A stretch of 64,000 nt of DNA from a virus (Duplodnaviria > Heunggongvirae > Uroviricota > Caudoviricetes), in IMG/VR virus record IMGVR_UViG_3300031555_002005; one strand, written 5' to 3'. A program made the translations under genes and the position numbers. The notes below the pieces were generated by a model. That model saw only the letters and a program-made list of their open reading frames with translations. It was not told where the DNA came from and did not search any database. How positions within the stretch are numbered: position 1 is the first letter of the stretch; each line of letters opens with the position of its first letter. Below, one piece after another: positions 1 to 64,000 of the stretch.

Positions 1-193
1 ATATTGAAGATTTCTTTGTTAATTTTGATGACTGTAATGGAAATGATCATGGAATTGGTTGGTGCGCCGACAATGTAAATAGCTCACAGTACAAAGTTAA
101 TATCCTTGACTTGTCTTTTGTAAATGTAGAAACCTATGATGAATATCCAGTATCAAAGGATACAATTAATAGATATAATCATGGGGTGATACA

Positions 194-400
194 ATGAGTA
201 AAAAATTTGTATTTGAAATTGAAGCATATGATGGCAATACAATGATGGCTTTTGAAGTCACAGTCAACGGAGACGAGCTTGAAGTAACCAAGACAATGGA
301 TTGTAGTCATGCAGATACAGACGCAGATTATATCTTTGATACAGAAGCAGACCTATATAGAATTCAATCAGACATATTGAGAATGGAGGGGTCTAATTAA
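194..400 (+). CDS. hypothetical protein (68 aa)
   Basis: ORF with upstream GGGGTG RBS; acidic small protein. Confidence 0.5.
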   Translation: MSKKFVFEIEAYDGNTMMAFEVTVNGDELEVTKTMDCSHADTDADYIFDTEADLYRIQSDILRMEGSN

Positions 401-561
401 TGAGAAAAATAACAGAAAAGGAATATAAGAAAATAAAGTCTTTAGAAAATGGTTTCTATAGAGGTGTTGAGAAATATTGCGAAGAACTGGAAGACACATG
501 GGATTTTGAGTATTACTTTCAAAAAATTATTGCGATTATTGATAGCGCAAGGAGGGAGTAA
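400..561 (+). CDS. hypothetical small protein (53 aa)
   Basis: ATG overlaps stop of the upstream ORF (TAATG); below the 60-aa track cut-off; weak RBS. Confidence 0.3.
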   Translation: MRKITEKEYKKIKSLENGFYRGVEKYCEELEDTWDFEYYFQKIIAIIDSARRE

Positions 562-563
562 GT

Positions 564-953
564 ATGGGAGCATGTTATAGTGTAAAAGTAAAAGTAAATG
601 TGCTTGATATGCCGGGAGCAATTAAGGCATTAAATGAGCATATTGTTAATGATACAAGTGCTGATTATTCTTTAGACGAGTATGCAGAACAAGGAATCAC
701 AACTGAAACATTTGATGGCTTGATGATGATTCTGTTGGCAAATCTTCAACAGGGAATTTTTGTTTACCAGGAAGGCAAGTTTACTATTTATGAAAGTGAC
801 TTTAATGCTTCTTATGGATGGGAGCGTATAATGATGGAGTGGTTTGAAGTGCTTGCGCCATTCCTTGCAAATGGTTCTCAGATGTTAATTTATCCTGATG
901 AAGATTATGATAAACTCGTAATTAGAAACGGGAAATGTGTGCAAATTCATTAG
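564..953 (+). CDS. hypothetical protein (129 aa)
   Basis: ORF preceded by AAGGAGGGAG RBS. Confidence 0.6.
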   Translation: MGACYSVKVKVNVLDMPGAIKALNEHIVNDTSADYSLDEYAEQGITTETFDGLMMILLANLQQGIFVYQEGKFTIYESDFNASYGWERIMMEWFEVLAPFLANGSQMLIYPDEDYDKLVIRNGKCVQIH

Positions 954-968
954 TTTGGAGGTATATGT

Positions 969-1178
969 ATGAAATACGTAGTTGTTGTAACAGAAAAACT
1001 TGAAAGAGGATATATTGTAGAAGCAGACAATCCAAAAGAAGCAGAAAAGAAAGTGTCGGAAGTATATAATAACCAGGAAATTACTCTTGATTATAGCGAC
1101 TATAATGGCTATGAGATTTCATGTGATAGAGAGGCAAGTGAATGTGACCTTGACCTTTATGACGATTTAGAAGATTAA
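969..1178 (+). CDS. hypothetical acidic protein (69 aa)
   Basis: ORF preceded by GGAGG RBS. Confidence 0.5.
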   Translation: MKYVVVVTEKLERGYIVEADNPKEAEKKVSEVYNNQEITLDYSDYNGYEISCDREASECDLDLYDDLED

Positions 1179-1207
1179 ACAATACAAAATTAACGGGAGG
1201 TGTAAAC

Positions 1208-2467
1208 ATGGATATTCTATTGAAGAAGTTCTTTGAAAAAGAACGATGGGAACAGGCACTTGAAACTGGTGTAGATAAGCACATTGACAAGGGAGAATTG
1301 AGAAAGCTTACATCTCCCGAAGTTAGACTTGCTTTGTATAGTGCAATTGTTAACGACAACTATGAGATTGCCCCGCCACATCAAGTACAGATTCCCAAAG
1401 ATAACGGAGACATGAGAATTGTATATGTCAATGAAAATGTTGACCGTATCTTCTTGTCTATTGTGAACAATCTTTTCTTTGAAATGTTCCCTGAGTTTGT
1501 GCATAAAAGCTGTAAGTCATATCAGTCTGGTATTGGCTGTGGCAAGATTGTACAGGAAGTTTCAAGAGAGATGGTTAAGGTAAACAGCAAGATTGTTGGC
1601 TTTAAGGCAGATTTAACTAAATACTTTGATACTGTTCCTATTAAGTACATAGATGAAATCTTTGACAGAATGGAAAGCAAAGTTGGTAAGTCCAAAATCA
1701 TTGATGTTGTGCGCAAGTATTATCATGCTGATTTATGCTTTGACTACAACGGAGAGCTTATTGAACATTATCAGTCTTTAAAGCAAGGTTGTGCAGTAGC
1801 AAGCTTCTTGGCTGATGCAGTGCTCTATCCAATCGATAAGGAAATCAGTGACATGGATGTTTACTATGTAAGATATTCTGATGATTTGCTTGTAGTTGGT
1901 AGGTGTTACGATGAAGCTTTTCAGATTTTAAAGGCAATGCTGAAAGAGATGGACATGACTTTGAATCCCAAGAAAGTAGAAACTGTTTGCAAAGACAGAT
2001 GGGTTAAATTCCTTGGTTTTAATATCAAAGGAAGCCAGATTACGCTTTCCAAGCAGCGTGTTAAGTCTTTCCAAAAGGAGATTGAAGCACGAACTATTAA
2101 GCAGCGCAAAACTTCTATGGAAAGAGCCATCAACCAAGTGAATAACTATCTCTATAAAGGAGATGGAACTTATTCTTGGGCGACATCTGTGTTACCTATT
2201 ATCAATGTAGAAAAAGACATTGATTCTTTGAATGAATTTGTCATGGATGCAATCAGAGCGTGTGCTACTGGTAAGAAAAAGATTGGAGGTCTGGGAAGTG
2301 TAAACAGCAAAGAAGACTATACAATTCTGCGTGGCACTGGCAAGAATGTGAGCGCAAACAGAGACAAGACTGAAAAGGAAATTGACGGTTTCCTAAGCTT
2401 AAGGTGCATGAGAAACGCTATTCTTACAAACCGAAGTGTATATGAGACTTTGGTAAGAAGTATGTAA
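1208..2467 (+). CDS. reverse transcriptase (retron/Abi/UG-DRT-like or DGR-like; class unresolved)
   Basis: RT motifs 1-7 read in the translation: IPKDNGDMRIV, SYQSGIGCGK, FKADLTKYFDTVP, QGCAVASFLADAVL, YVRYSDDLLVVG, LNPKKVE, FLGF. GGGAGG RBS. About 170-aa C-terminal extension. Confidence 0.85.
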   Translation: MDILLKKFFEKERWEQALETGVDKHIDKGELRKLTSPEVRLALYSAIVNDNYEIAPPHQVQIPKDNGDMRIVYVNENVDRIFLSIVNNLFFEMFPEFVHKSCKSYQSGIGCGKIVQEVSREMVKVNSKIVGFKADLTKYFDTVPIKYIDEIFDRMESKVGKSKIIDVVRKYYHADLCFDYNGELIEHYQSLKQGCAVASFLADAVLYPIDKEISDMDVYYVRYSDDLLVVGRCYDEAFQILKAMLKEMDMTLNPKKVETVCKDRWVKFLGFNIKGSQITLSKQRVKSFQKEIEARTIKQRKTSMERAINQVNNYLYKGDGTYSWATSVLPIINVEKDIDSLNEFVMDAIRACATGKKKIGGLGSVNSKEDYTILRGTGKNVSANRDKTEKEIDGFLSLRCMRNAILTNRSVYETLVRSM

Positions 2468-3018
2468 TCAAAGTTGTAATGCAGCAATAAATTGCAAGGC
2501 AACCGAATTCAACTATCTTCCGTCCACCGGCATATCAGAGGAGATACCCAGCTCGCTGTCGCTCCGCTGGAGTATCGCCTCGATCATGCAGGCGAACAGA
2601 AGCTAATATGAAGCAAATAAAGAAATGCATCGTGGTTGTGAGCAATTTAATTGGCAGTGCGGCCATAGATTGCAAGGTAATTAAATTCAATGACGCAGCA
2701 TACAATTCAGAAATTATGATCTTACTTGCGTGCTATCTCACGCCATAAGATCATAATCTTCTGGCCAATGCTGCATATATGAAGCTATTAAAGTAACGCA
2801 CCAATATTATGAGCAATCTACATTTGGAGTATACCAAAAGAAATGCAAGGCAGTTAAATTCAATACCCTGCAATTGATAAGCCCTAATATGAGGCTCCTT
2901 CAGGGTATCCCCTGAAGCTGCCTCATCTGATGGCTTCCAATCTCAGGGTTACATGAAACATCTAAAGTTATATACCGAAACTGTTGAGCATCTTATATTT
3001 TATAAAGGAGGTAAATCA
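2468..3018 (+). ncRNA. highly structured non-coding region downstream of the RT (candidate RT-associated ncRNA)
   Basis: No ORF. Three copies of TGCAAGG-N-TAAATTCAA (about 2493, 2670, 2844). Two ATATGAAGC-N-TAAAG boxes (2606, 2776). Perfect 12-bp hairpin 2713-2757. Nested hairpin 2888-2930. Confidence 0.45.
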
Positions 3019-3480
3019 ATGACTATCTATGAAGAGCTGATTAAGCGAGTTGAAGAGGGTGAGTCATTTTATATTAACTTTAAGAATCAGGCGCTCAAAA
3101 TTGGCAAGGAATTTATTGTTGCTGATGGTTTTTATGACGATGAACGCATTCTTTATACAACTTCTGAATTGGAAATGTCTGAGATTTTGGCATATATTGA
3201 AACGCTGTATGAAAACTACAAGTACTCTTTACCAAGCGAAAGAAGCGACAGTAGGCGCAGACAGTATTTTAAGGCACTGCCAGTGGACAAGCTTACTGAT
3301 AAGCAAATGGCAACTGGGCAAAGACGTGAGGTTGCAAGAGCGAGGCTTGAAGGTTTCATTCTTTGCATGATTGTTGATGGCTTCTTTGTATGGAACGAAG
3401 AAGAAATGGGCAAGTGGTTTTACCAGTCTAATAGAAATCCTGATTTAGTAATTCTGAGAAACTGGATTGAAAATAATTAA
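3019..3480 (+). CDS. hypothetical protein
   Basis: ATG at 3019 with AAAGGAGG RBS 7 nt upstream; the track ORF starts earlier at 2953 without an RBS. Confidence 0.55.
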   Translation: MTIYEELIKRVEEGESFYINFKNQALKIGKEFIVADGFYDDERILYTTSELEMSEILAYIETLYENYKYSLPSERSDSRRRQYFKALPVDKLTDKQMATGQRREVARARLEGFILCMIVDGFFVWNEEEMGKWFYQSNRNPDLVILRNWIENN

Positions 3481-3500
3481 TAGAAAAGGAGAATGATATT

Positions 3501-4424
3501 ATGATGCACAAAGAAAGAATGGAAAAGTTAAATAAGGCAGGTATAAACACTAGTAAGTATTTCACTGTTGATCTCGACAATGGAACTAAGATTCACCTTA
3601 TCATTGACGAGAATGGACAGCCTGTGGTTGTTAACAACAAGAACGATGAAATTGCTGAGCAGATTATTGCTGATGGCTATGTAAGAAACACCAAGCTTCA
3701 TAGAAGATTCGTTATGGCTCAGATGTTCCATATGCTTAACTATGTATCCTATGATGGAAAAGAGTCTGGCTATAATGCATACCTGAAGAATTACTATGGC
3801 TATCACTATACTCTCACCATGATGCTTGAAGAGGTTAGAGTGCTTGCTAAGCTGGAGGGTAGAGACAAGGAAAGTTTTGATGAGAGAAGCCACTTCTTTA
3901 CCAAGAGGGTTGTCATTGCTGTGCTTGAGGACTATGTGGAAAAGTTGAAGAAATATGTGGACAACCTGCCTGACCGCAAGTGCAAGGGTGTTCCTTATAA
4001 GAGAATTAAGGGTCAGGATATCTTTAATGCAGACCTTGACAAGAAGCTGTATGTTCCTTTGAGAAATAAGCTCAACTATGTTCGCTTTGCATCCAATTAT
4101 ACTGAAATCTATAATGCAATGCAGAAGTTTATGAATGATATGATTAAGCTTCCTTATGACACTCCTAAGAGTAAGATTTGGATTGATGCTTACAAGGGAG
4201 AAGGTGCTTACTATACTCTTAAGAATCTGATTATGTTCCATGAATGCAAGATTCTTGCTCGCTATGTGTTTTATACTACTAGTGAAAGTATGGACATTCT
4301 TAAGCAGAAACTTGATGAATACAAGGGAGAAGGCTGGAGAATGTTTGCTCTCATGAAGAAGGTAATTGAGGATAACAATTTTAACTTCAATGACAGAATG
4401 AAAGAAATATATTCTGACAAGTAA
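3501..4424 (+). CDS. hypothetical protein (307 aa)
   Basis: AAAAGGAGA RBS; no recognisable motifs. Confidence 0.6.
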   Translation: MMHKERMEKLNKAGINTSKYFTVDLDNGTKIHLIIDENGQPVVVNNKNDEIAEQIIADGYVRNTKLHRRFVMAQMFHMLNYVSYDGKESGYNAYLKNYYGYHYTLTMMLEEVRVLAKLEGRDKESFDERSHFFTKRVVIAVLEDYVEKLKKYVDNLPDRKCKGVPYKRIKGQDIFNADLDKKLYVPLRNKLNYVRFASNYTEIYNAMQKFMNDMIKLPYDTPKSKIWIDAYKGEGAYYTLKNLIMFHECKILARYVFYTTSESMDILKQKLDEYKGEGWRMFALMKKVIEDNNFNFNDRMKEIYSDK

Positions 4425-4803
4425 ACAACTGTCAGCAGATAGATACTGTTTAATGCACAAGGTATTTGTACTTCAATTTACCGTCTATTGATAACATCTT
4501 ACCAGCCAATTGGCGGCATATCTGCCGCCAGTTTCGCTGGTAATATGTCACATATACGGTATATATGAAACAGTTAAAGTAATATCTACAGAAATACAGA
4601 GTGCATTTGGTATAAGCGCCAATATACACAAGGGAATTGGTTCAATATAACCTGCGTAGACACCTGGTTACAGGATCCTTTATTCTGGATATCTCCCGAA
4701 ACAGGATCCTTTACCAGGTTAACGCAGGTTAAATATGAGACAGTTAAAGGGAGCTTGCGCAATTCATGAGTGTATATAATTTTATAAAAATGGAGGTTAA
4801 AAT
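4425..4803 (+). ncRNA. structured intergenic region with repeated boxes
   Basis: Hairpin GGCGGCATATCTGCCGCC near 4509. ATATGA[AG]ACAGTTAAAG boxes at 4561 and 4731 flank a roughly 80-nt perfect long hairpin (4649-4730). Confidence 0.4.
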
Positions 4804-5073
4804 ATGAGCAAAATGGCTTTTATTGAAAAACCAGAAGTTCCTAATTACATAATGAAAGATTTACGCCAGCGCAGAGAACTTGATGAAAATGACACATCTC
4901 AAGATGAAGAGATACTTGGGCTCAGTGGATTTGAGTTCTTTGATGAGTGGTTAAAGTGGAATGGGTTCCTTGGTTACACAAGAGATTTCATTGATGTAAT
5001 CTATTTTGCTTATGGAATTGATTTGACTGAATATCCGTTTTATGAAGAGATTGAAAGAAGCTTGATGGAATAA
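4804..5073 (+). CDS. hypothetical protein (89 aa)
   Basis: AATGGAGG RBS. Confidence 0.6.
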   Translation: MSKMAFIEKPEVPNYIMKDLRQRRELDENDTSQDEEILGLSGFEFFDEWLKWNGFLGYTRDFIDVIYFAYGIDLTEYPFYEEIERSLME

Positions 5074-5098
5074 AATATAAGATTTGGAGGTAATACAT

Positions 5099-5776
5099 AT
5101 GAAACAAGAAAAAGACTTTACAATGAGCAGACAGGAATACATAGATTTTCTTGCAAACAAAAGCAATGAAATCAATATGGGAAATAAGAACAGCAAGACT
5201 GGCGCAGCTTGTTTGAATCTTGCATTTCCTGTGGCTGTATGTCGTGAAGATGCACCTTGTAAGGCAACTTGCTATGCATGTAAAGGATGTCAGACTATGG
5301 CAAATGTGCAGGCAGCTTACTACAGAAATCTGAGACTGTATCATGATGATCCTGATAATTTCTTTGAACAGGTTTACTGCAAGGTAAAGTTCTCTGGACT
5401 ACCCAAAGTGAGACTGTTTGATAGTGGCGATTTTCCTGATGCAGACTTCTTGGTAAGGCTTGTGGATCTGTGTAAGAAAACTCCTGACACTAAGTATATG
5501 GCATTTACTAAGAAGTATGAGATTGTTAATGATTACATTGACAAGAATGGAGAGCTGCCTGAAAACCTTAACATTATATTCTCTGCATGGGACAAGCTTT
5601 GGGAAGTACCTAATCCTCATGGACTTGGTATGGCCTATGTGGATTTTAATGATAAGAGGTTGAATGCTGAATGGCCTAAAAACGCATTTATATGCCCCGG
5701 CAGAGCATCTACTTGTTCCGCTTGTGGCGCTTGCTGGTCTAAGAGACTTAAGGCAGTTGTGTTTCATCAGCACTAA
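5099..5776 (+). CDS. Cys-rich protein, possible Fe-S/radical-SAM-like phage protein
   Basis: TGGAGG RBS before the ATG at 5099; multiple CxxC/CxxxC clusters. Confidence 0.5.
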   Translation: MKQEKDFTMSRQEYIDFLANKSNEINMGNKNSKTGAACLNLAFPVAVCREDAPCKATCYACKGCQTMANVQAAYYRNLRLYHDDPDNFFEQVYCKVKFSGLPKVRLFDSGDFPDADFLVRLVDLCKKTPDTKYMAFTKKYEIVNDYIDKNGELPENLNIIFSAWDKLWEVPNPHGLGMAYVDFNDKRLNAEWPKNAFICPGRASTCSACGACWSKRLKAVVFHQH

Positions 5777-5857
5777 CAATACAAAATTAATGTAAATGTT
5801 TAAGTAGACCGTATCATTTCTTTTATAGTATAATATGAAGGAAATGAGGTGTATGTA

Positions 5858-6043
5858 ATGGGAAATAAAATCATTGAACTAACAAAAGTTAATGATGACC
5901 ATACTTGTCTTATTTGTTGCAAAAATGACGCAACAATTAAAATGAAAATCAATCGACTGGTGCTTGACGATAGTGTTACAAGTTTTTCAATTTGTGATGA
6001 TTGTCTTGCAAAGATGCAAAAGGATATTGAGACCTGCGAGTAA
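5858..6043 (+). CDS. zinc-ribbon small protein
   Basis: GAGGTG RBS; CLICC...CDDC. Confidence 0.5.
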   Translation: MGNKIIELTKVNDDHTCLICCKNDATIKMKINRLVLDDSVTSFSICDDCLAKMQKDIETCE

Positions 6044-6075
6044 GTGGGTCTCTTATTTTGTGATTACAATACAAA
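6044..6075 (+). terminator. rho-independent terminator
   Basis: GAGACC-TGCGAGTAAGT-GGGTCTC stem followed by TTATTTTG. Confidence 0.6.
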
Positions 6076-6108
6076 ATTAATGAAATGACGATTTGGTGAG
6101 GTAATAAA

Positions 6109-6309
6109 ATGGAATATAGATATGTGACTTGTCCTAATTGTGGTTTGAGTGATGGTAATGATGATAAGATTTTGTCTAGCAAAGTTATCGACAAATCATA
6201 CAATGGTGGGGAACTCGTGATTCTTGAAGAAAGAAAGTGTGATATCTGCCAAAAGATATACAGAGTGGAGATGCACTATACGCTCAAATACGAAGAGTTG
6301 AGAGTATAA
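6109..6309 (+). CDS. zinc-ribbon small protein
   Basis: GGTGAGG RBS; CPNCG...CDIC. Confidence 0.55.
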   Translation: MEYRYVTCPNCGLSDGNDDKILSSKVIDKSYNGGELVILEERKCDICQKIYRVEMHYTLKYEELRV

Positions 6310-6340
6310 AAGAGTGAGTGATTTTAAGTGAGGCAAATAT

Positions 6341-6946
6341 ATGATTATTGAACAGAAACGTTATGAAATTGCAGATGTCTTTGGCCTTTTAGGAGAAGAA
6401 TATCTTTGTAGAAATAATGATGGCGGTCAGTCTGGAAGTGATATTGTTGTAGATGGATTTAATGTACATCCAATTTCTCTTCGATATATGACATTCTATC
6501 AGAAAGGTACAAAGTGTGTTTGTTGTGGAAAAGAAGGAACCCACTTCAAGCTTTGTGGCGATGAAAATACAAATCGAAGACATTTTAATCTGTATGCAGA
6601 AGATGGAACTCTAATGACAAAAGATCATATTTTGCCTAAGAGTAAGGGTGGTCTTAATAGAGTATCTAATATGCAAACAATGTGTACAGACTGTAATAGC
6701 GCAAAAGGCTCTCACTGCCCTGGCTATGAAAAAGAATATATTGTTGGCCGAAATGCAGAGGGAAAAGAAATTGCATTTTCCTCAATTGAAAAGGCAGTTT
6801 ATCACTTGGTAAACAATCATATGAAGAAAAAGAATACCAAAGAGGATTGGGCAAGAAAAGCTATTAATATTACTTTGCAATTACTCAATGTAATTGAAAC
6901 AGGAGAGTGTTATCAAAATAGAATTTGGACAAAGGAAATGAGATAA
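6341..6946 (+). CDS. HNH homing endonuclease
   Basis: DHILPKSKGG...N...CTDCNSAKG HNH motif. Confidence 0.75.
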   Translation: MIIEQKRYEIADVFGLLGEEYLCRNNDGGQSGSDIVVDGFNVHPISLRYMTFYQKGTKCVCCGKEGTHFKLCGDENTNRRHFNLYAEDGTLMTKDHILPKSKGGLNRVSNMQTMCTDCNSAKGSHCPGYEKEYIVGRNAEGKEIAFSSIEKAVYHLVNNHMKKKNTKEDWARKAINITLQLLNVIETGECYQNRIWTKEMR

Positions 6947-6966
6947 ATATAAATGGAGGGATATTA

Positions 6967-7266
6967 ATGAGTAAAATTTCTCTTGAAAATGAATTTAACA
7001 TAAAGGAACTAAATCGTCTAAAGGAATTGGGATATCCAGAGTGTTGTACAACCCCATTAACTGCTGATGAAATTAAAAATTTAAAAATTGGCGCAGTTTG
7101 TTATGTCGCCACGCTGCAGTCCACATTCAAGCTCATGATGTTTACTGGCTATCTACAGAATGTAGATGAATTTAGTTTTTGCTGCTATCAGGGTACATAT
7201 TGGTATAAGGCAAGAAATGTTGCAAAAACATATAATGTATTTAATGCAAATATGAAGGAGGATTAA
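6967..7266 (+). CDS. hypothetical protein
   Basis: AATGGAGGGA RBS before the ATG at 6967. Confidence 0.5.
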   Translation: MSKISLENEFNIKELNRLKELGYPECCTTPLTADEIKNLKIGAVCYVATLQSTFKLMMFTGYLQNVDEFSFCCYQGTYWYKARNVAKTYNVFNANMKED

Positions 7267-7268
7267 CT

Positions 7269-7502
7269 ATGAAAGCTTTTACTATTAATGAAATGGAAAA
7301 TATTTTCGAGATTGGTCGTGCTATGCAGTGCGCAGCCGATGAAGGAGAAATTGAAATTGAAGATAGCAAGAATGCATTTCTTTTTGCAGCAAAACTTGCA
7401 ATGGAGTTTGAAGAAAAATATCCTGATTCTGAGGATTATTACTATGATCTGGATGAGTTCATTACAGAGAAAATTGTAAAGGAATTCAACAAAGGCAATT
7501 AA
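7269..7502 (+). CDS. hypothetical acidic protein
   Basis: AAGGAGG RBS. Confidence 0.6.
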   Translation: MKAFTINEMENIFEIGRAMQCAADEGEIEIEDSKNAFLFAAKLAMEFEEKYPDSEDYYYDLDEFITEKIVKEFNKGN

Positions 7503-7512
7503 ATAATAAATA

Positions 7513-7541
7513 GGGCCAGGGGTTTCCCTGGCCTTTTTTGT
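7513..7541 (+). terminator. rho-independent terminator
   Basis: GGGCCAGGGG-TTTC-CCCTGGCC followed by a T run. Confidence 0.7.
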
Positions 7542-7563
7542 ATTTAGAAAGGAGATTTAAATT

Positions 7564-8085
7564 ATGAGCACAAACTATGGATGGAAATTATTTGAGCAAG
7601 ATCCTGATGGTAACTTATATCCTTTGTTTCTGGACAAGAATACTGTATACCCCATTGATGAGTGGATTAATGCAGAAATTCACTATGGTGCAAAGTTCGC
7701 ACCGAGACCCGGTATTCATTGTGGAATCATTCCTGCGGCTCCTTGGCTCATGTCTGTTGATGCTCTTGGCAATGGATTTTATAAGGGAAGGCGCAAGGGC
7801 TGGAAGCGTGTTTGGGCATACATTGAATATAACTGCACTATCAATTATAACGATGAGGTGTCCAAGCTAAAGAAAAAGTGTTTTGAAGACAGAATTCCTG
7901 AGAATGGTTGGTATTACTTCAAGGAATATGGTAAGGCAACTTGGATTATTACTGATAAAATTAAGATCTTGAGAACTATTACCGAAGAAGAAAGACAGAA
8001 GATTCTTGGTAATGTTGGTTATGACGAAGCCAAGGAATTTATTCCATATAAAAATGCAATTCTGAAACGCAAAAAGATTGCATAA
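7564..8085 (+). CDS. hypothetical protein (173 aa)
   Basis: AAAGGAGA RBS. Confidence 0.6.
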   Translation: MSTNYGWKLFEQDPDGNLYPLFLDKNTVYPIDEWINAEIHYGAKFAPRPGIHCGIIPAAPWLMSVDALGNGFYKGRRKGWKRVWAYIEYNCTINYNDEVSKLKKKCFEDRIPENGWYYFKEYGKATWIITDKIKILRTITEEERQKILGNVGYDEAKEFIPYKNAILKRKKIA

Positions 8086-8111
8086 AATTGAACAAATATT
8101 CGAAATTAATT

Positions 8112-8140
8112 ATACTTGACAATCCAAAATTAATGTAGTA
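8112..8140 (+). promoter_or_regulatory. sigma-A-type promoter with the conserved element in the spacer
   Basis: TTGACA-atccaaaattaatgtag-TATAAT. Confidence 0.6.
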
Positions 8141-8164
8141 TAATGCAGAAAGGAAAAATTAAAA

Positions 8165-8410
8165 ATGAAACAGTGCTTATTTAATACTTGTTCTGACAAT
8201 TGCTGTGCATATTGTAAGTTGCATCATTGTTCTATGACAGTAAAGCAGATGAAGGCAAAGAACTGTCTTCAGAAACAGTGCTGGCATTTGGCAAAGAATG
8301 AAGAACATCCGTATTGGCGACAGAGAGACAATACAAAACAGAAGAGAAAGAATAGAAAGCAAGCTATTAATGATTATGTAAATTCTGTAAGTGGAGGTAT
8401 TTCTGTATGA
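8165..8410 (+). CDS. Cys-rich small protein
   Basis: ORF downstream of the promoter. Confidence 0.5.
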   Translation: MKQCLFNTCSDNCCAYCKLHHCSMTVKQMKAKNCLQKQCWHLAKNEEHPYWRQRDNTKQKRKNRKQAINDYVNSVSGGISV

Positions 8411-8625
8411 ACAAGGCAAGACGTAAGGCAATTCAGGATGCAGTAAGAAAAATTGAAGATCTTGTGCAAAATATTTTAGACGATGAACAGGAAGCATACG
8501 ACAACATGCCCGAAAGTTTGCAAGAATCTGAAAACGGATTGAATTCAGCAGAAGCGCAGGAAAATCTTGAAGCAGCTATTGACGCACTTGAAGAGGCAAT
8601 TTCTTATCTGGAGGATATTTGCTAA
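8407..8625 (+). CDS. hypothetical acidic helical protein
   Basis: ORF with GGAGG RBS. Confidence 0.5.
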   Translation: MNKARRKAIQDAVRKIEDLVQNILDDEQEAYDNMPESLQESENGLNSAEAQENLEAAIDALEEAISYLEDIC

Positions 8626-9044
8626 TGAGCGAAAGAGAGAATTTTATTGTCGTCAATGGTCAAAAATATTATACCGGAACTGTTTTTCTGATTGATTTTC
8701 ATGGTAAGGTACAAGAGGCATCTTTTGTCTGCACTGTTGTCAAGACAAATAGAGTTCGATGTAAACTTGCTAACTCTTACTGGTTTATACATGCTGACGA
8801 TTTTCGCAAAAGAATTGTTGAGATCACAGATAAGGTTGATTCCAGTGTGCACATGCCCGTTACCAAAACAATGAAAGACACTGAGATTGGCAGCCTGTTT
8901 ATTGGCTGGCTGTGGTATATTTTTCTTATGGCAATTAGCACGATTTTTAAAAATGCAATTGGACTGTGGTGTTTTATTTCTTGGGTGTTTTTTACTTGGA
9001 GAGCTAAGAAAATAAAAGAGGAGGGGACTTACATTGAGTGGTAG
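8619..9044 (+). CDS. membrane protein (C-terminal TM helices)
   Basis: Hydrophobic C-terminus. Confidence 0.5.
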   Translation: MLMSERENFIVVNGQKYYTGTVFLIDFHGKVQEASFVCTVVKTNRVRCKLANSYWFIHADDFRKRIVEITDKVDSSVHMPVTKTMKDTEIGSLFIGWLWYIFLMAISTIFKNAIGLWCFISWVFFTWRAKKIKEEGTYIEW

Positions 9045-10008
9045 ACTTGAAAAAGAAAGACAAATCGAACAGCAGGTCATGAAAAAACTTGACTCTATGC
9101 CTTCTATCTTAACAGACTATTATTATAGTTTAATTGGTGCAGGCAAATCATATAGAACTGCAAAAGTATATATAGAAAATGTAATTCAGTTTGTAAAATT
9201 TACATTTGGAAAAAATATTAAAGAAGACTTTTATTCTAGTGTGAACGCAATCCATATCAATAGATATATTGCTTCTCTGAGAACAAAGACTGTAAAAGGA
9301 AAAACGGAGCGCACATCTGATAGTCACAAAACATTAAATTGGTCTTCTTTAAATTCGTTTTTTCAATTCTTGGTTCCAGATTATATTTCCACAAACCCTG
9401 TGGCAAATACAAAAAGACCCAAAATGAAAGATAATCCAAATGTTACATTCTTGGACACGGAAGAAATGGCAAAAATCTTTAAAAATGTTAAAGAAAAAGC
9501 GAATCCACGAATGTTAAATAGAGATATGTGCCTTTTAAAACTTGGGTTTGCTACGGGCTTACGTATTTCTGCAATAGTACAAATTGATATTGATGATTTA
9601 GATTTAAAACGTAATCAAATCAGAATTACAGAAAAGGGAGATCATGACGATTATGTGATTATAGGAGATAATCTTAAAGCGCAAGTTGAACTGTGGCTAA
9701 AAGACAGAGAGGAATATTTTAGTGATGTAAACAGTAATGCTCTGTTTGTTTCGCAAGAAAAGAATAGACTTAGCGCACGATCTGTTAAGGATTTAATGGA
9801 TAAATATACACTTGGCGCAACTGATAAAAAGGTTACACCTCATGTAATGCGTCACTCTTGTGCGACAAATTTGTATGAAAAAACTGGAGATATTTATCTG
9901 TGTGCAAGACAGTTACATCATAAAAATGTATCTACAACACAGAGATATGCTGAGCTGTCTAAAGAGAAACAGAAAAAGGCGGCGAATATTCTTGATGACA
10001 TGATTTGA
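9034..10008 (+). CDS. tyrosine recombinase/integrase (XerD-like)
   Basis: R...HxxR...Y catalytic residues (GLRISA, HVMRHSCAT, TQRYAE); GAGGAGGGG RBS; TTG start. Confidence 0.75.
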   Translation: MSGRLEKERQIEQQVMKKLDSMPSILTDYYYSLIGAGKSYRTAKVYIENVIQFVKFTFGKNIKEDFYSSVNAIHINRYIASLRTKTVKGKTERTSDSHKTLNWSSLNSFFQFLVPDYISTNPVANTKRPKMKDNPNVTFLDTEEMAKIFKNVKEKANPRMLNRDMCLLKLGFATGLRISAIVQIDIDDLDLKRNQIRITEKGDHDDYVIIGDNLKAQVELWLKDREEYFSDVNSNALFVSQEKNRLSARSVKDLMDKYTLGATDKKVTPHVMRHSCATNLYEKTGDIYLCARQLHHKNVSTTQRYAELSKEKQKKAANILDDMI

Positions 10009-10042
10009 CAAGAATATGATTATTCCAACAATTACAAATTGA

Positions 10043-10071
10043 CAAACACGTGTTCGCAATGTATAATATTC
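10043..10071 (+). promoter_or_regulatory. sigma-A-type promoter
   Basis: TTGACA-N17-TATAAT. Confidence 0.55.
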
Positions 10072-10090
10072 CACGAAGGGGTGGCAAACA

Positions 10091-11005
10091 ATGTATCAAT
10101 CTGAAATGAAAGAGGGTTTTATAAAAGACTATATGAGATCAAGGGTGGTTGCTCGAACGTCTTTATATAGTTTATTCAGAAAAACAGAACCATTTGAAGA
10201 AGAGAATAAAAAGGATTGCAGTCAGTTCAATCAAGATGAAGCTTTATCTATGTACACAAAATTTAAAGCAAAATCAATTTATGTGCTTCTTAATTATAAT
10301 ACAATTTTAAAAGCTTATTGTGCATGGAGACACTATTACCATAAAGAAAAAGTTACGGACTCATATGACAATACTACTATAGAATTACTGAAACCATGTG
10401 TCCCAGAAGATAGTAATAAGTTTTTATCAAGAGAAGAAATAATAGAAATAGAAGATCAATTATATAATTGGACCGACAAGGCAATTGTAGAGTGTTTATG
10501 GGAAGGTATTTCTGGACCAAGTATGATTGACTTGGTGAATATCAATAGATCTATGGTCGATTTTAAGGAAAAGGAAATGTACTTTTCAGACGGAAGAATA
10601 ATTGAATTAACTGATAGGTTATGTGAGCTTTTAAACAAGACATTTGATGAAATTGAGTATATGTGCTACGGAGAATCATTAAGAGTTAAAAAGCTTGTTG
10701 GAATTGGCAATCTATACAAAGAAAGAGATAATGCGCATGCAACAGATTCAAATGATAAATATTTCAGATGGGTGTATAGGAAAGTACAAAATTTTAGAGA
10801 TCATGTTGGTATCCCCGGACTAACCATGAAAAATATACACATATCTGGTATGTATCATTATTTGTGTCAAGGGATGCAAGAAACTGGGCTTGACCTGAAA
10901 AGCTTCTTGAAATCTCAAGATGGTGCGGAATTGGCTTGTAAATATGGTTTTCATTCAGATAGTTACGTAGATAATTTAACACACCGCTTTAAAGATTTTG
11001 TTTAA
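10091..11005 (+). CDS. hypothetical protein (304 aa)
   Basis: GAAGGGG RBS. Confidence 0.55.
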   Translation: MYQSEMKEGFIKDYMRSRVVARTSLYSLFRKTEPFEEENKKDCSQFNQDEALSMYTKFKAKSIYVLLNYNTILKAYCAWRHYYHKEKVTDSYDNTTIELLKPCVPEDSNKFLSREEIIEIEDQLYNWTDKAIVECLWEGISGPSMIDLVNINRSMVDFKEKEMYFSDGRIIELTDRLCELLNKTFDEIEYMCYGESLRVKKLVGIGNLYKERDNAHATDSNDKYFRWVYRKVQNFRDHVGIPGLTMKNIHISGMYHYLCQGMQETGLDLKSFLKSQDGAELACKYGFHSDSYVDNLTHRFKDFV

Positions 11006-11035
11006 GTTATTGACATTATTAAGGGGGATTTAGAA

Positions 11036-11305
11036 TTGTTTCAGACTATTACTACAGAATTTACGAGAAAATTTAATGAATTGAACGGAAAAAATGCAGA
11101 TGTCCAAATTAAGCATGCTCTTTATGGATCTCAAAAAATTAAAAGATGTGTTCTCCATCCTTTTGTTGATGGGGAACGCATTGGATTAAATATTAATGAG
11201 GAAGATATTTACATTACAACTGAAGAGCTAAGGGAGACTAGGGTGGGGGCAAATCAATATGTTATTAAAGGGGAATTGATGGAATTATATATTAGTTTAT
11301 TATAA
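11036..11305 (+). CDS. hypothetical protein (TTG start)
   Basis: AAGGGGGA RBS. Confidence 0.45.
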   Translation: MFQTITTEFTRKFNELNGKNADVQIKHALYGSQKIKRCVLHPFVDGERIGLNINEEDIYITTEELRETRVGANQYVIKGELMELYISLL

Positions 11306-11327
11306 GAAAAGTATGGCGGCGAGGGAG

Positions 11328-11356
11328 GGCTTGACAAAATAGAAAAAATATGTTAT
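11328..11356 (+). promoter_or_regulatory. sigma-A-type promoter
   Basis: TTGACA-N17-TATACT, followed by the conserved element. Confidence 0.5.
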
Positions 11357-11389
11357 ACTATCACTAGCAAAAGAAACAATACAAAATGA

Positions 11390-11635
11390 ATGTGTGTTTT
11401 ACAGCTGGTGAAGGGAGGTTACATATGTTTGGAAGGCAGGGGAAAAGAGCGCACGTGGATTCAGTGCCAAAGTTGTGGGCATATATACCAAACAAACAAA
11501 AAAGTTTCTATTGAGAAATCGATAATTGAATCAGTTTGTCCAGAATGTGAGGGACATGTTGGGTTAAACTGCGGAGATAAAGAAGAAGATATTTATGTTT
11601 ATATGAATCCAAATTTAGATAATAGATACTACTAA
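11390..11635 (+). CDS. zinc-ribbon protein (start uncertain; possible TTG at 11429)
   Basis: CQSCGH...CPECEGH. Confidence 0.45.
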   Translation: MCVLQLVKGGYICLEGRGKERTWIQCQSCGHIYQTNKKVSIEKSIIESVCPECEGHVGLNCGDKEEDIYVYMNPNLDNRYY

Positions 11636-11693
11636 GGAAATTATATTTTTATAATTAACAATACAAAATTTATGACAAAAAGAGAGGTACTAT

Positions 11694-12047
11694 ATGGTTT
11701 ATTACGGAACTAGTAAAATTGAAACTCTATGGGTTGGGCCAGAGAACGACATGGATGATGTTTGCTGCATTGACATGACTAAGGCATATGATGAGAATAT
11801 GTTTTATGTTAGTACATGCTGTAATACTGATTGGGTGTGGAAGTTCAAGATGGAGGGAGAAACCAACTATGAAATGGTAAAGTACACCATTATTGATGAA
11901 ATTTTTGAATGCGAGAATATGATTGAACTGATGGATCATCTTGATGACATTTTTGGAGAACTTTTTGATGATATTGTTGCGTATGAAGATGAGGCACATG
12001 ATGAGCTGTGTTGTGAAAATTGCAACCATAGAAGTTGCTTGAATTAA
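11694..12047 (+). CDS. hypothetical acidic Cys-containing protein
   Basis: AGAGAGG RBS. Confidence 0.55.
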   Translation: MVYYGTSKIETLWVGPENDMDDVCCIDMTKAYDENMFYVSTCCNTDWVWKFKMEGETNYEMVKYTIIDEIFECENMIELMDHLDDIFGELFDDIVAYEDEAHDELCCENCNHRSCLN

Positions 12048-12071
12048 TAAATAGAAAAGTGTGTTGGTAAA

Positions 12072-12944
12072 ATGGAGGAAATTAATAATGGCGTTTTAAC
12101 AATACAAAAAATTTCAAATGAAAAACAAAATTGGTGTGTTTATTTACATACAAACAAAATAAATGGGAAGAAATATGTTGGTATCACTGGCCAAAATCCA
12201 GAAGATAGATGGAGAAGAGATGGTAAAGGATACAGAACTCAAAAGTATTTTTGGAGAGCAATTCAGAAATATGGATGGAACAACTTTAAACATGAAGTTG
12301 TTTTATATAACGAAACTTTTAAATACGCATGTGCCGTAGAAAAATGTTTAATAAAGCATTATAAATCTAATGATCCAAGGTATGGTTATAATCTTACTGA
12401 TGGTGGCGAAGGCGTTTCTGGTAGAACTCCATGGAATTATGGAATACCAATGTCTGACGAAATGAAAGAAATAATACGGAAAGCAAATACTGGGAGAAAA
12501 ATATCCGAAGAAACACGTAAAAAATTAATTAATGCAAAAAAGGGTAAGCCTCCCAATAACGCAGGGCGTCCAATGTCAGACGAAACAAAAAGAAAATTGT
12601 CAATGTCGCTTATTGGACGAGTGTTTGATGATGAGACAAAACAAAAAATTAGCAATTCCAAAAAAGGAAAATACACAGGCGTAGATAGCTCTAGACATCA
12701 CCCAATTTATTGCGTTGAATTAAATGAAATTTTTTGGGGTGCAAAGGCTGTGAAAGATAAGTATGGTTTTACCACATGTAATATTGGAGCATGTTGTAGA
12801 GGAGAGCGAAATTATGCCAATAAACATCCAGACACCGGAGAGAAGCTTCATTGGATCTATTGTGATGATGCAATAAAAAATGGATATATTACATCATTTC
12901 AACTTGATAATTACTATAAAGGATTAATGGACAAAGGAGATTAA
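12072..12944 (+). CDS. GIY-YIG homing endonuclease (I-TevI-like)
   Basis: NWCVYLHTN...KKYVGIT GIY-YIG motif plus NUMOD-like repeats; start codon uncertain. Confidence 0.75.
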   Translation: MEEINNGVLTIQKISNEKQNWCVYLHTNKINGKKYVGITGQNPEDRWRRDGKGYRTQKYFWRAIQKYGWNNFKHEVVLYNETFKYACAVEKCLIKHYKSNDPRYGYNLTDGGEGVSGRTPWNYGIPMSDEMKEIIRKANTGRKISEETRKKLINAKKGKPPNNAGRPMSDETKRKLSMSLIGRVFDDETKQKISNSKKGKYTGVDSSRHHPIYCVELNEIFWGAKAVKDKYGFTTCNIGACCRGERNYANKHPDTGEKLHWIYCDDAIKNGYITSFQLDNYYKGLMDKGD

Positions 12945-12948
12945 CAAA

Positions 12949-14016
12949 ATGAGCAACAGGGTATTTGATTTGCAGGAAACCAAGGGAACCTTTCAGGTGA
13001 GAGGTATTATTAATGGTGTAGAAAAGGATCGCTTCTATACTGATAAGAAGACTAAGACTGGCAAGGATTTTAGAGCAGTAAATTTTGGCTGCGAATATGA
13101 TGATAAGCAGACTATTTATCTAAATCTGAATGGTATGCCCCAGCAGAAGGTTTATTTTTCTAAGAGAAATCAGGCAACTGGCAAGACTGAAACTAAGGAC
13201 GTGCCTTGGGCAAATAGAAACAAGTTTAACGAAGAGGGCTTCCGCATGATTGGCGTTGGTCTTGGACTAACTAAGACTAGAGATAATAGTGGCAAGGAAG
13301 TTAATGACAAGAAGACTATGGCACCCTTTGATGCATGTGAGTATATCAATGCAAATCTAAAGGATGATATGTCTACTTTTATTAAGGGCAATGTCGAATT
13401 TAGCAGCTATACTGATAACGAAGGTAATATTCGTAGAAGTGTAAAGTATATTCCTAGCCAGATTTCTCTGTGTAAGGAAGTAGATTTCAGTAAGTATGAT
13501 GATGCAGATAATAAGCCTGCACATGATTTCACTCAGACCATTGTGTTTATGGGCGTAGATCAGGAAAAGGTAGATGATAAGGCAACTGGTAGATTCATTG
13601 TTTCTGCTAAGATTGTAACTTATTCTGATATTGTTGATACTGAATTCTATATTCTTGATAAGAGCCTAGCGAACCTATTTAAGAAGAATCTAAAGCCCTA
13701 TACTGCTATTACTGTACATGGTAAGATTGAAGTATCTCATAGCGTTCAGGAAGTTGAGGAAGAGGATTCTTGGGGTGAAGCAAATGCAATGAATAGAGTT
13801 TCTAATCCTACTAAGGCTGAAATGATTATTACGGGTGCCACTCCTAGTACTATTGATCGTGAGACTTATAATGAGAAGAATGTTGCAGAGGCGGTTGCAA
13901 AGGTAAAGGCATCTAAGACTGCCGAGCAGAATTTCTCTGGCAAGACAACTGAGAGTTCTGATGATAGTTGGGGCGATAGTTATGATGATACAGACGATGA
14001 GTCTGATCCATGGTAA
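12949..14016 (+). CDS. single-stranded DNA-binding protein-like
   Basis: Acidic C-terminal tail ending DDESDPW as in SSB/gp2.5; sits in the recombination module. Confidence 0.45.
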   Translation: MSNRVFDLQETKGTFQVRGIINGVEKDRFYTDKKTKTGKDFRAVNFGCEYDDKQTIYLNLNGMPQQKVYFSKRNQATGKTETKDVPWANRNKFNEEGFRMIGVGLGLTKTRDNSGKEVNDKKTMAPFDACEYINANLKDDMSTFIKGNVEFSSYTDNEGNIRRSVKYIPSQISLCKEVDFSKYDDADNKPAHDFTQTIVFMGVDQEKVDDKATGRFIVSAKIVTYSDIVDTEFYILDKSLANLFKKNLKPYTAITVHGKIEVSHSVQEVEEEDSWGEANAMNRVSNPTKAEMIITGATPSTIDRETYNEKNVAEAVAKVKASKTAEQNFSGKTTESSDDSWGDSYDDTDDESDPW

Positions 14017-14049
14017 TTAACATTTGACATAAAAGGAGATTAAAGATAT

Positions 14050-15198
14050 ATGGCAATAGCAAGAAGTGGAAGCACAATTAAACCAAAGCTAAACATGTTA
14101 TTTTATGGTGAGCCAGGTGTTGGTAAGTCAACTATGGCGCTACAGCTGGCTTATTTTAAGAGAGAGGATGGAACTCCTTTTAGATTACTAGTTCTAGATG
14201 CAGAGAGTGGCGGCTGTGAAGAATGCCTAGCTGAACTAGAAGAGAACGGTATTGATTTGAGAAACGTATATATTGTATATAGCCAGTCTCAGAAGGAAAT
14301 TAAGGAATACATTGCAAAGGTAAGAGATCACGAGCCATTCTACGAATTGGATGAAGATGGTAATGAAACTGATGAGATCGTTAAGGATGCTTATGGTGAA
14401 GACTTCTACCCTGATGCGCTAGTTCTAGATGGTACTTCTGTTCTAAAGCTAGTTAGCTCTCAGAGCCTACTGGATCTATCTAGAAAGAGAAATAAGATTA
14501 AGGCTGAAAAGTCTGGCGCAACTGCAGAAGAGAAGTTTGTTGCAGTAAGTAATGCAAACCTAGAGCTAAAGGACTACTCCCAGCTGAATTACTCAGGACA
14601 GGATCTAGTTCTTTCTCTGATGGCATGTGGTGTGCATGTTATTATCACTGCAAGAGAAAAGGACGAGACTGTTTCCGTCAAAGGAGACGATGGTAAGATT
14701 ACTAGCGTTGCTACTGGCAAGCGTGTGTATGATTCCTTTAAGGGAATGGATTACAACACTAAGACTCTAGTCAGATTGTATAGAGATGATCTAGGTCAGG
14801 TGTGTGCCGAAGTTATTAAGGATAGAACTCGTGTTTACTCTGCAGGTGAGATTATTGAGAATCCTTCCTTGCTTGCTTGGGAAAGTGTTATTCAGAAGGG
14901 TAAGGGCAAGGCAGATTTTACTTTGAGAAATGACTTGGACAAGGCAATTGACACCGATCAGGCAATCTTTGAAAAGCAGATGATGGGTAGTAATGCTGCG
15001 GAAGCAGAGGATAAATCTGTAGCTGCTGGTTCAGCTGATAGTTTGAGAGCAACAATCAAGAGTGCTGTTGCAAAGCTAAGTAATGAAGGTAAGCAGGAAA
15101 TGAAAAAGAAGCTGACTGAAGCAAATCTTCCTACGAATTTTACAAAGGTAACTGATGTAAATGTCCTTCAGCAGATTCTAAATATTGTTTCTGAATAA
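14050..15198 (+). CDS. RecA-fold ATPase (Sak4/RecA-like recombination protein)
   Basis: Walker A GEPGVGKST; Walker B LLVLDAESG. Confidence 0.5.
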   Translation: MAIARSGSTIKPKLNMLFYGEPGVGKSTMALQLAYFKREDGTPFRLLVLDAESGGCEECLAELEENGIDLRNVYIVYSQSQKEIKEYIAKVRDHEPFYELDEDGNETDEIVKDAYGEDFYPDALVLDGTSVLKLVSSQSLLDLSRKRNKIKAEKSGATAEEKFVAVSNANLELKDYSQLNYSGQDLVLSLMACGVHVIITAREKDETVSVKGDDGKITSVATGKRVYDSFKGMDYNTKTLVRLYRDDLGQVCAEVIKDRTRVYSAGEIIENPSLLAWESVIQKGKGKADFTLRNDLDKAIDTDQAIFEKQMMGSNAAEAEDKSVAAGSADSLRATIKSAVAKLSNEGKQEMKKKLTEANLPTNFTKVTDVNVLQQILNIVSE

Positions 15199-15217
15199 CA
15201 GTATGAAATTAATGTAG

Positions 15218-15240
15218 GGAGGCTTAGTCCTCCCTATCTT
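15218..15240 (+). terminator. rho-independent terminator
   Basis: GGGAGG-CTTAGT-CCTCCC followed by a T-rich run. Confidence 0.55.
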
Positions 15241-15272
15241 TATATATGCATTGGCAGAAATGGAGATCTAAA

Positions 15273-15929
15273 ATGGCTAATTCTACAGTAAGAAAGTGTG
15301 AGCATTGTAAGGACAGTATACTTATTGACAGAAATAATGTTCATGATGTAACACTGTTTAAAAATAAATATTATCATAGCAAGTGCTTTAAAGAACGTGT
15401 AGAACAAAGACTTGCAGGTAAAAATCCACATAAGATGTGGAAGGATGCATTGAGCCACGTGGGCGAGTATGAAAATGACGCAAAGGAAGCAATAGAATTT
15501 TGGTTCAATAGAGATGATATATACAATCACTTGTTAGACAACTATGATATTGTAGAGGTTCCAGGTACAGTATTTACACGTCTTGATGCGGTTATTACTG
15601 GTACATATGGACGTAAGTCAAAGCCAATTGACTATGCAGATTTTGTGTCATGTTGGCGTGATGGTCAAACAACTCTTAATAGGATTAACAGAAATAATAG
15701 GGTGAATGGTAAAAATATCGATGGAGTTCATAGAATAAATTATGACTTGGCAGTTGTTCTCAAGAAGTTTCCGCAGTGGAGAAAGCATCAAGAGAAATTG
15801 AAAGCTGAGCGCATTGAAGCTGAAAGAGCGCAAAGGGAAGCTGTGCGCATTAATTATGATAGCATGATCAGAACAGAAATCAAGCATGAAGGTTTGGATG
15901 ACATTTCTGATTTACTAGATGAATTTTAA
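15273..15929 (+). CDS. hypothetical protein with N-terminal zinc finger
   Basis: ATGGAGAT RBS before the ATG at 15273. Confidence 0.5.
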   Translation: MANSTVRKCEHCKDSILIDRNNVHDVTLFKNKYYHSKCFKERVEQRLAGKNPHKMWKDALSHVGEYENDAKEAIEFWFNRDDIYNHLLDNYDIVEVPGTVFTRLDAVITGTYGRKSKPIDYADFVSCWRDGQTTLNRINRNNRVNGKNIDGVHRINYDLAVVLKKFPQWRKHQEKLKAERIEAERAQREAVRINYDSMIRTEIKHEGLDDISDLLDEF

Positions 15930-15933
15930 GTAG

Positions 15934-17490
15934 GTGACAGAATTGCAAAATGAAAATAATGCAGTGAAATTTGATAAAACAAATGTACAGTCGGAGCTAT
16001 TGTTTTGCGGCTGTATGTATAAAGAACCAGATTTATATCTAAGTTATGGTGAATCTACAAAGTCTAAGTATGACTTGTCTGATCCTGCGACAAGATTTTT
16101 TTATGACTTGTTTGAAGATTACTATTTAACTTTCAGTCAGGATATTTCTCAGAACAAAATCAATAATTTTGTAACGCAAAACTCTGAAAGATTGAAGTCA
16201 TACAAGAGTTATGGTGGATGGAAAACCATTCAGAACATGATGGATTTAGCAGATCCTAATGATTTTAAGAACGTATTTAATACGGTCAAGAAGTATTCAT
16301 TGATTCGTGAATATGACAAGCAAGGATTCCCTGCTGAAAAAATGCTGTCAATGAAGAACTTCCAGTACATGACGGCTCATGATGTGTATCGTATGATGCG
16401 CAGTAAGGCAGATAAAATTAATACTAAAATTAATGTTATTGAAGAGCCTGTATTGCTTACTAAGGGAGTTTCTAAAGTTGTTGATTCTTATTTGTTGGCT
16501 CCGCAATTTGGCATTCAGACGCACTGGAAGGGATACAATGAATATTTTAGAGGTCTATTGCCTGGAAATGTTTTATTCCAAGGTTTTCTTTCCAATGAAG
16601 GTAAGTCAAGAAATCTTGTTAATCTAATTGCATATGTTACTCTTGTTAAAAAACAAAAGTTTATGCTGCTAAGTAATGAGATGACTGAAGATGCAATGAA
16701 GAACTGCTTGATTACTACTGTACTAAACTGCAAGGAATTTAAGGAACTTCATGGTGTTGAGCTTATGAAGCCTGAAAAAGAAATCACCATGGGCATGTAC
16801 AGAGATGATGTTACAGGTGAGTTTATAGAAAGAAAAAATGATGGCAAGGGAAACTTCACAGAAAGCGAAGAAGATTTCCTTAACAGAATTAAAAGCACAA
16901 AGGAATATCAGGACGTAATTAAGGTTGCCAACTGGATGGAAGAACAGCTGGAAGGCAAATTCTATTTTAATGATATTACCTCTGATTATAGCGATGAAGC
17001 AATTGAGTTGGAAGTCAGAAGAGCAAAGCTTGTTTATAATTGTAATTGCTTTGCGGTTGATACATTGAAAGCTTGGGGCGCTGAGGACTGGGTTAAGGTT
17101 AAGGCAACTGCTACCAAGATTGTTGAGCTTGGAAAGGAATTGAAGTTATTCGGTATGTGCACATTCCAGCTGACTGACGCAACAGTATTTGATAGTGTGT
17201 TTGATCTGTCGAGTAATAATATTGGTGCGGCTAAGGGCATAAAGCATCCAGTCGATTTATTGACGCTTGGTAAAAGAATTACACCAGAAGAATATCCGTC
17301 GTTGCAATATTTGGCTTATGACGATAATTGGGGCGAAGAGGTAGCACATGACCTTGATCCTCAGAAGCAATATTTTGGCCTGCGAATCGACAAGAACCGT
17401 CTAAATGAGAAGGGTAAGATACTATTGTTTTCCTACGATTTAAATTTCAATTTTTGGTACAACGAGGGAATTTTGATTAAAAAGAAATAA
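15934..17490 (+). CDS. DnaB-like replicative helicase (divergent)
   Basis: GxLxxxxxxxGKS pattern resembling the DnaB C-terminal domain; size 518 aa; non-ATG start. Confidence 0.4.
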   Translation: MTELQNENNAVKFDKTNVQSELLFCGCMYKEPDLYLSYGESTKSKYDLSDPATRFFYDLFEDYYLTFSQDISQNKINNFVTQNSERLKSYKSYGGWKTIQNMMDLADPNDFKNVFNTVKKYSLIREYDKQGFPAEKMLSMKNFQYMTAHDVYRMMRSKADKINTKINVIEEPVLLTKGVSKVVDSYLLAPQFGIQTHWKGYNEYFRGLLPGNVLFQGFLSNEGKSRNLVNLIAYVTLVKKQKFMLLSNEMTEDAMKNCLITTVLNCKEFKELHGVELMKPEKEITMGMYRDDVTGEFIERKNDGKGNFTESEEDFLNRIKSTKEYQDVIKVANWMEEQLEGKFYFNDITSDYSDEAIELEVRRAKLVYNCNCFAVDTLKAWGAEDWVKVKATATKIVELGKELKLFGMCTFQLTDATVFDSVFDLSSNNIGAAKGIKHPVDLLTLGKRITPEEYPSLQYLAYDDNWGEEVAHDLDPQKQYFGLRIDKNRLNEKGKILLFSYDLNFNFWYNEGILIKKK

Positions 17491-17547
17491 AAGCGAAACA
17501 AAAAGCTCAAAAAGAAAGGAATTTGACAACATGGAAGTGACTTAATA

Positions 17548-18603
17548 TTGGAACAAATCAATAATAATTGGTGTGTTTATATGCACACCAATATCATAAA
17601 TAATAAAAAATATATTGGAATTACGTGCAAGAAGCCAGAACATAGGTGGAATGAAGGCAAAGGATATAAACATAATAGATATTTTTGGAATGCAATTCAA
17701 AAATATGGTTGGGAAAATTTTAAACATGAAATTGTTTCATTTAACCTCTCTCACGATGATGCTTGTAAAATGGAAAAATATTTAATCGCTTATTATAGCT
17801 CGAATAATTCGATATATGGTTATAATCTTACAAGTGGTGGAGATAGTGGGTTTTTACATACTGAAGAAACAAAAGAGAGAATAAGACAAGCTAATAGTGG
17901 TATAAGCAATGCAATGTACGGTATTTCTCCAAAAGAACGAATGGATGAAGATACGTACAAACAATGGCTTTATAAGCAACAGACAAATAAACCACACGGT
18001 GAAGATAATCCACAATATGGTGTATCTCCAAAAGAGAGAATGGATGAAACAACATACCAAGAATGGTTGTACAAACAGAAAAATAACAAGCCAAAAGGGA
18101 AAGACCATCCTATGTATGGAGTGTCGCCACAGGAGCGAATGGACGAAGATACATACAAAAATTGGTTGGAAAAAATGAAAAATCCAGCCAAAAGCATATC
18201 TGTTAAGTGCATTGAAACAGATAAAATATATAAAAGTGCAAGAGAAGCAGAAAGAGAAACAGGAATTGCACACAGTTCAATTGTGAAGTCTTGTATGTCA
18301 GAAGATCATTCGGTAATTGCTGGCGGATTTCATTGGTGTTTGGGCAGCGATAATTTTTCTATGGAGGATCTTGGCTTAGAATATAAAGGTAAGAGGTACA
18401 TTAGGTGCATAGAGACTAATCGTATTTATAAAACAGCCAGAGAAGTTAAGAGAGAAACAGGTTTGGATGACTCATCCATTAACAAATGTTGCAAGGGATA
18501 TTATTTCAAAACAGTTGGTGGCCTTCATTGGGAATATATTTATTTGCTTCCAGAACAATACGAAGAATGGTGCAAAACCAACAACTTAACAACACAAAAT
18601 TAA
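17548..18603 (+). CDS. GIY-YIG homing endonuclease
   Basis: NWCVYMHTN...KKYIGIT; three tandem 32-aa linker repeats. Confidence 0.75.
   Translation: MEQINNNWCVYMHTNIINNKKYIGITCKKPEHRWNEGKGYKHNRYFWNAIQKYGWENFKHEIVSFNLSHDDACKMEKYLIAYYSSNNSIYGYNLTSGGDSGFLHTEETKERIRQANSGISNAMYGISPKERMDEDTYKQWLYKQQTNKPHGEDNPQYGVSPKERMDETTYQEWLYKQKNNKPKGKDHPMYGVSPQERMDEDTYKNWLEKMKNPAKSISVKCIETDKIYKSAREAERETGIAHSSIVKSCMSEDHSVIAGGFHWCLGSDNFSMEDLGLEYKGKRYIRCIETNRIYKTAREVKRETGLDDSSINKCCKGYYFKTVGGLHWEYIYLLPEQYEEWCKTNNLTTQN
17917..18190 (+). repeat. three tandem roughly 96-nt repeats within the GIY-YIG endonuclease gene
   Basis: YG(I/V)SPKERMDE(D/T)TY..WLYKQ repeated three times. Confidence 0.6.
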
Positions 18604-18624
18604 TAAACGAAAGAAGGGAAGTTC

Positions 18625-18885
18625 ATGGCAGTAAACCTACAATTACGTGCCGAACTCCCAGAGGATGCAATAGTCTTTGACAACATGTCATATGATGGTT
18701 CAATAGTGGGAGTAACGACAGATGGTAGAGTAGTTTATGACTACGATAAAATGGTAGAAGAATTAATGCATGATGAAGAATGGAGCTATGAAGAGGCCGC
18801 AGAGTGGATCGACTATAACACAATTAGAGCGCTTCCATATGCAGGCGAGAATGGTCCAATTATTATGTTTAGTATACTAGAATAA
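18625..18885 (+). CDS. hypothetical protein
   Basis: GAAGGGAAG RBS. Confidence 0.55.
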   Translation: MAVNLQLRAELPEDAIVFDNMSYDGSIVGVTTDGRVVYDYDKMVEELMHDEEWSYEEAAEWIDYNTIRALPYAGENGPIIMFSILE

Positions 18886-18892
18886 CCAGTTA

Positions 18893-18926
18893 GGCAGGGT
18901 AAAATTTGTTTATCCTGCCTAATTGA
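18893..18926 (+). terminator. rho-independent terminator
   Basis: TTAGGCAGG...CCTGCCTAA stem. Confidence 0.5.
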
Positions 18927-18980
18927 CATATGGAAAATTTTTGGTATAATAACAATACAAAATTAATAGGAGTGAATATT

Positions 18981-19118
18981 ATGGTAAATAAAGATAATTG
19001 TGATGCTTACGATAGTGGTTATTGTTATCGTTTAGGCAGACCTTTAACGGATGAAGAAGATGATATGTGCGAACATTGTTGTTGTGAAGATATTAAACAA
19101 ATAAAAGCAGAGTTTTAA
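18981..19118 (+). CDS. Cys-rich small protein
   Basis: AGGAGTG RBS; the track's earlier start overlaps promoter and motif. Confidence 0.45.
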   Translation: MVNKDNCDAYDSGYCYRLGRPLTDEEDDMCEHCCCEDIKQIKAEF

Positions 19119-19129
19119 GAGGTAAGAAT

Positions 19130-19486
19130 ATGATTAAAGTTATATATAGTAAAGACGGACAACCTATTTCTGACTTTAAGGTATACGATGCTGTTGACGA
19201 TATGATTGAAGTTTATAACACCCATAGAAACACAATCACACAAGATATTCCTATTAAAACTTCTAGTGAACTTTATCTATCGGTTTTTTCTCTGCGTGTA
19301 ATGGAAGGGAAAATTTCAGCGGACGAAGTAGAGTTTTACTGTGAAGACGAAAAGTTAGAATTCGATATCTATTTCGGAGTTTCAATATCAAAAAATCACG
19401 CTATGGGATTTTTTGCGGAAGTTACTGAGAAAGCCGTTGTAACTGGATATAAAAATATGAAACGAGATAGATGTTACGACATATAA
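19130..19486 (+). CDS. hypothetical protein
   Basis: AAGAGGTAAG RBS. Confidence 0.55.
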   Translation: MIKVIYSKDGQPISDFKVYDAVDDMIEVYNTHRNTITQDIPIKTSSELYLSVFSLRVMEGKISADEVEFYCEDEKLEFDIYFGVSISKNHAMGFFAEVTEKAVVTGYKNMKRDRCYDI

Positions 19487-19517
19487 AAGAAGATTTTTAA
19501 ATGGAGAAGATAAACTA

Positions 19518-19724
19518 ATGGAACAGAATGCAAAGATTAAACCCTTTAAATGGGCAGATCTTACACTAGTTGTGCAATTTGAACATTGCACAAAGTGCAA
19601 ATATTTTTCTAGTTGTTATGATATAAAAGAATTGGCATGTGAATATGATGGACGTTCACGTGTTGTTAAAAAAGTGCCAAATTATATAAGTCAAGATTGT
19701 TTTAAGGAAGGAAGCGAAGATTAG
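19518..19724 (+). CDS. hypothetical protein
   Basis: AATGGAGAAG RBS. Confidence 0.5.
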   Translation: MEQNAKIKPFKWADLTLVVQFEHCTKCKYFSSCYDIKELACEYDGRSRVVKKVPNYISQDCFKEGSED

Positions 19725-19726
19725 AA

Positions 19727-20254
19727 ATGAACCTAACAAAAGTAAGTAAATATATTAGTTTAATTTTGCGCCATAAGCCAGAAACAATTGGCATCAGCCT
19801 TGATGAGCATGGCTGGGCCAATGTAAAGGATCTTATTGATGGCGTAAATAAAACTCACAAGCTAGATATGAAAATGCTTGAAGAGATTGTAGCAACAGAT
19901 GATAAGCAGCGCTATTCTTTCAATGAAGATAAGACTATGATTCGTGCCAATCAGGGGCATTCTATTGATGTAGACGTGGAACTTGAAGAAGCTGTGCCTC
20001 CTGAGATGCTTTGGCATGGAACTGGTGTTAAATACATGAAGAGCATTGATACAGAGGGGCTTATTCCTAAGTCCAGATTGTATGTGCATTTGTCTACTGA
20101 TCCTAATACGGCAATGGAGGTCGGTAAGAGACATGGTGCACCTATGATTTACTGCATTGATGCGCTAAGAATGCATGAAGATGGATATAAGTTTTACAAA
20201 TCCAAGAACGGTGTGTGGTTAACTAAACATGTGCCTGCGGAGTATTTTAGGTAA
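19727..20254 (+). CDS. kptA: RNA 2'-phosphotransferase (Tpt1/KptA family)
   Basis: Strong similarity to E. coli KptA: LRHKPE, GW..V..L, RANQGHS, LWHGT, YVHLS, NGVWLT motifs. Confidence 0.85.
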   Translation: MNLTKVSKYISLILRHKPETIGISLDEHGWANVKDLIDGVNKTHKLDMKMLEEIVATDDKQRYSFNEDKTMIRANQGHSIDVDVELEEAVPPEMLWHGTGVKYMKSIDTEGLIPKSRLYVHLSTDPNTAMEVGKRHGAPMIYCIDALRMHEDGYKFYKSKNGVWLTKHVPAEYFR

Positions 20255-20265
20255 GGGAAAAGCGA

Positions 20266-20448
20266 ATGAAATGGATACATAAGGAAAATATAATTGGAGA
20301 GACAGTCAGTCATGAATGCTGTTGTTCTAAGTGTGGGTATGTAACCATAAGATACTCGCATTTAATTTATGATTTGAGAGCGGGAAAGCCATATAGTGCG
20401 CCTAAGTATAATTATTGCCCAAATTGTGGAGAGGGAGTGGAAGCATGA
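20266..20448 (+). CDS. zinc-ribbon small protein
   Basis: CCCSKCG...CPNCG. Confidence 0.45.
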   Translation: MKWIHKENIIGETVSHECCCSKCGYVTIRYSHLIYDLRAGKPYSAPKYNYCPNCGEGVEA

Positions 20449-20702
20449 ATATTAATCAAAAGTGTAACGGTAGAAATAATGTAATGATTGGTAGCTGCAA
20501 TGTAATTAAGGGAAGCAACATTATTAGTGGGTCTGCTATTATTGACGGAACTGTTATTGTTAATGGCGTAGAATTGCCACCGCCTCCTACTAAGTGCCGT
20601 AGCACTACAATTATTAATAATAAAGTATATATTGACGGCTATGAATTTAAGAATGGCAAATGGAAGAAGACGCTACGGGCGTGGTGGCATTTGTGGTTTT
20701 AA
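20445..20702 (+). CDS. hypothetical protein
   Basis: GGAGAGGGAG RBS before the ATG at 20445. Confidence 0.45.
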   Translation: MNINQKCNGRNNVMIGSCNVIKGSNIISGSAIIDGTVIVNGVELPPPPTKCRSTTIINNKVYIDGYEFKNGKWKKTLRAWWHLWF

Positions 20703-20714
20703 GGAGGTGTAAGT

Positions 20715-21509
20715 ATGCCCAAATTTTTTGTAAGTTCTGATATTCATAGTGCATATACTCCGTGGATGAAGGCATTAAAAGAAGCGGGTTTTGATGAAAA
20801 CAATCCTAGTCACAAAATTGTCGTATGCGGAGATTTGTTCGATAGACTGGATGAATCTATTCAGGTGTACGATTTTGTTAAGGACATGCTTGAAAAAGAT
20901 AAGTTAATTTACGTAAAAGGAAATCACGAAAGTCTAATGGAAGAATGCCTTGAAAGAGGATACCCTGGAAGGCATGATTGGTCAAATGGTACGGCAAAAT
21001 CTATTATTGACCTCGTTCCCCATGCAGAGAATTTTTATGATGGTTGCGCCGTCGTACGTGAAAAAATGAAATCTTTGTGGGGCAAGACTGTCAATTATTT
21101 TGAGACTAAGAATTATATTTTTGTACATGGCTGGATCCCGGTTATTTGCAAGGATAATTTGCCTAGCTATTATACTAGAAATAGAAAGTTTGAATTTAAC
21201 CCAGAGTGGCGTCATGCGCACTTTTCTGAGTGGGAACAGGCTAGATGGTTAAACGGTATGGATATGGCCAGAAAAGGCTTTGTGGAGCCTGAGAAGACTA
21301 TTGTATGCGGACACTGGCATTGCAGCTATGGTCATATGATGGATGATATGGCTAAGAATGGCCCATTTGATTGTATTGATGAATTTGGAGAAACTGCAAT
21401 TTGGGAACCTTATTATGGAAATGGTATAATTGCAATTGATCGCTGCACTGCACATACTGGAGAGGTTAATGTTCTTGTCATTGAGGATGAACTGTTGGAG
21501 GAATTATGA
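20715..21509 (+). CDS. calcineurin-like metallophosphoesterase (candidate 2',3'-cyclic phosphodiesterase/phosphatase)
   Basis: GDLFDR and GNHE motifs; AAGGAGG RBS. Confidence 0.7.
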   Translation: MPKFFVSSDIHSAYTPWMKALKEAGFDENNPSHKIVVCGDLFDRLDESIQVYDFVKDMLEKDKLIYVKGNHESLMEECLERGYPGRHDWSNGTAKSIIDLVPHAENFYDGCAVVREKMKSLWGKTVNYFETKNYIFVHGWIPVICKDNLPSYYTRNRKFEFNPEWRHAHFSEWEQARWLNGMDMARKGFVEPEKTIVCGHWHCSYGHMMDDMAKNGPFDCIDEFGETAIWEPYYGNGIIAIDRCTAHTGEVNVLVIEDELLEEL

Positions 21510-21661
21510 AAAAGTTAACAGCAAAGCAATGAGCAAACATACAATGGGCAAAGGGGAAAAATCCAATTCACTTATTTGGTAACGTATATTTGGTACGCTA
21601 TAAGTCTACACAGCTCTCTAAAATCCCATTTTATTTGATCAAAATTTTTAAAGAATACCCT

Positions 21662-21690
21662 CTTGACAAATAGAAATAAATATGCTATAA
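21662..21690 (+). promoter_or_regulatory. sigma-A-type promoter
   Basis: TTGACA-N17-TATAAT. Confidence 0.6.
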
Positions 21691-21738
21691 TACAGACACT
21701 TCAGAGATACAATACAAAATTAACGAAGGAGTAAAGAT

Positions 21739-22071
21739 ATGAGCAAGAATTACTTTGCCATTGAAAGAAACGAACAGTGTTGGACTCCCGTAATCCTGGC
21801 GGATAGAAACGGAAATCCCGCATTTGAAGAGTTTTTTGACATGAGCTATGATGAAATGAAGAACAGTGCGCTGCTTGAGGATTTCGTTGTTGCCGCTATG
21901 GAGGCAGCGGATATAGTTTGTGGTGTAGAAGATGATCAGACTATCATGACGCTTGTGGGCAGCGATGATGTTTTCATTTGGAGTATCATTATGGGATATG
22001 AAAATGATGATATTCGATATTGCCTTGTTGACTGGAAGAAAGATGGTCATTCTTACAGATATGCAACTTAA
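21739..22071 (+). CDS. hypothetical acidic protein
   Basis: AAGGAG RBS. Confidence 0.6.
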   Translation: MSKNYFAIERNEQCWTPVILADRNGNPAFEEFFDMSYDEMKNSALLEDFVVAAMEAADIVCGVEDDQTIMTLVGSDDVFIWSIIMGYENDDIRYCLVDWKKDGHSYRYAT

Positions 22072-22079
22072 ATACCCCC

Positions 22080-22108
22080 TTGACAAATAATGGAAAGTGT
22101 GCTATAAT
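22080..22108 (+). promoter_or_regulatory. sigma-A-type promoter (first of a tandem pair)
   Basis: CCCCTTGACAAAT-N-GTGCTATAATAC. Confidence 0.6.
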
Positions 22109-22158
22109 ACAGATACTTCAAAGGAGAGCGGCCTTGAATCGGGAGATTACAAAGGGGC

Positions 22159-22187
22159 TTGACAAATGAAGAAAGATGTGCTATAAT
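22159..22187 (+). promoter_or_regulatory. sigma-A-type promoter (second of a tandem pair)
   Basis: GGCTTGACAAAT-N-GTGCTATAATAT. Confidence 0.6.
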
Positions 22188-22233
22188 ATTTACAGCTTAA
22201 AACAATACAAAATTAATGAGAGGAACAAAAAAT

Positions 22234-22578
22234 ATGGCAATTAAGTATTTTGTAAACGAAGAGAAGCGACAGGTTATTGGTCTGCTGGAAAACACTCGGT
22301 GGGACGCACTGAATAAGATTTGTAAGACTGTTGCGGATACTGATTTTTGTGTAGTGCCCAATGAAAAGTACATGATGCCCTCTGAATTCAGAACTGTTGT
22401 CACCTGTGATCCTAGAGATGAGTTTGATGTAGAGATTGGTAAGAAGATTGCCAAGGAGCGTCTACTAAAGAATTATTACGCATCTCTTGATAAGCGTGTG
22501 AACAAGTTCTTGGACGCTGCGCTGATCTTCAATGGAAAGGTATTCAAGACTCCTGAAACGCTTGAAAATAACACTTGA
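22234..22578 (+). CDS. hypothetical protein
   Basis: GAGAGGAAC RBS before the ATG at 22234. Confidence 0.55.
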   Translation: MAIKYFVNEEKRQVIGLLENTRWDALNKICKTVADTDFCVVPNEKYMMPSEFRTVVTCDPRDEFDVEIGKKIAKERLLKNYYASLDKRVNKFLDAALIFNGKVFKTPETLENNT

Positions 22579-22603
22579 CAAAATGTAAGATGTATGATAT
22601 AAT
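22575..22603 (+). promoter_or_regulatory. sigma-A-type promoter driving the tRNA array
   Basis: TTGACA-N17-TATAAT followed by the conserved element. Confidence 0.55.
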
Positions 22604-22697
22604 ACATACACTTAATCACAATACAAAATTAATGGAAAGTTACGATTGAATAATGGGTAACGAGTCAGCTGATGAGGTTTAGAGCTGGCATGAATTT

Positions 22698-22774
22698 GGT
22701 TCCGTGGCTCAGTGGTCTAGAGCAGCGGGCTCATAATCCGTCAGACTTCGGTTCGAATCCGAACGGAACCACCA
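22698..22774 (+). tRNA. tRNA-Met/Ile2 (anticodon CAU), CCA encoded
   Basis: Cloverleaf folded by hand: acceptor GGTTCCG/CGGAACC, T-loop TTCGAAT. Confidence 0.75.
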
Positions 22775-22777
22775 AAT

Positions 22778-22854
22778 GCTCTAGTAGCTCAGTTGGTTAG
22801 AGTATTCGCCTGATAAGCGAAAGGTCGGCTGTTCAAGTCAGCCCTAGAGCACCA
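22778..22854 (+). tRNA. tRNA-Ile (GAU), CCA encoded
   Basis: Acceptor GCTCTAG/CTAGAGC; anticodon loop CTGATAA. Confidence 0.8.
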
Positions 22855-22857
22855 AAT

Positions 22858-22983
22858 GACGGTGTAGCTCAGTTGGAAGAGCAATAGCCTTTGTCAGATG
22901 CAGGCTTGCACTAATTCAGTTCGATTCTGAAGTTTGGCACCATAAGCTATGGGTCGAGAGTTCGAGCCTCTCCACCGTCACCA
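22858..22983 (+). tRNA. interrupted tRNA. A 57-nt anticodon loop (about 50 extra nt) contains a tRNA-like minihelix ending in CCA. Would be tRNA-Lys (UUU) if the insert is excised.
   Basis: Acceptor GACGGTG/CACCGTC; D-arm; anticodon stem ATAGC/GCTAT separated by 57 nt; T-arm GAGAG-TTCGAGC-CTCTC; CCA encoded. Confidence 0.55.
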
Positions 22984-23009
22984 AAAGAAATGGAGTTTAT
23001 TATGTATCA

Positions 23010-23265
23010 TTCTTATTCTTGGAAGAAACATCATGATTGGGTTAAAGCGATAAGGAAAAGAAAAGTTGCAAAAGACATTTTCCCTTTTTATGACGAATGC
23101 CCCGAATTACATAAGCTCCATCATTATTCTAAAAATAAATTTCATTGTGTTTGGACTTATTCTCCGAAAACAAAGCAGAATGGAATTTATAACTACAAAG
23201 TAAGTGACATGCGAAAAATCCAAAGATTATTTGATTCTAAAAAAGAATATGATATGGTCCCTTAG
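23010..23265 (+). CDS. hypothetical protein inside the tRNA array
   Basis: AAATGGAG RBS; stop overlaps the start of tRNA-Asn. Confidence 0.4.
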
Positions 23266-23331
23266 CTCAGTTGGCAGAGCAATAGGCTGTTAACCTATGT
23301 GTCGCTGGTTCGAGCCCAGCAGGGATCGCCA
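23256..23331 (+). tRNA. tRNA-Asn (GUU), CCA encoded
   Basis: Anticodon loop CTGTTAA; good cloverleaf. Confidence 0.8.
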
Positions 23332-23450
23332 AGCCTAGTTAGTTATCTGCGCAGATACGGCACATCCCATGGTTAAGGCGGCTGACCTTATAAAAGCCAC
23401 CCTGGTACGGTGATAATGCTTGCTAACGGCAAAACAACCGTACAACATAT

Positions 23451-23604
23451 ATCCCAGTAGCTCAGCTGGATAGAGCAACGGTCTTCGGGGAGTTCGTTAA
23501 AAGGTAAGATACTTTAGGATAAAACCTAAGGAGATTACAGTTCGAGTCTGTTGCTCCCCACCATAAACCGTAGGTCGGGGGTTCGAGTCCCTCCTGGGAT
23601 ACCA
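23451..23604 (+). tRNA. interrupted tRNA. An 87-nt anticodon loop (23483-23569) contains a nested tRNA-like element (23487-23563). Would be tRNA-Arg (UCU) if the element is excised.
   Basis: Acceptor ATCCCAG/CTGGGAT; D-arm GCTC..GAGC; anticodon stem ACGGT/ACCGT separated by 87 nt; T-arm GGGGG-TTCGAGT-CCCTC; CCA encoded. Confidence 0.55.
23487..23563 (+). ncRNA. nested tRNA-like element inside the anticodon loop (acceptor GGGGAGT/GCTCCCC, anticodon arm TTAGG-ATAAAAC-CCTAA, T-arm, CCA)
   Basis: Folded by hand; ends ACCA; flanked by CTTC and TAA, which would join into a 7-nt loop CTTCTAA. Confidence 0.4.
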
Positions 23605-23610
23605 AAATAT

Positions 23611-23745
23611 CGGGAACAGGTGGAATGGTATACACATCGGAACCATAACTGAGTTTTGATAAAAACTTGCCAACAGCAAATACGTGGACGTAAAATCCGA
23701 CGCTTTTGCAAGCATCCTTGGTTCGAATCCAAGGGTTCCCGACCA
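23611..23745 (+). tRNA. class-II-like tRNA with an extra stretch of about 47 nt (a 54-nt segment between the anticodon-stem strands)
   Basis: Acceptor CGGGAAC/GTTCCCG; anticodon stem TCGGA/TCCGA separated by 54 nt; long variable hairpin; T-arm CCTTGG-TTCGAAT-CCAAGG; CCA encoded. Confidence 0.4.
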
Positions 23746-23748
23746 AAT

Positions 23749-23823
23749 GGTCCCGTCGTCTAGTGGCTAGGACTCAGGATTTTCATTCCTGCAACAGGGT
23801 TTCGAATACCCTCGGGATCACCA
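23749..23823 (+). tRNA. tRNA-Glu (UUC), CCA encoded
   Basis: Anticodon loop TTTTCAT; T-arm AGGGT-TTCGAAT-ACCCT. Confidence 0.8.
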
Positions 23824-23896
23824 ATAAAGTAATTCTTGTCAAACGATACACAAAAGATGCTAAAGAATTACCTAATTTTAAAAGTTAGGTGATAGC

Positions 23897-24541
23897 ATGG
23901 AACAGAAGAAAAAAGATTATTCCAAGTATAGAAAAAAGTATTGGAGAGAACAAATAAAACATAGAGGTGTTCAATTTCTAGGTGGTGTGTGTCGTAATTG
24001 CGGAGGCGCTTTTGAAGATTGTTGCTATGATTTTCATCATTTAAATCCAAAAGAAAAAGACTTCACGATTGGAAATGTACAAACTAACGGAGCAAAAAGT
24101 TGGTTTAAAGTACGTGACGAATTAAAGAAGTGTGTACTATTATGTGCGAACTGTCATCGTCTTGCTCATGCAGGACTAATTGAAACAGATCTTCAGTTAT
24201 ATTTTAATGATGAATACTATGAATGGGATTTGACAAAATTTAAACTAATTGATTCATCAACTGGTTTGCCCAAGGATGCAAATATTACATGTCCTATATG
24301 CGGACAATACAAATCTCCAAATGCAAATAAATGTTCAGAGTGTGCAATGAAAGAGCAAATAAGATTTGAAGTCTCACGAGAAGAATTAAAAGAAATGATA
24401 TACACTATGGCATTTACTGATATTGGTAAAAAATATGGGGTTTCTGATAATTCTATTAGAAAAAGATGTGAAAAATTTGGATTACCATCTTACAAGAAAG
24501 ATATTCTAAAATACTCACCAGAAGAGTGGGCATCTATTTAG
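23897..24541 (+). CDS. HNH homing endonuclease
   Basis: HHLNPKEKD...CANCHRLAH. Confidence 0.75.
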   Translation: MEQKKKDYSKYRKKYWREQIKHRGVQFLGGVCRNCGGAFEDCCYDFHHLNPKEKDFTIGNVQTNGAKSWFKVRDELKKCVLLCANCHRLAHAGLIETDLQLYFNDEYYEWDLTKFKLIDSSTGLPKDANITCPICGQYKSPNANKCSECAMKEQIRFEVSREELKEMIYTMAFTDIGKKYGVSDNSIRKRCEKFGLPSYKKDILKYSPEEWASI

Positions 24542-24611
24542 ATATTATTCTATAAAACATAGACAATAAGTTTTAAGAATGTATATTCTGTTTTAAAGTT
24601 GTCATTTATAC

Positions 24612-24687
24612 GGTGGTGTAGCATAGTGGCTAATGCGCTGGACTGTCTCTCCAGTTACCGTGGGTTCGAGTCCCATCACCATCGCCA
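24612..24687 (+). tRNA. tRNA-Asp (GUC), CCA encoded
   Basis: Anticodon loop CTGTCTC. Confidence 0.75.
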
Positions 24688-24690
24688 TAT

Positions 24691-24775
24691 CGGTGAGTCG
24701 CCTAGTTGGTTAGGGCAGCAGACTGTAAATCTGCCGGTTTTACCATCGTTGGTTCAAATCCAACCTCACCGACCA
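24691..24775 (+). tRNA. tRNA-Tyr (GUA), CCA encoded
   Basis: Anticodon loop CTGTAAA; long variable arm. Confidence 0.8.
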
Positions 24776-24917
24776 GTCCTCTTGATGCAGCGAGAGTAAG
24801 ATAATTTCAGCCGATGACAAGGCTATACATTGGTACTGCATTACCGATTCACGACGTAAATACGGATATAACAACGTATTTGAAGGACAGTGCCAACTAC
24901 TGGTTAGTTGGAGATCT

Positions 24918-24992
24918 GCGGTAGTAGCTCAATGGTAGAGTTCCAGATTTCCAATCTGGCTGTTGCGAGTTCGAGTCTCGTCTACCGCTCCA
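24918..24992 (+). tRNA. tRNA-Gly (UCC), CCA encoded
   Basis: Acceptor GCGGTAG/CTACCGC; anticodon loop TTTCCAA. Confidence 0.8.
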
Positions 24993-25214
24993 TGCTATAT
25001 GGAGTATGCAACTTTAATTAAATGAATTTAGTAATAAAGACTTCGGGCCTTGATGCGTACGACAGGGCTTTATGTAAAGGTGGATTAATAAGCTTAGAAG
25101 TACAAAAAGCTAAATGAGTTTAATTCATTGGGGGTTGTGCATAGCTCCGCTTCATATAGCAACCACCTGAACAAATGACATAGTGTTATGTGTGGCTGAC
25201 CAACCTTAAGGTCA

Positions 25215-25700
25215 ATGAATATTGAACAAGTAATTCTTTATAAAAGAATCGAAAAAGTACTTAAGAATTACCTAATAAATGACTTGGGTGATTCACAAAT
25301 GAAGAAAAAGGAAAGCTATTGTTTGAATTGTGGAGTTTCTATACCAAATAGAAATAAATATTGCTCAAACAAATGCCAACTAGATTTCCAATATAAAGAG
25401 TATATACAGAGATGGAAAAATGGGCTTGAAGATGGTATGAGAGGTGAATATCTTATATCAGTACACATTAGAAAATATTTAATGGAAAAGTTTGATAACA
25501 AATGCTCAAAATGTGGATGGGGAGAAATAAATCCTTATACCAAAAATGTACCACTAGAAGTCCATCATAAAGATGGAGATTATACCAATAATTCAGAAGA
25601 CAATCTTGACTTACTATGTCCAAATTGTCACTCATTAACAGAAACATATAAAGCTGCAAATAAAGGCAATGGAAGAAAAGATCGTAAAAAATACACATAA
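25215..25700 (+). CDS. HNH homing endonuclease
   Basis: EVHHKDGD...NLDLLCPNCH. Confidence 0.7.
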   Translation: MNIEQVILYKRIEKVLKNYLINDLGDSQMKKKESYCLNCGVSIPNRNKYCSNKCQLDFQYKEYIQRWKNGLEDGMRGEYLISVHIRKYLMEKFDNKCSKCGWGEINPYTKNVPLEVHHKDGDYTNNSEDNLDLLCPNCHSLTETYKAANKGNGRKDRKKYT

Positions 25701-25703
25701 TAT

Positions 25704-25777
25704 GCCCCGATAGTTCAACGGTAAAACGGTGGATTTGTAATCCTCTGTTCTCGGTTCAAGTCCGGGTCGGGGCTCCA
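25704..25777 (+). tRNA. tRNA-Thr (UGU), CCA encoded
   Basis: Acceptor GCCCCGA/TCGGGGC; anticodon loop TTTGTAA. Confidence 0.65.
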
Positions 25778-25914
25778 TATTAAAAGCACAAGTGGATAAG
25801 TACTTTATAGTCAACTGACTAGTCATGTCACGAAAGGTAAGACGAGTTTGCACAAAAATGGCCATGGACATTTAGTGATGAATCCGCAAATCTACGAAAC
25901 GGAGGATATTGCCT

Positions 25915-25962
25915 ATGATTGTTTGTAGTGAATCCAGTGTGGGGGACACCCCACCCGCTTAG
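25915..25962 (+). CDS. conserved 15-codon mini-ORF (MIVCSESSVGDTPPA), copy A
   Basis: GGAGGA RBS; homologous copy at 30959; followed by hairpin 25971-25998 and then the next gene. Confidence 0.4.
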   Translation: MIVCSESSVGDTPPA

Positions 25963-26017
25963 TAGTGGGTTTCGCCGTTCCCACCAAAAACGGCGAACTT
26001 AATTAAGAGGTAATAAA

Positions 26018-26200
26018 ATGTGTAAACACCAAAACGGAAGTATATCAAGTATGTTTGGCATTCCAGTAGATCCTTGTGTGTACAAGGATATTGAAGCATA
26101 CAAGAATGTAACAGTAATTGTTAGCAAATGTATTCACTGTGGTGCTATTAATATCAGTTGGAAGCGTCAGGAAGATACTGAAGAAATTGAAGTTGAGTAA
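26018..26200 (+). CDS. Cys-containing small protein
   Basis: AGAGGTAA RBS. Confidence 0.5.
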   Translation: MCKHQNGSISSMFGIPVDPCVYKDIEAYKNVTVIVSKCIHCGAINISWKRQEDTEEIEVE

Positions 26201-26208
26201 TTAAATAT

Positions 26209-26299
26209 GGGGAATTGGCCGAGTGGTCGAAGGCAGCTGACTTGAAATCAGTAGACGGTGCTGAGCCGTCCGTGGGTTCGAATCCTACATTCCCCGCCA
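26209..26299 (+). tRNA. tRNA-Ser (UGA), CCA encoded
   Basis: Class II; anticodon loop CTTGAAA. Confidence 0.75.
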
Positions 26300-26344
26300 C
26301 AAAATGGGCTTACGGCTTCACCCAACCAAAGAAGCCGACGATAT

Positions 26345-26436
26345 GGAGCAGTACCCAAGTGGCTATAAGGGGACGCCCTGCTAAGGCGTTAGACCGAGCA
26401 ATCGGTGCGAGAGTTCGAATCTCTCCTGCTCCGCCA
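26345..26436 (+). tRNA. tRNA-Ser (GCU), CCA encoded
   Basis: Class II; anticodon loop CTGCTAA. Confidence 0.75.
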
Positions 26437-27064
26437 TGCACTCAAGGGCACTACAGATGTTACCGATATTAGAAAACTCATATCGCCCTCGTAAATACTA
26501 AGAATGGTGCGAAGTATTTACACAAATCTCACGCAACACTACTTATTGCAGTAAGTTGATTGAATAAAGGTGTTGCTTATATAGGGGAGTCGTTCAAAGG
26601 AAGGACTGTAGTCTCCAAAACTACCAATGGGATATCGTGATTCTCCTCCCCTGCCAAGTAAGTGATACTTAAATACTGCAGAATAAAGGATTTGCCTTCC
26701 AGGGAACTGTGCCTGCATAGATCCCGTTTACTGGTGTTGATGCCAAAGTACACGGTGCAGTAGCCAGCTGATAAAGCCAACAACAAAGATTGGCCGCTTG
26801 TTTCGTGCGGCATATAAAAGTGAAACTCGCTAGTCACAGTGTGAACCTGAAAAAGATGCTTCGTCAAAAGCTTAAAATGGCATCGCTCTTCAATAATTGG
26901 CGGTTGTTGGAAATCTAAAGAAAGGAAATTATGTATCATGTGGAAGACTTTTAAAAAGAGACTTTTTGATGCTATTGTTGAATACGGTAAGTTTGTTCAG
27001 TTTATGTATTCCTAATAGCGTTATTAAGTGGATCATTGAGCCTAAAAAGCTTAATGATTCCCTC

Positions 27065-27093
27065 TTGACAAATCTTAAAACATGTGATATAAT
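27065..27093 (+). promoter_or_regulatory. sigma-A-type promoter
   Basis: TTGACA-N17-TATAAT, followed by the conserved element and tRNAs. Confidence 0.55.
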
Positions 27094-27128
27094 TCCTTCA
27101 GTTCAAAGGAACAATACAAAATTAATAT

Positions 27129-27216
27129 TGGGGATTCGCCTAGAGGCTAAGGGCGGCGGGCTTTGACCCCGTTTGGAGAAATCCTATCGTGTGTTCGAAT
27201 CACACATCCCCAACCA
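27129..27216 (+). tRNA. tRNA (anticodon UUG, Gln-like) with an atypically long variable arm
   Basis: Acceptor TGGGGAT/ATCCCCA; anticodon loop CTTTGAC; T-arm GTGTG-TTCGAAT-CACAC. Confidence 0.5.
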
Positions 27217-27219
27217 TAT

Positions 27220-27296
27220 AGAGCCGTAGCCAAGCGGTTAAGGCATCAGACTCTGACTCTGACATTTCATTGGTTCAAATCCAATCGGCTCTACCA
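27220..27296 (+). tRNA. tRNA-Gln (CUG), CCA encoded
   Basis: Acceptor AGAGCCG/CGGCTCT; anticodon loop CTCTGAC. Confidence 0.7.
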
Positions 27297-27322
27297 TTAT
27301 TTATTTGACATTAAAGAAGTGA

Positions 27323-27922
27323 TTGACATTGGCGAAACATGTAACTACAGAAGAAATAGCAACAAGAATAAAAAATACTTTTAAACAAAATGTTTCATTA
27401 GTTGGAGAATATAAGAATAAACGATCAAAATTAACATTACATTGTAATGATTGTGGACATGAATGGGAATCTCCATCAAGTAGTGTTATATATGGAGATA
27501 GACACGAGTGTCCTCGGTGTGGAAGACATGCAAAACAATTGAATGAATTTCAATGTACAAACTGTGGACAAGTTGTGTATCGTAAAGATTCAGACATTAA
27601 AAAGAATCAAACAGGTAATTTCTTTTGTTCTCAACAATGTGGAAATGAGTTTAAAAATCGAATACGAAAAGAAAGTGGAGAATGGGATAACTCGTTAAGC
27701 TATAGACGGAAAGCATTTGAAACTTATGAACATTTATGTTGTGTATGCGGTTGGAATGAAGATGAAAGAATTTTAGAAGTTCATCATAAAGATGAAGATC
27801 GTACAAACAATATGGTAAATAATCTATGTATTCTATGTCCTACATGTCATAGAAAAATAACATTAGGATATTATGAATTAACAGATGATTTCAAGCTAGT
27901 TGATAAAAATCAAAAGAATTAA
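27323..27922 (+). CDS. HNH homing endonuclease (start uncertain)
   Basis: EVHHKDEDRTNN...CPTCHRK; N-terminal CxxC pairs. Confidence 0.65.
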   Translation: MTLAKHVTTEEIATRIKNTFKQNVSLVGEYKNKRSKLTLHCNDCGHEWESPSSSVIYGDRHECPRCGRHAKQLNEFQCTNCGQVVYRKDSDIKKNQTGNFFCSQQCGNEFKNRIRKESGEWDNSLSYRRKAFETYEHLCCVCGWNEDERILEVHHKDEDRTNNMVNNLCILCPTCHRKITLGYYELTDDFKLVDKNQKN

Positions 27923-27925
27923 TAT

Positions 27926-28003
27926 CCGGTAGTGGCCAAATTTGGTAAGGCTCTTGATTTGGGTTCAAGAAATTTGCACGTTCGAGTCGTGTCTACCGGA
28001 CCA
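27926..28003 (+). tRNA. tRNA-Pro (UGG), CCA encoded
   Basis: Acceptor CCGGTAG/CTACCGG; anticodon loop TTTGGGT. Confidence 0.75.
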
Positions 28004-28028
28004 CAAAAAATAACAAAAGGAGATTTTT

Positions 28029-28202
28029 ATGCTAGAATTTGGAACAACTGTAACCGATACCAACACTGGATATTCAGGTAAGATCACCGCACGTGCAGAG
28101 TATAATATTGGTACAATTTTGTATCTGGTCGAAAGCGTTGATACAACTGGTAGACCGATTGAACAGTGGATTAACTCTGAAAGAATTGAAGTAGAAATTT
28201 AA
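28029..28202 (+). CDS. hypothetical small protein (57 aa)
   Basis: AAGGAGA RBS. Confidence 0.5.
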   Translation: MLEFGTTVTDTNTGYSGKITARAEYNIGTILYLVESVDTTGRPIEQWINSERIEVEI

Positions 28203-28212
28203 AAAATACCCC

Positions 28213-28240
28213 TTGACAAATCAGAATTATATGATATAAT
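28213..28240 (+). promoter_or_regulatory. sigma-A-type promoter for the tRNA-like cluster
   Basis: TTGACA-N16-TATAAT, then the conserved element. Confidence 0.5.
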
Positions 28241-28269
28241 ACAAGCAGTTCAAGGGAACAGTACAAAAT

Positions 28270-28560
28270 TAATAAAGGCGCACACAGCAAATTTACTATA
28301 TGGTTAAAATTTTTTATGTTTGTGTTAAAAAATGAGAAGGTTCAAATCCTTTAAAAATTTCATGCGCCTTGACAAAAAAAGACACTAACAGCAACTTTAT
28401 TAACTATACAATTTGGGCTTGTAAATATTGTTAATAGTGTCTTGAATATGGGAACGTCCGGTGGCAGTAAATAAGTGCATGGAGTGGGCAGCACACACAG
28501 CAATTTTACTTAACAATTTCTGGAAAAAATTGACTCCTTGGTTCAACTCCGAGGGTTCCC
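28270..28560 (+). ncRNA. three hairpin-enclosed RNA units, each carrying a CACANACAGCAA(A)TTT motif
   Basis: 8-bp closing stems AAGGCGCA/TGCGCCTT, AAGACACT/AGTGTCTT, AGTGGG/CCCACT. T-arm-like GGTTCAAATCC inside unit 1. Confidence 0.35.
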
Positions 28561-28582
28561 AAAAATCCCACTAACTTAATAT

Positions 28583-28712
28583 GCGGAAGTAGCTCAGCTG
28601 GGAGAGCAATAGTATTTATTTAAAAATGTGTTTAGATTAACACTAACAGCAATTTTTATTTAAAGAAGAAGTTGGGGACTATGGGTCGTAGGTTCGAGCC
28701 CTACCTTCCGCA
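28583..28712 (+). tRNA. interrupted tRNA: 64-nt anticodon loop carrying the ACAGCAATTTTTA motif
   Basis: Acceptor GCGGAAG/CTTCCGC; D-arm GCTC-AGCTGGGA-GAGC; anticodon stem ATAGT/ACTAT separated by 64 nt; T-arm GTAGG-TTCGAGC-CCTAC. Confidence 0.5.
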
Positions 28713-28724
28713 TCAACTAAATAT

Positions 28725-28852
28725 GCCAGAGTAGCTCAGTTGGTAGAGCACGTATATATCAACCAACGTGGTATGAAAATTTCACGCACAGCAATTTTAA
28801 TGATTCTTGCCTTTTAAGCACGTTGTCGTGGGTTCGAGTCCCATCTCTGGCA
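28725..28852 (+). tRNA. interrupted tRNA: about 55 extra nt between the D- and T-arms carrying the ACAGCAATTTTA motif
   Basis: Acceptor GCCAGAG/CTCTGGC; D-arm GCTC-AGTTGGTA-GAGC; T-arm GTGGG-TTCGAGT-CCCAT. Confidence 0.45.
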
Positions 28853-28862
28853 AACTTTATAT

Positions 28863-28981
28863 GGCGCAATGGTGTAATGGTAGCACAACGTAATAATTGA
28901 GGTTTGTTAAAATCTTAAACTGCAATTTTACAATGCATGATCACGCCGTAGGTTGAAGTTCGATTCTTCATTGCGTCTCCA
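28863..28981 (+). tRNA. interrupted tRNA-like: about 45 extra nt carrying a CTGCAATTTTA motif; CCA encoded
   Basis: Acceptor GGCGCAA/TTGCGTC; D-arm GTGT-AATGGTA-GCAC; T-arm TGAAG-TTCGATT-CTTCA. Confidence 0.4.
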
Positions 28982-28997
28982 AATTAACAATTAAATA

Positions 28998-29118
28998 AAG
29001 GCACATACAGCAATTTTAAATTCTGAAGCAGCCATTTTGCTTTGTAGTATAACTGGTTAGTACGCAGGACTGATAATCCTGAAATGCTGGTTCGAGTCCA
29101 GTCTTTAAAAATGTGCCT
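28998..29118 (+). ncRNA. 9-bp-stem-enclosed unit: the motif plus a tRNA-like 3' three-quarter (anticodon arm CAGGA-CTGATAA-TCCTG, T-arm)
   Basis: Outer stem AAGGCACAT/ATGTGCCTT; no canonical acceptor pairing found. Confidence 0.35.
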
Positions 29119-29353
29119 TGCAATTAAAAGAGAGACGAACAGCAAATTGATTGAATTAAAGAAGATAGAAAACTTATTTACTAATTATTGTTGTTTTATT
29201 TATGTATTAGATTATTTATCACTTTTAAGTCTCTCGAATAAATAAAATCTCCAAAGACGCTAACAGCAATGTACGACTTGACTGCAAATCAATAATCGTA
29301 AAATGCGTCTTGGATTTTAGTAATAAAATCAAAACTTTTAGGAGGAACAAAAA

Positions 29354-30907
29354 ATGGAATTTATGAGTGCAGTTAGACAGACTCTCAATAATGAGTACAA
29401 TGTGTCTATCACTGAGAACGGCGCAGTTGGTTATAGAACCACTGGCAAGGAGCTGCTTGACCTGAACTTTGCAGTAGCATCTCTTCGTAAGATGACCGAT
29501 GCAGAAGTCGCAAAGAGATTCAAGAAGGCTTTTTGTGAAGATCAGGTTCTCGCAATGAAGTGGCTGTTCTACGCAAGAGACGTTCGTGGTGGTTTGGGTG
29601 AGCGTAGACTGTTCAGAGTTGTTCTGGCAGATCTGGTACAGTCCAATCCTGAAATGGTTATTCCTGTCATGAATCTGATTCCTGAGTATGGTCGCTACGA
29701 TGACCTGTGGTGTCTGTTAGATGACAAGGAAGCAGCTAATGTGATTTATCAGATTGTTGATAATCAGCTGAAGCGTGACTGGGAAAACATGGCTTCAAAG
29801 AAGCCTATTTCTATTCTGGCAAAGTGGATGCCTTCTATCAATGCATCTTCTGCTAAGACCAAGGAATACGGAAAGAAGCTGTGCAAGGCTCTGAAGATGA
29901 CTGAGCGTGAATACCGCAAGGCTCTGAGCAAGCTTCGTGCATATCTGGATGTTGTTGAAGTTAAGATGTCCGATAAGAACTGGTCTGCAATTAAGTATGA
30001 AGCAGTTCCTTCTCGTGCAAATCTGATTTACAACAGCGCATTCCTGAGAAATGACGAAGCAAGACGTAGAGAATATCTTGGCCAGCTTGAAAAGGGCGAG
30101 ACTAAGATTAACGCATCTACTCTGTTCCCTCACGATATTGCTCATAAGTATACTAACAACTCATGGGGTCGTGGTCTAAAGGCAAAGGATGCAACCATTG
30201 AAGCTCTGTGGAAGGCGCTACCTGACACTGTAAATGGCTGTGGTAATACTATTGTTGTTGCTGACGGCTCTGGTAGTATGACTTGCACTGTTGACAATCA
30301 CTCTCGTGTTACTGCACTTGAAGTTGCAAACGCACTGGCAATTTACTTTGCTGAGCACTCTTCTGGTCAGTTCAAGGATAAGTACATTACTTTCTCTGAA
30401 AGACCTCAGTTTGTTGACTTCAGCAATTGTAAGACTCTGCATGACAAGCTACACACTGCACTAATGCATAATGAAGTTGCAAATACTAACATCGAAAAGG
30501 TGTTTGATTTGATTCTGACTTCTGCGGTCAATAACCATATGCATCAGGAAGATCTTCCTCAGAACATCCTGATCATCTCTGATATGGAGTTTGATAGCTG
30601 TGCAACTTCTGGCAATGTTGATCGTTGGAGCTACCGTAACAGACCTACTCAGAAGCTATTCGATGTTATCGCTCAGAAGTACGCAAGAGCAGGTTACAAG
30701 ATGCCTCGTCTGGTATTCTGGAATGTAAACTCTCGCACTGGTACTATTCCTGTAAAGGAAAATGACCTTGGTGTGGCACTGGTCAGCGGTTTCTCTGTAA
30801 ACGTTGCCAAGATGGTCATGAGTGGCAAGACTGATCCTTTCGAGTGTCTGCTTGAAACTCTGAACTCTGAGAGATATGCTCCTGTTGAGGAAGCTTTAAA
30901 TCAGTAA
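29354..30907 (+). CDS. vWA-domain protein (DUF2828-like; possibly a Ro60/TROVE-related RNA-binding protein)
   Basis: MIDAS motif VVADGSGSM in the C-terminal half; helical N-terminal domain; GGAGG RBS. The family assignment is from memory. Confidence 0.5.
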   Translation: MEFMSAVRQTLNNEYNVSITENGAVGYRTTGKELLDLNFAVASLRKMTDAEVAKRFKKAFCEDQVLAMKWLFYARDVRGGLGERRLFRVVLADLVQSNPEMVIPVMNLIPEYGRYDDLWCLLDDKEAANVIYQIVDNQLKRDWENMASKKPISILAKWMPSINASSAKTKEYGKKLCKALKMTEREYRKALSKLRAYLDVVEVKMSDKNWSAIKYEAVPSRANLIYNSAFLRNDEARRREYLGQLEKGETKINASTLFPHDIAHKYTNNSWGRGLKAKDATIEALWKALPDTVNGCGNTIVVADGSGSMTCTVDNHSRVTALEVANALAIYFAEHSSGQFKDKYITFSERPQFVDFSNCKTLHDKLHTALMHNEVANTNIEKVFDLILTSAVNNHMHQEDLPQNILIISDMEFDSCATSGNVDRWSYRNRPTQKLFDVIAQKYARAGYKMPRLVFWNVNSRTGTIPVKENDLGVALVSGFSVNVAKMVMSGKTDPFECLLETLNSERYAPVEEALNQ

Positions 30908-30958
30908 ACTGGTACACGCAAGTGTCTTGTTTAAATAATCCAAAGGAGGACTTTGCCT

Positions 30959-31006
30959 ATGATTGTATCAGCTAATTCCAACTTGGAGGATTGTCCACCA
31001 GCTTAG
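30959..31006 (+). CDS. conserved 15-codon mini-ORF (MIVSANSNLEDCPPA), copy B
   Basis: GGAGGA RBS; about 75-nt conserved element shared with 25893-25975. Confidence 0.4.
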   Translation: MIVSANSNLEDCPPA

Positions 31007-31073
31007 GTGGAGTCCTGGGTAAGACTTAAAACTGCCCATTCAGACATTAACAGCAAACAATAATTACTTGGTT

Positions 31074-31148
31074 GCGAGGTTAGCTTAGCTGGTCTAAAGC
31101 AATAGATGTGAAAATCTATGATCACTGGTTCGAACCCAGTACCTTGTG
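31074..31148 (+). tRNA. tRNA-like with a non-canonical (6- or 8-nt) anticodon loop; identity undetermined; no CCA
   Basis: Acceptor GCGAGGT/ACCTTGT with G-U pairs; D-arm GCTT..AAGC; ATAGA-TGTGAAAA-TCTAT; T-arm ACTGG-TTCGAAC-CCAGT. Confidence 0.4.
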
Positions 31149-31176
31149 TTTAAGTGATAATGTCTAGTTTCTATAT

Positions 31177-31254
31177 TGCGGAGTGGACAAGAGGTCTAAG
31201 TCGCCAGCCTCATAAGCTGGAGGTCGCTGGTTCGAATCCAGCCTCACGCAACCA
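31177..31254 (+). tRNA. tRNA-like with CAU anticodon arm; acceptor stem imperfect (possible pseudo-tRNA or mis-parse)
   Basis: CCAGC-CTCATAA-GCTGG; T-arm GCTGG-TTCGAAT-CCAGC; acceptor pairs only 5 of 7. Confidence 0.3.
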
Positions 31255-31257
31255 TAT

Positions 31258-31344
31258 GCCGCTGTGGTGGAATCGGTAGACACCAGGGACTTAAAATCCC
31301 TTGCTGACAACAGCGTACGAGTTCGAGTCTCGTCAGCGGCACCA
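31258..31344 (+). tRNA. tRNA-Leu (UAA), CCA encoded
   Basis: Acceptor GCCGCTG/CAGCGGC; anticodon loop CTTAAAA; long variable arm. Confidence 0.8.
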
Positions 31345-31379
31345 TAAAAAATATTGGCACTTTGAAAGGAGAAATTAAA

Positions 31380-31538
31380 ATGCCTGTATTTTATATTTTA
31401 GTCATTCTCGCAGCGTGTCTGTTGTGGTTCTTACTAGCTTTTATGTTTAAGCCAATGGGAAAGCTTGGACATAGAATCTGGAAAGATGCAGTAGATGCAA
31501 TGAATGAGGATGATGAAAACGAAAACAAAAAGGAGTAA
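31380..31538 (+). CDS. small membrane protein (52 aa)
   Basis: AAGGAGAAA RBS; hydrophobic N-terminus. Confidence 0.5.
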   Translation: MPVFYILVILAACLLWFLLAFMFKPMGKLGHRIWKDAVDAMNEDDENENKKE

Positions 31539-31544
31539 AAACAA

Positions 31545-32465
31545 ATGAGAAAAGGTAGTATTGGCGCAATTCTTCTGGCATTTCTGATCTTTGGTGGACT
31601 GCTTCTATGTCTAGCATGCACAGAAAAGATTCCGACTGGTTATGTTGGTGTTGTTTACAACATGAGCGGTGGCGTAGATGGTGAAGTGCTTTCCCAGGGC
31701 TTCCATATCGTAGCACCCACTAAGAAGGTAACCACTTATTCTGTAGGACTAGAGCAGAGTTATCTGTCTTCTGAAGATGTTGGCGACTCCCCGAAGGATG
31801 AAAGTTTCAACATTCCTACTTCTGATGGTAAGACTGTCCGTGTAAATCTAGAATTCTCTTATCGTTTTGATTCCGAGCGTGTTGCAGAAACCTTTACTAT
31901 GTTTAAGGGTAAGTCTGGTGAAAACATTAAGGAAACCTTTATTAAGCCCAAGGTAATGGCATGGACTCAGGAAGTTTCCGCAAAGTATCCTGTTACAGAC
32001 ATTTTTGGTGACAAGCGTACTGCTATCAATGCAGAGCTAGACATTTATCTGCGTGAAAAGTTTGCACCTTATGGCATTATTATTGACACTGTAAACTTTA
32101 CTGACATTTCTGTTGACAATGAAACTGCCGCAGCAATTCAGAAGAAGGTTAATGCACAGCAGGAACTAGAGCTTGCAAACATTGAAGCAGAAACTGCAAA
32201 GATTCAGGCCCAGAAGGACAAAGAGGTTGCACGTGTTCAGGCAGAAAAGGACAAGGAAGTTGCCGCTATTAAGGCAGAGCAGAAGATTATTGCAGCCGAA
32301 GCAGATGCCGAGGCACTAAGAATTGCATCTGAAGCAGAAGCAGAAGCAAACCGTGAGATCGCAGCTTCTCTGACTCCTCAGCTAATCGAGAAGATTAAGT
32401 ATGAGCAGTGGAATGGTCAGATGCCCAAGGTCACTGGTGGCAGTTCTATTGTAAGTATTGATTAA
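31545..32465 (+). CDS. SPFH/band-7 (prohibitin/HflK-like) membrane protein
   Basis: N-terminal TM; SPFH core; Ala/Glu-rich coiled-coil repeats. Confidence 0.7.
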   Translation: MRKGSIGAILLAFLIFGGLLLCLACTEKIPTGYVGVVYNMSGGVDGEVLSQGFHIVAPTKKVTTYSVGLEQSYLSSEDVGDSPKDESFNIPTSDGKTVRVNLEFSYRFDSERVAETFTMFKGKSGENIKETFIKPKVMAWTQEVSAKYPVTDIFGDKRTAINAELDIYLREKFAPYGIIIDTVNFTDISVDNETAAAIQKKVNAQQELELANIEAETAKIQAQKDKEVARVQAEKDKEVAAIKAEQKIIAAEADAEALRIASEAEAEANREIAASLTPQLIEKIKYEQWNGQMPKVTGGSSIVSID

Positions 32466-32485
32466 AACTAAATTGAGGTAACACA

Positions 32486-32749
32486 ATGAAGAAGAACAAG
32501 CAGGATATTCTCACTCTAAAGACTCAGGAATATGCATCTGCGGCAAAGGAAGCAGAAAATGCAGTGTCTATGGTTTCTACTGCTATGAATCGTCTAAAGG
32601 CAGCAAACCATAGAATGGAAAGCAACATGAAGGACATTCGAGAGTATTGTACCAACATGATGGCTATTCATGATCAGATGGGCAAGGATCATGCCCACAA
32701 TGAAGCAGTTATTTCCAACTTTTCTAAGCTGCTATGCATTGAAGAGTAA
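32486..32749 (+). CDS. hypothetical protein
   Basis: GAGGTAA RBS. Confidence 0.55.
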   Translation: MKKNKQDILTLKTQEYASAAKEAENAVSMVSTAMNRLKAANHRMESNMKDIREYCTNMMAIHDQMGKDHAHNEAVISNFSKLLCIEE

Positions 32750-32756
32750 TTAAATA

Positions 32757-32780
32757 TAGGGGTGTTTTACACCCCTAAAA
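32757..32780 (+). terminator. rho-independent terminator
   Basis: AGGGGTG-TTTTA-CACCCCT. Confidence 0.6.
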
Positions 32781-32858
32781 TATTAATAACAGGCTCATAT
32801 TATTTACAACAAAATGCAAGTTCGAGTCTTAAATAAATTTTAAGCGGGTGACAAGAAC

Positions 32859-33704
32859 TTGAAAAAATTTCATATCATTTGTGCACTAATATTGATTATT
32901 ACATTAATTATTGGTTGTGCACATGTACCAAATAATAATAACATTTCAAATAATATAATAGAAACAACAGTTGTTGAAACTGAAATTCCAGCAACAACAG
33001 AAGCAGAATACACTTTCTTTAATCCAGATAGCATATTTTCATATGAATATATTTATGATGGAGAAATTATTCCACATATTTTATTTACGCCTTCAATAAG
33101 TGATGAAAGTAGACCAAAGCCATTAATTGTATGGCTACATGGAACTGGCGAAAGAAATGCAAATAAGCTAGATTTTTTACTATCTGGTCTACCTTTAACA
33201 ATCAACATGTGGTTAACTGATGGATTTGATGCTTATGTTCTATGTCCACATCTAACTGGTAAATGGAATATTAGCGTTTGGAATTACATTTATTCAGCAG
33301 ATAATTTAAAATTATTATTGGATAAATTTATCAGTGAACATAATGTAGACACAGGCAATATTGTTATTGTTGGTCACAGCTTAGGCGGTCAAGGCGCACT
33401 ATATATGGCACATCAGTTGCCAGAGTATTTTTCTAAATGCGTTGTTCTTAGTGGATATCCAGCAGGAATAGATATTTCAGAAATCAAAATACCTACTATC
33501 GGATATGTTGGACAATATAACTGTGGAGAAAGCCGTGACAGCATTAATTATATGATGAACTATTTCGCCCCAGTTTTCGGAGAAGAAAATACATTTAGCA
33601 TTCCAACTTCTCATGGTAAATTACCATTTGTAGTTTTCAATCAGGATGTTGATGATAATAATAGATCAGATGTTATTGAATGGATGTTTGATGGCATTGA
33701 TTAA
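32859..33704 (+). CDS. lipoprotein alpha/beta-hydrolase (esterase-like)
   Basis: Lipobox LIIGC; GHSLGG nucleophile elbow; TTG start. Confidence 0.6.
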   Translation: MKKFHIICALILIITLIIGCAHVPNNNNISNNIIETTVVETEIPATTEAEYTFFNPDSIFSYEYIYDGEIIPHILFTPSISDESRPKPLIVWLHGTGERNANKLDFLLSGLPLTINMWLTDGFDAYVLCPHLTGKWNISVWNYIYSADNLKLLLDKFISEHNVDTGNIVIVGHSLGGQGALYMAHQLPEYFSKCVVLSGYPAGIDISEIKIPTIGYVGQYNCGESRDSINYMMNYFAPVFGEENTFSIPTSHGKLPFVVFNQDVDDNNRSDVIEWMFDGID

Positions 33705-33707
33705 TAT

Positions 33708-33792
33708 GCAGGTGTGTATGGAATGGTAGACAGGGTAGACTCAAAATCTACTGGCATATGCCGTGTGGGTTCGAATCCCACCACCTGCACCA
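33708..33792 (+). tRNA. tRNA-Leu (CAA), CCA encoded
   Basis: Acceptor GCAGGTG/CACCTGC; anticodon loop CTCAAAA; long variable arm. Confidence 0.75.
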
Positions 33793-33957
33793 AATCCCAA
33801 AGCTGACAGAGCGCAGGGGTGAACTTGATGATCCCGTCAGCAGGGCCCGAGCTAAGCCGGGAAGGAAAGCGGCGCTTTTCGGTGAAGTGCGACGCCAAGG
33901 ATATATCTGGAGAACTGTGTTCTCAATTTAAGGGTTATATCAAACCGAATTAAATAT

Positions 33958-34049
33958 CCAGCAATGGCGAAAATGGTAAACGCAGTCCGCAGTAGGATTG
34001 CCTGATAGCGCAGTCGGGCATGATAGTTCAAGTCTATCTTGCTGGGCCA
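33958..34049 (+). tRNA. tRNA-like with an enlarged 25-nt anticodon loop; CCA encoded
   Basis: Acceptor CCAGCAA/TTGCTGG; D-arm GCG..CGC; stem GTCCG/CGGGC separated by 25 nt; T-arm GATAG-TTCAAGT-CTATC. Confidence 0.35.
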
Positions 34050-34089
34050 GAATTAAATTAAAAAAAACAAAAAAGGACGGTAACAAATT

Positions 34090-34290
34090 ATGCATTACGA
34101 ACTACCCGCAATGGAGCGACATGCCATGGAAGAACGAATTAATGAGCTTGAATCTATGCTCAAAGCTATGCAGTCTGATTTTGCAAAGAGCGCAAGAGGA
34201 ATTTCTCCGTGTTTCTTCTGTGCCAAAGATGATAGTTGTCAGTGTGTAGACGATAAAAAGTGTGAGTTTGTATGGGAAAAGCATAATTAA
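34090..34290 (+). CDS. hypothetical Cys-containing protein
   Basis: ORF with a weak RBS. Confidence 0.35.
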   Translation: MHYELPAMERHAMEERINELESMLKAMQSDFAKSARGISPCFFCAKDDSCQCVDDKKCEFVWEKHN

Positions 34291-34306
34291 TTAGGAGGAA
34301 ACAAAA

Positions 34307-34429
34307 ATGTTTAACACTATTGATTCACTAAAGACTCGTATTCATAATCTGCAGCAGCGTGACCCTGTTGCTAATGCAAAGATTATTGCAAAGCTGAAGC
34401 GAAGAATCCGTGCACTAGAAAATAAGTAA
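34307..34429 (+). CDS. small basic helical protein (40 aa)
   Basis: AGGAGGAAAC RBS. Confidence 0.5.
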   Translation: MFNTIDSLKTRIHNLQQRDPVANAKIIAKLKRRIRALENK

Positions 34430-34439
34430 AAAATATAAA

Positions 34440-34470
34440 GCCAGGGGTCTTCCCTGGCTTATTTTTTTTG
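34440..34470 (+). terminator. rho-independent terminator
   Basis: GCCAGGGG-TCTT-CCCTGGC followed by a T8 run. Confidence 0.75.
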
Positions 34471-34476
34471 TTACTT

Positions 34477-34505
34477 GACAAAATGGTAAAATGTGTTATA
34501 ATAAC
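34477..34505 (+). promoter_or_regulatory. sigma-A-type promoter
   Basis: TTGACA-N16-TATAAT, then the conserved element. Confidence 0.55.
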
Positions 34506-34535
34506 AATACAAATTTAATGAAGGGAGTATACATA

Positions 34536-35630
34536 GTGACATATCTTGACTACGCTGCCACAACGCCAATATGTGATGCAGCACAGCAAACAATAATTAA
34601 GTATTTAAATTACTTTGGCAACCCATCAAGTTCTCATGAGTTTGGAAGACAATCCAGACTGTTAATCGAAGATGCACGTGAAAGAATTGCCCAATGTATC
34701 AACGCAGATCCTAGTGAAATTTACTTCACGTCTGGAGGTTCTGAAGCAAATACACTTGCGTTAAACAATAGGAGATATTCAGCGTCTTCAAAATTTGAGC
34801 ATCATTCTGTGGTGTCAAATTGGCCAAAAATTTCTATTACAAAAGATGGATTTATCAAGGTACATAAACTAAATAATATGATCTCAGAATGGTGGGAGGT
34901 TCCATTTGATGTTATGTCTTGCATGTATGTGAACAATGAAATTGGAACAATACAGCCAGTAAAAGAGCTATCTACTGTAGCGCATAGATATGGTATTTTA
35001 CTTCACACTGACGCAGTTCAGGCAATGCCTTATGTACACATAGACGTTAAAGATTTGGGTTGCGATATGTTATCTGCAAGTGGGCATAAGTTTGGTGCAC
35101 CAAAAGGCATAGGATTTTTATATGCAAATTCTCGTTCAAGAATCAAGCCGATCATTAATGGAGGCAAGCAAGAAAACTCTATGCGCCCAGGTACTGAAAA
35201 TATTTTAGGCATTCTGGCCATGGCTTCGGCGCTTGAAGACGCTGTGGAACATATGGATGAACGTAATGAGCGCATTAAATCTTTAAGAGACAGTCTGCTT
35301 GATAAGTTACTTAAAATTGATGGAGCGCATCTTAATGGCTCACTTGAAAATCGCATTCCAGGCAACATCAATATCAGATTTGATGGGGTTTACGGTTCAA
35401 GACTAGTTACATTGTGCAGTTTATATGGAGTTTATATTTCCGCAGGATCTGCATGCAACGAAGGCACCACTGAGCCAAGCCACGTGCTTAAAGCAATTAA
35501 TCTATCAGACGAAGAAGCATTAAGTAGCGTAAGAATTACTTTGGGGCATCAAACTACCGAAGAAGATGTTAACATAGCAGCAGATATTATTACAGCACTA
35601 GTTAAAAGGATTCGTTCAGATGAATCTTAA
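34536..35630 (+). CDS. cysteine desulfurase (NifS/IscS-like, class V aminotransferase)
   Basis: SGHKFGAPKG PLP-lysine motif; GAAGGGAG RBS with GTG start at 34536. The track start at 34491 overlaps the promoter. Confidence 0.75.
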   Translation: MTYLDYAATTPICDAAQQTIIKYLNYFGNPSSSHEFGRQSRLLIEDARERIAQCINADPSEIYFTSGGSEANTLALNNRRYSASSKFEHHSVVSNWPKISITKDGFIKVHKLNNMISEWWEVPFDVMSCMYVNNEIGTIQPVKELSTVAHRYGILLHTDAVQAMPYVHIDVKDLGCDMLSASGHKFGAPKGIGFLYANSRSRIKPIINGGKQENSMRPGTENILGILAMASALEDAVEHMDERNERIKSLRDSLLDKLLKIDGAHLNGSLENRIPGNINIRFDGVYGSRLVTLCSLYGVYISAGSACNEGTTEPSHVLKAINLSDEEALSSVRITLGHQTTEEDVNIAADIITALVKRIRSDES

Positions 35631-35694
35631 GACATTTGTTATAATGTGCGCTATTATGCTTTCAGCAATGTTTATTAGCTGGTGTATAATACTC

Positions 35695-35723
35695 TTGACA
35701 ATACAAAATTAATGTGTTATAAT
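35695..35723 (+). promoter_or_regulatory. sigma-A-type promoter with the conserved element as spacer
   Basis: TTGACA-atacaaaattaatgtgt-TATAAT. Confidence 0.6.
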
Positions 35724-35755
35724 GATGGCACATTAAGAACTAACAGGTGAGCAGA

Positions 35756-36790
35756 ATGGATATCAGAGATCTGAAAGAAGAAATTTTGAATAGAGAGCTC
35801 ATTTCTGATATCTTGACAGAGCTTGGATGTCATCATGTCAGAGATAAAGGCGATTATATCCAAGCAGGCAATCGTGATGGAGATAACCCAAGCAGTATTG
35901 TAGTTTATAAGAATGAATATATCAGCTGTATCAACTATACAAGACAGATAACTAAAAATGGTAGAACAGCTGATATTTTTGACTTGGTTGCTTATGTAGA
36001 GGATTGTTCCTTCGCTGAGGCAATGAAATTTGTATGCGGAGTTGCAGGAATTGATTATTACGGTGAAAGAGAAGATTTGCCTGAGTCATTGCAAATTCTT
36101 CGTATGCTAAAAGATATGAGCATCAATGATGATGATGAAGATAATAGCCAAGTGAAGCCAATATCTGAAAAAATATTGAGCTACTATCTTCATTGTGGCA
36201 ATAAGATGTTTGAAGATGACAATATCTCTCTTGAAACCCAAAAAGAATTTGAGATTGGGTATGATCCTCAAAGCAATTATATTACTATCCCTATTCGTGA
36301 CAGTCTAGGAACGCTTTGTGGTATCAAGGGGCGCTATTTTGGTGAGCCTGACGAGTCACACACCAAATATACGTATTTGGAAAAGTGCAATAAGTCTAAA
36401 ATTTTATACGGATATTGGCAAAATCGAGAGCATATCAAGCAAAATAAGTATATATATGTGTTAGAAAGCGAAAAGGCAGTTCAGCAATTAGCTACTATTG
36501 GAGTGCGTTCATGCGTATCGACTGGCGGCAAAACTATTTCTAAGTACCAAGTTGAAGAGATTATACGAACTGGATGCACTCCAATTCTTGCACTTGATAA
36601 GGATGTTGATGAAGAAGAGTTAAAAAAAATAGCATCAATGTTTATGGATGGCATCACCGTTTATGCTGTTATAGATAAAGAAAACATTCTTGATGAAAAA
36701 GAAAGCCCATCTGATTGCCCCGAGAAATGGGCAAAGCTTGTTAATAATCATATCTATGATATTAGCAAAGGGGGTGAGTCAGATGGTTAG
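35756..36790 (+). CDS. DNA primase (Toprim domain)
   Basis: N-terminal zinc-binding region; Toprim E...DxD (YVLESEKAV ... LDKDVDEEE). Confidence 0.55.
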   Translation: MDIRDLKEEILNRELISDILTELGCHHVRDKGDYIQAGNRDGDNPSSIVVYKNEYISCINYTRQITKNGRTADIFDLVAYVEDCSFAEAMKFVCGVAGIDYYGEREDLPESLQILRMLKDMSINDDDEDNSQVKPISEKILSYYLHCGNKMFEDDNISLETQKEFEIGYDPQSNYITIPIRDSLGTLCGIKGRYFGEPDESHTKYTYLEKCNKSKILYGYWQNREHIKQNKYIYVLESEKAVQQLATIGVRSCVSTGGKTISKYQVEEIIRTGCTPILALDKDVDEEELKKIASMFMDGITVYAVIDKENILDEKESPSDCPEKWAKLVNNHIYDISKGGESDG

Positions 36791-36983
36791 GTTTGAAGAT
36801 GAGTGTGTTGGATGCCCTCCAGAAATTGGATGTATGGGAGAATATTGCCCTTATAAAAACGTCCCTACATTATATTGCGATGAATGCGAGGAAGAGAATC
36901 AACTTTATTGGTTTGATGGCCAACAGCTTTGTCTTGGTTGTATAGAGGCACGATTGGAAAGGGTTGAATACGACGATGATTGA
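36783..36983 (+). CDS. zinc-ribbon small protein
   Basis: GGGGGTGAG RBS; CVGC...CDEC...CLGC. Confidence 0.45.
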   Translation: MVRFEDECVGCPPEIGCMGEYCPYKNVPTLYCDECEEENQLYWFDGQQLCLGCIEARLERVEYDDD

Positions 36984-37133
36984 TAAAAATAAGAAAAAAG
37001 AAGAGGCTAAACAGCAGCGCAATCTGTGGCCAATGAGTCCAGTAACAAGAATTGTTGAGAGCCGAAAAAAGTATAACAGGCAAAAAGATCGCAAGAATAA
37101 GAAATTGTATGATTAAAAAAGAGGTAGAGTGTT

Positions 37134-37550
37134 GTGGATTTGACAAAGAAAGACAGAGCATATTTTAATATTGCAAAAGAAGTATCTAAGCTGTCTGATT
37201 TTCCTAGAGTTCAAATTGGTGCGTGTGCAGTATACAAGCATAAAGTAATCAGCACAGGTTGTAACTCTATGCGCACAAGCCCTCTTCAGAAGAAATATAA
37301 TCAGTACAGATTTACGGTGGAAACTCCACACACTTGCCACGCCGAAACAAGTTGCCTTAAGCCGCTTATTGGGCGCAAGGATATCGATTTTAGAAATGTA
37401 GATATTTACATATTCAGGTCTTATAAAAACGGCGAACTGGGGCTTGCACGGCCTTGTGAGAGCTGTTTTAACTTGATAAAAGACCTTGGAATCAGAAATA
37501 TTTATTACTCTAATGAGGGCGGGTTCTCTCATGAAGAGATTATATATTAA
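37134..37550 (+). CDS. dCMP/cytidine deaminase
   Basis: HAE...PCESC zinc-binding motifs; GTG start with AGAGG RBS. Confidence 0.75.
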   Translation: MDLTKKDRAYFNIAKEVSKLSDFPRVQIGACAVYKHKVISTGCNSMRTSPLQKKYNQYRFTVETPHTCHAETSCLKPLIGRKDIDFRNVDIYIFRSYKNGELGLARPCESCFNLIKDLGIRNIYYSNEGGFSHEEIIY

Positions 37551-37579
37551 CAATACAAAATTAATAAGGAGAGTTATTA

Positions 37580-37741
37580 ATGAGTCAACAGGATATATAC
37601 GAATCTCTTTGTAAGAAGTGTTATATTCGTATTATGAAGCCGACCAAGAAGGAAATTAAGAAGATTGTTATGAGTGACGAAGAGTATCAGTGTGATTGTT
37701 GTAATAAGACTGATTACATTGTTGAGTATGTGGAGGATTAA
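37580..37741 (+). CDS. zinc-ribbon small protein (53 aa)
   Basis: AAGGAGAG RBS; CKKC...CDCC. Confidence 0.5.
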   Translation: MSQQDIYESLCKKCYIRIMKPTKKEIKKIVMSDEEYQCDCCNKTDYIVEYVED

Positions 37742-37743
37742 CA

Positions 37744-38520
37744 ATGACAGAAGAAAGACTGAAATTCATTCAGCCAATTTTAGACACATTTGAGAATGAA
37801 GATATTAAAGAATTTGCAGTTGTTTTGCTTGGCGATTTGCCTGATTATATTTGGCATGTAGGCGCAAGCTCCACTGGCAAATATCACCCAGCATATTCGC
37901 TTGGAGAAATGGGTTTGATGAGACATCAAGTTGCAGTAGTTAGATTTTTAAATTTCTTTTTGGAGTTAGAACAATATAATAGCAAGTTAACAAGCAGAGA
38001 AAGGGATCTTATTAGACTTTCTGGACTTGTGCACGATGGGCGCAAATCAGGATCTCAGGAAGATTATGAAAAGTCCAAGTACACCAGATTTAATCATCCT
38101 ATTCTGATGGCAGACGTAATTAGAAGTTTTGATGGAAAGTATTTAACTCATGAAGAAATTGAAATGGTAGCCGATACCATTAGCAAACATATGGGACAAT
38201 GGAACGAAGACAAAAAAACTGGTGTTGAGCTTCCTAAGCCTAATAATAAGTTTGCCAGAATGGTTCATGTTGCAGACTATCTTGCATCTAGAAAATGCTT
38301 GACTATGGACTTTGATGGATATTTCATGGTGCAAGAAAATGTTGAATTTGATGAGAATTATACACTACCATTCGGTAAGCATTCAGGTAAACGTCTAATT
38401 GATGTGTATAGATCTGCGCCTGACTATATTGCGTGGATGGAAGAAAACATTAAAAAGCCTGATATTTTGAATATGATTAAGGCAATGAAAGAACATTTGA
38501 ATAAGGAGAATAAAGAATGA
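37744..38520 (+). CDS. HD-domain phosphohydrolase-like protein
   Basis: H...HD (GLVHDGRK) pattern. Confidence 0.45.
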   Translation: MTEERLKFIQPILDTFENEDIKEFAVVLLGDLPDYIWHVGASSTGKYHPAYSLGEMGLMRHQVAVVRFLNFFLELEQYNSKLTSRERDLIRLSGLVHDGRKSGSQEDYEKSKYTRFNHPILMADVIRSFDGKYLTHEEIEMVADTISKHMGQWNEDKKTGVELPKPNNKFARMVHVADYLASRKCLTMDFDGYFMVQENVEFDENYTLPFGKHSGKRLIDVYRSAPDYIAWMEENIKKPDILNMIKAMKEHLNKENKE

Positions 38521-38939
38521 AGGTTGAAGTGCTAACTGGTGGAGAATTTCGTGATGTCGTAAGTCATCTACATATTGCAGCAAAGCGTACATATAGATGT
38601 CCGCATGATCCATACAATGACCATCCTTATTATGAAGTTTGGAAAGTAGAAAAGTGTGACCTAGGCAATATTGAATCATTCTGTATGAATGAAGAAATTT
38701 TCTGCTGCTTTTCAAATGGCGAGCACAGAGGAACCGCATATGATTTCCTAACCATTAATGGTGTTGGAGTAATTGCTTGGCAAGAGGGAAGCAAGAAAGA
38801 TACATTTAATTGTCTAAGTGATTACTTTAAGGATTGTATTGGTGTAACTGATAGCTATAAGATTGGCGCTTATTCTGTGTATCTGGCAAAGACTAACGGT
38901 TGGTCTTTGAGTGATATGTGGAAGAAATTGGAGGGCTAA
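38517..38939 (+). CDS. hypothetical protein
   Basis: ORF overlapping the upstream stop. Confidence 0.5.
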   Translation: MKVEVLTGGEFRDVVSHLHIAAKRTYRCPHDPYNDHPYYEVWKVEKCDLGNIESFCMNEEIFCCFSNGEHRGTAYDFLTINGVGVIAWQEGSKKDTFNCLSDYFKDCIGVTDSYKIGAYSVYLAKTNGWSLSDMWKKLEG

Positions 38940-38943
38940 GAGA

Positions 38944-39399
38944 ATGACTGTAACAGAGTGCAAGGTAGAAACGATTAAGCACATTGAAAATGTAAGAATG
39001 TATATTAGAATGTTTACAGATGCACTTACAACTCGTGGAGTTAAACATGATGCTTCTAAGCTAGAAAGTCCAGAAGTAGAAGCATTTACTAAATGCACTC
39101 CAAAGTTGGCAAAACTGACTTACGGAACACCAGAATATAACGAGTCACTAAAGGAACTTAATACAGCACTTCAACATCACTATGCGTGTAATCGTCATCA
39201 TCCTGAGCATTTTAGCAAAGGTATTAACGATATGACTCTTGTTGATGTTGTGGAAATGTTATGTGATTGGAAGGCTGCTAGTATGAGGCAACATGATGGC
39301 AATCTGCTCAAATCAATTGAAATTAACGCAACAAGATTTGGATATGATGACCAGCTAAAGCAGATCTTTATTAATACTGCAAAAATGCTTGATGAATAA
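38944..39399 (+). CDS. hypothetical protein (His-rich motif RHHPEH)
   Basis: GAGGGCTAAGAGA RBS. Confidence 0.45.
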   Translation: MTVTECKVETIKHIENVRMYIRMFTDALTTRGVKHDASKLESPEVEAFTKCTPKLAKLTYGTPEYNESLKELNTALQHHYACNRHHPEHFSKGINDMTLVDVVEMLCDWKAASMRQHDGNLLKSIEINATRFGYDDQLKQIFINTAKMLDE

Positions 39400-39426
39400 A
39401 TGTTGATTTTATTTGAGGTATGAAAA

Positions 39427-39834
39427 ATGAGTAATGAATGGAAAGATTATCAGCATGATATTCGGACAGATTTTGAATATAACTTTGAATCTTCAATTGA
39501 TGGTATTCCAGATGGCTGGATTAAGTCATTTTTCCCTCAATTAAAAGACGAATTGTTTAAAGCGTGCGGCGCATATGCGGACGAGATAATGTTTTATCAG
39601 ATTAAAGAAAAGTACGGGCAGTTAACTGTGTACTGGAATTTCCCCGATAAAGATTATTATACAGATATAGACAATAAAGATATTGAAGAGATCATTCCGA
39701 CTGTCCAAGATATTATTAAGAGGTATACTGAAATTAGCAGACATACCTGTATAATCTGTGGCAAAGAAACAGCACATATGACGTATGGACATATCATTGT
39801 GCCGCTTTGTGGTAGTTGCGAAGATAAACTTTAA
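39427..39834 (+). CDS. hypothetical protein
   Basis: GAGGTA RBS. Confidence 0.5.
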   Translation: MSNEWKDYQHDIRTDFEYNFESSIDGIPDGWIKSFFPQLKDELFKACGAYADEIMFYQIKEKYGQLTVYWNFPDKDYYTDIDNKDIEEIIPTVQDIIKRYTEISRHTCIICGKETAHMTYGHIIVPLCGSCEDKL

Positions 39835-39848
39835 CTAAAATAAACAAA

Positions 39849-39880
39849 TGGCCGAAGTGATCTTTGGCCATTTTGCCATA
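39849..39880 (+). terminator. rho-independent terminator
   Basis: GGCCGAAGTGATCTTTGGCC followed by ATTTTG. Confidence 0.65.
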
Positions 39881-39939
39881 TTGATTTCTGGAAAATATAT
39901 GATATACTAACAGTACAAAATGAATGGAGGTACAAAACA

Positions 39940-40104
39940 ATGCTTGATCTAAAATATGAACTGAAGAAATGTAAGGAATGTAGCTGCTCTAGATGCAGTC
40001 TAAATGGAACAAATGGATGCTTTATTGAAGTTGCTATTAAAGAGCTTGATAGATATGAGCAGGCTTTTGATTCCATGGAAAAACATAAGAATGATGAAGA
40101 TTAA
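39940..40104 (+). CDS. Cys-rich small protein (54 aa)
   Basis: AATGGAGGTA RBS. Confidence 0.5.
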   Translation: MLDLKYELKKCKECSCSRCSLNGTNGCFIEVAIKELDRYEQAFDSMEKHKNDED

Positions 40105-40123
40105 TTAGAAAGGACAATAAGAA

Positions 40124-41509
40124 ATGGCTTATACAGCATTTATTACAAGAATTAAGAATCTGCGTACACACCCTAAGGCGGATCGACTGCAGATGGGTGA
40201 GTGCTTTGGTAACACTGTAATTGTCTCTCTGGAATACGAGGACAACCAGCTTGGCATTTACTTCCCTTCTGATGGACAGATTAGCACTGCATTTGCAGAA
40301 GCAAATAACCTGCTTCGCAAGAAGGATGAAAACGGCAATAACATTGGCGGTTACATGGATCCCGACAAGCGCAACGTCACTGCTATTAAGCTTCGTGGAG
40401 AAAAGTCTGATGGCCTGTTCCTGCCTCTGAAGTCTCTTGAGCCTTTTGGTGACATTACCACTCTGCGTGAGGGTGACCGAATTGATAACTTTAATGGACA
40501 TGAGATTTGCTGCAAGTATGTACCTTTTAAGCGTGAACGTACTGCCGCAGGTGGAGCAGGAAAGCGCATTAAGCGTAGAGCTAAGAGAAGCATTGCACCT
40601 CTGTTTTATGAGCATATGGACACTGAGCAGCTCGCCTACAATCTGGCAGCTTTTAAGCCCGGTGACGAGATTGAAATCACTCTAAAGATGCATGGCACTT
40701 CTCAGCGAACTGCACACCTACCTGTGTTTAAGGACTACAAGCGCACAATCTGGGACAAACTATTCCGTCGTGAAGGTACTCCTGTTTATGATTGGGGTTA
40801 CGTCTCTGGCACTCGTCGTACTGTTCTAGAGAATTTTGAAGGTGGATATTATGGATCTAACGAGTTCCGTGAAGCACATTCTAAGTTCTTTGAGGGCAAG
40901 CTGTGGAAGGGCGAAGAGGTCTACTACGAGGTGGTTGGTTTCACTCATACTGGCGCACCTATTATGTCTACGGCAGACAATAAGAAGCTGAACGACAAGG
41001 AGTTTGTTAAGCAGTATGGAAAGACTACTACTTTCTCTTATGGTTGTGCCCCTGATGGTGTAAATTCCGCAGATGGAGTTATTCCTCAGTCTGATATCTA
41101 CGTTTACCGTATGACAATGACCAATGAAGATGGTGATGTTGTCGAGTACACTCCTGATTTCATGCGCTATCGTTGTGAGCAGATGGGTGTTAAGACTGTC
41201 CCTGTGATGTGGAAGGGCACTATTCCTTACGCAGATTGGCTTGAAGCTAACACGTGGGAAAGCGCAGGGCATTATGCAATTACTCGTGCAGAAAAGTACT
41301 ATGATGGTCCCGACCCTATTGGCAAGACTCATGTCCGTGAAGGCGTTGTAGTTCGTATTCTGAACCGTCCTAAATTCTGTGCATACAAGCATAAGAACTG
41401 GTCTTTCAAGGCTCTTGAAGGAATTGTTAAGGTTGAAGCTGAGGCTCCTGATATGGAAGAAGCCGATGGCATTAATGAGGAAGTGATGACTGATGAATTT
41501 TCACAGTGA
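40124..41509 (+). CDS. RNA ligase (Rnl2/Rnl5-type nucleotidyltransferase) fused to an N-terminal EMAP/Trbp111-type tRNA-binding OB domain
   Basis: N-terminus HPKADRL...SDGLF resembles a tRNA-binding OB fold. Ligase motif I LKMHGTS (KxHG), motif IV EGVVVR, motif V KHKNWSFK. Confidence 0.7.
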   Translation: MAYTAFITRIKNLRTHPKADRLQMGECFGNTVIVSLEYEDNQLGIYFPSDGQISTAFAEANNLLRKKDENGNNIGGYMDPDKRNVTAIKLRGEKSDGLFLPLKSLEPFGDITTLREGDRIDNFNGHEICCKYVPFKRERTAAGGAGKRIKRRAKRSIAPLFYEHMDTEQLAYNLAAFKPGDEIEITLKMHGTSQRTAHLPVFKDYKRTIWDKLFRREGTPVYDWGYVSGTRRTVLENFEGGYYGSNEFREAHSKFFEGKLWKGEEVYYEVVGFTHTGAPIMSTADNKKLNDKEFVKQYGKTTTFSYGCAPDGVNSADGVIPQSDIYVYRMTMTNEDGDVVEYTPDFMRYRCEQMGVKTVPVMWKGTIPYADWLEANTWESAGHYAITRAEKYYDGPDPIGKTHVREGVVVRILNRPKFCAYKHKNWSFKALEGIVKVEAEAPDMEEADGINEEVMTDEFSQ

Positions 41510-42302
41510 TGAATGGATCATGCGGAATGTTCGAGAGCACTACAACGAGGCTCTCGAACACTTCCCCGAAGATAGAATTGTAGGTATCTTTTATCAGGGC
41601 AGCGGTAACTACGGCCTTGACTATGAAGGTTCTGATGTAGACACCAAGCTGATTGTCACGCCAACCTTTGAAGATATTGCAATGAATAAAAAGGCAGTAA
41701 GTACAACTCATATCAGAGAGAATGAAGAGCACATCGATTTTAAGGATATTAGACTCTATATCCAGACTTTCAGAAAGCAAAACTTGAACTTCCTAGAAAT
41801 CCTGTTTACTAAATATGCAATTATCAATCCTATGTATAAAGATGAATGGGATAGACTTGTAAAGGCTCGTGAGAAAATTGCACGCTATGCACCTGTACAG
41901 GCTATTAAGTCTATGAAGGGCATTGCAAAAGAAAAGTATCATGCAATGGAACATCACTATCCTGCACGAATGGCATGGATTGAGAAGTTTTCTTACGATC
42001 CGAAACAACTGCATCATCTACTGAGAGTTAATGAATATATCAGCAGATACATTGACGGCGAATCATATGAAGATTGCTTGATTTCAAAAATGCCAGACTA
42101 TTTACAGTCAGTAAAACTTGGTTTTCACAACCTGGATGATGCTCGCATGATTGCTAATTGGGCTATTGGCTGTATTGATAAAATGTGCGATAAGTATCTA
42201 GAGACTTGTTCAACTGAAGTTGATAAAGATGTTGATGTTCTACTTGATGATGTGCAGTACAACATTATGAAGATTGCTATTAAGAAAGAAATTGGTGATT
42301 AA
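41493..42302 (+). CDS. Pol-beta-superfamily nucleotidyltransferase
   Basis: GSGNYGLDYEGSDVDTKL NTase signature. Confidence 0.6.
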   Translation: MNFHSDEWIMRNVREHYNEALEHFPEDRIVGIFYQGSGNYGLDYEGSDVDTKLIVTPTFEDIAMNKKAVSTTHIRENEEHIDFKDIRLYIQTFRKQNLNFLEILFTKYAIINPMYKDEWDRLVKAREKIARYAPVQAIKSMKGIAKEKYHAMEHHYPARMAWIEKFSYDPKQLHHLLRVNEYISRYIDGESYEDCLISKMPDYLQSVKLGFHNLDDARMIANWAIGCIDKMCDKYLETCSTEVDKDVDVLLDDVQYNIMKIAIKKEIGD

Positions 42303-42303
42303 A

Positions 42304-43200
42304 ATGAACAGACCTAGTTTAATTTTACTTGTCGGAATTCCCGGCTCAGGCAAAACTACATACGCAGAAAAATATATTAAAGAGAATCCCAATACAGTAC
42401 ATCTTTCCTCCGACAAGATTCGTGAAGAACTTTGGGGTAATGAAGCTACTCAGGGCGACAACAACAAAGTGTTTTCTCTGATGCAGTCTAGAGCAATTGA
42501 AGCACTGAATAACGGACAGTCTGTGGTATATGACGCTACGAACATTACAAGAAAAGACAGATCTTACATTATCACTCTTTGCCCTAAGTTTGCTAAGATT
42601 GAGTGCCATATTATTTGGGCACCTATTGAGACTTGCATCGAGAGAGACGCTGCCAGAGAACGCACTGTTGGCAAGGAAGTCATTGATAGAATGCTTAAGC
42701 GATTCCAGGCACCTTATTATGATGAAGGGTTTGATGGTATCTATATTCGTTATTCTGATGACAATTTTAATGCAAAAGAATACAGTAAAAAGATAGTTAT
42801 GAACATGGATATCCCTCATGATAACCCTCATCACACTTTGAATATTTTAGATCATTGTGCTGAAGCAGGATCATATTTTTATGAAAGAGGTCAGTATGAC
42901 GAAGTGTGGGTGGCAGCTATGTATCATGACATAGGAAAACCATACGTAAAAGCATTTGTTGATAGCAAAGGTAATCCTTGTGAGAATGCTCATTACTACC
43001 AGCATCAATGTTTGGGTTCATATATGTATTATGGAATGACTAGTGAAATTGGTGGTACTAGTGACACATGGGTAAAAATTGCTTGGCTGATTTCCACACA
43101 TATGGATCCTTATCTAAATACGAAATATTACAATAGACTTCCTGCTTATCTAAAGAAACAGGTAGATTTGCTTCACGAGGCGGACAGGAATGCACATTAA
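42304..43200 (+). CDS. pnk: polynucleotide 5'-kinase fused to a C-terminal HD-domain phosphoesterase (RNA end-healing enzyme)
   Basis: Walker A LLVGIPGSGKTTYA as in T4 Pnk; C-terminal H...HD motifs (HHTLNILDH, MYHDIGK). Confidence 0.7.
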   Translation: MNRPSLILLVGIPGSGKTTYAEKYIKENPNTVHLSSDKIREELWGNEATQGDNNKVFSLMQSRAIEALNNGQSVVYDATNITRKDRSYIITLCPKFAKIECHIIWAPIETCIERDAARERTVGKEVIDRMLKRFQAPYYDEGFDGIYIRYSDDNFNAKEYSKKIVMNMDIPHDNPHHTLNILDHCAEAGSYFYERGQYDEVWVAAMYHDIGKPYVKAFVDSKGNPCENAHYYQHQCLGSYMYYGMTSEIGGTSDTWVKIAWLISTHMDPYLNTKYYNRLPAYLKKQVDLLHEADRNAH

Positions 43201-43260
43201 GTAATTAAAAATAAAAGATGCATAGACGATACAAAATTAATGTAAAATTGGAGTGGTTCT

Positions 43261-44049
43261 ATGCCAAATAAAATTGATAAAAAAACAGAAAAAGATATAA
43301 TTGATTTATATAATAATGGATACGGGACTATGGAAATATCACAAAAATGTGAAATTCATAGAGCAACTGTTCAAAGAATTTTAAAAAGAAATAATATAGA
43401 TTTACGTAAACGTACACCTGTACATTATGACATTCATTTCTTTGACGAATACAATGAAAATAGTTGTTATTGGGCAGGGTTTATTGCAGCAGATGGATAT
43501 GTGAGATCCGACAGAGCAGCTGTAACAATACATTTAGCAAGTGTAGATTATGAGCATTTGTTAAAACTTGCCAAATTAACCAATTATGAAGGGAACGTCA
43601 AACTCAATAAGAATGATTGTTATATTACATTTGCTGGCAAATGGTTTCAAGATGCTCTAGATAAAAATTTTAATATACGTCCAAATAAAACATTTGATAT
43701 TACAATTCCAGACAAAATTCCAGAAGATATGGTTAAACATTTTATTCGTGGTTACTTTGATGGCGATGGTAGTGTAACTCATACAAACAATTATTTACGC
43801 ATTAATTTCACTTCTGGATCTGAAACTATGCTTCAACAGATTATGAATTTTGTATATAACAATAATATATTAGTTCGAAATAATACTGGAATGCCACCAA
43901 TCCATCAATATGTAATTAACTATTCTTGTAGTGTTGCATATAAAATTCTAGACATATTATATGGATGTTCATCAGACTTAACAAGACTGGATAGAAAATA
44001 TCAATTATATTTAAGTTATAAAAAATCTAAAAGTCCATTGGCAAATTAA
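43261..44049 (+). CDS. LAGLIDADG homing endonuclease with N-terminal HTH
   Basis: GFIAADGYV and GYFDGDGSV motifs. Confidence 0.75.
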   Translation: MPNKIDKKTEKDIIDLYNNGYGTMEISQKCEIHRATVQRILKRNNIDLRKRTPVHYDIHFFDEYNENSCYWAGFIAADGYVRSDRAAVTIHLASVDYEHLLKLAKLTNYEGNVKLNKNDCYITFAGKWFQDALDKNFNIRPNKTFDITIPDKIPEDMVKHFIRGYFDGDGSVTHTNNYLRINFTSGSETMLQQIMNFVYNNNILVRNNTGMPPIHQYVINYSCSVAYKILDILYGCSSDLTRLDRKYQLYLSYKKSKSPLAN

Positions 44050-44069
44050 TTTGATTGGAGAATAATATT

Positions 44070-44903
44070 ATGGATACAAGTGAACTAGCAAAAAGAATGA
44101 AAGACTATGAGTCTGTGCCAAAAGCAAGGCTGATGAGGCGTTGTCCCGTGGCATGTCGTATTGACGGAAAGGCTCACCATAGCTTTACAAAAGGATTCAA
44201 AAGACCGTTTGACGAAGTTTATATTAAGTCGATGCAGAAAACAGCAAAATATTTATGTGAAAATGTACAAGGTGTTGTGCTGTCATATCAGCAGTCAGAT
44301 GAAATTACTTTGATTTTAATTGACTATAAAGAATTCAACACATCTCCATATTTTGACTACGAAATTCAAAAGCTGTGTTCAATTCTAGCTTCTATGGCAA
44401 CTATGGCGTTCAATAAGTTTTTTGCAAACGAATGTTGTCAGTGGTTTGAAAATAACATTGATTGGAGTGACCTAGACGTTGTCGCAGCAGATGAAGATAT
44501 CAAGAAGTTGTTTAATGCCTATACCAAGGCTTGTGAAAAAGGTGCAATGTTCGATGCTAGAGTATTTAATATCCCTAAGGAAGAAGTCATGAACCTTCTA
44601 TATTGGAGACAGTTAGATGCTACTAGAAACAGCATTCAAATGGTTGGGCAGGCAAACTTCTCTCATAATCAGCTTCACGGTAAGAACTGTAGCGATATTC
44701 AGGATATGTTAATGTTCGAAAAGGGCATCAACTGGAACGATTATCCGACTCACCTAAAGCGTGGCAGCTGTTGTATTAAGAAACCTTTCAAGATTAATGA
44801 GGGCACCGAGCAGGAAACAGTTCGTAACAAATGGGTAATTGACACTGAGATACCTATTTTCACGCAAGATAAAGATTATGTAAATAAATTGATTTTTATT
44901 TAA
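44070..44903 (+). CDS. Thg1-like protein (tRNA 3'-5' nucleotidyltransferase / tRNA 5'-end repair)
   Basis: RIDGKAHHSFTKGFKRPFD matches the Thg1 signature RIDGRNFHKFT...FEKPND. Confidence 0.65.
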   Translation: MDTSELAKRMKDYESVPKARLMRRCPVACRIDGKAHHSFTKGFKRPFDEVYIKSMQKTAKYLCENVQGVVLSYQQSDEITLILIDYKEFNTSPYFDYEIQKLCSILASMATMAFNKFFANECCQWFENNIDWSDLDVVAADEDIKKLFNAYTKACEKGAMFDARVFNIPKEEVMNLLYWRQLDATRNSIQMVGQANFSHNQLHGKNCSDIQDMLMFEKGINWNDYPTHLKRGSCCIKKPFKINEGTEQETVRNKWVIDTEIPIFTQDKDYVNKLIFI

Positions 44904-44986
44904 AAAAGTTCTTGACAAACAAAGAATATATGATATAATACACACAGTTAAATAACAACACAAAATTAATTAAGGAGAAAAACATT

Positions 44987-45595
44987 GTGGGTAAATATCA
45001 GAAAAAAGTAAATCGCTTTTCTCAAATTCAAAAAGTAGTGATTTACGTAATCATTTTTGCTATTGTGATTATGACTCCCGTTGTAAGTCAACGAGTCAAG
45101 TACGAAAAGCAAATTGCAGAAATTAATGCCAATCACGAAGAAGAGATGGTTGCTCTTCGTGCAGAATTACAGAGTGATTACGAATCCAAAGTCTCTGAAC
45201 TTGAACAATACTATGAATATGGTGGAGATGTTTCTCAGATCGAACGAGAAGCAGAATACATCGCAAAGGTTATTTATGGCACTGCTCGCAATCATGTGGA
45301 TTCCGATAAGAAAGCTGTTGTGTGGTGTATCTTAAATCGAGTTGAACATTATGCCCACCCTGACACTATTGCAGAAGTTTGTGAACAGCCTAAACAGTGG
45401 ATGGGCTACTCTAGTGACAATCCAGTTTTAACTGAGAATTATGATTTAGCTCTAGCTGAATTAAAGACCTGGTATAACGATGGTCATCGCCCTATGAGTA
45501 GTGACTACATCTATTTATCTTGGTCTTCCAAGGAAATTCTGTTGCGAGATACTTTTGAAGAAAACAAGAACACCCATTATTGGCGTATGAGATAA
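44987..45595 (+). CDS. SleB-like cell-wall hydrolase with N-terminal membrane anchor
   Basis: VVWCILNRVEH..HPDTIAEVCEQPKQW Hydrolase_2 motif; GTG start with AAGGAG RBS. Confidence 0.6.
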   Translation: MGKYQKKVNRFSQIQKVVIYVIIFAIVIMTPVVSQRVKYEKQIAEINANHEEEMVALRAELQSDYESKVSELEQYYEYGGDVSQIEREAEYIAKVIYGTARNHVDSDKKAVVWCILNRVEHYAHPDTIAEVCEQPKQWMGYSSDNPVLTENYDLALAELKTWYNDGHRPMSSDYIYLSWSSKEILLRDTFEENKNTHYWRMR

Positions 45596-45607
45596 AGGAG
45601 ACTTTAA

Positions 45608-46156
45608 ATGAAGAGTTCAAAGATTGTATTAATTACTATTGCAATTATTATTGCAACTATTCTACTGGGTGTATTTGCATTCCAGGGTGTGCAGAATAAA
45701 GCAATTTCCCTAGAGGAGCAGATTTACACTGCATACTCTGACATTGATGTTCAGCAGAAGCGCAGAGCAGACCTTATTCCCAATCTGGTAGACTGCGTTA
45801 AAGCATATGACAAGCATGAATATCAGACTCTGATGGACGTTGTGAGCGCAAGAGGCACTGATTCTGACCAGTCTGTAGCAGAAATCCAGACTATGATTCA
45901 GGCGGTTGCAGAAGCGTATCCTGACCTGAAGAGCAATGAGAACTATAAGGAGCTTATGAATGAGCTTGCAACCACAGAGAATCTAATTGCAAACTACCGT
46001 AGCAACTATAATAAATGGATCAAGAGCTATAATCAGTATGTTCGCAAGTTCCCTAACAAGCAGATTCTAAGTATGCTTGGCTATGAAGCAGTTGCCTATA
46101 CTTATTTGGACTATAATACGTCTGCCGATGCCCCTACTAATTTGTTTGGTGATTAA
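45608..46156 (+). CDS. lemA: LemA family membrane protein
   Basis: N-terminal TM plus the LemA-like motif RADLIPNLV. Confidence 0.65.
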   Translation: MKSSKIVLITIAIIIATILLGVFAFQGVQNKAISLEEQIYTAYSDIDVQQKRRADLIPNLVDCVKAYDKHEYQTLMDVVSARGTDSDQSVAEIQTMIQAVAEAYPDLKSNENYKELMNELATTENLIANYRSNYNKWIKSYNQYVRKFPNKQILSMLGYEAVAYTYLDYNTSADAPTNLFGD

Positions 46157-46158
46157 TA

Positions 46159-46911
46159 ATGAAAGTTACAAAACGAGAAGTTCTGTTTAGCATTGTTATT
46201 GTTTGTGCCATGCTCATCATTGGTATTGTTATTGCTGGCAATATCAATGATGCAGTTATGGAAAAGCAGCAAGAATATATTACTGCATTGCAAATTAATA
46301 ATGATAAAGACCTATTTGAATATGGTATGAGAACGAACGTTGGTAATGCATTTGTATATGGTGAGCTAAAAGCTGTTGACACCGTGACGTTCGATGAAAT
46401 TGGTGGAGAATATTCATATGTTGAAAAAGTCAAAGAGAGATACACAAGACACACCAGAACCGTAACAAAAACTAGAACTGTTAATGGCAAGACTCAAACA
46501 TATACTGAAACAGAAGTGTATTGGACCTGGGATGAAGTAGATAGTTGGGATAAACATTCTGAGAAAATTACATTTTTAGACGTTGAGTTTGATTATGGTA
46601 AAATTAATTTTCCCAGTGAACGTCATATTGACACACAAGATGGCGGATATCATATTAGATATGTATACTATGGTGCACCAACATACAGCATTGGTACAAT
46701 TTATACAAATTTAAAAGATGATACAATTTCTAACTATACCACTATGTATCATAACTGCACAATTGAAGAAACTCTTGAGATTAAAACAAACGATTTTGGA
46801 ATTATATTCTTTTGGATTTGTTGGGTTTTCCTAACTGGCGTAGTTGTTTATGGATTCTATTATATCGACAATAGGTGGCTCGAAGACAACTATAGAAGAA
46901 GATATTATTAA
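46159..46911 (+). CDS. membrane protein (N- and C-terminal TM helices)
   Basis: Hydrophobic termini. Confidence 0.5.
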   Translation: MKVTKREVLFSIVIVCAMLIIGIVIAGNINDAVMEKQQEYITALQINNDKDLFEYGMRTNVGNAFVYGELKAVDTVTFDEIGGEYSYVEKVKERYTRHTRTVTKTRTVNGKTQTYTETEVYWTWDEVDSWDKHSEKITFLDVEFDYGKINFPSERHIDTQDGGYHIRYVYYGAPTYSIGTIYTNLKDDTISNYTTMYHNCTIEETLEIKTNDFGIIFFWICWVFLTGVVVYGFYYIDNRWLEDNYRRRYY

Positions 46912-46917
46912 TTTATA

Positions 46918-46950
46918 CGGGTCACGGCAAAACTGTGGCCCGTTTTTTGT
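46918..46950 (+). terminator. rho-independent terminator
   Basis: CGGGTCAC...GTGGCCCG followed by a T6 run. Confidence 0.6.
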
Positions 46951-46964
46951 ATATATTGTCAATA

Positions 46965-46993
46965 TTGACAATACAAAATTAATGTGGTATAAT
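46965..46993 (+). promoter_or_regulatory. sigma-A-type promoter with the conserved element as spacer
   Basis: TTGACA-atacaaaattaatgtgg-TATAAT. Confidence 0.6.
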
Positions 46994-47021
46994 AGCGATG
47001 CTAGAAAGGAGTTGGAATTAT

Positions 47022-48749
47022 TTGAAATATAAACTAATAGGAAGCAATGATACAAATAATATAATTAAAACAATATTAAACAACAGAGGAATAGAAGACT
47101 GGAATGGGTACATTAACCTTAGTAAAGCTCCACGAGACACATATGATAACTTGGATAATATTGCAAAAGCTGTTTTTGCGTTTGATTTGCACTATGTACA
47201 GAAACATCCAATTGCAATTCTTGTGGACAATGACGTTGATGGTGTTTGTAGTAGTACATTAATGTACAGGTTTATTAAGACACTTGATCCAGATTACGAT
47301 GTTAGAATGTATGTTCACAGAAAAAATAAGAGTCATGGACTAGATGGAGACTTCGACATTGACAGTGATATTAAGTTGTTAATTGTGCCAGATGCAGGAT
47401 CCAACGATGTTGCAGAGCATAAAAGACTGTATTACGAGCTTGGAATTGATTGTTTGTGTTTAGACCATCACCAAGTAACTGTTGATACAAGCAAGAGCCC
47501 AGCGATCATTGTTAACAATCAAACAAGTGATAGATATGAAAACAAAGGATGCTGTGGCGCATCAGTGACACTAGAATTCTGCAGAGCACTAGAAGAATTT
47601 TATTGGGAAGACGTATGCGACGATCTGTTAGACCTTGCCGCTGTGGCAAATGTATGTGACATTATGCCAATCACTGAATTTGAAACTAGAGCAGTAATTA
47701 ATGAGGGCTTGTCTAATATAAACAACAAGATGCTACAAGAAATCATTAAAGCTCAAGACTTCTCCATGAAAGGTATTGTGAGTCCACATACAGTAGGTTT
47801 TTATGTTGGCCCTCTAATCAATGCTTTTATTCGCATGGCAACTTTTGAAGAGCGTCAACTACTTGTTCGAGCATTTTGCGAAGATGAGTCTGAAACTTTT
47901 TCGTACACAAAACGTGGAGAATCACTACCAACTGAAGAGAACATTTATGAACATGTTGTTCGACTAATGAAGTCATATAAGGGCAAACAAGACCGACAGA
48001 GACAAAATACTTTACCTACGCTTGTAAACAAGGGTAAAGAGTGTGATGGTAACGTTGCACTTATTGATGCCACTGGCATTATTGACACATCTCTAACAGG
48101 AGTTGTGGCAATCAAGGTTTCAGAATCTTTAAACAAGCCAACATTACTTTTACAACAAAGAAATGACAAAGTGTATGGAGGAAGTGGCAGAGTATTTGAT
48201 AACTGTCCAATAGAAGACTTCAGAGCACTTGTTGATGAATGTCCTTACACCACCTTGGCACAAGGGCACCCAGGTGCATTCGGAATTGAGATTCCAGTTG
48301 AGAATATAGGACTTGCAAGAGATTGGCTTAACGAGCGGCTTGCGAATGTTGATATGGATAAAGTCTACAACGTTGACTTCGAAATCAACGCAGAAAATCT
48401 TTCTATTCCAATGTTCCAAGCGCTTGACCAAAACAAAACACTTTGGGGACATAACGTTAACGAACCTTTGTTCGCAATTAATAATCTACACATATCTTCT
48501 GAGAACTCTAGAATCTGTGGCAAAAGTCAAAATACAATTCAGATTTATGATGAAGTAGCAAACGTAAAGTATGTTATGTTCTTCTGCAATGGAGCAGAGG
48601 AACTGTATCAATGGATTAGTAATAACTGGGGAGATGATAAAGCAGTTATTACTGTTATTGGTACACTTGGATTGAGCTTGTATGAAGGTAAGCTAGATAG
48701 TCAAGTTATTATTAAGGATGCAAGAATAGAAAAAACAATACAAAATTAA
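47022..48749 (+). CDS. DHH-family phosphoesterase (RecJ-like ssDNA exonuclease)
   Basis: DNDVDG and CLDHHQ DHH motifs; probable TTG start after AAAGGAG. Confidence 0.65.
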   Translation: MKYKLIGSNDTNNIIKTILNNRGIEDWNGYINLSKAPRDTYDNLDNIAKAVFAFDLHYVQKHPIAILVDNDVDGVCSSTLMYRFIKTLDPDYDVRMYVHRKNKSHGLDGDFDIDSDIKLLIVPDAGSNDVAEHKRLYYELGIDCLCLDHHQVTVDTSKSPAIIVNNQTSDRYENKGCCGASVTLEFCRALEEFYWEDVCDDLLDLAAVANVCDIMPITEFETRAVINEGLSNINNKMLQEIIKAQDFSMKGIVSPHTVGFYVGPLINAFIRMATFEERQLLVRAFCEDESETFSYTKRGESLPTEENIYEHVVRLMKSYKGKQDRQRQNTLPTLVNKGKECDGNVALIDATGIIDTSLTGVVAIKVSESLNKPTLLLQQRNDKVYGGSGRVFDNCPIEDFRALVDECPYTTLAQGHPGAFGIEIPVENIGLARDWLNERLANVDMDKVYNVDFEINAENLSIPMFQALDQNKTLWGHNVNEPLFAINNLHISSENSRICGKSQNTIQIYDEVANVKYVMFFCNGAEELYQWISNNWGDDKAVITVIGTLGLSLYEGKLDSQVIIKDARIEKTIQN

Positions 48750-48767
48750 TATAAAAGGAGCAATAAA

Positions 48768-49937
48768 ATGATTCATTCTTATCAGAAACCTTTGAGTGGC
48801 AAAAGTGTTGGTGTAGTATTTGGCTCTTTTGCCCCTCTACACCAAGGTCATCTGGACTGCATTATGAGGGCAAAGAAAGAAAATGATGGCGGCGCAATTG
48901 TAATCGTTTGCGGATTCGACGGTGACAAGGGTGGTAAAATGATGCCACTAAAGCGAAGATACAGATATGTTAGAGAGTTCTTCTCTGATGATGATTTGGT
49001 TGCTGTATATGCAATTGATGACGGTGAGATTGGCGCAGAGCCTTATCCTAATGGTTGGGAAAAGTGGCTCGACGAGTTTTGGAATATTTGGGAAAAGGCC
49101 ACTGAGCTATCTTGGAAAGAAACAGATGGTCCAGAAGGTTTTGAAACTAGTGTTAGTTTGGAACGTCCTAAGCGCCACTGGTATGCAGGTGACCCTAATT
49201 ATGTGAGTGACCTCGTTGAACGTGGCGAAGAAGCAACTCTGCTTGACCGTGTAGCAGACAATCCTATTTGTGCAACAATGATTCGTCAGAATCCTATTAA
49301 GCACTGGGATAAAATTACTTTCCCCTTCCGTCGTCTGTTTAGCCACAACATTCTAATTTGTGGCACAGCATCTGAAGGTAAATCAACTCTTACAACGGAT
49401 CTTGGTAAGTATTTCAATGCGCCTTATAGCTATGAATGGGCACGTGACTATATGAGAGAAAGTTGCGTTATTGACTGGGAACTAGATGGCGCAGATTATA
49501 TGGCTTTCCTTGAAGGCCAGTACAACCTAAACAAGCAGATGATTAATTCTCCTGGCAATCATGGCATTTTCTTTGCTGATTCTGACTCTATGGTAACTAG
49601 AATGTATGCAGAGTATTATGCTCAGGATGAAACTTGTGCGCTTACTCAAGAAGAATTTGAACGAGTAGCAGTAATGGCCGATGAAATTACACGTAAATCT
49701 CGTTGGGACAAGATCTTCTTACTGGCACCGCATGGTGTATTTGTTGACGACCATGAAAGATATATGGCTCATTCTGGCATGAAGGAACGGCAAGAGCTAT
49801 TTGAAATCCTATGCAGAAACATTAAGGAATCTGGAAACTGGGACAAGGTTACAATTCTAACTGGAAACTATTACGAAAATTTCATGGCAATTGTAAGTTA
49901 TGTAAAAGATCGAATTGAGAAAGGCATGGCTGATTAA
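48768..49937 (+). CDS. nadR: NadR-like bifunctional NMN adenylyltransferase / ribosylnicotinamide kinase
   Basis: GSFAPLHQGH (HxGH nucleotidyltransferase) N-terminal domain; C-terminal P-loop GTASEGKST. Confidence 0.7.
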   Translation: MIHSYQKPLSGKSVGVVFGSFAPLHQGHLDCIMRAKKENDGGAIVIVCGFDGDKGGKMMPLKRRYRYVREFFSDDDLVAVYAIDDGEIGAEPYPNGWEKWLDEFWNIWEKATELSWKETDGPEGFETSVSLERPKRHWYAGDPNYVSDLVERGEEATLLDRVADNPICATMIRQNPIKHWDKITFPFRRLFSHNILICGTASEGKSTLTTDLGKYFNAPYSYEWARDYMRESCVIDWELDGADYMAFLEGQYNLNKQMINSPGNHGIFFADSDSMVTRMYAEYYAQDETCALTQEEFERVAVMADEITRKSRWDKIFLLAPHGVFVDDHERYMAHSGMKERQELFEILCRNIKESGNWDKVTILTGNYYENFMAIVSYVKDRIEKGMAD

Positions 49938-50429
49938 ATGGCTAAAATGTATTTAATGTGCGGTTGCAGTGGCGCAGGAAAGACAACATTTGCAAAAGAG
50001 TTTGCCAAGAAAAATAGCCTTAAGTATTTAGGTATTGATGATTTCTACGCACTAGTCAATGGTGATGAATGTATACACACTAATTCATTTGAAGTGTGGA
50101 TTGAATTTTATAAAGCAATTCATGAAGCAGAGATTAATAATCTTGACGTAGTTATTGATACAAATGCAATTACTCGTTCTCATCGTGAACAGTTTATTGA
50201 TTGGTTTCCAACTTTTGAACATCATCTAATTTACATTAAAGCTACACATGACCTAAGAAAGCAGAACAATAAATCTCGTCGCAGACAAGTTCCAGACGAT
50301 GTAATGGATAAAATGCGTGACCAATTTCAAATACCTTTGTTGAGTGAAAAGTTTAAAACAATCACAATAATTAGAAACGTTGATAATAATTTTAGAGTAC
50401 CTATTGTATTAAAAGGAGAAGCAAAATGA
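49938..50429 (+). CDS. P-loop kinase (AAA_33/zeta-like)
   Basis: MCGCSGAGKTT Walker A. Confidence 0.5.
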   Translation: MAKMYLMCGCSGAGKTTFAKEFAKKNSLKYLGIDDFYALVNGDECIHTNSFEVWIEFYKAIHEAEINNLDVVIDTNAITRSHREQFIDWFPTFEHHLIYIKATHDLRKQNNKSRRRQVPDDVMDKMRDQFQIPLLSEKFKTITIIRNVDNNFRVPIVLKGEAK

Positions 50430-51118
50430 AGAATTGGGTATTGAAGAATTTTTGGAATGGATACACTCTTTTCGAGAAGCTGTTTATGCTAGTAGCAGTA
50501 GCAATGCAGGTGATTGTCTTTATGATTACACCTGATAGTTGGCTAAATATCGTAGCTGGCCTTGCTGGTGTAGTGTCTGTTATTATGTGCGCCAAGGGTA
50601 GAACCATGTTCTATTTTATTGGCTTTATTCAGACGGTAACGTATCTGGTTCTTGCATGGCAGAATAGATTTTATGGCGAAGTGCTTGAAAACATTTTCTA
50701 CTTTGTAACTATGATTTTGGGCATTTTTGAGTGGAAGAAGAATGAAGTCACCAATGCTGACGGTACTGAGGATGTTATTGCCAAGAAGTTCAGTCCCACT
50801 CAGTGGATTCTGTCTATTGCTGGCACTGTAATTGCAACGATGGCTATGGGTTACTGGTTAGACGGTATTGGTAGCGCACAGGCATATACAGATGCAGCTA
50901 CTAATGTTATGGCTATCTTTGCTCAGCTTTTAATGGTTTGGAGATTCCGTGAGCAGTGGATTTGGTGGATCGTAATTGATCTGTTCTGCATCAAGATGTG
51001 GTTCGTTGCAGGTAATTGGTCCATGGTTGCAATGTACATTGTTTGGACTGTAAATGCAATTTATGGTTGGATTAATTGGAGTAAGTTGAACAAGATTCAG
51101 AGCGTTAAGGAGGCTTAA
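50426..51118 (+). CDS. pnuC: PnuC nicotinamide riboside transporter
   Basis: About 230-aa polytopic membrane protein, Trp-rich, with PnuC-like layout, immediately after NadR. Confidence 0.6.
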   Translation: MKNWVLKNFWNGYTLFEKLFMLVAVAMQVIVFMITPDSWLNIVAGLAGVVSVIMCAKGRTMFYFIGFIQTVTYLVLAWQNRFYGEVLENIFYFVTMILGIFEWKKNEVTNADGTEDVIAKKFSPTQWILSIAGTVIATMAMGYWLDGIGSAQAYTDAATNVMAIFAQLLMVWRFREQWIWWIVIDLFCIKMWFVAGNWSMVAMYIVWTVNAIYGWINWSKLNKIQSVKEA

Positions 51119-51120
51119 AT

Positions 51121-51567
51121 ATGACACTAGAAAAGCTACAGTCTGAAATGGTTCAGGCTATGAAGGACAAAGATAAACTACGCAAGTCCGTACTTTCTGG
51201 ACTTGTGGACGCAGTAAAGAAAGCATCTATGACCAATAATGGTCGTATTGAAATTACAGAGCAGCTTGTTGATGAAGTTCTGTTAAAGTATAAGAAAATG
51301 GTTCAAGAACAGATTGACACTTGTCCTGCAAAGCGCATTGAAACTCTTGAAGAGTATAAGGCGCAGATGGCAGTTGTTACCGAATTTGCACCTACTCTGA
51401 TCACTGATGAAACTGAGATTCATTATCTCATTCTTGACATTGTTAATAATGAACATGAATTCTCAAAATCAAATAGAGGCGTTCTTATGAAGATTCTTGC
51501 TCCTGTACTGAAGGGTAAGGCAGATATGAGTATTGTTAATAAGGTACTTGGAGGAATGTTGCAGTGA
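51121..51567 (+). CDS. GatB/YqeY-domain protein
   Basis: N-terminal LQSEMVQAMKDKDKLRKSVL resembles the YqeY family. Confidence 0.55.
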   Translation: MTLEKLQSEMVQAMKDKDKLRKSVLSGLVDAVKKASMTNNGRIEITEQLVDEVLLKYKKMVQEQIDTCPAKRIETLEEYKAQMAVVTEFAPTLITDETEIHYLILDIVNNEHEFSKSNRGVLMKILAPVLKGKADMSIVNKVLGGMLQ

Positions 51568-52841
51568 ACACTAATATATTTGTGCCAAAGCAAATCAATG
51601 TTGGTTTTCAAAATCGCAAAGATACATATTCTGGCAAGCTCGCATATGTAATTTACTTTGACGAAAAAGGAAAACTTCGCAAAGAAACTTCATGGAATAG
51701 TTGGAGAGATGAGAACATCCCCAATGAAATCTATGACAATGAGCCAACTGAAGGATTTGTTTTAAACAAAAAGGTTGGCGGTGTGGAAGAATGTTGGGGC
51801 TGGGATCCAAGAAAAACATACACAAGAGTCTATGATCCAAGAGGATTTGAATTTGAAATTACAATTCCTAATCTGCTATGGATTCTAGAAAACGCCAATT
51901 GTATTAAGGGCAAGGGTCTTGAAGGTGAGTTTGTTTATGGTTGGGATGGAAAGGAACTATTGCTAGTTCCTGTAGACTCTGCAGACTATAAAGAAATTGA
52001 AAGAAAGAATAAGATTTTCCACAATAACGAATTTATTAAAGCAAAAGACTTAAAAGTTGGCGCAACATATTTAAGTAAAAACGACGGTAAATACGTATAT
52101 ATGGGAAAGTTTGATAAATATGAACAAGGTTATTGGAAAAATGGTTTGTTCTTTACAACTCGCAAAAAGATGATTAAATATTGTGAAGAAAACAATATTC
52201 CGCCAACAAAAACATATAATGGTTATTGGACTACAAGCTGTTATGAAGCAGATAAGTGGGATTATGGCCCTGTTGGTAAACAGCATTGTTTCTATTACTC
52301 ATGGACAGACAGTAATGGTGCAGAGCGTTCTACATTTGAATGGAAAGCTTCAATTAGTAAATTTTTAATTAATGTAATTGATGAAAATTGTAATGCAAAT
52401 TATGCAACATATTTTGATTCATTGGAGCGCAAGCCAAGCTATTCTATGCCAGATAACGATAAAGTAACATACCACGAAGAGTTACTTGAAGACTTCTCTA
52501 AAAGAGCATATACTCCAAATTATTATTGGCCATATGCAACAGTTTATTTTTATTCAAATATAAATGGCAAAATTGAACGTTTTAAAATTGTTCCTAAAAA
52601 TAGTAATGTTAATGAATATGTGTTATATAAATGCAAAGTAGATAATAATTATGCAGAAAAAGAAGTTCTAGATATTTTTCCTGTAATAAGTGAAGAAAAA
52701 ACTGAATATCGTTGGCCATATAAAAAGTACACAGAACATCACATGATTCCAGCAACATGGCAGGAAATATATAATAAAATGAAACCAATGTACAAGCAAA
52801 CTTATTTAACTAATGGAAAAGAATATACAAAGGGGTATTAA
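51564..52841 (+). CDS. hypothetical protein (425 aa)
   Basis: GTG start overlapping the upstream stop. Confidence 0.5.
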   Translation: MNTNIFVPKQINVGFQNRKDTYSGKLAYVIYFDEKGKLRKETSWNSWRDENIPNEIYDNEPTEGFVLNKKVGGVEECWGWDPRKTYTRVYDPRGFEFEITIPNLLWILENANCIKGKGLEGEFVYGWDGKELLLVPVDSADYKEIERKNKIFHNNEFIKAKDLKVGATYLSKNDGKYVYMGKFDKYEQGYWKNGLFFTTRKKMIKYCEENNIPPTKTYNGYWTTSCYEADKWDYGPVGKQHCFYYSWTDSNGAERSTFEWKASISKFLINVIDENCNANYATYFDSLERKPSYSMPDNDKVTYHEELLEDFSKRAYTPNYYWPYATVYFYSNINGKIERFKIVPKNSNVNEYVLYKCKVDNNYAEKEVLDIFPVISEEKTEYRWPYKKYTEHHMIPATWQEIYNKMKPMYKQTYLTNGKEYTKGY

Positions 52842-52843
52842 TT

Positions 52844-53257
52844 ATGAGCAAGAATGATGATAGAATTTTAACTCTCAAGAAACAGATTGAAGACAAGAAG
52901 AAGGAGCTAGGTAAGCAGCCTAGATTCACTCCTGTAACCACATGTATGTTTACTTATAACGGCAATAGAGTGAATATTCACACTCTAACATCTGTTAAGG
53001 ATATTAATGCAATGTTAGTTTATTTTAATATCTACGCCATGTCTGCAGAGAACCTTGGCATTAACCTAGAAGATGTTGCTTTTGATGGTTTTTCTGTTGC
53101 TGATTGGATGGAAGACCTACATTCTAAGAAGACAGTTATTGAATATACCGCAAAGAAGTCTCAGCTAACTGTAATGGAAAAGAAGTTGGACAAGCTACTA
53201 TCTGACGATAAGAAGACAGAGCTAGAAATTGATGCAATTGCTGACCTGTTGGGGTGA
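52844..53257 (+). CDS. hypothetical protein
   Basis: ORF. Confidence 0.5.
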   Translation: MSKNDDRILTLKKQIEDKKKELGKQPRFTPVTTCMFTYNGNRVNIHTLTSVKDINAMLVYFNIYAMSAENLGINLEDVAFDGFSVADWMEDLHSKKTVIEYTAKKSQLTVMEKKLDKLLSDDKKTELEIDAIADLLG

Positions 53258-53262
53258 TAAAT

Positions 53263-53616
53263 ATGTTTGGTTTTAACAAAAATAATAGCTTTAGTCGAAT
53301 TGTTATTAATGGAAAATCCATTGACTGTGTTGGTAATAACATTACTGTACAAAACGGCAAAGTCATCGTTGATGGCAAGGTAATTCAGTCCAACATTGGA
53401 TATGATATCAAGGTTGTTGTATATGGTGACGTAAATAAGCTTGATTGCGCTGGCTCTGTTGAAGTGCATGGCAATTGTGGTTCCATTGATTGTAGCGGCA
53501 GCTGTAAAGTAGATGGTAATGTTAATGGTGACATTGACGCAAGTGGATCTGTGACTTGTGGTAATGTCTCAGGTGATATTGATTGCAGTGGAAGTGTAAG
53601 ATGTAGAAGGGGATAA
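53263..53616 (+). CDS. Gly/Asp/Cys-rich repeat (beta-helix-like) small protein
   Basis: GGGGTGA RBS; repeats DCxGSV. Confidence 0.45.
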   Translation: MFGFNKNNSFSRIVINGKSIDCVGNNITVQNGKVIVDGKVIQSNIGYDIKVVVYGDVNKLDCAGSVEVHGNCGSIDCSGSCKVDGNVNGDIDASGSVTCGNVSGDIDCSGSVRCRRG

Positions 53617-53617
53617 A

Positions 53618-55573
53618 GTGAATAAAATTGATAGAATTAAAGAACTCGTAGAGCTGCTAAATCATTATCGAAATGAATATTATAACAACTCTCGCAGTGA
53701 AATCTCAGATTTTGAATATGACCAGTTATTTGACGAACTTGTTAGTCTAGAATCAGAAACTGGTTTTATTATGGCAGTGTCACCAACACAAACAGTTGGT
53801 TATGAGGTTAAGTCAGAACTGAAAAAAGTGAAACATAATCATCCTATGTTGTCACTTGATAAAACCAAAAGCGTAGATGATGTACTTTCATTCCTTGATG
53901 GAAAAGATGGCGCAATTATGGCCAAGATGGATGGGCTGACATGTTCGCTACGATATTTGAATGGAGAGCTTGTTTCTGCTGAAACGAGAGGCAATGGTGA
54001 GGTCGGAGAGGATATTTTGCACTGTGCAAAAACTATTAAAAATATTCCTCTTAAAATTAATTGCACAGAAGAAATCATTATTGATGGCGAAGTGATTATT
54101 ACATATGATGACTTTGAAAAAATCAATTCCACATTACCAGACGATCAAAAATACAAACATCCACGAAACCTTGCGTCAGGATCTATTAGACAGCTTGATA
54201 GCAATATTGCCGCACAAAGAAACATGAAGTTCATTGCGTGGAAAGTTATTAAAGGTTGTAGTAATAATTCTTTTATACGTAGGTTGATGTTTGCAAGTGG
54301 ACTTGGGTTTAGCACTACTCCACTAATTCCACTGCCGACGATTTTTCAAAATAAAGAGCAGATTCAAATTGCGATTGAACAAATTAAGATTTGGTCTAAA
54401 GAAGAAGGATATCCTATTGACGGATGTGTGTTTGGATATGACGATGTAGCTTATGGTAAATCACTTGGTGCAACAGGACACCATCTGCGTAGCCAACTTG
54501 CTTTTAAGTTTTATGATGAGTTATATCCTACAAGATTACAATATATTGATTGGACAATTGGTAAGTCTTCTCAGCTAACACCAACAGCAGTATTTGATAC
54601 TGTAGAAATTGATGGAGCCGATGTGTCACGTGCATCACTACATAATATCAGTATTATTAAAAATCTTGGACTGACTAATGGTTGTACTGTAAATGTATTT
54701 AAGGCCAATCAAATTATCCCACAGATTGACTCTTGTGAAAATGATGGCAGTGGTGATATTGAAATCCCTATGACTTGCCCGATTTGTGGAGGAGCAACTG
54801 CTATTAAAAGAGATAATGAATCTGAGGTGCTAATCTGTACAAATTCTGAGTGTGCGGGCAAGAAGCTTGCGCAGTTTACTCACTTTGTTTCTAAGAAAGG
54901 TATGGATATTAAAAATTTATCTGAGGCAACACTTCAAGATTTGATCTCACATGGATTTATCCACAACTTCAAAGACATTTACCATCTTGCTGACCATAAA
55001 CAGCAACTTATTCGTCTAGATGGATTTGGCAAAAAATCAGTGGAAAATCTGCTAAAATCTATTGAAGATTCGAGGAATGTGAAGCTTGAGAATTTTATTG
55101 CTGCACTAGGCATTCCAAACATTGGACTATCAGCGTCTAAAACTATATCAAAACACTTCAGTGGCAGCTATAAAGAATTAATGAATACATATTTTTACTG
55201 GCGTTTTGATTGGACAGCTCTTGAAGACTTTGGAGATGTTATGGCAGAAAGTATCAATAAGTATTTGTGTAATCATTTTGAAGAAATTAATGAATTGGCC
55301 GATGAAATGAATTTTATACTTCCAGAGGAGCATAATGATAATTCTCTTGAAGGATTAAAGTTTTGCATAACTGGCAGTTTCAGTCAGCCTAGAGATGGCC
55401 TCAAGAAGCAGTTAGAGAGCCGTGGAGCCAAGTTTATCAGCTCCGTGAGCAAGAATCTGGACATTCTTTTCGCAGGAGAGAAGGCTGGCAGCAAGCTTAC
55501 AAAGGCACAACAGCTTGGTGTTAGAGTTGCAAATGAAGAAGAATTAATGAAGATGCTTGGAGAACATATATGA
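53618..55573 (+). CDS. ligA: NAD-dependent DNA ligase
   Basis: KMDGL adenylation motif; CPICGG zinc finger; HhH; C-terminal BRCT-like; GTG start. Confidence 0.85.
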   Translation: MNKIDRIKELVELLNHYRNEYYNNSRSEISDFEYDQLFDELVSLESETGFIMAVSPTQTVGYEVKSELKKVKHNHPMLSLDKTKSVDDVLSFLDGKDGAIMAKMDGLTCSLRYLNGELVSAETRGNGEVGEDILHCAKTIKNIPLKINCTEEIIIDGEVIITYDDFEKINSTLPDDQKYKHPRNLASGSIRQLDSNIAAQRNMKFIAWKVIKGCSNNSFIRRLMFASGLGFSTTPLIPLPTIFQNKEQIQIAIEQIKIWSKEEGYPIDGCVFGYDDVAYGKSLGATGHHLRSQLAFKFYDELYPTRLQYIDWTIGKSSQLTPTAVFDTVEIDGADVSRASLHNISIIKNLGLTNGCTVNVFKANQIIPQIDSCENDGSGDIEIPMTCPICGGATAIKRDNESEVLICTNSECAGKKLAQFTHFVSKKGMDIKNLSEATLQDLISHGFIHNFKDIYHLADHKQQLIRLDGFGKKSVENLLKSIEDSRNVKLENFIAALGIPNIGLSASKTISKHFSGSYKELMNTYFYWRFDWTALEDFGDVMAESINKYLCNHFEEINELADEMNFILPEEHNDNSLEGLKFCITGSFSQPRDGLKKQLESRGAKFISSVSKNLDILFAGEKAGSKLTKAQQLGVRVANEEELMKMLGEHI

Positions 55574-55893
55574 TAAATATGGCGCCAATAGTATTAAACT
55601 TAATTAACGCATCAAGGCGTCCTACTGCAAGTAAAAGACAGCCTAATCCAAATTACAAGCATCCTGCATCAGTAGCTAATCGAGATATTCTTGATGGTAG
55701 AGGTTTAAAACCACTTGGGCACACAAATATTCCTATGTCACCAGTGAAACCGTCTGTCAAACATAATATACATATCAAAATGACTTATGATAATGTATGG
55801 CATATTTATGTTAATAATAAGCTAACATTTAGTACTACTTCAAACAAGAATTTACTAAAACATTTAGCAACAATTATTAATAATAAAAATTAA
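55570..55893 (+). CDS. hypothetical basic protein
   Basis: ORF. Confidence 0.45.
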   Translation: MINMAPIVLNLINASRRPTASKRQPNPNYKHPASVANRDILDGRGLKPLGHTNIPMSPVKPSVKHNIHIKMTYDNVWHIYVNNKLTFSTTSNKNLLKHLATIINNKN

Positions 55894-55894
55894 T

Positions 55895-55927
55895 TGAAAA
55901 GGGCACATGGGCTATCTATGTGCCCTT
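55895..55927 (+). terminator. rho-independent terminator
   Basis: GGGCACAT-GGGCTATCT-ATGTGCCC followed by TTAATTTG. Confidence 0.65.
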
Positions 55928-55936
55928 AATTTGCAC

Positions 55937-55964
55937 TTGACAAACTAGAAATTTCTGCTATAAT
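55937..55964 (+). promoter_or_regulatory. sigma-A-type promoter
   Basis: TTGACA-N16-TATAAT, then the conserved element. Confidence 0.55.
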
Positions 55965-55997
55965 AACAGTACAAAATTAATGAAAGGAATAACCAAT

Positions 55998-56483
55998 ATG
56001 GCAAGTAACAATATTGTCAACAATTACTGTAGCACTCTTATTCAGATTGCAACTGACGTGGTAAAAAAGTACGAAAGCAACGTAGAAATTATCAAGAAGA
56101 CTGAAGATGAGCTGAATGACGTTTATCACGAAATTGAGCTTGGTAAACCTCAGGATCTTTATGGCGGATATAAACTGTATAAACAAGTGAAGGATTTGCG
56201 TATGCAGAGAAGACAGGCCAAGGATGAGAATGATTTGCTCAAAGACATGTATGACTATATTAAGAGTCAGCCAGGACAGTCTTTCAAGAGTAAGATTCAG
56301 TCTATTCAGGGAAGCTCTGCAAAGGTTTATGAAGCACAGAATCGTAGAACTTATAATCCTCGACAAAGAAGTGATTTGACTATTACGAATAAGACTTGTG
56401 AGGTAAATAGACCGTTTGAGGATTTGATGAAGGAATTTAAGCAGACGAAGGTAACAATGCAGGGTGGCAAGTTAAGGAAGTGA
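55998..56483 (+). CDS. hypothetical protein
   Basis: AAAGGAATAA RBS before the ATG at 55998. Confidence 0.5.
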   Translation: MASNNIVNNYCSTLIQIATDVVKKYESNVEIIKKTEDELNDVYHEIELGKPQDLYGGYKLYKQVKDLRMQRRQAKDENDLLKDMYDYIKSQPGQSFKSKIQSIQGSSAKVYEAQNRRTYNPRQRSDLTITNKTCEVNRPFEDLMKEFKQTKVTMQGGKLRK

Positions 56484-56487
56484 ATTA

Positions 56488-57627
56488 ATGGTTTTAACTA
56501 ATGGACAAGAAAAAGGATTAAAGATAGCGGTTGAAAGATATAAAAAAGGAAAGCCGTACACAACTATTGTCGGGTACGCTGGAACTGGTAAAACGACACT
56601 TGTTAGATTTATTGTGGATGAACTCAAGCTACATGACTCTAAAGTTGTATACATTGCATACACAGGAAAGGCTGCATTAGTTCTACGTAACAAAGGATGT
56701 ACTAATGCTATGACCGCCCATAGGCTATTATATAAATCAGAAGAGCTTCCAGACGGAACATTTATTCATACGCCAAAAAAGAAGCTGGACAGAAATTATG
56801 ATCTAATTGTTTGTGATGAGGCGTCAATGCTGCCACAGGAGATGATAGACCTATTGTTGTCACACAGTGTTCATGTATTATTTCTTGGTGATAATGCACA
56901 GCTCCCTCCAATTGAAGGCAAGCAGACTATTCTCAATAATCCAAATGTATTTTTAACAGAGGTTACGAGGCAAGCACTTGATAATCCTATTATTCAATTA
57001 TCTATGGATGTGCGAGAAGGAAAACGGCTTGAATATGGCGGTGACAAGCGATGCAGAGTAATGCAGAATGACAAAGTTACAGATGCGTTGTTGCTTGGTG
57101 CAGATCAAATTATTGTTGGTAAAAATATTACCAGACATAAGATTAATGAGTATATGCGTCAATTAAAATGGGGAGAAAAATATTCTAAAGATCCCCTAGA
57201 AGGAGAAAAGTGTATTTGTCTTAAAAATAACTGGAACGAAACCGCATCAAATGGAGATCCATTAATTAATGGGCAAATTGGGCAGTTAACAAACATTCAC
57301 ATAATTGAAATGCCCCCTTATGAGAAAGTTATTGTTGCAGATTTTATATCTGATGATGGTGGAGTTTATGAAGATTTATTAATTGACTATAAGTTAATGG
57401 TTGAGGGAAAATCCACTGTAAATAAAGATAATTGGAAACAATATGCCGGTGCGCCAAAATTGCTTGAATTTGCATATGCATATGCGATCACTTGTCATAA
57501 GAGCCAAGGTTCTGAGTTTAATCGTGTGATTTTATTTGAAGAGTGGCTAGGAGATTATGAACAGCATCAGAAGTGGTTATATACCGGAATCACGAGAGCT
57601 TCAAAACAATTAGTAATTGTTAAATAA
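56488..57627 (+). CDS. RecD/Dda-like superfamily-1 DNA helicase
   Basis: Walker A GYAGTGKTT; LIVCDEASML; C-terminal motifs. Confidence 0.75.
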   Translation: MVLTNGQEKGLKIAVERYKKGKPYTTIVGYAGTGKTTLVRFIVDELKLHDSKVVYIAYTGKAALVLRNKGCTNAMTAHRLLYKSEELPDGTFIHTPKKKLDRNYDLIVCDEASMLPQEMIDLLLSHSVHVLFLGDNAQLPPIEGKQTILNNPNVFLTEVTRQALDNPIIQLSMDVREGKRLEYGGDKRCRVMQNDKVTDALLLGADQIIVGKNITRHKINEYMRQLKWGEKYSKDPLEGEKCICLKNNWNETASNGDPLINGQIGQLTNIHIIEMPPYEKVIVADFISDDGGVYEDLLIDYKLMVEGKSTVNKDNWKQYAGAPKLLEFAYAYAITCHKSQGSEFNRVILFEEWLGDYEQHQKWLYTGITRASKQLVIVK

Positions 57628-57660
57628 ACAATACAAAATTAATATAAGTGAGGTGAGAGT

Positions 57661-58314
57661 ATGGGAAAAATAATTGATATGACCGGATGGGTTATGAGTG
57701 AACATGGTGTTCCTGATAGCAAATGGAAAGTTATAGAGCGGTCTAAATCTTTAGACGGGAAAAATAGTTTTTGGTTATGCGAATGCTCCTGTGATAATCA
57801 TACAAGAAAAATTATAGCACGGCATAGTCTTGTAAGCGGAAATAGTAAGTCTTGTGGGTGTTTGTCAGCAGAAGAAACAAGTAAGAGAATAAGTACTCAT
57901 AAAATGTCTGGATCTCGCCTTCATAATATATGGAAAAGCATGAAAGAAAGATGCTATAACATTAATCACAACCAATATAAAGACTATGGCGGAAGAGGAA
58001 TTGCTATATGCGAAGAATGGAAAGATGATTTTATTTCTTTTTATAACTGGGCAACAAGTAATGGTTATAGTGACAATTTGACAATAGATAGGATTGATAA
58101 TAATAAAAATTACTGTCCTGAAAATTGTAAATGGAGCACAAGAAAAGAACAAAATAATAATCAGCGAACTAATCATTTGCTTACATATAACAATAAAACA
58201 CAAACAATGGCGCAGTGGGCGGAAGAGATTGGATTGAATCCACGTACATTGCAAACACGTATTTCAAGAGGATGGAATGTACAAGATGCATTGTTCGGAA
58301 AAGCACAAAATTAA
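57661..58314 (+). CDS. HNH (HNH_3/AP2-type) homing endonuclease
   Basis: NLTIDRIDNNKNYCPENC...NQRTNH. Confidence 0.65.
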   Translation: MGKIIDMTGWVMSEHGVPDSKWKVIERSKSLDGKNSFWLCECSCDNHTRKIIARHSLVSGNSKSCGCLSAEETSKRISTHKMSGSRLHNIWKSMKERCYNINHNQYKDYGGRGIAICEEWKDDFISFYNWATSNGYSDNLTIDRIDNNKNYCPENCKWSTRKEQNNNQRTNHLLTYNNKTQTMAQWAEEIGLNPRTLQTRISRGWNVQDALFGKAQN

Positions 58315-58333
58315 TGAGAGGGAGTGATATAAA

Positions 58334-61300
58334 TTGAGTTTTGTGAATCTTCATGTTCACTCAGCACAAGGTTCATTACTAGATTCAATTTTAACTATTG
58401 ACCAAATGGTCAAGTATGCTGTAGATAATAAACAACCAGCTATTGCACTGTCTGACCATGGAACAATGCATGGTTTTGTGGACCAAGTAGAGCTGTGTAA
58501 TAAACATGGCATTAAGCCCATTGTTGCTTGTGAAATTTATGAGGTAGATAACTACCTTGAAAAGCAAGATACTAAAGAATATAAACAGCCAAGATATCAC
58601 TTGCTTCTTATTGTCAAAACACAGCAAGGTCTAAAAAATCTATTTAAAATTGTAAGTGAAGCATCGACGACTGGTTTTTATGGCAAGCCAAGAATTTCAA
58701 TTCCTTGGATAAAAGATAATAATCTTGGTGATGGCATTATTTGCCTTACCGCATGTCAAGCAGGTCGTGTTAGTAGATATCTTGAAGCAGAAAGATATAA
58801 AGAAGCAGAAGAATATGTTAAGCTTCTTAAAGATACTTTCGATTATGTATCTCTTGAAATTCAATCTCACCCCACAGAACAGCAGTTGGCATGCAATACT
58901 TTAATTTTTAATTTTGCAAGATATATGAAAATGCCTTATGTCATTACTACTGATGCACATATGTTAAGCGCCGATCAGCTTGATTCTCATTCCATTTTTG
59001 TTGAAATCGGTGAAGGTCGTGAAGCCGGTGAGATTTATTCAGGATGTCATTTGCAAAATGAAAAAGATGTCTACAAATATTTAGGCAACTGGAATCTAGA
59101 CAGAGTAATTCAGGCGGGAATTGACGAAACAATTAAAATCACAAATATGATTGATGATGGTATTGATTATGGTCTAGGACATGGTAGTATTACTCCTGTA
59201 GTTGATGTTCCTGCAGAATATTCATCTCATGCAGACTATTTGCACTATCTTGTTTTCCAAACGTTTAATGAAAAGTTTGGATGGATGAGTAAAGAAGAGC
59301 AAGAAATTAGACGAGAGAGACTTGAAAGAGAGCTTCCTGTTATTAACGCTCTAGATTACACAGACTATTTTATTATGCTTTATATGATTGCAAAAGAAGC
59401 AGATAAACGTGGACTTCCTAGAGGGTATTCTAGAGGTTCTGGCGCAAACTGCTTGTGTCTATTTATGCTAAATGTCACTCAGGTTGACAGTGTAAGATGG
59501 ACGCTTGATTTTTCTCGTTTTGCTAATATGGGTCGTATTGGTAGTCTAGCAGACTTCGACTGGGATATTTCTAAGCGTAGACGTAAAGAAATTATTGAAA
59601 TTACAGAAGAGTTATTTGGCAAAGAAAACGTGGCACCAATTGCTACATTTAATACATTGTCTACAAAGGTTGCAATCAAAGATATTGGTAAGGTTCTTAA
59701 TGAAAAAGAAAGTAGCCCATATTTTGGTCAGATTCCATATTCAGTACGTGATGAAGTTGCAAAAATGATTCCTACTGTAAAAACATTAAGCGACCTTGGT
59801 GAAGCCGAAGAAAAAGATGTCTTGCTACGAGAACTCGTTGGTAAAAATGAAAAGCTTGACACAATTCACAAACAATTCCCTATGTGGTTTAAGTATGTTA
59901 TGGATCTTGAAGGACTTCCTAAGAGTAGGGGTAGACATGCAAGTGCAACATTGATTACGCCACATCCAGTTATTGAGCATATGCCATTATGTCTTGATAA
60001 CGACAAAAATGTTATGGCTCAGCTTGAAATGCATGCCGCTATGGACAAGCTGGGTTATTGTAAAATGGACTATCTTGGTCTTGAAAATCTTGACATTATT
60101 GATGATGCTTTAAAAAATGCAGGCTTGACATGGGATAATGTTAACATCAACCATCTAAACATTGATGACAAAAAAGTCTTTGATGAAGTATACAATTCTG
60201 GCAATACAATTGGAATTTTCCAGTTTGAATCTGCCGAAGCTAGAGCGATGAGTATTGCTGCGCATGTTGACAATATTGAAGATGTTATTGCAGTGAATGC
60301 AAGTAATCGTCCTGGCACTAAAAATAGTTTTCCTGACTACTGCAAGAATAAGCTACATCCAGAAAGTATAGAAAGCATCCATAAAGACCTTGATACTTTA
60401 TTTAAAACTACTCATAGTATTCTTTTGTACCAAGAAGATGCACTTCATTTATTTGCATATGCAGGTTTTCCCGAGGAAAAACAAGATGTTGCAAGAAGAG
60501 CAATTGGTAAGAAGAAAAAAGATGTCATGGCTTCTTTGTACGAAGAATTTAAAAATGGATTAGTTGCAAAGCAATGGTCAGAAAAGCAGATTCAAGATGT
60601 ATGGGCATTGCTTGCTAAGCAGGCAGAATATTCTTTTAACCGTGGGCATGCAGTTGCATACAGTTTGTTATCTTATTTGACAGCTTGGTTAAAAGTTTAT
60701 TATCCTGTTCAGTTTATGACTGCACTATTGACTGCAAAATCAGACCGTACTGAAAAGCTGAGCGCAATTATTAATGATTGTAATCGAATGGGTATCCAAG
60801 TGCTTCCTCCGAAGATCAATGAATCAAAGCAGTCATTTACGGGCAATGCCGCTAAGCGTGAGATTCTATTTGGATTTGGCGCAGTTAAAGGCATTGGAGA
60901 TTCAGTTATCTCTAAGATTATTGAAAATCAGCCATATAAAAGCTTTGATGATTATGTTGATAAAGTTCAAGATAAAACTGCAACTATTGCTCTCATTAAA
61001 GCAAATGCGTTTCCAACCAAAGATAGAATGAAACTTATGCAGAAATATGCAAAGAGTTTGTATCCTGAAAAAGAATATAAACCAGTTTCTTCTTTGCCCA
61101 CTAAAGCCAGGCTTCTACTTGATTGGGATATTGACACTTCCGATTATATGATTGGCAAAAAGGTCGATAAAGAAAGAGTGCTTAATATTTATAATCAAAA
61201 GCGCAAAGAAATATTTGATGCAGATCAAAAGCAAAAGTTTAAAGCTTTTATGGCAGAGTTTAAATGTAAATATGCGGAAGATGAATTCTTGTGGGAATTC

Positions 61301-61675
61301 CAGAGTCTATCTATGTTTATCACATTTAATCCTTTGAAAGAAGCCTATGATCTTATTGGCACCGAGTGGGATGATGTTCCAAGTGGCAACAAAGCAGTTG
61401 TGCCATGTGTTATTGTAGATATCAAACGTAAAAAGGATAGAAATAATAATCAGTTTGCATATTTAGATTTGTGTATTAATGACCGCATTCTAGAAGCAAC
61501 TATTTGGAGTAAACAGCTTAAAGAATATGCTGAGCTTATCACAAAGGGTAGTTGTATTTGCATTCTTGGTAAAAAAGAAGAAGAACATTTATTTGTTGAG
61601 AAGATTAAGCCGTATCAGGTTTGGCTTAACAAGATCAAAAAGCTTAAAGCAAAAGCTAATATTTATAACTATTAA
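58334..61675 (+). CDS. dnaE: DNA polymerase III alpha subunit (DnaE-type) with N-terminal PHP domain
   Basis: MSFVNLHVHSAQGSLLDS PHP motif; 1113 aa; polymerase core motifs; TTG start with GAGGGAG RBS. Confidence 0.85.
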   Translation: MSFVNLHVHSAQGSLLDSILTIDQMVKYAVDNKQPAIALSDHGTMHGFVDQVELCNKHGIKPIVACEIYEVDNYLEKQDTKEYKQPRYHLLLIVKTQQGLKNLFKIVSEASTTGFYGKPRISIPWIKDNNLGDGIICLTACQAGRVSRYLEAERYKEAEEYVKLLKDTFDYVSLEIQSHPTEQQLACNTLIFNFARYMKMPYVITTDAHMLSADQLDSHSIFVEIGEGREAGEIYSGCHLQNEKDVYKYLGNWNLDRVIQAGIDETIKITNMIDDGIDYGLGHGSITPVVDVPAEYSSHADYLHYLVFQTFNEKFGWMSKEEQEIRRERLERELPVINALDYTDYFIMLYMIAKEADKRGLPRGYSRGSGANCLCLFMLNVTQVDSVRWTLDFSRFANMGRIGSLADFDWDISKRRRKEIIEITEELFGKENVAPIATFNTLSTKVAIKDIGKVLNEKESSPYFGQIPYSVRDEVAKMIPTVKTLSDLGEAEEKDVLLRELVGKNEKLDTIHKQFPMWFKYVMDLEGLPKSRGRHASATLITPHPVIEHMPLCLDNDKNVMAQLEMHAAMDKLGYCKMDYLGLENLDIIDDALKNAGLTWDNVNINHLNIDDKKVFDEVYNSGNTIGIFQFESAEARAMSIAAHVDNIEDVIAVNASNRPGTKNSFPDYCKNKLHPESIESIHKDLDTLFKTTHSILLYQEDALHLFAYAGFPEEKQDVARRAIGKKKKDVMASLYEEFKNGLVAKQWSEKQIQDVWALLAKQAEYSFNRGHAVAYSLLSYLTAWLKVYYPVQFMTALLTAKSDRTEKLSAIINDCNRMGIQVLPPKINESKQSFTGNAAKREILFGFGAVKGIGDSVISKIIENQPYKSFDDYVDKVQDKTATIALIKANAFPTKDRMKLMQKYAKSLYPEKEYKPVSSLPTKARLLLDWDIDTSDYMIGKKVDKERVLNIYNQKRKEIFDADQKQKFKAFMAEFKCKYAEDEFLWEFQSLSMFITFNPLKEAYDLIGTEWDDVPSGNKAVVPCVIVDIKRKKDRNNNQFAYLDLCINDRILEATIWSKQLKEYAELITKGSCICILGKKEEEHLFVEKIKPYQVWLNKIKKLKAKANIYNY

Positions 61676-61680
61676 TTGTT

Positions 61681-61734
61681 AAGTCAAGAGGGAATTACCA
61701 CCCTCTTGACAATACAAAATTAATGTGATATAAT
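61681..61734 (+). promoter_or_regulatory. terminator-like hairpin overlapping a sigma-A promoter
   Basis: GTCAAGAGGG...CCCTCTTGAC hairpin whose 3' arm contains TTGACA; atacaaaattaatgtga spacer; TATAAT. Confidence 0.55.
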
Positions 61735-61766
61735 ATATCCGACTACAATGAAAGGAAGGTATTACA

Positions 61767-62090
61767 ATGGAAGATGAAATGAAGACCATTGAAGATCAGG
61801 AAAATGATAAGCCCGTTCTAGACGACGATGCTCTAAAGGGAGCAATTGAGGAACAGCTTTCTAAGATTCGAAGACAGTCTATGATTTTAGGCTTTAGAGT
61901 AAGCTGTCAGACTGTTCTAGACAAGATCACCGCATTTGAAAGATCCCCTGGCAGCAAGTCTAACAATGATCATAAGAGACTTATTAAGGATATTAAAAAG
62001 TTTGTAGAAACTGGACTTGCTCGTAAGATGAATGAGAATGGTGAAATCGAAGTTCCAGAAGAAACTGAATCTGAAACAGTACAAAATTAA
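61767..62090 (+). CDS. hypothetical acidic protein
   Basis: GAAAGGAAGG RBS. Confidence 0.55.
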   Translation: MEDEMKTIEDQENDKPVLDDDALKGAIEEQLSKIRRQSMILGFRVSCQTVLDKITAFERSPGSKSNNDHKRLIKDIKKFVETGLARKMNENGEIEVPEETESETVQN

Positions 62091-62104
62091 TGGAGGGCAA
62101 ATAC

Positions 62105-62818
62105 ATGAAAGTAACAATTTTAAACCCTGAAGAAACTACAAGACTTTTTGAGTATTGGGGAAAAGCAAGCTGTGTATGTTATGATACTGAAACCGACACT
62201 CCTGCAAATGTTGGTAAGCATTGTATGAATAGTGGCCATTTCTCTGGAAGTCGTGGAAGATTTATCTTATTCAAAGTAGAGGGCTGCCCCAGATTTACAA
62301 TTGATCAAGCCGTCAGACATGAAGTTGGCGTAATGAAAAATGTACAGTCATTTAGATACGTAAGTAAAGATGCGTTTGTCTATGAAATCCCTGTAGAAAT
62401 TACTGACAATCATGAGCTATTAGAAAAGTACCATGTACATATGATGGCTGCTAGAGATCTTTACTGTGAAATTCAGGAGTATGTTCTGAATAAAACTGGT
62501 TCTCATGAAAGAGCAAATGAACAGGCGAGACATGTTATTCCTATTTCTACTCATGCAGATTTTGTTATTGGCATGACTGTAGAAGCACTTATTCATTTTG
62601 AAAATTCTAGACTGTGCATCAGAGCAGAAGATAAAATTAGAGAACTGGCTTTAGGATTTAAAAATGCGACACTTGAACTTCTCCCTGAACTAAAAGAAAA
62701 GCTAGTTCCTAACTGTCAGGAGTTGCTGTGGTGCCCTGAGGGCAAAGCATCTTGCGGTGCATATCCTACCAAGAAACAGCTTAAGCAAATGATTGCAGAG
62801 GTGAGGGTTCGTGGATAA
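62105..62818 (+). CDS. thyX: flavin-dependent thymidylate synthase (ThyX-like)
   Basis: RHEVGVMKNVQSFRY resembles the ThyX RHR-x7-S motif; AATGGAGGG RBS before the ATG at 62105. Confidence 0.55.
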   Translation: MKVTILNPEETTRLFEYWGKASCVCYDTETDTPANVGKHCMNSGHFSGSRGRFILFKVEGCPRFTIDQAVRHEVGVMKNVQSFRYVSKDAFVYEIPVEITDNHELLEKYHVHMMAARDLYCEIQEYVLNKTGSHERANEQARHVIPISTHADFVIGMTVEALIHFENSRLCIRAEDKIRELALGFKNATLELLPELKEKLVPNCQELLWCPEGKASCGAYPTKKQLKQMIAEVRVRG

Positions 62819-63374
62819 TACTCTTTATTTATTCGTGGGCAAAAGTGCATCAGGCAAAACAACTGTGGCAAATTTTCTAGAACAAAAACATGGTTTTAAA
62901 CAGGTAAATTCCTACACCACAAGACCTCCTAGATATGAAGGTGAAATTGGTCACATCTTTGTAAGTGATGAAGAGTTTGATGATCTTGGAGAGATGGTGG
63001 CGTATACAGAATACAATGGTCATCGCTACGGCACAACAGCAGAACAGCTAGATCAGTGCCAGATGTATGTAGTTGATGTGCCTGGAGTGGAAACACTACT
63101 AGAAAGATATGAAGCAGATAGGCAAATTGCGATTTTATATTTTAGCACCAATGTTTGCACTCGCATTAATCGAATGATAGATAGAGGTGATAGCGATATG
63201 GCTATTATTTCTAGGCTTTTGCAAGACGAGAAAGAAGATTGGCATGACAAACTAGATGATGTTGTTTGGCGATATAGAGCTTATTATAACCGTCGAATTT
63301 TTTTGTTTGACATGTATGCAGATGATGATCTAGCATCTGTAGTCACTAGAGCTGAGCGCCACATGGGGGTGTAA
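62811..63374 (+). CDS. guanylate kinase-like (d)NMP kinase
   Basis: GKSASGKTT P-loop and the SYTTRPPRxxE guanylate kinase signature. Confidence 0.7.
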   Translation: MDNTLYLFVGKSASGKTTVANFLEQKHGFKQVNSYTTRPPRYEGEIGHIFVSDEEFDDLGEMVAYTEYNGHRYGTTAEQLDQCQMYVVDVPGVETLLERYEADRQIAILYFSTNVCTRINRMIDRGDSDMAIISRLLQDEKEDWHDKLDDVVWRYRAYYNRRIFLFDMYADDDLASVVTRAERHMGV

Positions 63375-63376
63375 AC

Positions 63377-63928
63377 ATGGTGATTGTATGTGATGTAGAC
63401 AATGTGATATGTAATCTTCAAGAAGTTGTAGTTAACTTATTTAATGAGCGCAATGGCACACATTATACACTTAATCATTTTACTGAGTATGATGTAATGA
63501 ATGTTTTACCTACATCTGATGCAATTAAAATGCGAGATATATACAGCGAAACAGGCTTATACAATATTGTAAAGCCGCTTATTGGGGCACAAGATTCATT
63601 ACAAAAATTAATTAGTGACGGTCATCAAGTATATTTGGTGACCGACGCAATTCCAAAAACATATGGAGAAAAAGTTGAATTTATTCATCGGTATTTTCCA
63701 TTCATCGATGATGGGCATATTGTTGCCATGAAACACAAGCATTTATTTAGATGTGATGTACTTATTGAAGATAATTTAGCTAATCTTCTTGCGAAGCCTT
63801 ATTATCATCGAATCTGTTTCAACTATCCTTGGAACGAATCAAAAAAGGATTATGTTTACGGCATTCATCGTTGTTACAACTGGGATGATGTTGTTGCAGC
63901 GATTAATAAAATTAATGATTTGGAGTGA
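63377..63928 (+). CDS. HAD-superfamily 5'(3')-deoxyribonucleotidase
   Basis: N-terminal DVDNV (DxDx[TV]) motif. Confidence 0.6.
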   Translation: MVIVCDVDNVICNLQEVVVNLFNERNGTHYTLNHFTEYDVMNVLPTSDAIKMRDIYSETGLYNIVKPLIGAQDSLQKLISDGHQVYLVTDAIPKTYGEKVEFIHRYFPFIDDGHIVAMKHKHLFRCDVLIEDNLANLLAKPYYHRICFNYPWNESKKDYVYGIHRCYNWDDVVAAINKINDLE

Positions 63929-64000
63929 TGAATATTGAACGTTCAAGAATGGCTTGGAGAAGATAATCAGTTAGGAATTGATATCTGGGAAAAAAAGTAC

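Follow-up and report, generated by a model that had tools for sequence, protein, structure and literature searches.

The 17-mer ACAATACAAAATTAATG is present in 28 copies (at ≤3 mismatches), all on the + strand, in the window, a 64-kb stretch of phage DNA analyzed here in full, and we propose that it is probably, to judge from element and protein sequences, the DNA recognition box of a MrpR/SroF-type repressor encoded at 10091-11005. Eight of the copies are exact, 13 have one mismatch, four have two and three have three. At the same threshold, 100 dinucleotide-preserving shuffles give a mean of 1.38 copies and a maximum of six, with 0/100 reaching 28, and the repeated + strand-only element described in an earlier sequence-only reading is therefore real (28 copies versus 1.4 by chance). 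All 24 positions listed in that reading are true copies, each ≤6 nt from the real start, and there are four weaker copies beyond its list (86, 15198, 18589 and 58300), giving a density of about one site per 2.3 kb. The edges of the element are sharp at 17-18 bp, flanking positions carry <0.5 bit, and there is no hairpin or other structure within it. Often the 17-mer extends over the stop codon or final codons of the gene upstream, and as a rule it abuts the Shine-Dalgarno sequence, with a gap of 0-5 nt where 8-15 nt from the ribosome binding site had been claimed.

The copies occur in four contexts, not the two originally described: fused into the spacer of a sigma-A promoter (4/28), 1 nt past the -10 (4/28), 14-17 nt past the -10 (7/28), and in gene junctions without a promoter (13/28), such that 15 of the 28 are accompanied by a recognisable sigma-A promoter. 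Fused TTGACA-motif-TGnTATAAT promoters are indeed present at 8119, 35698, 46968 and 61709, and copies do precede tRNA units at 22618 (63 nt from a tRNA-Met), 27111 (1 nt from a tRNA-Gln) and 28258 (tRNA-like genes). The 13 promoter-less copies have no place in the two-context description. Viewed from the promoters, 14 of the 16 credible consensus promoters in the window have a 17-mer at one of the three fixed offsets; the two that do not are that of the MrpR-like gene itself and a tandem promoter at 22080-22108 that reads through a copy. The copies and the genes relevant to them are as follows.

86-102, + strand: weak copy ACAGTACAAAGTTAATA, 3 mismatches, no recognisable promoter
1179-1195, + strand: promoter-less junction copy abutting the stop of ORF 969-1178; Shine-Dalgarno of the RT gene (1208-2467) directly after
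5776-5792, + strand: exact copy over the stop codon of ORF 5084-5776; -10-like TATAAT ~40 nt downstream
6066-6082, + strand: exact copy, terminator-like hairpin just before; ATG at 6109, 26 nt downstream
8119-8135, + strand: spacer-type copy in promoter TTGACAATCCAAAATTAATGTAGTATAAT, heading an operon that reaches the recombinase and MrpR-like genes
9034-10008, + strand: tyrosine recombinase with intact catalytic motifs GLRISA, HVMRH and QRY, directly 5' of the MrpR-like gene
10039-10067, + strand: consensus sigma-A promoter of the MrpR-like gene, TTGACAAACACGTGTTCGCAATGTATAAT, without the 17-mer; spacer dyad AAACACGTGTTCG
10091-11005, + strand: MrpR/SroF-type repressor homolog, 304 aa, integrase-like CB and degenerate CAT domain; candidate 17-mer binder
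11376-11392, + strand: copy beginning 17 nt past the last -10 base of promoter 11331-11359
11658-11674, + strand: promoter-less junction copy preceding ORF 11694-12047
15198-15214, + strand: weak copy, 3 mismatches, over the stop of ORF 14050-15198; hairpin (tagggagg...cctcccta) follows
18589-18605, + strand: copy with 2 mismatches over the last codons of GIY-YIG ORF 17548-18603; ORF 18625 next
18952-18968, + strand: copy 1 nt past the -10 of promoter 18923-18950
21709-21725, + strand: copy beginning 18 nt past the last -10 base of promoter 21663-21691
22202-22218, + strand: exact copy 15 nt past the last -10 base of promoter 22159-22187; tandem promoter 22080-22108 upstream reads through
22618-22634, + strand: exact copy 15 nt past the last -10 base of promoter 22575-22603, at the head of a tRNA array (tRNA-Met at 22698)
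27111-27127, + strand: copy 18 nt past the last -10 base of promoter 27065-27093; tRNA-Gln (27129) 1 nt on
28258-28274, + strand: copy with 2 mismatches, 18 nt past the last -10 base of promoter 28213-28240; tRNA-like genes downstream
34504-34520, + strand: copy 1 nt past the -10 of promoter 34475-34502; aminotransferase gene next
35698-35714, + strand: exact spacer-type copy in promoter TTGACAATACAAAATTAATGTGTTATAAT; primase-like gene next
37550-37566, + strand: promoter-less junction copy over the stop of dCMP-deaminase ORF 37134-37550
39910-39926, + strand: copy with 2 mismatches, 1 nt past a TATACT -10
43226-43242, + strand: promoter-less junction copy preceding LAGLIDADG homing-endonuclease gene 43261-44049
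44955-44971, + strand: copy with 2 mismatches, beginning 16 nt past the last -10 base of promoter 44912-44939
46968-46984, + strand: exact spacer-type copy in promoter TTGACAATACAAAATTAATGTGGTATAAT; RecJ-like gene next
48735-48751, + strand: promoter-less copy across the 3' end of the RecJ-like ORF (final codons and stop); NadR-like gene next
55966-55982, + strand: copy 1 nt past the -10 of promoter 55937-55964
57628-57644, + strand: promoter-less junction copy abutting the stop of helicase ORF 56488-57627
58300-58316, + strand: weak copy, 3 mismatches, over the end of ORF 57661-58314; DnaE next
61709-61725, + strand: exact spacer-type copy in fused promoter TTGACAATACAAAATTAATGTGATATAAT
62076-62092, + strand: promoter-less junction copy over the end of ORF 61767-62090

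The sequence-only reading recognised no factor in the window that might act at these sites, but ORF 10091-11005 is identified as a MrpR/SroF homolog by Pfam, PDB and Foldseek searches. Its product matches Pfam MrpR_N_CB (E 1.3e-12), and an identical database protein has both MrpR domains, PF22822 and PF22823. The best solved-structure match in the PDB sequence search is the phi3T SroF-DNA complex (9rd5, E 2.8e-11), together with YopR/MrpR (8bj6, 8bjv and 8a0a, E 5e-9 to 1.5e-8); the top Foldseek matches are MrpR, SroF-Sar, SroF-DNA and YopR, followed by Xer/Cre recombinases, and the AlphaFold model of the protein is poor (pLDDT 66). Besides this homolog, Pfam reveals neither a sigma factor nor an RNA polymerase nor any other regulator in the window, and the sole HTH match lies inside the LAGLIDADG homing endonuclease.

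[quoted passage not shown] If the 17-mer is the box of the repressor encoded in the window, it is the counterpart in this lineage of SPBRE and of the phi3T SroF box. MrpR binds SPBRE at 10 promoter regions, as determined by ChAP-seq, EMSA and lacZ fusions (PMC10516654), and we derived SPBRE from the SPbeta genome as CAAATACAAAAAATATGTAT. The two elements have AATACAAAA-N3-ATG in common and agree ungapped at 12/17 positions, a likeness that is marginal given the A/T composition (12/17 in 5% of shuffles, the 9-nt run in 2.9%). The arrangement is also similar. At yonP and yorE of SPbeta, the 17-nt spacer in TAGACA-N17-TATAAT is SPBRE itself; SPBRE lies between promoter and Shine-Dalgarno at yopV and yonX, and abuts the Shine-Dalgarno at yopM, with all copies co-oriented with the downstream gene. 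The same three positions are used in the window by a box that is likewise asymmetric, A-rich, 15-20 bp long and co-oriented, and its 5' ACA completes the -35 when in the spacer position. The recombinase lies directly 5' of the MrpR-like gene as yopP lies 5' of yopR, and the lineage of the window phage also includes an RNA polymerase of YonO type and a polymerase of DnaE type. There are differences as well: SPbeta has ~10 bound sites in 134 kb, all reported in promoter regions, whereas there are 28 in 64 kb here, some preceding terminators or tRNAs; no yopQ (sroE) homolog separates recombinase and repressor; a strong promoter of its own, with a dyad operator, precedes the repressor gene; and a gut Clostridia bacterium, rather than Bacillus, is the probable host. 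No integrated prophage was found, the sole genome match being a 162.6-kb contig in a Faecalimonas MAG.

In related phages, contigs with the exact 17-mer also encode a MrpR homolog. In 61 related phage loci, whose MrpR homologs range in identity from 80% to 28%, the most repeated 12-mer is in every clade a version of this one element, with a constant 5' half (ACA..ACAAA) and a clade-specific 3' half (TTAATG, TTAT[TA]G, TTAAAG, TGATTA, gTGATT or TAATT). This 3' half and the MrpR homolog vary together from clade to clade, a co-variation that is confounded by phylogeny, since clades differ in every phage protein. At the protein columns that align with the SroF base-contact residues H237 and Q300, residues are uniform inside a motif class and different between classes.

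The family set comprises 282 non-redundant sites. Promoter-less sites account for 169 of these (~60%), and 41 are of the spacer class, upstream of the start site of their own promoter. These spacer copies are the best conserved (61% exact; mean mismatches 0.51 versus 0.88-1.13 in the other classes), and since they are not transcribed from their own promoter this argues for recognition at the DNA level. In copies just after the -10 the portion upstream of the start site is conserved too, and the offset is exactly 1 nt in 26/26, which is tighter than steric repression requires. Sites are oriented along transcription (195 versus 4), with both-strand hits in 1/70 multi-hit loci. Motif-then-terminator pairs are conserved at the early/late boundary and after a ~400-aa late gene, and these pairs are not accounted for by simple repression.

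Action during transcription, on RNA or on the non-template strand, is an unlikely explanation for the element. It could take the form of antitermination or processivity-factor loading (nut- or ops-like), endoribonuclease cleavage, or an unstructured A-rich translational leader that enhances or represses. The orientation bias, the promoter-proximal leader position of the class 14-17 nt past the -10, the transcribed junctions abutting Shine-Dalgarno sequences (mostly 10-19 nt from the end of the 17-mer to the start codon), and the location just 5' of tRNAs and, at conserved loci, of intrinsic terminators, reminiscent of lambda nutR before tR1, are all consistent with it. However, the best-conserved class lies upstream of its own start site, and copies 1 nt past the -10 contain the start site but retain their untranscribed 5' part. 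A purely translational role is excluded by the tRNA and terminator contexts, the element is unstructured, Pfam reveals no NusG paralog or RNA-binding factor in the window, and in the homologous SPBRE it is DNA that MrpR binds.

We consider it very unlikely that the 17-mer is a compact promoter at whose 3' purine a phage RNA polymerase (for example YonO-type) or sigma factor would start middle or late transcripts of the same genes; a promoter for a phage polymerase or sigma factor was the alternative raised in the sequence-only reading. It is long, near-invariant and oriented, like the promoters of single-subunit polymerases, it ends in a purine directly 5' of the Shine-Dalgarno, it varies by clade, a YonO homolog exists in the family, and the promoter-less copies could be independent start points. 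In SPbeta, though, a single YonO start upstream of yonK serves the whole late operon (PMC5467207), and an SPBRE-like sequence is absent from the yonN-yonK gap. Early, DNA-metabolism and homing-endonuclease genes are preceded by the 17-mer, but the first late gene is not; no copy lies directly upstream of the first structural gene, and a terminator hairpin separates this gene from the nearest copy. A hairpin terminator directly after a promoter would be odd, an independent promoter needs no fixed offsets within the host polymerase footprint such as those at 14/16 host promoters, and Pfam reveals neither an RNA polymerase nor a sigma factor in the window.

It is extremely improbable that the 17-mer is an arm-type site for the intact recombinase at 9034-10008 or a repeat promoting gene-cassette or homing-endonuclease shuffling: it does lie at gene boundaries, also after the last gene of a unit, and homing-endonuclease genes are the most frequent class directly 3' of it, but as a single asymmetric arm, with neither spacer nor inverted partner, it is not a core recombination site, it is present at only about a quarter of gene junctions, its precise promoter registers and its sequence identity among diverged genomes indicate a site for a regulatory protein, and passive promotion of recombination is possible for any repeat.

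The evidence thus favours the operator for a phage repressor suggested in the sequence-only reading, although a plain operator leaves the 13 promoter-less copies unexplained, so a roadblock-type or auxiliary role is needed. SroF binds as a monomer, contacts 24/26 bp and reads A-tract shape (bioRxiv 10.1101/2025.11.27.690993). By homology, one monomer of the MrpR-like protein, with its inactive tyrosine-recombinase fold, would clamp one asymmetric A-tract-rich box, which would explain why the 17-mer is long, non-palindromic and strictly oriented. Of the SroF contact residues, L25, K233 and R238 recur in the window protein; T22 and Y26 seem conserved in the HMMER pairwise alignment but are R and a gap in MAFFT, and the equivalents of H237 and Q300 are Y and H. 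The phi3T box, of 26 bp, shows no significant likeness to the 17-mer (16-33% of shuffles reach it), and the Sar antirepressor and LexA control of phi3T were not identified here. Protein bound at the 15 promoter copies would sit within the host RNA polymerase footprint, covering the -35/spacer, spanning the start site, or around +10 to +26, and at any of the three could block initiation or promoter escape. The other 13 copies, in very tight gene junctions and before tRNAs or terminators, may serve as elongation roadblocks or auxiliary sites against read-through. The repressor gene would escape its own control, having a promoter without the box and a separate dyad operator instead.

The distribution resembles the operator/stoperator networks of cluster A mycobacteriophages, such as those of L5 gp71 and the TipsytheTRex repressor (PMC9283540), in which a repressor proposed to be monomeric recognises more than 20 asymmetric sites per genome, in promoters and short intergenic spaces, with orientation tightly correlated with transcription direction and one operator over a TTGACA -35. 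Those repressors have an unrelated fold (HTH plus stoperator domain, versus the integrase-like fold here), 13-bp rather than 17-bp sites, and actinobacterial hosts. Elongation block is demonstrated there; with all SPbeta sites reported to lie in promoter regions, the roadblock role proposed here is extrapolated from this unrelated family. Lambda-type CI/Cro sites also overlap early promoters, but are palindromic, dimer-bound and clustered at two loci, whereas the 17-mers are asymmetric and occur singly, scattered over the genome. Most likely, then, this large uncultivated gut phage is kept off by SPBRE-like operators that accompany almost all strong promoters and lie in many gene junctions, a set that appears to have expanded to about one site per 2.3 kb, and their role may be in the maintenance of lysogeny or in early-gene shut-off.

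The 17-mer ACAATACAAAATTAATG, reported as a repeated element upstream of genes and tRNA operons, occurs 28 times in the 64-kb window when up to three mismatches are allowed, with 28 of 28 copies on the + strand; in dinucleotide-preserving shuffles the mean is 1.38 and the maximum 6. All 24 positions listed in the sequence-only reading are genuine copies, each no more than 6 nt from the true start, and its claim that every copy lies in the + orientation is borne out by this motif scan with shuffle statistics; four additional, weaker copies (86, 15198, 18589 and 58300) had been missed. The exact 17-mer is present in more than 118 IMG/VR stretches, many of them contigs of 150-175 kb, and the exact copies in these relatives show the same four architectures as those in the window. 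The element is non-palindromic, contains an AAAATT tract and is repeated at distant sites, and its edges are sharp at 17-18 bp, with flanks below 0.5 bit among 282 non-redundant copies from related phage loci (the family). Orientation follows the coding strand in 195 family copies and opposes it in four, and at the sole locus with matches on both strands the minus-strand copy precedes a minus-strand gene.

Reading of the flanks, combined with a scan for TTGACA-N16-18-TATAAT, assigns the window copies to four contexts:

Type III (4 copies): cTTG-ACAATACAAAATTAATG-TGnTATAAT, fused into the promoter
Type II (4 copies): motif start exactly 1 nt past the -10
Type I (7 copies): motif start 14-17 nt past the -10
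Type IV (13 copies): no promoter; between the upstream stop codon and the Shine-Dalgarno sequence of the next gene, or overlapping them

The two contexts recognized earlier, fused to a promoter (4 copies) and downstream of one, are therefore both real, but there are four contexts in all and 13 of the 28 copies are promoter-less, as are 169 of the 282 in the family. In type III the motif provides the last three bases of the -35 hexamer and 14 of the 17 spacer bases. Measured from the end of the -10, the boxes stand at registers of -25, +2 or +15 to +18, which are also the registers seen in SPbeta, and the motif is at one of these three in 14 of the 16 credible consensus sigma-A promoters of the window, none of which is on the minus strand. 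The two exceptions are the promoter at 22080-22108, which is tandem to a motif-bearing promoter at 22159-22187, and the promoter at 10039-10067 (P10039). All 26 type II copies of the family keep the exact 1-nt offset, which is tighter than steric repression needs. Three tRNA units are preceded by copies, as had been proposed, and one copy ends 1 nt before tRNA-Gln. Across the family, the genes downstream of the motif are DNA-metabolism, homing-endonuclease, methylase and RNA-repair genes, with homing endonuclease genes the commonest class directly downstream of a copy.

Judging by its Pfam matches, the window covers the part of a large phage that serves replication, nucleotide and tRNA-repair functions, and its credible genes are all on the + strand. 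It encodes a replication set (DnaE, NAD-dependent ligase, RecJ, a Dda-like helicase and a primase-like protein) as well as an RNA ligase, Tpt1, Thg1, a PNK-like kinase, NadR and PnuC, and there are 21 tRNA genes between 22.7 and 34 kb. Several features of this region are of interest in their own right:

1208-2467: reverse transcriptase gene (RVT_1, E 9e-22), immediately following a motif copy that has no promoter
6341-6946, 12072-12944, 17548-18603, 25215-25700, 43261-44049: free-standing homing endonucleases (HNH, GIY-YIG, LAGLIDADG)
19727-20254, 20715-21509, 40124-41509, 42274-43200, 44055-44903: RNA-repair and tRNA-maintenance genes, dense beside the 21-tRNA array (Tpt1/KptA 2'-phosphotransferase, metallophosphoesterase, RNA ligase, PNK-like kinase with HD phosphatase, Thg1-like tRNA-His guanylyltransferase)
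22858-22980, 23451-23601, 28583-28712, 28725-28852: four Rfam tRNA matches of 123-151 nt
29354-30907: protein of 517 aa carrying DUF2828 and DUF7788 domains, midway through the tRNA region
48768-49937, 50426-51118, 53618-55573: NAD salvage module (NadR-like nucleotidyltransferase and kinase, PnuC NMN transporter) beside the NAD-dependent DNA ligase

The four long tRNA-like genes contain insertions of 50-80 nt, and ARAGORN either misses them or gives an undetermined anticodon; Rfam finds nothing in the window besides tRNAs. The nearest cultured phage, Clostridium phage Amboise, has a DnaE that is 47% identical and is too distant to help, and megablast of 8 kb of the window gives no match to cultured phages.

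The sequence-only reading favored an operator for a phage regulator and saw no such factor in the window. The operator interpretation gains support and a protein can now be named, since a homolog of the MrpR (YopR, SroF) family, the integrase-fold repressors of the Bacillus phages SPbeta and phi3T, with a core-binding and a recombinase-like domain, is encoded next to an integrase-like gene:

9034-10008, + strand: tyrosine recombinase with intact catalytic motifs, adjoining the MrpR-like gene
10091-11005, + strand: MrpR-like gene, 304 aa, behind P10039 (Pfam MrpR_N_CB, E 1.3e-12)

Both MrpR-specific domains, PF22822 and PF22823, are assigned to the identical database protein and to 120 of the 120 homologs listed. 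Its best match of solved structure is 9rd5, 'Phi3T SroF bound to DNA' (E 2.8e-11), followed by YopR/MrpR entries (E 5e-9 to 1.5e-8). The AlphaFold2 model, built on a shallow alignment, is of low confidence (pLDDT 66) and served only in a rank-order fold search, in which the top six Foldseek matches are MrpR, SroF or YopR, ahead of XerA, Cre and an integron integrase. By inspection, the recombinase catalytic motifs appear to be missing, with WEGISGPS where the GLRISA arginine box is expected and LTMKNIH in place of HVMRH, and at the R-to-S position the protein lines up with YopR. Among the 60 window proteins Pfam reveals no sigma factor, RNA polymerase, NusG paralog or classical helix-turn-helix repressor; the one helix-turn-helix match is part of the LAGLIDADG homing endonuclease at 43261-44049.

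The master repressor of SPbeta, MrpR, is a monomer with a tyrosine-recombinase fold lacking the catalytic residues; by ChAP-seq it occupies the 15-bp SPbeta repeated element (SPBRE) at ten promoter regions, with binding and repression confirmed by EMSA and lacZ fusions (PMC10516654). SroF of phi3T is a monomer that encircles a 26-bp non-palindromic box, contacting 24 bp and reading two A-tracts (bioRxiv 10.1101/2025.11.27.690993). One asymmetric protein bound to one long box is the arrangement that a 17-bp, non-palindromic and strictly oriented element would call for. The SPBRE as recovered from the SPbeta genome, CAAATACAAAAAATATGTAT, aligns with the window motif without gaps and shares the core AATACAAAA-N3-ATG, a likeness that is marginal given the A/T richness (12 of 17 matches arise in 5% of shuffles and a 9-nt run in 2.9%), and similarity between the phi3T box and the 17-mer is not significant in shuffles. 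The comparison with SPBRE thus rests on geometry and on the protein rather than on the letters. At SPbeta yonP and yorE the SPBRE fills the 17-nt spacer in TAGACA-N17-TATAAT and completes the -35 by means of its 5' CA, as in the window type III copies; at yopV and yonX it lies between promoter and Shine-Dalgarno sequence, at yopM it abuts the Shine-Dalgarno sequence, and every SPBRE copy is co-oriented with its downstream gene, all as in the window. The likeness extends to gene order, as one related phage (L148) carries homologs of yopP, yopQ and yopR in that order, and in relatives the gene for a YonO-type RNA polymerase stands immediately before the structural genes, again as in SPbeta.

Contigs bearing the exact 17-mer also encode an MrpR homolog. 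A profile scan yielded 61 loci with MrpR homologs ranging from 80% down to 25% identity to the window protein, in which the unseeded top 12-mers per locus are variants of one element; in the seeded consensus the 5' half ACA..ACAAA is constant and the 3' half is clade-specific:

MrpR identity at least 57%: TTAATG
46-48%: TTAT[TA]G
46% (L303): TTAAAG
32% and 29%: TGATTA
29-30%: gTGATT
28%: TAATT
25-27%: no clear repeat

Six motif classes therefore pair with six MrpR clades among the 61 loci. At the alignment columns of the SroF base contacts H237 and Q300 the residues are constant within a motif class and differ between classes, being Y, L or Q at one column and H, D/N, T, E/Q, A or D at the other. 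Such class-wise changes are what co-evolution of repressor and box would predict, and since the clades are also phylogenetic groups, we regard them as consistent evidence rather than proof. The de novo repeat search gave no clear element in the loci of 25-27% identity (L146-L148 and L324), so the link cannot be traced below about 28%. Scanning the collection with ACANNNCAAAATGATTG (14 specified bases) gave mostly single chance matches and missed the MrpR region of the L002-type phage, as did a scan with the AAA-ATPase; the profile scan circumvented this gap indirectly, through other clades. Taken as a prediction from sequence, the 17-mer is probably the box of the MrpR/SroF-type repressor encoded at 10091-11005.

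The promoter-less copies are the main departure from SPbeta, and here the closer parallel is with the cluster A mycobacteriophages, whose monomeric repressor recognizes over 20 asymmetric 13-mers located in promoters and short intergenic spaces, with their orientation tied to transcription such that a reversed site loses repression (PMC9283540). The window system shares the many asymmetric junction sites and the orientation linked to transcription. No repressor of the L5 gp71 family (helix-turn-helix plus stoperator domain) was found, the window candidate having an integrase-like fold, and by analogy the system appears to work like stoperators while lying outside that family. From the orientation along the coding strand and the cluster A precedent, we infer that the promoter-less copies may have a roadblock or auxiliary role.

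The relatives also contain two conserved sites with the order stop codon, 17-mer and hairpin terminator, a layout shared by the weak window copy at 15198:

L084 3445-3500 (equivalents in L079, L118, L055, L092, L044 and L073): first site, after the Zn-ribbon gene that follows the YonO-like gene and just before the first structural genes, at the early/late boundary
L079 4762, minus strand (example): second site, directly after a late gene of about 400 aa, probably the major capsid gene

YonO is a single-chain RNA polymerase related to the multisubunit enzymes. The YonO homolog in L084 (474-1616; 28% identity, E 1e-31) has counterparts in L018, L092, L052, L044, L065 and L105, and, in synteny with SPbeta, it is followed closely by a Zn-ribbon gene and the structural genes. 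Speculatively, a roadblock placed ahead of the terminator might shield the late operon from host polymerase. Past the first terminator, L084, L079 and L118 have a conserved AT-rich stretch, TTTCAATTTTYATAAAATGA, that could be a late promoter.

An element acting as RNA or as non-template strand during transcription, in the manner of nut or ops, would account for the orientation and for the leader, tRNA and terminator contexts, and a nut-like site suits the copies that precede terminators equally well. A position within the transcript holds for the copies 14-17 nt past the -10 and for those at junctions; nut and ops elements, however, lie inside the transcript and beyond its start site, and 15% of copies are in promoter spacers. 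Their own promoter does not transcribe these type III copies, which sit where spacers are normally free to vary, and yet they are the best-conserved class (61% exact, with a mean of 0.51 mismatches compared to 0.88-1.13 elsewhere). In type II copies the portion upstream of the start site is conserved as well as the remainder, and the three promoter registers all fall inside the RNA polymerase footprint (approximately -33 to -17, -5 to +12 and +10 to +26), where a protein bound at any of them would be expected to repress. Together, the conserved spacer copies, the conserved untranscribed part of type II and the registers within the footprint lead us to favor a motif read as duplex DNA, and make action through RNA or the non-template strand improbable.

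A promoter for a phage sigma factor or RNA polymerase, the other option raised at the outset, is disfavored, with no such factor recognized by Pfam among the window proteins. For a YonO-type enzyme in particular, a single start serves the whole late operon of SPbeta (PMC5467207) and SPBRE-like sequence is absent from the YonO start region, while in the present lineage the motif precedes early genes and the first structural gene has only the motif-plus-terminator upstream. A role as a recombination site is unlikely, as more than a single asymmetric arm would be expected. A polar sequence of the Chi, KOPS or packaging type is out, because the motif is intergenic only and tracks gene direction, even at the minus-strand gene.

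Our verdict is that the window probably carries a homolog of the SPBRE/SroF-box system, expanded in the manner of stoperators, in a phage clade that is new and very large. The operon upstream of P10039 begins at a type III promoter (8116-8144), whereas P10039 itself lacks the 17-mer and has in its spacer a dyad, AAACACGTGTTCG, one mismatch from the Gram-positive LexA (Cheo) box. Inspection upstream of the MrpR-like gene in L131, L132, L134-L139, L142 and L144 shows spacer dyads in L131 (AAACAAGTGTTCG) and in L132 and L144 (AAACAGGTGTTCG), and a different one, ATGAATATTCAT, in the L134 group. These dyads suggest that the repressor gene may be separately controlled, by LexA or by a dimeric regulator of the phage. 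LexA control of P10039 was set aside because near-matches are expected by chance (13 with two or fewer mismatches) and the dyad in relatives is not the same. At 48461-48474, inside the RecJ-like open reading frame, there is a perfect match to the Cheo/LexA-box consensus, CGAACCTTTGTTCG, which may be a chance occurrence.

Temperate growth and a shut-off of early genes in a lytic phage are both candidate settings for such a repressor. The intact recombinase adjoining the repressor gene bears on the former; the only genome match is a relative on a free contig of 162.6 kb from the bin of a Faecalimonas MAG, and integrated copies were not found.

More tentatively, we can envisage a genome-wide silencing grid in which a monomeric, integrase-fold repressor of the MrpR/SroF type would occupy about one site per 2.3 kb. 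The same 17-bp box would serve both as a promoter operator and as an orientation-dependent roadblock to elongation at gene junctions, tRNA arrays and the early/late boundary, where the sites would insulate the YonO-transcribed late operon. If so, a stoperator system would have been re-invented convergently by an unrelated protein fold, with an identical box kept in hundreds of uncultivated phages, roughly 160 kb in size and infecting gut Clostridia. The box tags nearly every early transcription unit and is useful for annotating these phages. If the pairing of box and repressor is confirmed, the MrpR/SroF class would reach from Bacillus SPbeta-like phages to a very large clade of uncultivated gut phages (150-175 kb) and would gain an easily scanned regulatory signature. 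The clade-specific 3' halves and the changes at residues aligned with the SroF base contacts would provide a natural series for how this fold reads DNA and could help predict immunity groups from metagenomes, and the use of many oriented single sites, as operators and roadblocks, would have arisen independently of the actinophage stoperators.

Follow-up and report, generated by a model that had tools for sequence, protein, structure and literature searches.

UG27 is among the few groups of reverse transcriptases (RTs) that are mainly phage-borne. In gut phages, UG27 RTs have been described together with a downstream structured ncRNA and two proteins without known domains (Mestre et al., 2022, NAR, PMC9226505). 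As presented in the UG27 passages of that article, the RNA is “a putative conserved ncRNA with three long stem-loops,” the associated proteins belong to clusters 337/336 and 346, the systems occur in more than 1,400 dereplicated gut-phage genomes and they are not enriched in defense islands. No role of UG27 systems is established in the texts drawn on here. A preprint of September 2026 (10.64898/2026.09.22.753630) may show UG27 DNA products experimentally, to judge from its term counts: “UG27” occurs 74 times, “cDNA product” 12 times and “cDNA hairpin” twice, and “ncRNA array” is also used.

The class 2 UG RTs, in the excerpts of the literature drawn on here, reverse-transcribe ncRNA templates set between anchoring stems. 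DRT10 (UG17), DRT9 (UG28), DRT2 (UG2) and DRT3 (UG3+UG8) share with the locus studied here the RT class and the dependence on a structured ncRNA with RT-anchoring stems, DRT3 being grouped with the others in the 2026 preprint and placed in class 1 by Mestre et al. (2022, PMC9226505). The DRTs are bacteria-encoded defense systems, DRT10 with a SLATT effector; the ncRNA is located upstream of the RT in UG2 and UG28 and at the 3′ end of the system in DRT3, and in these excerpts none is described as an array. Our locus, in contrast, is phage-borne, has its ncRNA downstream of the RT in arrays of different units and encodes two proteins; there is no SLATT effector beside the RT, and the neighboring proteins contain no Pfam domain. 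In retrons, the msr-msd ncRNA is usually found upstream of the RT, with a1/a2 repeats and a branching G from which the 2′-5′-linked msDNA is formed.

The DNA analyzed here is a stretch of 64,000 nucleotides (the window) from IMG/VR virus record IMGVR_UViG_3300031555_002005, in which a gene for a UG27-class (class 2 UG/Abi) RT of 419 aa with an intact YSDD box covers positions 1208-2467 on the plus strand. The PADLOC profile RT_UG27 matched the protein over its full length (E 2.6e-206, 683.5 bits; residues 2-419 aligned to profile positions 3-420 of 420). The runner-up profiles were UG26 (130 bits), UG17/DRT10 (88.3 bits) and Drt9 (85.7 bits), the latter two scoring 7-8 times below UG27, and the Drt2 model reached 38 bits against a cut-off of 390. 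By best profile and curated score, the RT thus falls in UG27 and outside of DRT9, DRT10 and DRT2. The original prediction had recognized a genuine RT without a maturase or endonuclease domain, in agreement with the Pfam RVT_1 match (E 9.4e-22) and with the motifs QGCAVAS, YSDD and FLGF at residues 193, 223 and 268. The sequence after FLGF is about 150 aa, rather than the C-terminal extension of about 170 aa described there, and the class, which had been left open, is given by the profile search as full-length UG27. The layout had moreover been thought possibly novel and to match no known system; such systems, with a UG27 RT, a downstream ncRNA and two proteins in gut phages, had already been published in 2022 (PMC9226505).

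With these UG27 systems (Mestre et al., 2022, NAR, PMC9226505) the locus shares the full-length RT match, a structured ncRNA that forms long stem-loops and separates the RT from the gene after it, a neighboring pair of conserved proteins without known domains (matched by description), a location in a large phage and no link to defense islands. Nothing differs in kind; here, the ncRNA consists of tandem units that vary in number (1-6), and a second array follows after two genes. All four features of UG27 membership were found (RT profile, downstream ncRNA, two domain-less proteins and phage genome): the locus is a member of an already described family, and the identity of the RT module as UG27-type, of a large phage, is near certain.

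The module is arranged on one strand in the order RT, array 1 (three units), a 153-aa protein, a 307-aa protein and array 2 (two units). A copy of the leader motif ACARTACAAAWT is located at 1179-1190 (+), 18 nt 5′ of the RT start, and the following copy at 5776-5787, so that the module is bracketed by two of the 21 copies in this phage, all on the plus strand (0.1 expected). We infer that the stretch between these two copies may be transcribed as one. Promoter-like and terminator-like counts in positions 1-5300 were near chance. The acidic 153-aa protein (A153; 3019-3480, plus strand) is conserved and without known fold, and is encoded 3′ of array 1 in all 26 relatives whose DNA extends past the RT-proximal region, in one of which (L025) no units were detected. 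The basic and mostly helical 307-aa protein (B307; 3501-4424, plus strand), encoded between the arrays, is likewise conserved and without known fold. No Pfam or PHROG match was obtained for A153 or B307; both are syntenic in relatives, across which the synteny of the module is kept. The suggestion that the module is phage-borne is borne out by the gene content of the window, which includes a DnaB-like helicase, a DNA polymerase, ligases, RecJ and about 21 tRNAs, and by relatives on IMG/VR contigs of up to ~170 kb.

The region downstream of the RT is composed of three tandem units of ~175 nt (2468-2990), and a second array of two units (4431-4771) follows the two conserved genes, all on the plus strand. 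In array 1, unit 1 (type B, 2468-2644; nhmmer E 1.1e-28) has its variable hairpin at 2514-2605, unit 2 (type A, 2646-2815) at 2692-2776 with the apical loop CUAUCU, and unit 3 (type E, 2818-2992) at 2865-2950 with the apical loop UAUC, the closing helix of unit 3 extending ~2 nt beyond 2990. In array 2, unit 4 (type C, 4431-4601; nhmmer E 3.5e-11) and unit 5 (type D, 4601-4771; nhmmer E 9.3e-14) have hairpins at 4478-4562 and 4647-4732, both with the loop UAUC. The sequence ATGARRCNNNTAAAG occurs exactly five times in the window, always on the plus strand and within units (0.08 expected). A search with nhmmer gave 145 unit matches, all on the plus strand, in 28 of 29 IMG/VR loci and the window; within the window, the units are confined to the RT module, and in 28 of the 29 related loci they are found beside the RT. 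Array 1 contains one to six units in 28 related phage contigs. The unit types follow each other in a conserved order, with B/A...E or G-H making up array 1 and C-D array 2, where C followed by D recurs among relatives. The length of the gap tracks the number of units.

The boxes and hairpins that had been noticed downstream of the RT are parts of the three units of array 1; the long hairpin of unit 1 and the second array are additions to them. The three spaced boxes are exact for CAAGGNA-N6-TTCAA (at 2495, 2673 and 2846), with slight degeneracy in the longer consensus that had been given (copy 1 is CGAATTCAA, and copy 3 begins with ATGCAAGG). The perfect 12-bp stem was found at 2713-2724/2746-2757, inside the hairpin of unit 2. 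A hairpin reported at 2888-2930 is real, but is the central part of a longer hairpin with imperfect pairing, whose arms span 2879-2905/2910-2936. The two 3′ boxes, ATATGAAGC...TAAAG, are located at 2606 and 2777, and a third, degenerate copy at 2951. The description of the region as free of ORFs holds for 2468-3018 apart from a single, spurious ORF of 46 aa (2608-2748) and an in-frame ATG at 2953, upstream of position 3019, from which the homologues of A153 align.

Each unit combines a conserved pseudoknotted scaffold, with strong covariation, and a fast-evolving hairpin of ~30 bp that is usually capped by UAUC. On the plus strand, the scaffold folds into a 5-bp closing helix, an internal loop (AAGG/UGA) and a second helix, and two additional pairs that covary lengthen the closing helix. 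The loop of a 5′ mini-hairpin pairs with the 3′ box to form the pseudoknot. An invariant helix, UUCA/UGAA, clamps the base of the ~86-nt, 30-bp hairpin, and an invariant single-stranded segment, AC-NNN-UAAAG-NNA, sits between the hairpin and the pseudoknot. A reading of the AAGG/UGA loop as a K-turn was dropped in view of the Watson-Crick pair at its second tandem position.

RNAalifold predicted no pairs from the MAFFT alignment of 97 units because the hairpins were misaligned, and column-pair counting and per-sequence folds were used in its place. With the scaffold structure derived from the same alignment on which covariation was counted, 86.5% of the scaffold cells form standard pairs, versus 30-44% when the 3′ partners were slid, and 509 cells have changed on both sides, versus 63-136 in the slid controls. 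The covariation score was 0.534, as compared to at most 0.147, and none of 500 shuffles reached 0.534. Covariation across related phages thereby supports the structured and conserved downstream ncRNA region of the original prediction. The scaffold helices show the ordinary RNA pattern, in which G.U is commoner than A.C, and the scaffold looks selected as a plus-strand RNA.

The variable segment folds into one hairpin in 96 of 97 cases (median z -8.1), with UAUC at the apex in 73 of the 97, as estimated from MFE folds rather than from a structure-aware alignment. Within a unit type, the scaffolds are 74-80% identical and the hairpins 52-62%, with a background of ~50%. The hairpins of any one locus all differ from each other, and a BLAST search of the window with its five hairpins returned nothing beyond chance 11-15-mers. 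In form only, the arrays resemble CRISPR arrays, since conserved and variable segments alternate and the number of units varies between relatives; the variable parts here are, however, self-complementary hairpins that stay in fixed order, drift in a compensatory manner and match nothing else in the window, and there are no Cas genes. As far as sequence comparison can tell, a spacer-like or targeting origin of the hairpins is not supported, and the unit types are inherited vertically, which speaks against such an origin as well.

The two strands of the hairpins are not equivalent. G-U pairs amount to 1.5% on the plus strand and 6.5% on the complement, and most isolated mismatches are U.C or A.C when read on the plus strand, equivalent to G.A or G.T on the other. 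With RNA parameters, the complement is the more stable strand in 89 of 97 hairpins, and with DNA parameters in 86 of 97 (p ~3e-16), as illustrated by unit 1 (-37.7 for the plus strand versus -53.0 for the complement). In the controls, the minus strand was more stable in only 30% of random windows of this genome and in 4 of 18 tRNAs. We infer only that this polarity signature would fit a hairpin serving as the template for a DNA hairpin.

The best explanation that we can offer, and one that could equally well prove wrong, is that the RT copies the hairpin of each unit into a DNA hairpin. Under this hypothesis, the RT mRNA and the arrays would be co-transcribed, and the RT would bind the scaffold of each unit as a handle, as in other class 2 UG RTs (DRT2, 3, 9 and 10). 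The RT would then reverse-transcribe the variable hairpin, so that every unit would yield a DNA hairpin species of its own (five for the phage studied here), and A153 and B307 might act with or on the DNA products during infection. The module might serve in counter-defense, in the exclusion of rival phages or in a replication-linked task; a defense or anti-defense function had been suggested as a possibility in the original prediction. Such products would resemble retron msDNA, and the units are similar to retron ncRNAs in size, in having a closing helix and in the long hairpin of variable sequence; the RT, however, belongs to another clade and scores below the retron cut-off, its ncRNA lies downstream in arrays, and the units have a pseudoknotted scaffold and a conserved hairpin tip. 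Somewhat more tentatively, we suggest that each phage may carry a fixed-order set of at least five different RNA templates, from which its one RT would make the matching DNA hairpins. Selection would then shape the hairpins through the DNA product and not through the RNA, and the DNA hairpins may act with the two proteins during infection, for example as decoys against host immunity.

Several observations speak against copying of the hairpins. Among the characterized class 2 relatives, the template is mostly a short single strand rather than a long hairpin; the unit here has a candidate for such a template in the invariant UAAAG stretch, which copying of the hairpin leaves without explanation. 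An apical loop kept at a fixed stem length would also fit a protein-docking or ruler role, and the polarity bias could have arisen irrespective of the product if pyrimidine bulges in the RNA, or a weak template, were selected for.

The strongest competitor, in our opinion a serious but rather unlikely one, is that the RT works in a telomerase-like manner, with AC-NNN-UAAAG-NNA as the template and the hairpin and pseudoknot as anchors, and produces short or tandem-repeat T-rich DNA as in DRT9, DRT10 and DRT3. The sequence of the hairpin would then drift, and only its shape and UAUC tip would matter. Positions C244, U248, A249, A251, G252 and A255 are indeed invariant or nearly so in the 97 units and fall precisely between two helices, the closest characterized profiles include UG17/DRT10 and Drt9, and the conserved hairpin length and loop would suit an anchor or ruler. 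However, no consistent A-B-A′ microhomology was identified around UAAAG, because the NNN positions flanking it vary, or around the hairpin base. Nor does template function of UAAAG explain why the complement of the hairpin is more stable, against the bias of the genome itself, or why every unit of a locus has a different hairpin. In the term counts for the 2026 preprint, “tandem-repeat” and “template region” both score 0, as compared to 2 for “cDNA hairpin.”

It is improbable that the units act as RNAs and not as templates, for example as decoys or sponges for a host RNA-binding or dsRNA-sensing factor, as RNase III-type substrates or as cis-regulatory elements, with the RT as a cofactor-binder or separate. 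This would accord with the clear selection on the scaffold as plus-strand RNA, with the position of array 2 at 2 kb from the RT, after two other genes, and with host CRISPR spacers that target the intergenic region, as mentioned in the UG27 passages of PMC9226505. It would also predict abundant G-U pairs in the hairpins, the opposite of what was observed, and it sits poorly with the restriction of the units to the RT module in the window, with their position beside the RT in the related loci and with the intact catalytic YSDD.

Even less probable, and in our view very unlikely, is that the hairpins are signals at the DNA level (origin elements, sites of single-strand initiation or terminators): DNA parameters, too, give the minus polarity as the more stable one, but the hairpins sit in a scaffold that covaries with plus-strand G-U pairs and a pseudoknot, no T-tracts follow them, terminator-like counts are at chance and the tight coupling to the RT would be left unexplained. 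That the locus is a retron, DGR or group II intron in disguise is scarcely credible, for the weak similarity in the RT core (112 bits to NCBIfam group II RT TIGR04416, 48.9 bits to retron_St85_RT, E 1e-10 at best to the PADLOC retron models), the GsI-IIC RT as closest solved structure by sequence and the retron-like unit size and long hairpin are set against scores far below the cut-offs of 300 and 235 bits, the 683 bits to UG27, the motif B QGCAVAS, an arrayed ncRNA downstream of the RT, only chance-level Rfam matches in the unit region (E at least 1.5), with tRNAs alone reaching gathering score in the whole window, and no TR/VR pair (~100 bp, adenine differences) in the 64 kb, where the repeats found are promoter/leader motifs and paralogous genes. 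Retron membership of the RT is ruled out by the 48.9 versus 235 bits, and a group II intron was rejected on TIGR04416 and the lack of a match to an intron RNA family in Rfam; profile scores, Rfam and the TR/VR search hence agree with the earlier view that the locus belongs to none of the three.

Should a phage RT produce a set of DNA hairpins from arrayed RNAs, as in the copying hypothesis favored above, viruses would have their own counterpart of the bacterial retrons and DRTs, and the system could also be put to use for the compact production of several defined ssDNAs in cells. The polarity signature would then be the first sequence-only evidence for such products. To the described family, our analysis adds the anatomy of the units, the conserved order of unit types, a polarity signature with a testable prediction and a cultured phage-host pair for testing, Bacteroides phage BS-TP1 (PQ571274) on Bacteroides salyersiae BG8. 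The homologue of the RT in BS-TP1 is a UG27 RT (gp79, annotated as “tail protein”), and its divergent array, of ~1.35 kb, has the same polarity bias.

The open reading frame at 1208-2467 on the + strand encodes, as predicted, a reverse transcriptase (RT) of 419 aa, which matches Pfam RVT_1 (E 9.4e-22) and carries the motifs QGCAVAS (residue 193), YSDD (223) and FLGF (268). Its class, which the original prediction had left unresolved, is settled by a full-length match to the PADLOC profile RT_UG27 (E 2.6e-206, 683.5 bits), in which residues 2-419 correspond to profile positions 3-420 of 420; the next-best profiles, UG26, UG17 and Drt9, score 130, 88 and 86 bits, respectively. Memberships in the group II introns, retrons and DGRs were excluded, since the RT scores below the cut-offs of the curated NCBIfam models (112 bits against 300 for the group II intron RT, 49 against 235 for retron St85, and far under those of Drt2, Drt3a and Drt4), no Rfam family matches the RNA region downstream of the RT, and a TR/VR-like repeat pair is absent from the 64-kb window. 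Across the whole window, the Rfam gathering score is reached by tRNAs only. Among solved structures, group II intron-type RTs are nearest to the RT in sequence (DRT9: E 1.5e-6), a nearness that we attribute to the shared RT core only.

UG27 was defined as a class 2 UG/Abi RT by Mestre et al. (2022; PMC9226505) and is common in predicted human-gut phages of Bacteroidetes and Firmicutes, with the full system present in 1,447 dereplicated viral genomes and no enrichment in defence islands. The same study described two accompanying protein clusters without known domain, reported a "putative conserved ncRNA ... with three long stem-loops" in the intergenic region that follows the RT, and suggested a possible role in addiction or anti-defence. 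Since the locus is a member of this published system, we consider it already known: the proposal of an RT-ncRNA module carried by a phage stands, whereas those of an unknown class and of novelty do not.

The boxes and hairpins predicted downstream of the RT are located where they had been placed, and the observation is far beyond chance. The 5' box core CAAGGNA-N6-TTCAA occurs exactly at 2495, 2673 and 2846, the 12-bp stem (2713-2724/2746-2757) is perfect, and the hairpin at 2888-2930 is present but is in fact the core of a longer, imperfect hairpin at 2879-2936. The 3' box ATGARRCNNNTAAAG is found in five copies in the 64-kb window, where 0.08 would be expected, and all five are on the + strand. 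Self-alignment of 2466-2995 resolved a tandem run of three units, each about 175 nt long, and a profile built from these and iterated matched five units in the window, all on the + strand: units 1-3 at 2468-2644, 2646-2815 and 2818-2990, which form array 1, and units 4 and 5 at 4431-4601 and 4601-4771, which form array 2.

In 29 related loci from IMG/VR (tblastn, RT identity 50-92%), the RT stop and the next gene are about 190-1,090 nt apart, the spacing growing in one-unit steps that correspond to 1-6 detected units, and the first unit starts at the RT stop or a few bases before it. The order RT, array 1, 153-aa protein, 307-aa protein and array 2 is conserved, the flanking genes vary, and array 2 contains 0, 2 or 3 units. 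Clustering of the scaffolds, the conserved part of each unit, revealed recurring unit types (denoted by letters) in an order that is conserved across phages: a variable first unit, then B and A types, then E (or G-H) in array 1, and always C then D in array 2. The types in the window are B A E ... C D. The most divergent relatives (L021, L023 and L025; RT identity 54-56%) have no unit match in part or all of the region 3' of the RT (5254-5750 in L021 and L023, 5266-6537 in L025), and in L025 a 408-aa ORF comes after the RT instead; their units may be too diverged for detection, or the layout may be different. In the cultured Bacteroides phage BS-TP1 (PQ571274), gp79 at 4849-6111 is annotated as a "tail protein" and is a homologue of the UG27 RT. 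It is directly followed by 1.35 kb without annotated gene (6112-7460), in which six or more divergent ncRNA units carry the 3' box variant AUCGA...UAAAG; this phage offers a culturable system for experiments.

The scaffold helices were read off, and then counted on, one alignment (A2) of 97 distinct units. The loop of a 5' mini-hairpin (columns 8-11 with 18-22) pairs with a 3' box to form a pseudoknot (columns 13-17 with 256-260; for example GUGCA/UGCAC, GUAUA/UAUAC and UAGAUA/UAUCUA). A closing helix (columns 31-33 with 273-275) is extended by two further covarying pairs that reach two bases past the unit, and the scaffold also includes an internal loop (AAGG/UGA), a second helix (columns 38-41 and 45 with 264-268) and, at the foot of the variable segment, a near-invariant UUCA/UGAA helix (columns 50-56 with 236-242). 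Between this invariant helix and the pseudoknot runs a single-stranded stretch of 13 nt, AC-NNN-UAAAG-NNA, in which C244, U248, A249, A251, G252 and A255 vary little or not at all. With the structure derived from the same alignment as was counted, standard pairs occupy 86.5% of the scaffold cells versus 30-44% with partners slid by 1-3 columns, and both sides have changed in 509 scaffold cells versus 63-136 in the slid controls. Covariation in related phages, which the original prediction had proposed to look for, was recovered with a scaffold score of 0.534 as compared to at most 0.147 in the controls, and none of 500 shuffles reached the observed value. Every scaffold helix is Watson-Crick in window units 1-3, and the helices fit units 4 and 5 with a shift of one or two columns.

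The variable segment (columns 57-235) folds into one single hairpin in 96 of the 97 units, with medians of 86 nt, 30 bp, -41 kcal/mol and a z-score of -8.1 against shuffles. UAUC is located at the apex in 73/97 units, and the G+C content is 48% versus 33% in the scaffold. Between phages, the identity within a unit type is 74-80% for the scaffolds and 52-62% for the hairpins, with a background of about 50%. No two like hairpins were found inside one locus, about half of the hairpins can be matched to a counterpart in another phage, and none matches any other part of the window. The hairpins are thus vertically inherited and diverge in sequence with their shape constrained, and are not acquired as spacers are.

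The scaffold helices display the ordinary pattern of a + strand RNA (G.U 123 and A.C 75, many of the A.C cells being mis-registered array-2 units), and purine-purine mismatches outnumber pyrimidine-pyrimidine ones. For the hairpins, G-U makes up 1.5% of the MFE pairs on the + strand and 6.5% on the reverse complement, and the complement is stabler in 89/97 with RNA parameters and in 86/97 with DNA parameters (Wilcoxon p ~3e-16), as it is in all five window hairpins. Isolated hairpin mismatches on the + strand (U.C/C.U 142, A.C 54, G.U 22) become G.A 142, G.T 54 and A.C 22 on the complement, and mismatches containing G are the best tolerated in duplexes. The apical UAUC becomes GAUA (GATA in DNA), with the loop closed by G and A. 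This polarity opposes the genome bias, since the hairpins are C-rich while the window's + strand is rich in G and in purines, and since the minus strand is stabler in only 30% of random 86-nt windows and in 4/18 window tRNAs. The effect is also seen in the divergent BS-TP1 array (-475.5 vs. -416.8 kcal/mol). We infer selection on the scaffold as RNA, and on the hairpin at least equally in the complementary polarity, i.e., that of a reverse transcript.

The class 2 UG RTs DRT2, 3, 9 and 10 bind a structured ncRNA via stems that frame the template, which is then copied. By analogy, the UG27 RT would most likely bind the scaffold of each unit. It is conceivable that the hairpin is the template, similar to the long template of DRT2 or the retron msd, which would yield DNA hairpins. 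It is also conceivable that the short UAAAG stretch is copied into short or repeated T-rich DNA, as in DRT9 and DRT10; such a template would be consistent with a UAAAG that does not vary and with a hairpin whose length and tip are conserved. However, the polarity signature and the presence of a distinct hairpin in each unit favor the hairpin as the putative template, as do, as far as term counts go, those of a recent preprint (10.64898/2026.09.22.753630; 24 September 2026). Its full-text counts are 74 for UG27, 10 for ncRNA array, 12 for pseudoknot, 33 for hairpin, 24 for cDNA, 12 for cDNA product and 2 for cDNA hairpin, with counts of 0 for tandem-repeat, protein-primed and msDNA, which is a sign that the UG27 array, perhaps also its products, is newly described there. 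We add the anatomy of the unit with its pseudoknot, the second array, the conserved succession of unit types, and the polarity signature, from which a testable prediction follows; the preprint probably anticipates part of this. The biology of the module is attractive, but the locus is one among many.

The 153-aa protein (pI 4.9) and the 307-aa protein (pI 9.0) have 976 and 1,760 homologue clusters, respectively, among which we found no Pfam domain and no functional name; the few named clusters are all "hypothetical protein." The window covers the part of a large phage genome that is devoted to replication and nucleotide metabolism, with a DnaB-like helicase, a DNA polymerase, an NAD-dependent ligase, RecJ, an RNA ligase and about 21 tRNAs. 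There are 21 copies of the 12-nt motif ACARTACAAAWT, all on the + strand, against 0.1 expected, usually 15-20 nt 5' of a start codon and often directly 3' of a TTGACA...TATAAT promoter-like pair (repeat families D1-D5). The motif has the appearance of a leader or regulatory element specific to this phage. The copies at 1179-1190 and 5776-5787 bracket the RT module, which hints that it is one expression unit; the 19 further sites include 6066, 11376, 21709, 22202, 27111, 55966 and 62076.

Immediately 5' of the RT, at 969-1178, is a 69-aa DpnD/PcfM-like protein (Pfam E 2.1e-10). Six related loci have homologues 5' of the RT, though their distance from it differs. Just past array 2, a GP88-family protein with several Cys pairs (5084-5776; Pfam E 4.7e-21) is encoded, and it was again found 3' of the module in four related loci. 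The tRNA genes are clustered on the + strand at 22698-34049. Four Rfam tRNA matches are unusually long (22858-22980, 23451-23601, 28583-28712 and 28725-28852) and ARAGORN reports three genes as "tRNA-???" with two-base anticodons (23487-23563, 31073-31149 and 33958-34049); these tRNAs may be intron-bearing or otherwise unusual. Within the tRNA cluster, 29354-30907 encodes a 517-aa member of PHROG 850 ("RNA-binding protein," E 1e-141), which together with an RNA ligase (PHROG 968) downstream at 40124-41509 suggests a capacity for tRNA or RNA repair. Diverged direct repeats of 71-78% identity (12129-12409/17566-17843, 25555-25630/27774-27849 and 25898-25962/30942-31006) look like paralogous genes, possibly of the homing-endonuclease type, scattered over the replication and tRNA regions. 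Separate from these repeat pairs, an HNH endonuclease is encoded at 6341-6946.

Follow-up and report, generated by a model that had tools for sequence, protein, structure and literature searches.

A full-length Tpt1/KptA gene beside a metallophosphoesterase and a tRNA array in an uncultured phage: a candidate clean-up enzyme of RNA repair rather than half of a conserved pair

The stretch of DNA analysed here (64,000 nucleotides, hereafter the window) comes from a large, uncultured gut or rumen phage of Clostridia type. A near-identity DNA search of GenBank phages with window positions 19000–22000 returned no match; among isolates it has no close DNA relative. The locus of interest comprises the following features:

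18923..18950, + strand: perfect extended -10 sigma-70/sigma-A-type promoter (TTGACA-N16-TGgTATAAT), heading the Tpt1/MPE unit, with its function predicted from the consensus
19130..19486, + strand: 118-aa ORF, the unit's first long one (gene call on metagenome contig L003)
19518..19724, + strand: 68-aa Cys-rich ORF, its stop 2 nt 5' of the Tpt1 start
19727..20254, + strand: Tpt1/KptA NAD+-dependent RNA 2'-phosphotransferase of 175 aa (PF01885, phrog_5470, PDB 7kw8, catalytic tetrad)
20266..20448, + strand: 60-aa zinc-ribbon-like ORF with two CxxC pairs (weak PF13240 match, E 0.0045)
20446..20702, + strand: 85-aa ORF with a repetitive beta-helix-like segment, in ATGA overlap with the stop of the 60-aa ORF
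20715..21509, + strand: stand-alone binuclear metallophosphoesterase (MPE) of 264 aa, lambda-phosphatase / Pnkp-phosphatase / ApaH branch (PF00149, five motifs, AF2/Foldseek)
22698..34049, + strand: array of about 25 tRNA or tRNA-like genes (ARAGORN, Rfam), beginning 1.2 kb 3' of MPE
22858-22980, + strand: interrupted tRNA-Lys(UUU) (ARAGORN, Rfam; sequence read directly)
23451-23601, + strand: interrupted tRNA-Arg(UCU) (ARAGORN, Rfam; sequence read directly)

The promoter matches its consensus at 12/12 positions and is one of 15 perfect promoters of this kind in the window, all on the + strand; the next on that strand lies at 21663, 3' of MPE. Tpt1 and MPE are tightly packed in operon-like fashion, with ribosome-binding sites and promoters, in a unit directly 5' of the tRNA array, and would be co-transcribed. 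The 118-aa and 68-aa ORFs match no Pfam family. The latter is kept 5' of Tpt1 in three loci (L008, L009 and L170; 77–90%) and is missing, along with Tpt1, in the relative L171. The 460-nt gap between Tpt1 and MPE pointed out in the sequence-only reading is real but not empty, holding two conserved small ORFs (20266–20448 and 20446–20702). The first is a gene call on four exact-match contigs and is kept at 77–79% in L008, L009 and L170; the second matches no Pfam or PHROG family, is called at 85 aa on contigs L003–L006 and is 83% identical in L008 and L009. A 95-aa version of the second ORF with a TTG start was rejected as an artefact.

By its sequence, ORF 19727–20254 is a full-length Tpt1/KptA with an intact catalytic tetrad. 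The PF01885 profile scores 164.5 bits (cut-off 26; E 3.3e-48), aligning residues 4–167 with profile positions 4–176 of 177, and phrog_5470 ('RNA 2'-phosphotransferase') matches at E 5e-76. The best solved relative is Runella Tpt1 (RslTpt1; 7kw8, E 2.7e-49, residues 3–174 on 4–176), followed by C. thermocellum Tpt1 (CthTpt1; 6e3a, E 7e-35). The RslTpt1 tetrad consists of Arg16, His17, Arg64 and Arg119 (PMC8464070), and a phmmer alignment to 7kw8 places R15, H16, R62 and R117 of the phage protein, all invariant across five phage homologues, at these positions. The inter-lobe linker Q76-G77-H78-S79 and the NAD+-pocket histidine H121 (VHLS motif) are likewise invariant in the phage alignment and pair with identical residues of 7kw8 and 6e3a. 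The end-to-end profile match and the 7kw8 alignment bear out the earlier assignment of this ORF to Tpt1/KptA along its whole length. The catalytic Arg and His residues, whose absence was to have told against it, are present as R15, H16, R62 and R117; the five motifs cited (LRHKPE, RANQGHS, LWHGT, YVHLS and NGVWLT) are all there, the only tetrad members among them being those of LRH and the Arg before YVHLS. The product is thus predicted to be a catalytically competent Tpt1.

The gene 3' of Tpt1, previously described as a calcineurin-like phosphoesterase, is recognised as such by PF00149 (E 1.1e-13, 52.5 bits; cut-off 21.5), so that both profile searches proposed in advance gave matches above cut-off, and by five intact motifs (D9xH11, G39D40xxD43R44, G69N70H71E72, H138 and G199H200xH202). 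Across 27 homologues, residues D9, H11, G39, D40, D43, R44, G69, N70, H71, H138, G199 and H200 do not vary. A Foldseek search with its AF2 model (pLDDT 94.3) returned lambda phosphatase first (1g5b; E 6e-10, TM 0.59/0.70) and the phosphatase domain of C. thermocellum Pnkp (CthPnkp) second (4j6o; E 1e-6), followed by calcineurin, ApaH and PP5. As modelled, MPE is a binuclear metallophosphoesterase that in fold most resembles lambda phosphatase and, after it, the bacterial Pnkp phosphatase domain.

The view of Tpt1 and MPE as a functional pair does not survive comparison with other viruses. The two genes adjoin in 5 of 81 viral Tpt1 loci, all in the source phage's own clade, and most of the 81 are without MPE. 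Conversely, the relatives L171 and L172 carry MPE in the syntenic slot and lack Tpt1, and a search for MPE relatives in IMG/VR yielded one new locus (L089), also without Tpt1. In L171 the flanking genes are 87–97% identical to those of the window and the Tpt1 segment is missing at the site. A conserved Tpt1–MPE operon across IMG/VR was therefore rejected. The pairing of the two genes is not obligate: it is MPE that the locus conserves, with Tpt1 as a variable insertion beside it, their adjacency being a local accident of gene order and not a conserved two-gene machine.

Nor is Tpt1 new to phages, and the interest first attached to its presence in one is weakened by the 98 GenBank phage records that encode it, many already annotated so (43–57% identity over 95–97% of the length); IMG/VR holds 357 Tpt1-encoding stretches. 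Annotated examples include phrog_5470, kptA of Clostridioides phage phiCD211, gp082 of Erwinia phage Ea35-70 and gp280 of Bacillus phage G. Two comparative papers have already put forward NAD-dependent repair of RNA for phage Tpt1 (PMC7824862, PMC9503650; Iyer et al. 2021, 2022), and the literature searched holds no biochemically characterised phage Tpt1. The locus is thus one more phage Tpt1, whose neighbouring MPE is not a conserved partner. It shares with the annotated genes the family and the proposed role, NAD+-dependent 2'-phosphate clean-up in tRNA repair, and differs from them in that the source clade joins Tpt1 with MPE and a tRNA array.

Further genes relevant to RNA ends and NAD+ lie elsewhere in the window:

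40124..41509, + strand: ATP-dependent RNA ligase, N-terminal OB then nucleotidyltransferase domain (phrog_968 'RNA ligase', E 9e-66)
41493..42302, + strand: nucleotidyltransferase travelling with the ligase (phrog_388, E 3e-17; near the ligase in 64/80 related loci)
42274..43200, + strand: predicted bifunctional protein (Pnk-HD), N-terminal 5'-OH polynucleotide kinase (PF13671, E 1e-27, residues 16–147) and C-terminal HD phosphohydrolase (weak HD match, residues 187–281)
44055..44903, + strand: Thg1-like protein, of a family for 3'-5' nucleotide addition and tRNA 5'-end repair (PF04446, E 1e-27; phrog_4717, E 2e-86)
48768-49937, + strand: NadR-like NMN adenylyltransferase/kinase (Pfam)
49938-50429, + strand: AAA_33 kinase, in the NAD+ supply gene group (Pfam)
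50426-51118, + strand: PnuC NMN transporter (Pfam)
53618-55573: NAD-dependent DNA ligase

The ligase and kinase module reported earlier at 40–43 kb does exist (phrog_968, phrog_388, PF13671). The ligase gives weak matches to PF21189 (OB) and PF09414, a domain order that is Rnl5-like, and is 50% identical to proteins annotated as RNA ligases in Bacillus phages PBC2 and Kirov. Because a PDB sequence search against solved ligases, Trl1 included, produced no usable match, its family assignment rests on the weak Pfam matches, the PHROG profile and a weak link to the Rnl5 ligase of the bacterial contig L182 described below. The kinase relatives of Pnk-HD are Pnkp1 (4xrp), CthPnkp (4gp7) and T4 Pnk (1ltq), and Pnk-HD is near the ligase in 69 of 80 related loci. 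The source phage also encodes a Ro/TROVE-like gene. The NAD+ supply genes (48768..51118) are relevant since Tpt1 and the NAD-dependent DNA ligase consume NAD+. About 20 kb, with the tRNA array and several promoters, separate Tpt1 (19.7 kb) from the ligase and Pnk-HD (40.1–43.2 kb), which belong to separate transcription units.

What MPE might do can be approached through bacterial Pnkp. In C. thermocellum Pnkp (4j6o, 4gp7), which comprises kinase, lambda-phosphatase-like phosphoesterase and ligase, the phosphatase domain is the second closest fold to MPE and the kinase matches the kinase domain of 42274–43200. Unlike bacterial Pnkp, the phage has its three predicted activities on separate polypeptides, a kinase fused to an HD domain and no Hen1 partner that we could see; MPE belongs to a different transcription unit, some 20 kb (19–21 kb) away from ligase and Pnk-HD, and so does not cluster with them. 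An end-healing function like that of Pnkp is possible for MPE, as MPE-like genes (29–40% identity) occur inside 12 of 80 related ligase cassettes, between ligase and Pnk. It is somewhat unlikely that MPE targets host proteins or nucleotides, as a protein Ser/Thr phosphatase of lambda type (NinI-like) or as a nucleotide hydrolase, that it has no connection with Tpt1 or RNA ends, and that it stands beside Tpt1 by coincidence. Lambda Ser/Thr phosphatase is the best match of MPE in both fold and sequence, ApaH is among its fold neighbours, MPE is kept where Tpt1 is missing, and the names given to related proteins point the same way (phrog_246, 'NinI-like serine-threonine phosphatase'; JGI, 'serine/threonine protein phosphatase 1'). 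However, the part of phrog_246 (Pnk-MPE) and phrog_8238 (Pnk-MPE-ligase) that MPE matches is the phosphatase segment of these fusions, ligase–Pnk cassettes repeatedly include MPE-like genes, and a tRNA array lies a few kb 3' of MPE in all relatives seen.

We then turn to the company that viral Tpt1 genes keep. Within 5 kb of Tpt1 in the 81 viral loci we counted Macro in 35, NAMPT in 35, NadE in 28, and ligase and Pnk in none, figures bounded by the sensitivity of tblastn and raised by the presence of near-identical contigs in more than one sample. A check of Tpt1 co-occurrence with Rnl and Pnk genes, suggested in the sequence-only reading, went against association at this level: none of 80 related ligase–Pnk cassettes has Tpt1 within 10 kb, a count of neighbourhoods up to 10 kb each side of the match rather than of genomes, and the best-80 Tpt1 and best-80 ligase lists have no contig in common. 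Such neighbours could place Tpt1 in the NAD+/ADP-ribose economy or in counter-defence, ADP-ribosylating 5'-phosphate RNA or DNA ends or transferring 2'-phosphates whose source would be NADP(H) or another small molecule. Three reports describe Tpt1 enzymes capping 5'-PO4 ends with ADP-ribose and acting on NADP(H) (PMC6182162, PMC10622864, PMC12170183), and the slot 3' of Tpt1, held by MPE in the source clade, is held by Macro in other phages. We nevertheless consider such a role unlikely. Clustering with NAD salvage is expected of any NAD-consuming repair enzyme, as Tpt1 releases nicotinamide, the substrate of NAMPT; Macro/PARG and Tpt1 also occur together inside a ligase and Thg1-like operon (L182); and MPE, being present at the locus without Tpt1, cannot serve solely to process a by-product of Tpt1. 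Hydrolysis of Appr>p is not known for any MPE.

Two loci link close Tpt1 homologues to RNA-repair genes. On L182, a bacterial contig from an Acetatifactor MAG, a PARG-type macro gene, a Thg1-like gene, an Rnl5 ligase (E 8e-35 against 5cot) and Tpt1 form an operon with spacers of 2–13 nt; its Tpt1 is 68% and its Thg1-like protein 54% identical to those of the window. L223 has the order AAA_33 kinase, Thg1-like, 90-aa ORF, Tpt1. Thg1-like genes neighbour Tpt1 in both loci. L182 and the window have three kinds of gene in common (Tpt1, Thg1-like and an OB-plus-nucleotidyltransferase ligase), contiguous in the former and dispersed over 25 kb in the latter, and the two ligases show weak similarity confined to the N-terminus (E 7e-4).

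Taken together, we regard Tpt1 as an accessory early gene whose most likely role, at a probability of roughly 0.5, is the clean-up step in phage-encoded repair of tRNA or RNA breaks. Tpt1 and the lambda-phosphatase-like MPE would be co-transcribed from the host-type promoter 5' of the tRNA array, whose tRNAs are candidate Tpt1 substrates. Host anticodon nucleases would leave 2',3'-cyclic-phosphate and 5'-OH ends; Pnk-HD (42274–43200), and possibly MPE, would heal the broken ends; the ligase (40124–41509), the nucleotidyltransferase and the Thg1-like protein would restore and seal them; and Tpt1 would remove the 2'-phosphate left where opening of the cyclic phosphate had halted at the 2'-PO4 stage, with the NadR-like and PnuC genes helping to supply the NAD+ consumed. 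2'-phosphorylated RNA would then be present in infected cells.

This reading is favoured because 2'-phosphotransferase activity is proven for RslTpt1, the solved homologue closest to the phage protein, whose gene clusters with those of a ligase and HD-Pnk (PMC6097658), and because of the operon-like packing with its ribosome-binding sites and promoters, the links in L182 and L223, the MPE-like genes in 12/80 ligase cassettes together with the Pnkp-like fold of MPE, the NAD supply genes, and a genome that also holds ligase, nucleotidyltransferase, Pnk-HD, Thg1-like and Ro/TROVE-like genes and about 25 tRNAs. Published comparative work takes the same view, which makes the RNA-repair role put forward in the sequence-only reading a reasonable one, though this does not extend to its pairing with MPE or to junction formation. 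Counting against the repair role are the 20 kb and separate transcription unit that set Tpt1 apart from the ligase module, the 0/80 ligase cassettes with Tpt1 within 10 kb, the NAMPT and Macro genes, not repair enzymes, that adjoin Tpt1 in 35/81 viral loci, and the loss of the Tpt1 segment from L171 despite its near-identical flanks. No 2H phosphodiesterase or Trl1-type ligase was found in the window, and the HD and MPE enzymes may strip the phosphate fully, leaving nothing for Tpt1.

The four-gene Runella repair cluster (Tpt1, MTase-HIT, ATP-dependent ligase and HD-Pnk; PMC6097658) is among the nearest known counterparts: the Tpt1 tetrad is identical and the protein aligns end to end with 7kw8, and the window has an ATP-dependent ligase overlapping the next ORF and a bifunctional kinase/HD phosphoesterase. 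It differs in that the phage has the order Pnk-HD and no MTase-HIT that we could see, belongs to a virus and not to a bacterial chromosome, and has 20 kb between Tpt1 and the ligase and Pnk-HD genes, so that the components, although all in the window, are not clustered.

Tpt1 could also act before ligation, removing terminal 2'- or 3'-phosphates, in an NAD+-dependent manner and together with MPE, from broken or chemically blocked tRNA ends. The C. thermocellum and A. pernix enzymes take off both kinds of terminal phosphate (PMC6573784), and the phage gene adjoins a phosphoesterase and a tRNA array. RslTpt1, however, the closest characterised homologue (E 2.7e-49, versus 7e-35 for CthTpt1), is reported to be ineffective on terminal phosphates (PMC6573784), whose removal the HD and MPE phosphoesterases of the phage could already perform, and we hold this alternative to be quite improbable.

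The remaining alternatives concern the interrupted tRNAs, whose existence ARAGORN, Rfam and direct reading all confirm. The two well-defined introns (50 and 77 nt) sit at anticodon positions 35/36, and both are complete tRNA-like units running from G+1 to CCA with conserved, covarying stems; the Arg intron is called as a tRNA in its own right (23487–23563). Such intron ends suggest RNase P-type processing, which would give 3'-OH and 5'-PO4 ends and no 2'-PO4. Excision by self-cleaving ribozymes is unsupported by known families, since neither ribozymes nor group I introns were recognised across the tRNA region by Rfam, whether at gathering or at E-value thresholds. On splicing of phage tRNA introns by RNase P or ligase we found nothing specific in the literature but the Lak megaphage report, which calls them 'enigmatic' and leaves their splicing route unknown (bioRxiv 10.1101/356790).

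With Tpt1, Pnk-HD and ligase in one genome, it could be proposed that the phage splices its own intron-bearing pre-tRNAs as yeast does, by healing, sealing and dephosphorylation. Real interrupted tRNAs with conserved introns, a splicing route yet to be described, and the presence in the window of all downstream enzymes of a Trl1/Tpt1-type pathway except the 2H phosphodiesterase would fit. As in fungal and plant splicing (Trl1/AtRNL with 2H CPDase and kinase, then Tpt1), one genome holds Tpt1, a 5'-OH kinase, an ATP-dependent ligase and intron-containing tRNAs. Unlike those systems, its introns are tRNA-like units and not short anticodon-loop introns at 37/38. A Pfam scan of 68 window ORFs found neither a 2H (LigT/CPDase) cyclic phosphodiesterase nor a splicing endonuclease of the Sen/EndA type (tRNA_int_endo), and no Trl1-type 2'-PO4-requiring ligase was found in the window, whose ligase has the Rnl5-like order PF21189 plus PF09414 and not that of the Trl1/Rnl1 clade. 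Furthermore, L171 has the same interrupted tRNA-Lys and no Tpt1 at the syntenic site, whereas L009 has Tpt1 and 19 tRNAs, none interrupted in the stretch examined. We therefore judge this alternative very doubtful. The earlier claim that the gene content implies 2'-PO4 junctions accordingly goes too far: no predicted maker was found among the 68 window ORFs scanned, the introns are tRNA-like and L171 has its interrupted tRNA-Lys without Tpt1, so that such junctions may be supposed but do not follow. A complete self-encoded line of tRNA maturation and repair, in which tRNA-like introns would be cut, Pnk-HD and MPE would heal, the OB-type ligase would seal and Tpt1 would clear the junction 2'-phosphate, is a long shot; if true, it would bring yeast-style heal-seal-dephosphorylate splicing to a bacteriophage and provide the first natural substrate for a bacterial-type Tpt1.

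No physiological substrate is known for bacterial Tpt1, and what the enzyme acts on naturally in organisms other than fungi and plants has been an open question for a long time (PMC6573784). Phages that hold Tpt1, ligase, Pnk-HD, Thg1-like, Ro-like, NAD salvage and intron-containing tRNA genes offer a compact setting in which to seek 2'-phosphorylated RNA. The window and L171 constitute a natural presence/absence pair for the contribution of Tpt1, and the PARG / Thg1-like / Rnl5 / Tpt1 operon of L182 makes the better genetic argument for a role of this enzyme in RNA repair.

Both enzymes proposed by the sequence-only reading at 19.7–21.5 kb, a Tpt1/KptA RNA 2'-phosphotransferase and a calcineurin-like metallophosphoesterase (MPE), were assigned to the right families, and what was observed at the locus was confirmed in full. 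The Tpt1 ORF matched PF01885 over nearly the whole profile in a Pfam search (E 3.3e-48; 164.5 bits, cut-off 26 bits), matched the phage family phrog_5470 'RNA 2'-phosphotransferase' among PHROG profiles (E 5e-76) and aligned end to end with the solved structures of Runella slithyformis Tpt1 (7kw8, E 2.7e-49) and Clostridium thermocellum Tpt1 (6e3a, E 7e-35). The active-site tetrad established by experiment in the Runella enzyme (Arg16, His17, Arg64, Arg119; PMC8464070; PMC6097658) aligned with R15, H16, R62 and R117 of the window protein, and the tetrad, the QGHS linker and the VHLS histidine were all invariant across this and four other phage Tpt1 proteins. Because the profile match is full and the tetrad intact, the HMM search and catalytic Arg/His check proposed as a possible refutation leave the assignment standing, and family membership is as secure as sequence allows.

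Genes at the Tpt1–MPE locus
19727-20254, + strand: Tpt1/KptA, 175 aa (PF01885, phrog_5470, 7kw8, 6e3a)
20266-20448, + strand: 60-aa zinc-ribbon-like ORF (gene call on metagenome contigs with identical Tpt1)
20446-20702, + strand: 85-aa ORF starting at an ATGA overlap (gene call on metagenome contigs with identical Tpt1)
20715-21509, + strand: binuclear metallophosphoesterase, 264 aa (PF00149)

The MPE assignment was borne out by PF00149 (Pfam, E 1.1e-13), by all five signature motifs (D9xH11, GD40xxD43R44, GN70H71E, H138, GH200xH202) and by fold. A confident AlphaFold model (pLDDT 94.3, built on 27 homologues) lay nearest to lambda Ser/Thr phosphatase (1g5b, E 6e-10), followed by the phosphatase domain of C. 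thermocellum Pnkp (4j6o, E 1e-6) and then calcineurin, ApaH and PP5; the protein also matched the phosphatase segment of the fusion profiles phrog_246 (Pnk-MPE) and phrog_8238 (Pnk-MPE-ligase). Seven close but longer homologues (P0006, P0016, P0020, P0026, P0031, P0103 and P0112; ~430–440 aa) carry NUMOD4, HNH_3 and Metallophos domains, and in several relatives the MPE gene is therefore either fused with a homing endonuclease or invaded by one.

The 460 nt noted between Tpt1 and MPE are real but are not a spacer, since two small ORFs lie inside. Gene spacing across 19130-21509 ranges from -3 to 31 nt, with a separate ribosome-binding site for each of Tpt1 and MPE. Given this tight spacing, a perfect TTGACA-N16-TGnTATAAT promoter at 18923-18950 and the next perfect one only at 21663, the two genes are probably co-transcribed, as judged from the promoter consensus. 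Fifteen perfect TTGACA-N16/17-TATAAT promoters were found by consensus match in the window, all on the + strand and nearly all with an extended -10 TG (8116, 10039, 18923, 21663, 22080, 22159, 22575, 27065, 28213, 34475, 35695, 44912, 46965, 55937 and 61706), a pattern that would fit a host-RNA-polymerase-dependent gene block in a Firmicute-type phage. A longer consensus, TTGACAATACAAAATTAATGTG(n)TATAAT, is common to several of these sites. All window ORFs of note are likewise on the + strand.

Whether the two enzymes work as partners was assessed in 81 viral loci whose Tpt1 is 51–87% identical to that of the window. An MPE relative lay within 10 kb of Tpt1 in only five of them (L008-L011 and L063), all of the window phage's own clade and all with a tRNA array nearby, as in the window, where the array starts at 22698, 1.2 kb past MPE. 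In a further related contig, L170, Tpt1 is a short way upstream of an MPE 82% identical to that of the window. The surrounding syntenic block (YorF-like, AAA_24, YorH-like, a 515-aa protein, small ORFs, MPE, two conserved ORFs, tRNAs) is kept without Tpt1 in L171 and L172/L173; L171 has flanking proteins 87–97% identical to those of the window and lacks the segment 68-aa ORF–Tpt1–85-aa ORF. A Tpt1-less MPE (60% identical) also occurs in L089, a few kb upstream of tRNAs. The proposal that MPE serves as Tpt1's partner thus went beyond the evidence, which says that the two are not a functional pair: because L171, L172/L173 and L089 keep MPE without Tpt1, MPE is the gene that persists at this locus, with Tpt1 a variable insertion beside it.

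The suggestion that MPE acts in RNA end-healing fared better. Downstream, ORF profile scans placed an RNA ligase (40124-41509), a nucleotidyltransferase (41493-42302), a kinase–HD phosphohydrolase (Pnk-HD, 42274-43200) and a Thg1-like protein at 40–45 kb, all on the + strand. IMG/VR holds 258 relatives of the ligase family. In the best 80 of these 258 loci, the neighbours up to 10 kb away were a nucleotidyltransferase (64), Pnk (69), a Ro-like protein (44), a Thg1-like protein (18) and, in 12, a lambda-phosphatase-like MPE (29–40% identical), which where present separates the ligase from a stand-alone kinase. MPEs of this branch therefore recur in phage ligase–kinase cassettes, as an alternative to the HD domain, which lends the end-healing idea some support. 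None of the best 80 ligase loci had Tpt1 inside that 10-kb range, and no contig name was common to the top-80 Tpt1 and top-80 ligase lists; Tpt1 is therefore not a regular member of the ligase–kinase cassette. In two related ligase cassettes, Macro-like and NADAR-like ORFs, judged by eye from sequence rather than by profile search, lie between the ligase and the lambda-phosphatase-like MPE (L112 4098-5861; L113 11841-13692), with Tpt1 absent within 10 kb. In the window, the Thg1-like gene (3'-5' nucleotide addition; 44055-44903) follows the ligase/Pnk-HD module, from which a LAGLIDADG homing endonuclease gene (43261-44049) parts it.

The usual neighbours of Tpt1 were counted within 5 kb by tblastn with representative queries.

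Neighbours of Tpt1 (≤5 kb) in 81 viral and 80 genome/MAG loci; near-identical contigs raise these counts, and the sensitivity of tblastn sets their limit
Macro/PARG-type macro (viral assignment by match to DarG-type macro domains, 5m31, E 1e-5): 35/81 viral; 8/80 genome/MAG
NAMPT: 35/81 viral; none found in 80 genome/MAG
NadE: 28/81 viral; none found in 80 genome/MAG
CCA-adding enzyme: 14/81 viral; none found in 80 genome/MAG
MPE: 5/81 viral; 2/80 genome/MAG
Thg1-like: 1/81 viral; 3/80 genome/MAG
Ligase: 0/81 viral; 2/80 genome/MAG
Pnk: 0/81 viral; 4/80 genome/MAG

Genes for NAD+ salvage and ADP-ribose processing predominate among these neighbours; the NAMPT gene stops 16 nt short of the Tpt1 gene. 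Since the Tpt1 reaction releases nicotinamide, the substrate of NAMPT, and ADP-ribose cyclic phosphate, such neighbours fit any NAD-consuming activity. An RNA-repair neighbourhood is the minority association, yet the more specific one. On an Acetatifactor contig (L182), an operon with spacers of 2–13 nt encodes PARG-macro, Thg1-like, an Rnl5-type ligase (matching NgrRnl 5cot, E 8e-35) and a Tpt1 68% identical to that of the window; a second bacterial MAG contig (L223) has the order AAA_33 kinase, Thg1-like, 90 aa, Tpt1. Genetically, the strongest case that the window's Tpt1 clade is able to act in RNA repair comes from these operons. The Thg1-like genes (L182 6002-6880; L223 6929-7705) each directly adjoin Tpt1.

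The weak link of the sequence-only interpretation is the formation of a 2'-PO4 junction. Such a junction needs a cyclic phosphodiesterase that stops at 2'-PO4, 3'-OH and a ligase that accepts this end; in fungi and plants, a 2H domain and a Trl1-type ligase make it. No 2H, Macro or splicing-endonuclease domain was found in the 68 window ORFs scanned. The window ligase has an Rnl5-like order (N-terminal OB domain, then nucleotidyltransferase; Pfam hits weak) and no Trl1 similarity. Candidate phosphodiesterases are the HD domain of Pnk-HD, MPE and a stand-alone HD protein (37744-38520) that accompanies the ligase in 12 of the 80 best loci. With no 2H domain found in the ORFs scanned and the ligase without Trl1 similarity, the statement that 2'-PO4 junctions are being formed exceeded the evidence. 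Tpt1 of Runella is clustered with HD-Pnk and a ligase that fails on ordinary 3'-OH/5'-PO4 ends (PMC6097658), a suggestive precedent by analogy, although the window genes are dispersed and their kinase/HD domain order is reversed.

The interrupted tRNAs invoked in the same interpretation are real (Rfam, ARAGORN). Rfam called tRNAs of 123, 151, 130 and 128 nt at 22858, 23451, 28583 and 28725, the first two being clear.

Interrupted tRNAs
22858-22980, + strand: tRNA-Lys(UUU), 50-nt insert at 22893-22942
23451-23601, + strand: tRNA-Arg(UCU), 77-nt insert at 23487-23563

Both inserts lie between anticodon positions 35 and 36, and each forms a complete tRNA-like unit, in which an acceptor-like stem, a T-arm whose loop reads GTTCGAnTC, and a discriminator A followed by CCA can be recognised; ARAGORN independently called the Arg insert as a tRNA with exactly the same boundaries. 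Interrupted tRNAs homologous to these are also present in L010/L011, L170 and L171 (L010 13509-13632 and 14545-14695; L170 10178-10323; L171 9248-9370), and the acceptor-like stem of the intron covaries fully between phages (GGGGAG/CTCCCC, GTCAAC/GTTGGC, GCAGAG/CTCTGC). The L010 Lys intron is shifted 1 nt 3', and a CUUUUAA loop still results once G...CCA is removed. The insert ends suggest a 5' cut of the RNase P type and a second cut behind CCA, followed by ligation; such excision would give 3'-OH/5'-PO4 ends joinable by ligase without kinase or Tpt1. L171 lacks Tpt1 at the syntenic site yet has the same interrupted tRNA-Lys, and L009 has Tpt1 with none of the 19 tRNAs in the part examined interrupted. 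Given these ends and patterns, a part for Tpt1 in intron splicing has low probability. The only resembling report found in the literature searched concerns Lak megaphages, whose 'enigmatic' tRNA introns include one predicted to encode a tRNA (bioRxiv 10.1101/356790).

Other RNA elements accompany the tRNAs. At 28275-29310, at least nine copies of ACAGCAA(T/A)TTT each directly follow the 5' strand of a 6–7 bp closing stem, as simple hairpins (28381-28443, 29253-29310), wrapping the whole tRNA-Ile GAU (28997-29117) or inside tRNA genes (28583-28712, 28725-28852, 28863-28981). This region is equipped with a perfect promoter of its own (28213-28240) and stops immediately short of a Ro/TROVE-like gene (29354-30907; 517 aa, DUF2828 + DUF7788; phrog_850 'RNA-binding protein', E 1e-141), of whose product the elements may be Y-RNA-like partners; a YrlA match there was weak (E 0.09). 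The tRNA arrays of L009 (16266-16376) and L171 (11295-11405) each contain a drum RNA (RF02958, 72 bits), for which the window itself gave no hit.

Other window features (all + strand)
1208-2467: reverse transcriptase, 419 aa (RVT_1, E 9e-22), left end of the window
9034-10008 and 10091-11005: two tyrosine recombinases, near the reverse transcriptase
From 22698: array in a window total of ~25 tRNA genes
Window ORF scan: GIY-YIG, HNH and LAGLIDADG homing endonucleases (LAGLIDADG at 43261-44049)
ORF profile scans: SPFH protein, cysteine desulfurase, RecJ, DNA polymerase III alpha, ThyX

Genes at 48768-51118 encode a NadR-like NMN adenylyltransferase/kinase, a further AAA_33 kinase and the transporter PnuC, and an NAD-dependent DNA ligase (LigA, 53618-55573) follows 2.5 kb downstream. 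The first three look like a set that supplies NAD+ to at least two phage enzymes that consume it, LigA and Tpt1. No close DNA relative was found among isolates: the best isolate match of the polymerase was Clostridium phage Amboise (47.5%), and 160–170 kb Bacillus siphophages gave the best matches for ligase (50%) and Pnk-HD (33%). Close relatives are IMG/VR and ENA contigs of 100–330 kb, and the nearest genome-binned Tpt1 genes come from rumen/gut MAGs of Lachnospiraceae, Acetatifactor, Eubacterium and Oscillospiraceae.

Phage Tpt1 as such is not new. A tblastn search recovered it from 98 GenBank phage records, among them jumbo phages of Erwinia, Dickeya, Klebsiella and Serratia, phages like phiCD211 of C. 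difficile, and phages of Bacillus and Listeria; many of these records already bear the label 'RNA 2'-phosphotransferase' or kptA, and at least 357 IMG/VR stretches encode a relative. An RNA-repair role is reasonable but already in print: caudovirus KptA has been described as NAD+-dependent clean-up of 2'-phosphates in tRNA repair, with ligases, 2H, Macro and calcineurin-like enzymes as proposed partners (Iyer et al. 2021, PMC7824862; 2022, PMC9503650). No biochemical study of any phage Tpt1 was found in the literature searched. The main use of this locus is as a natural test bed for what a bacterial-type Tpt1 acts on, its elements being the window phage set against the Tpt1-less L171, together with the tight L182 operon.
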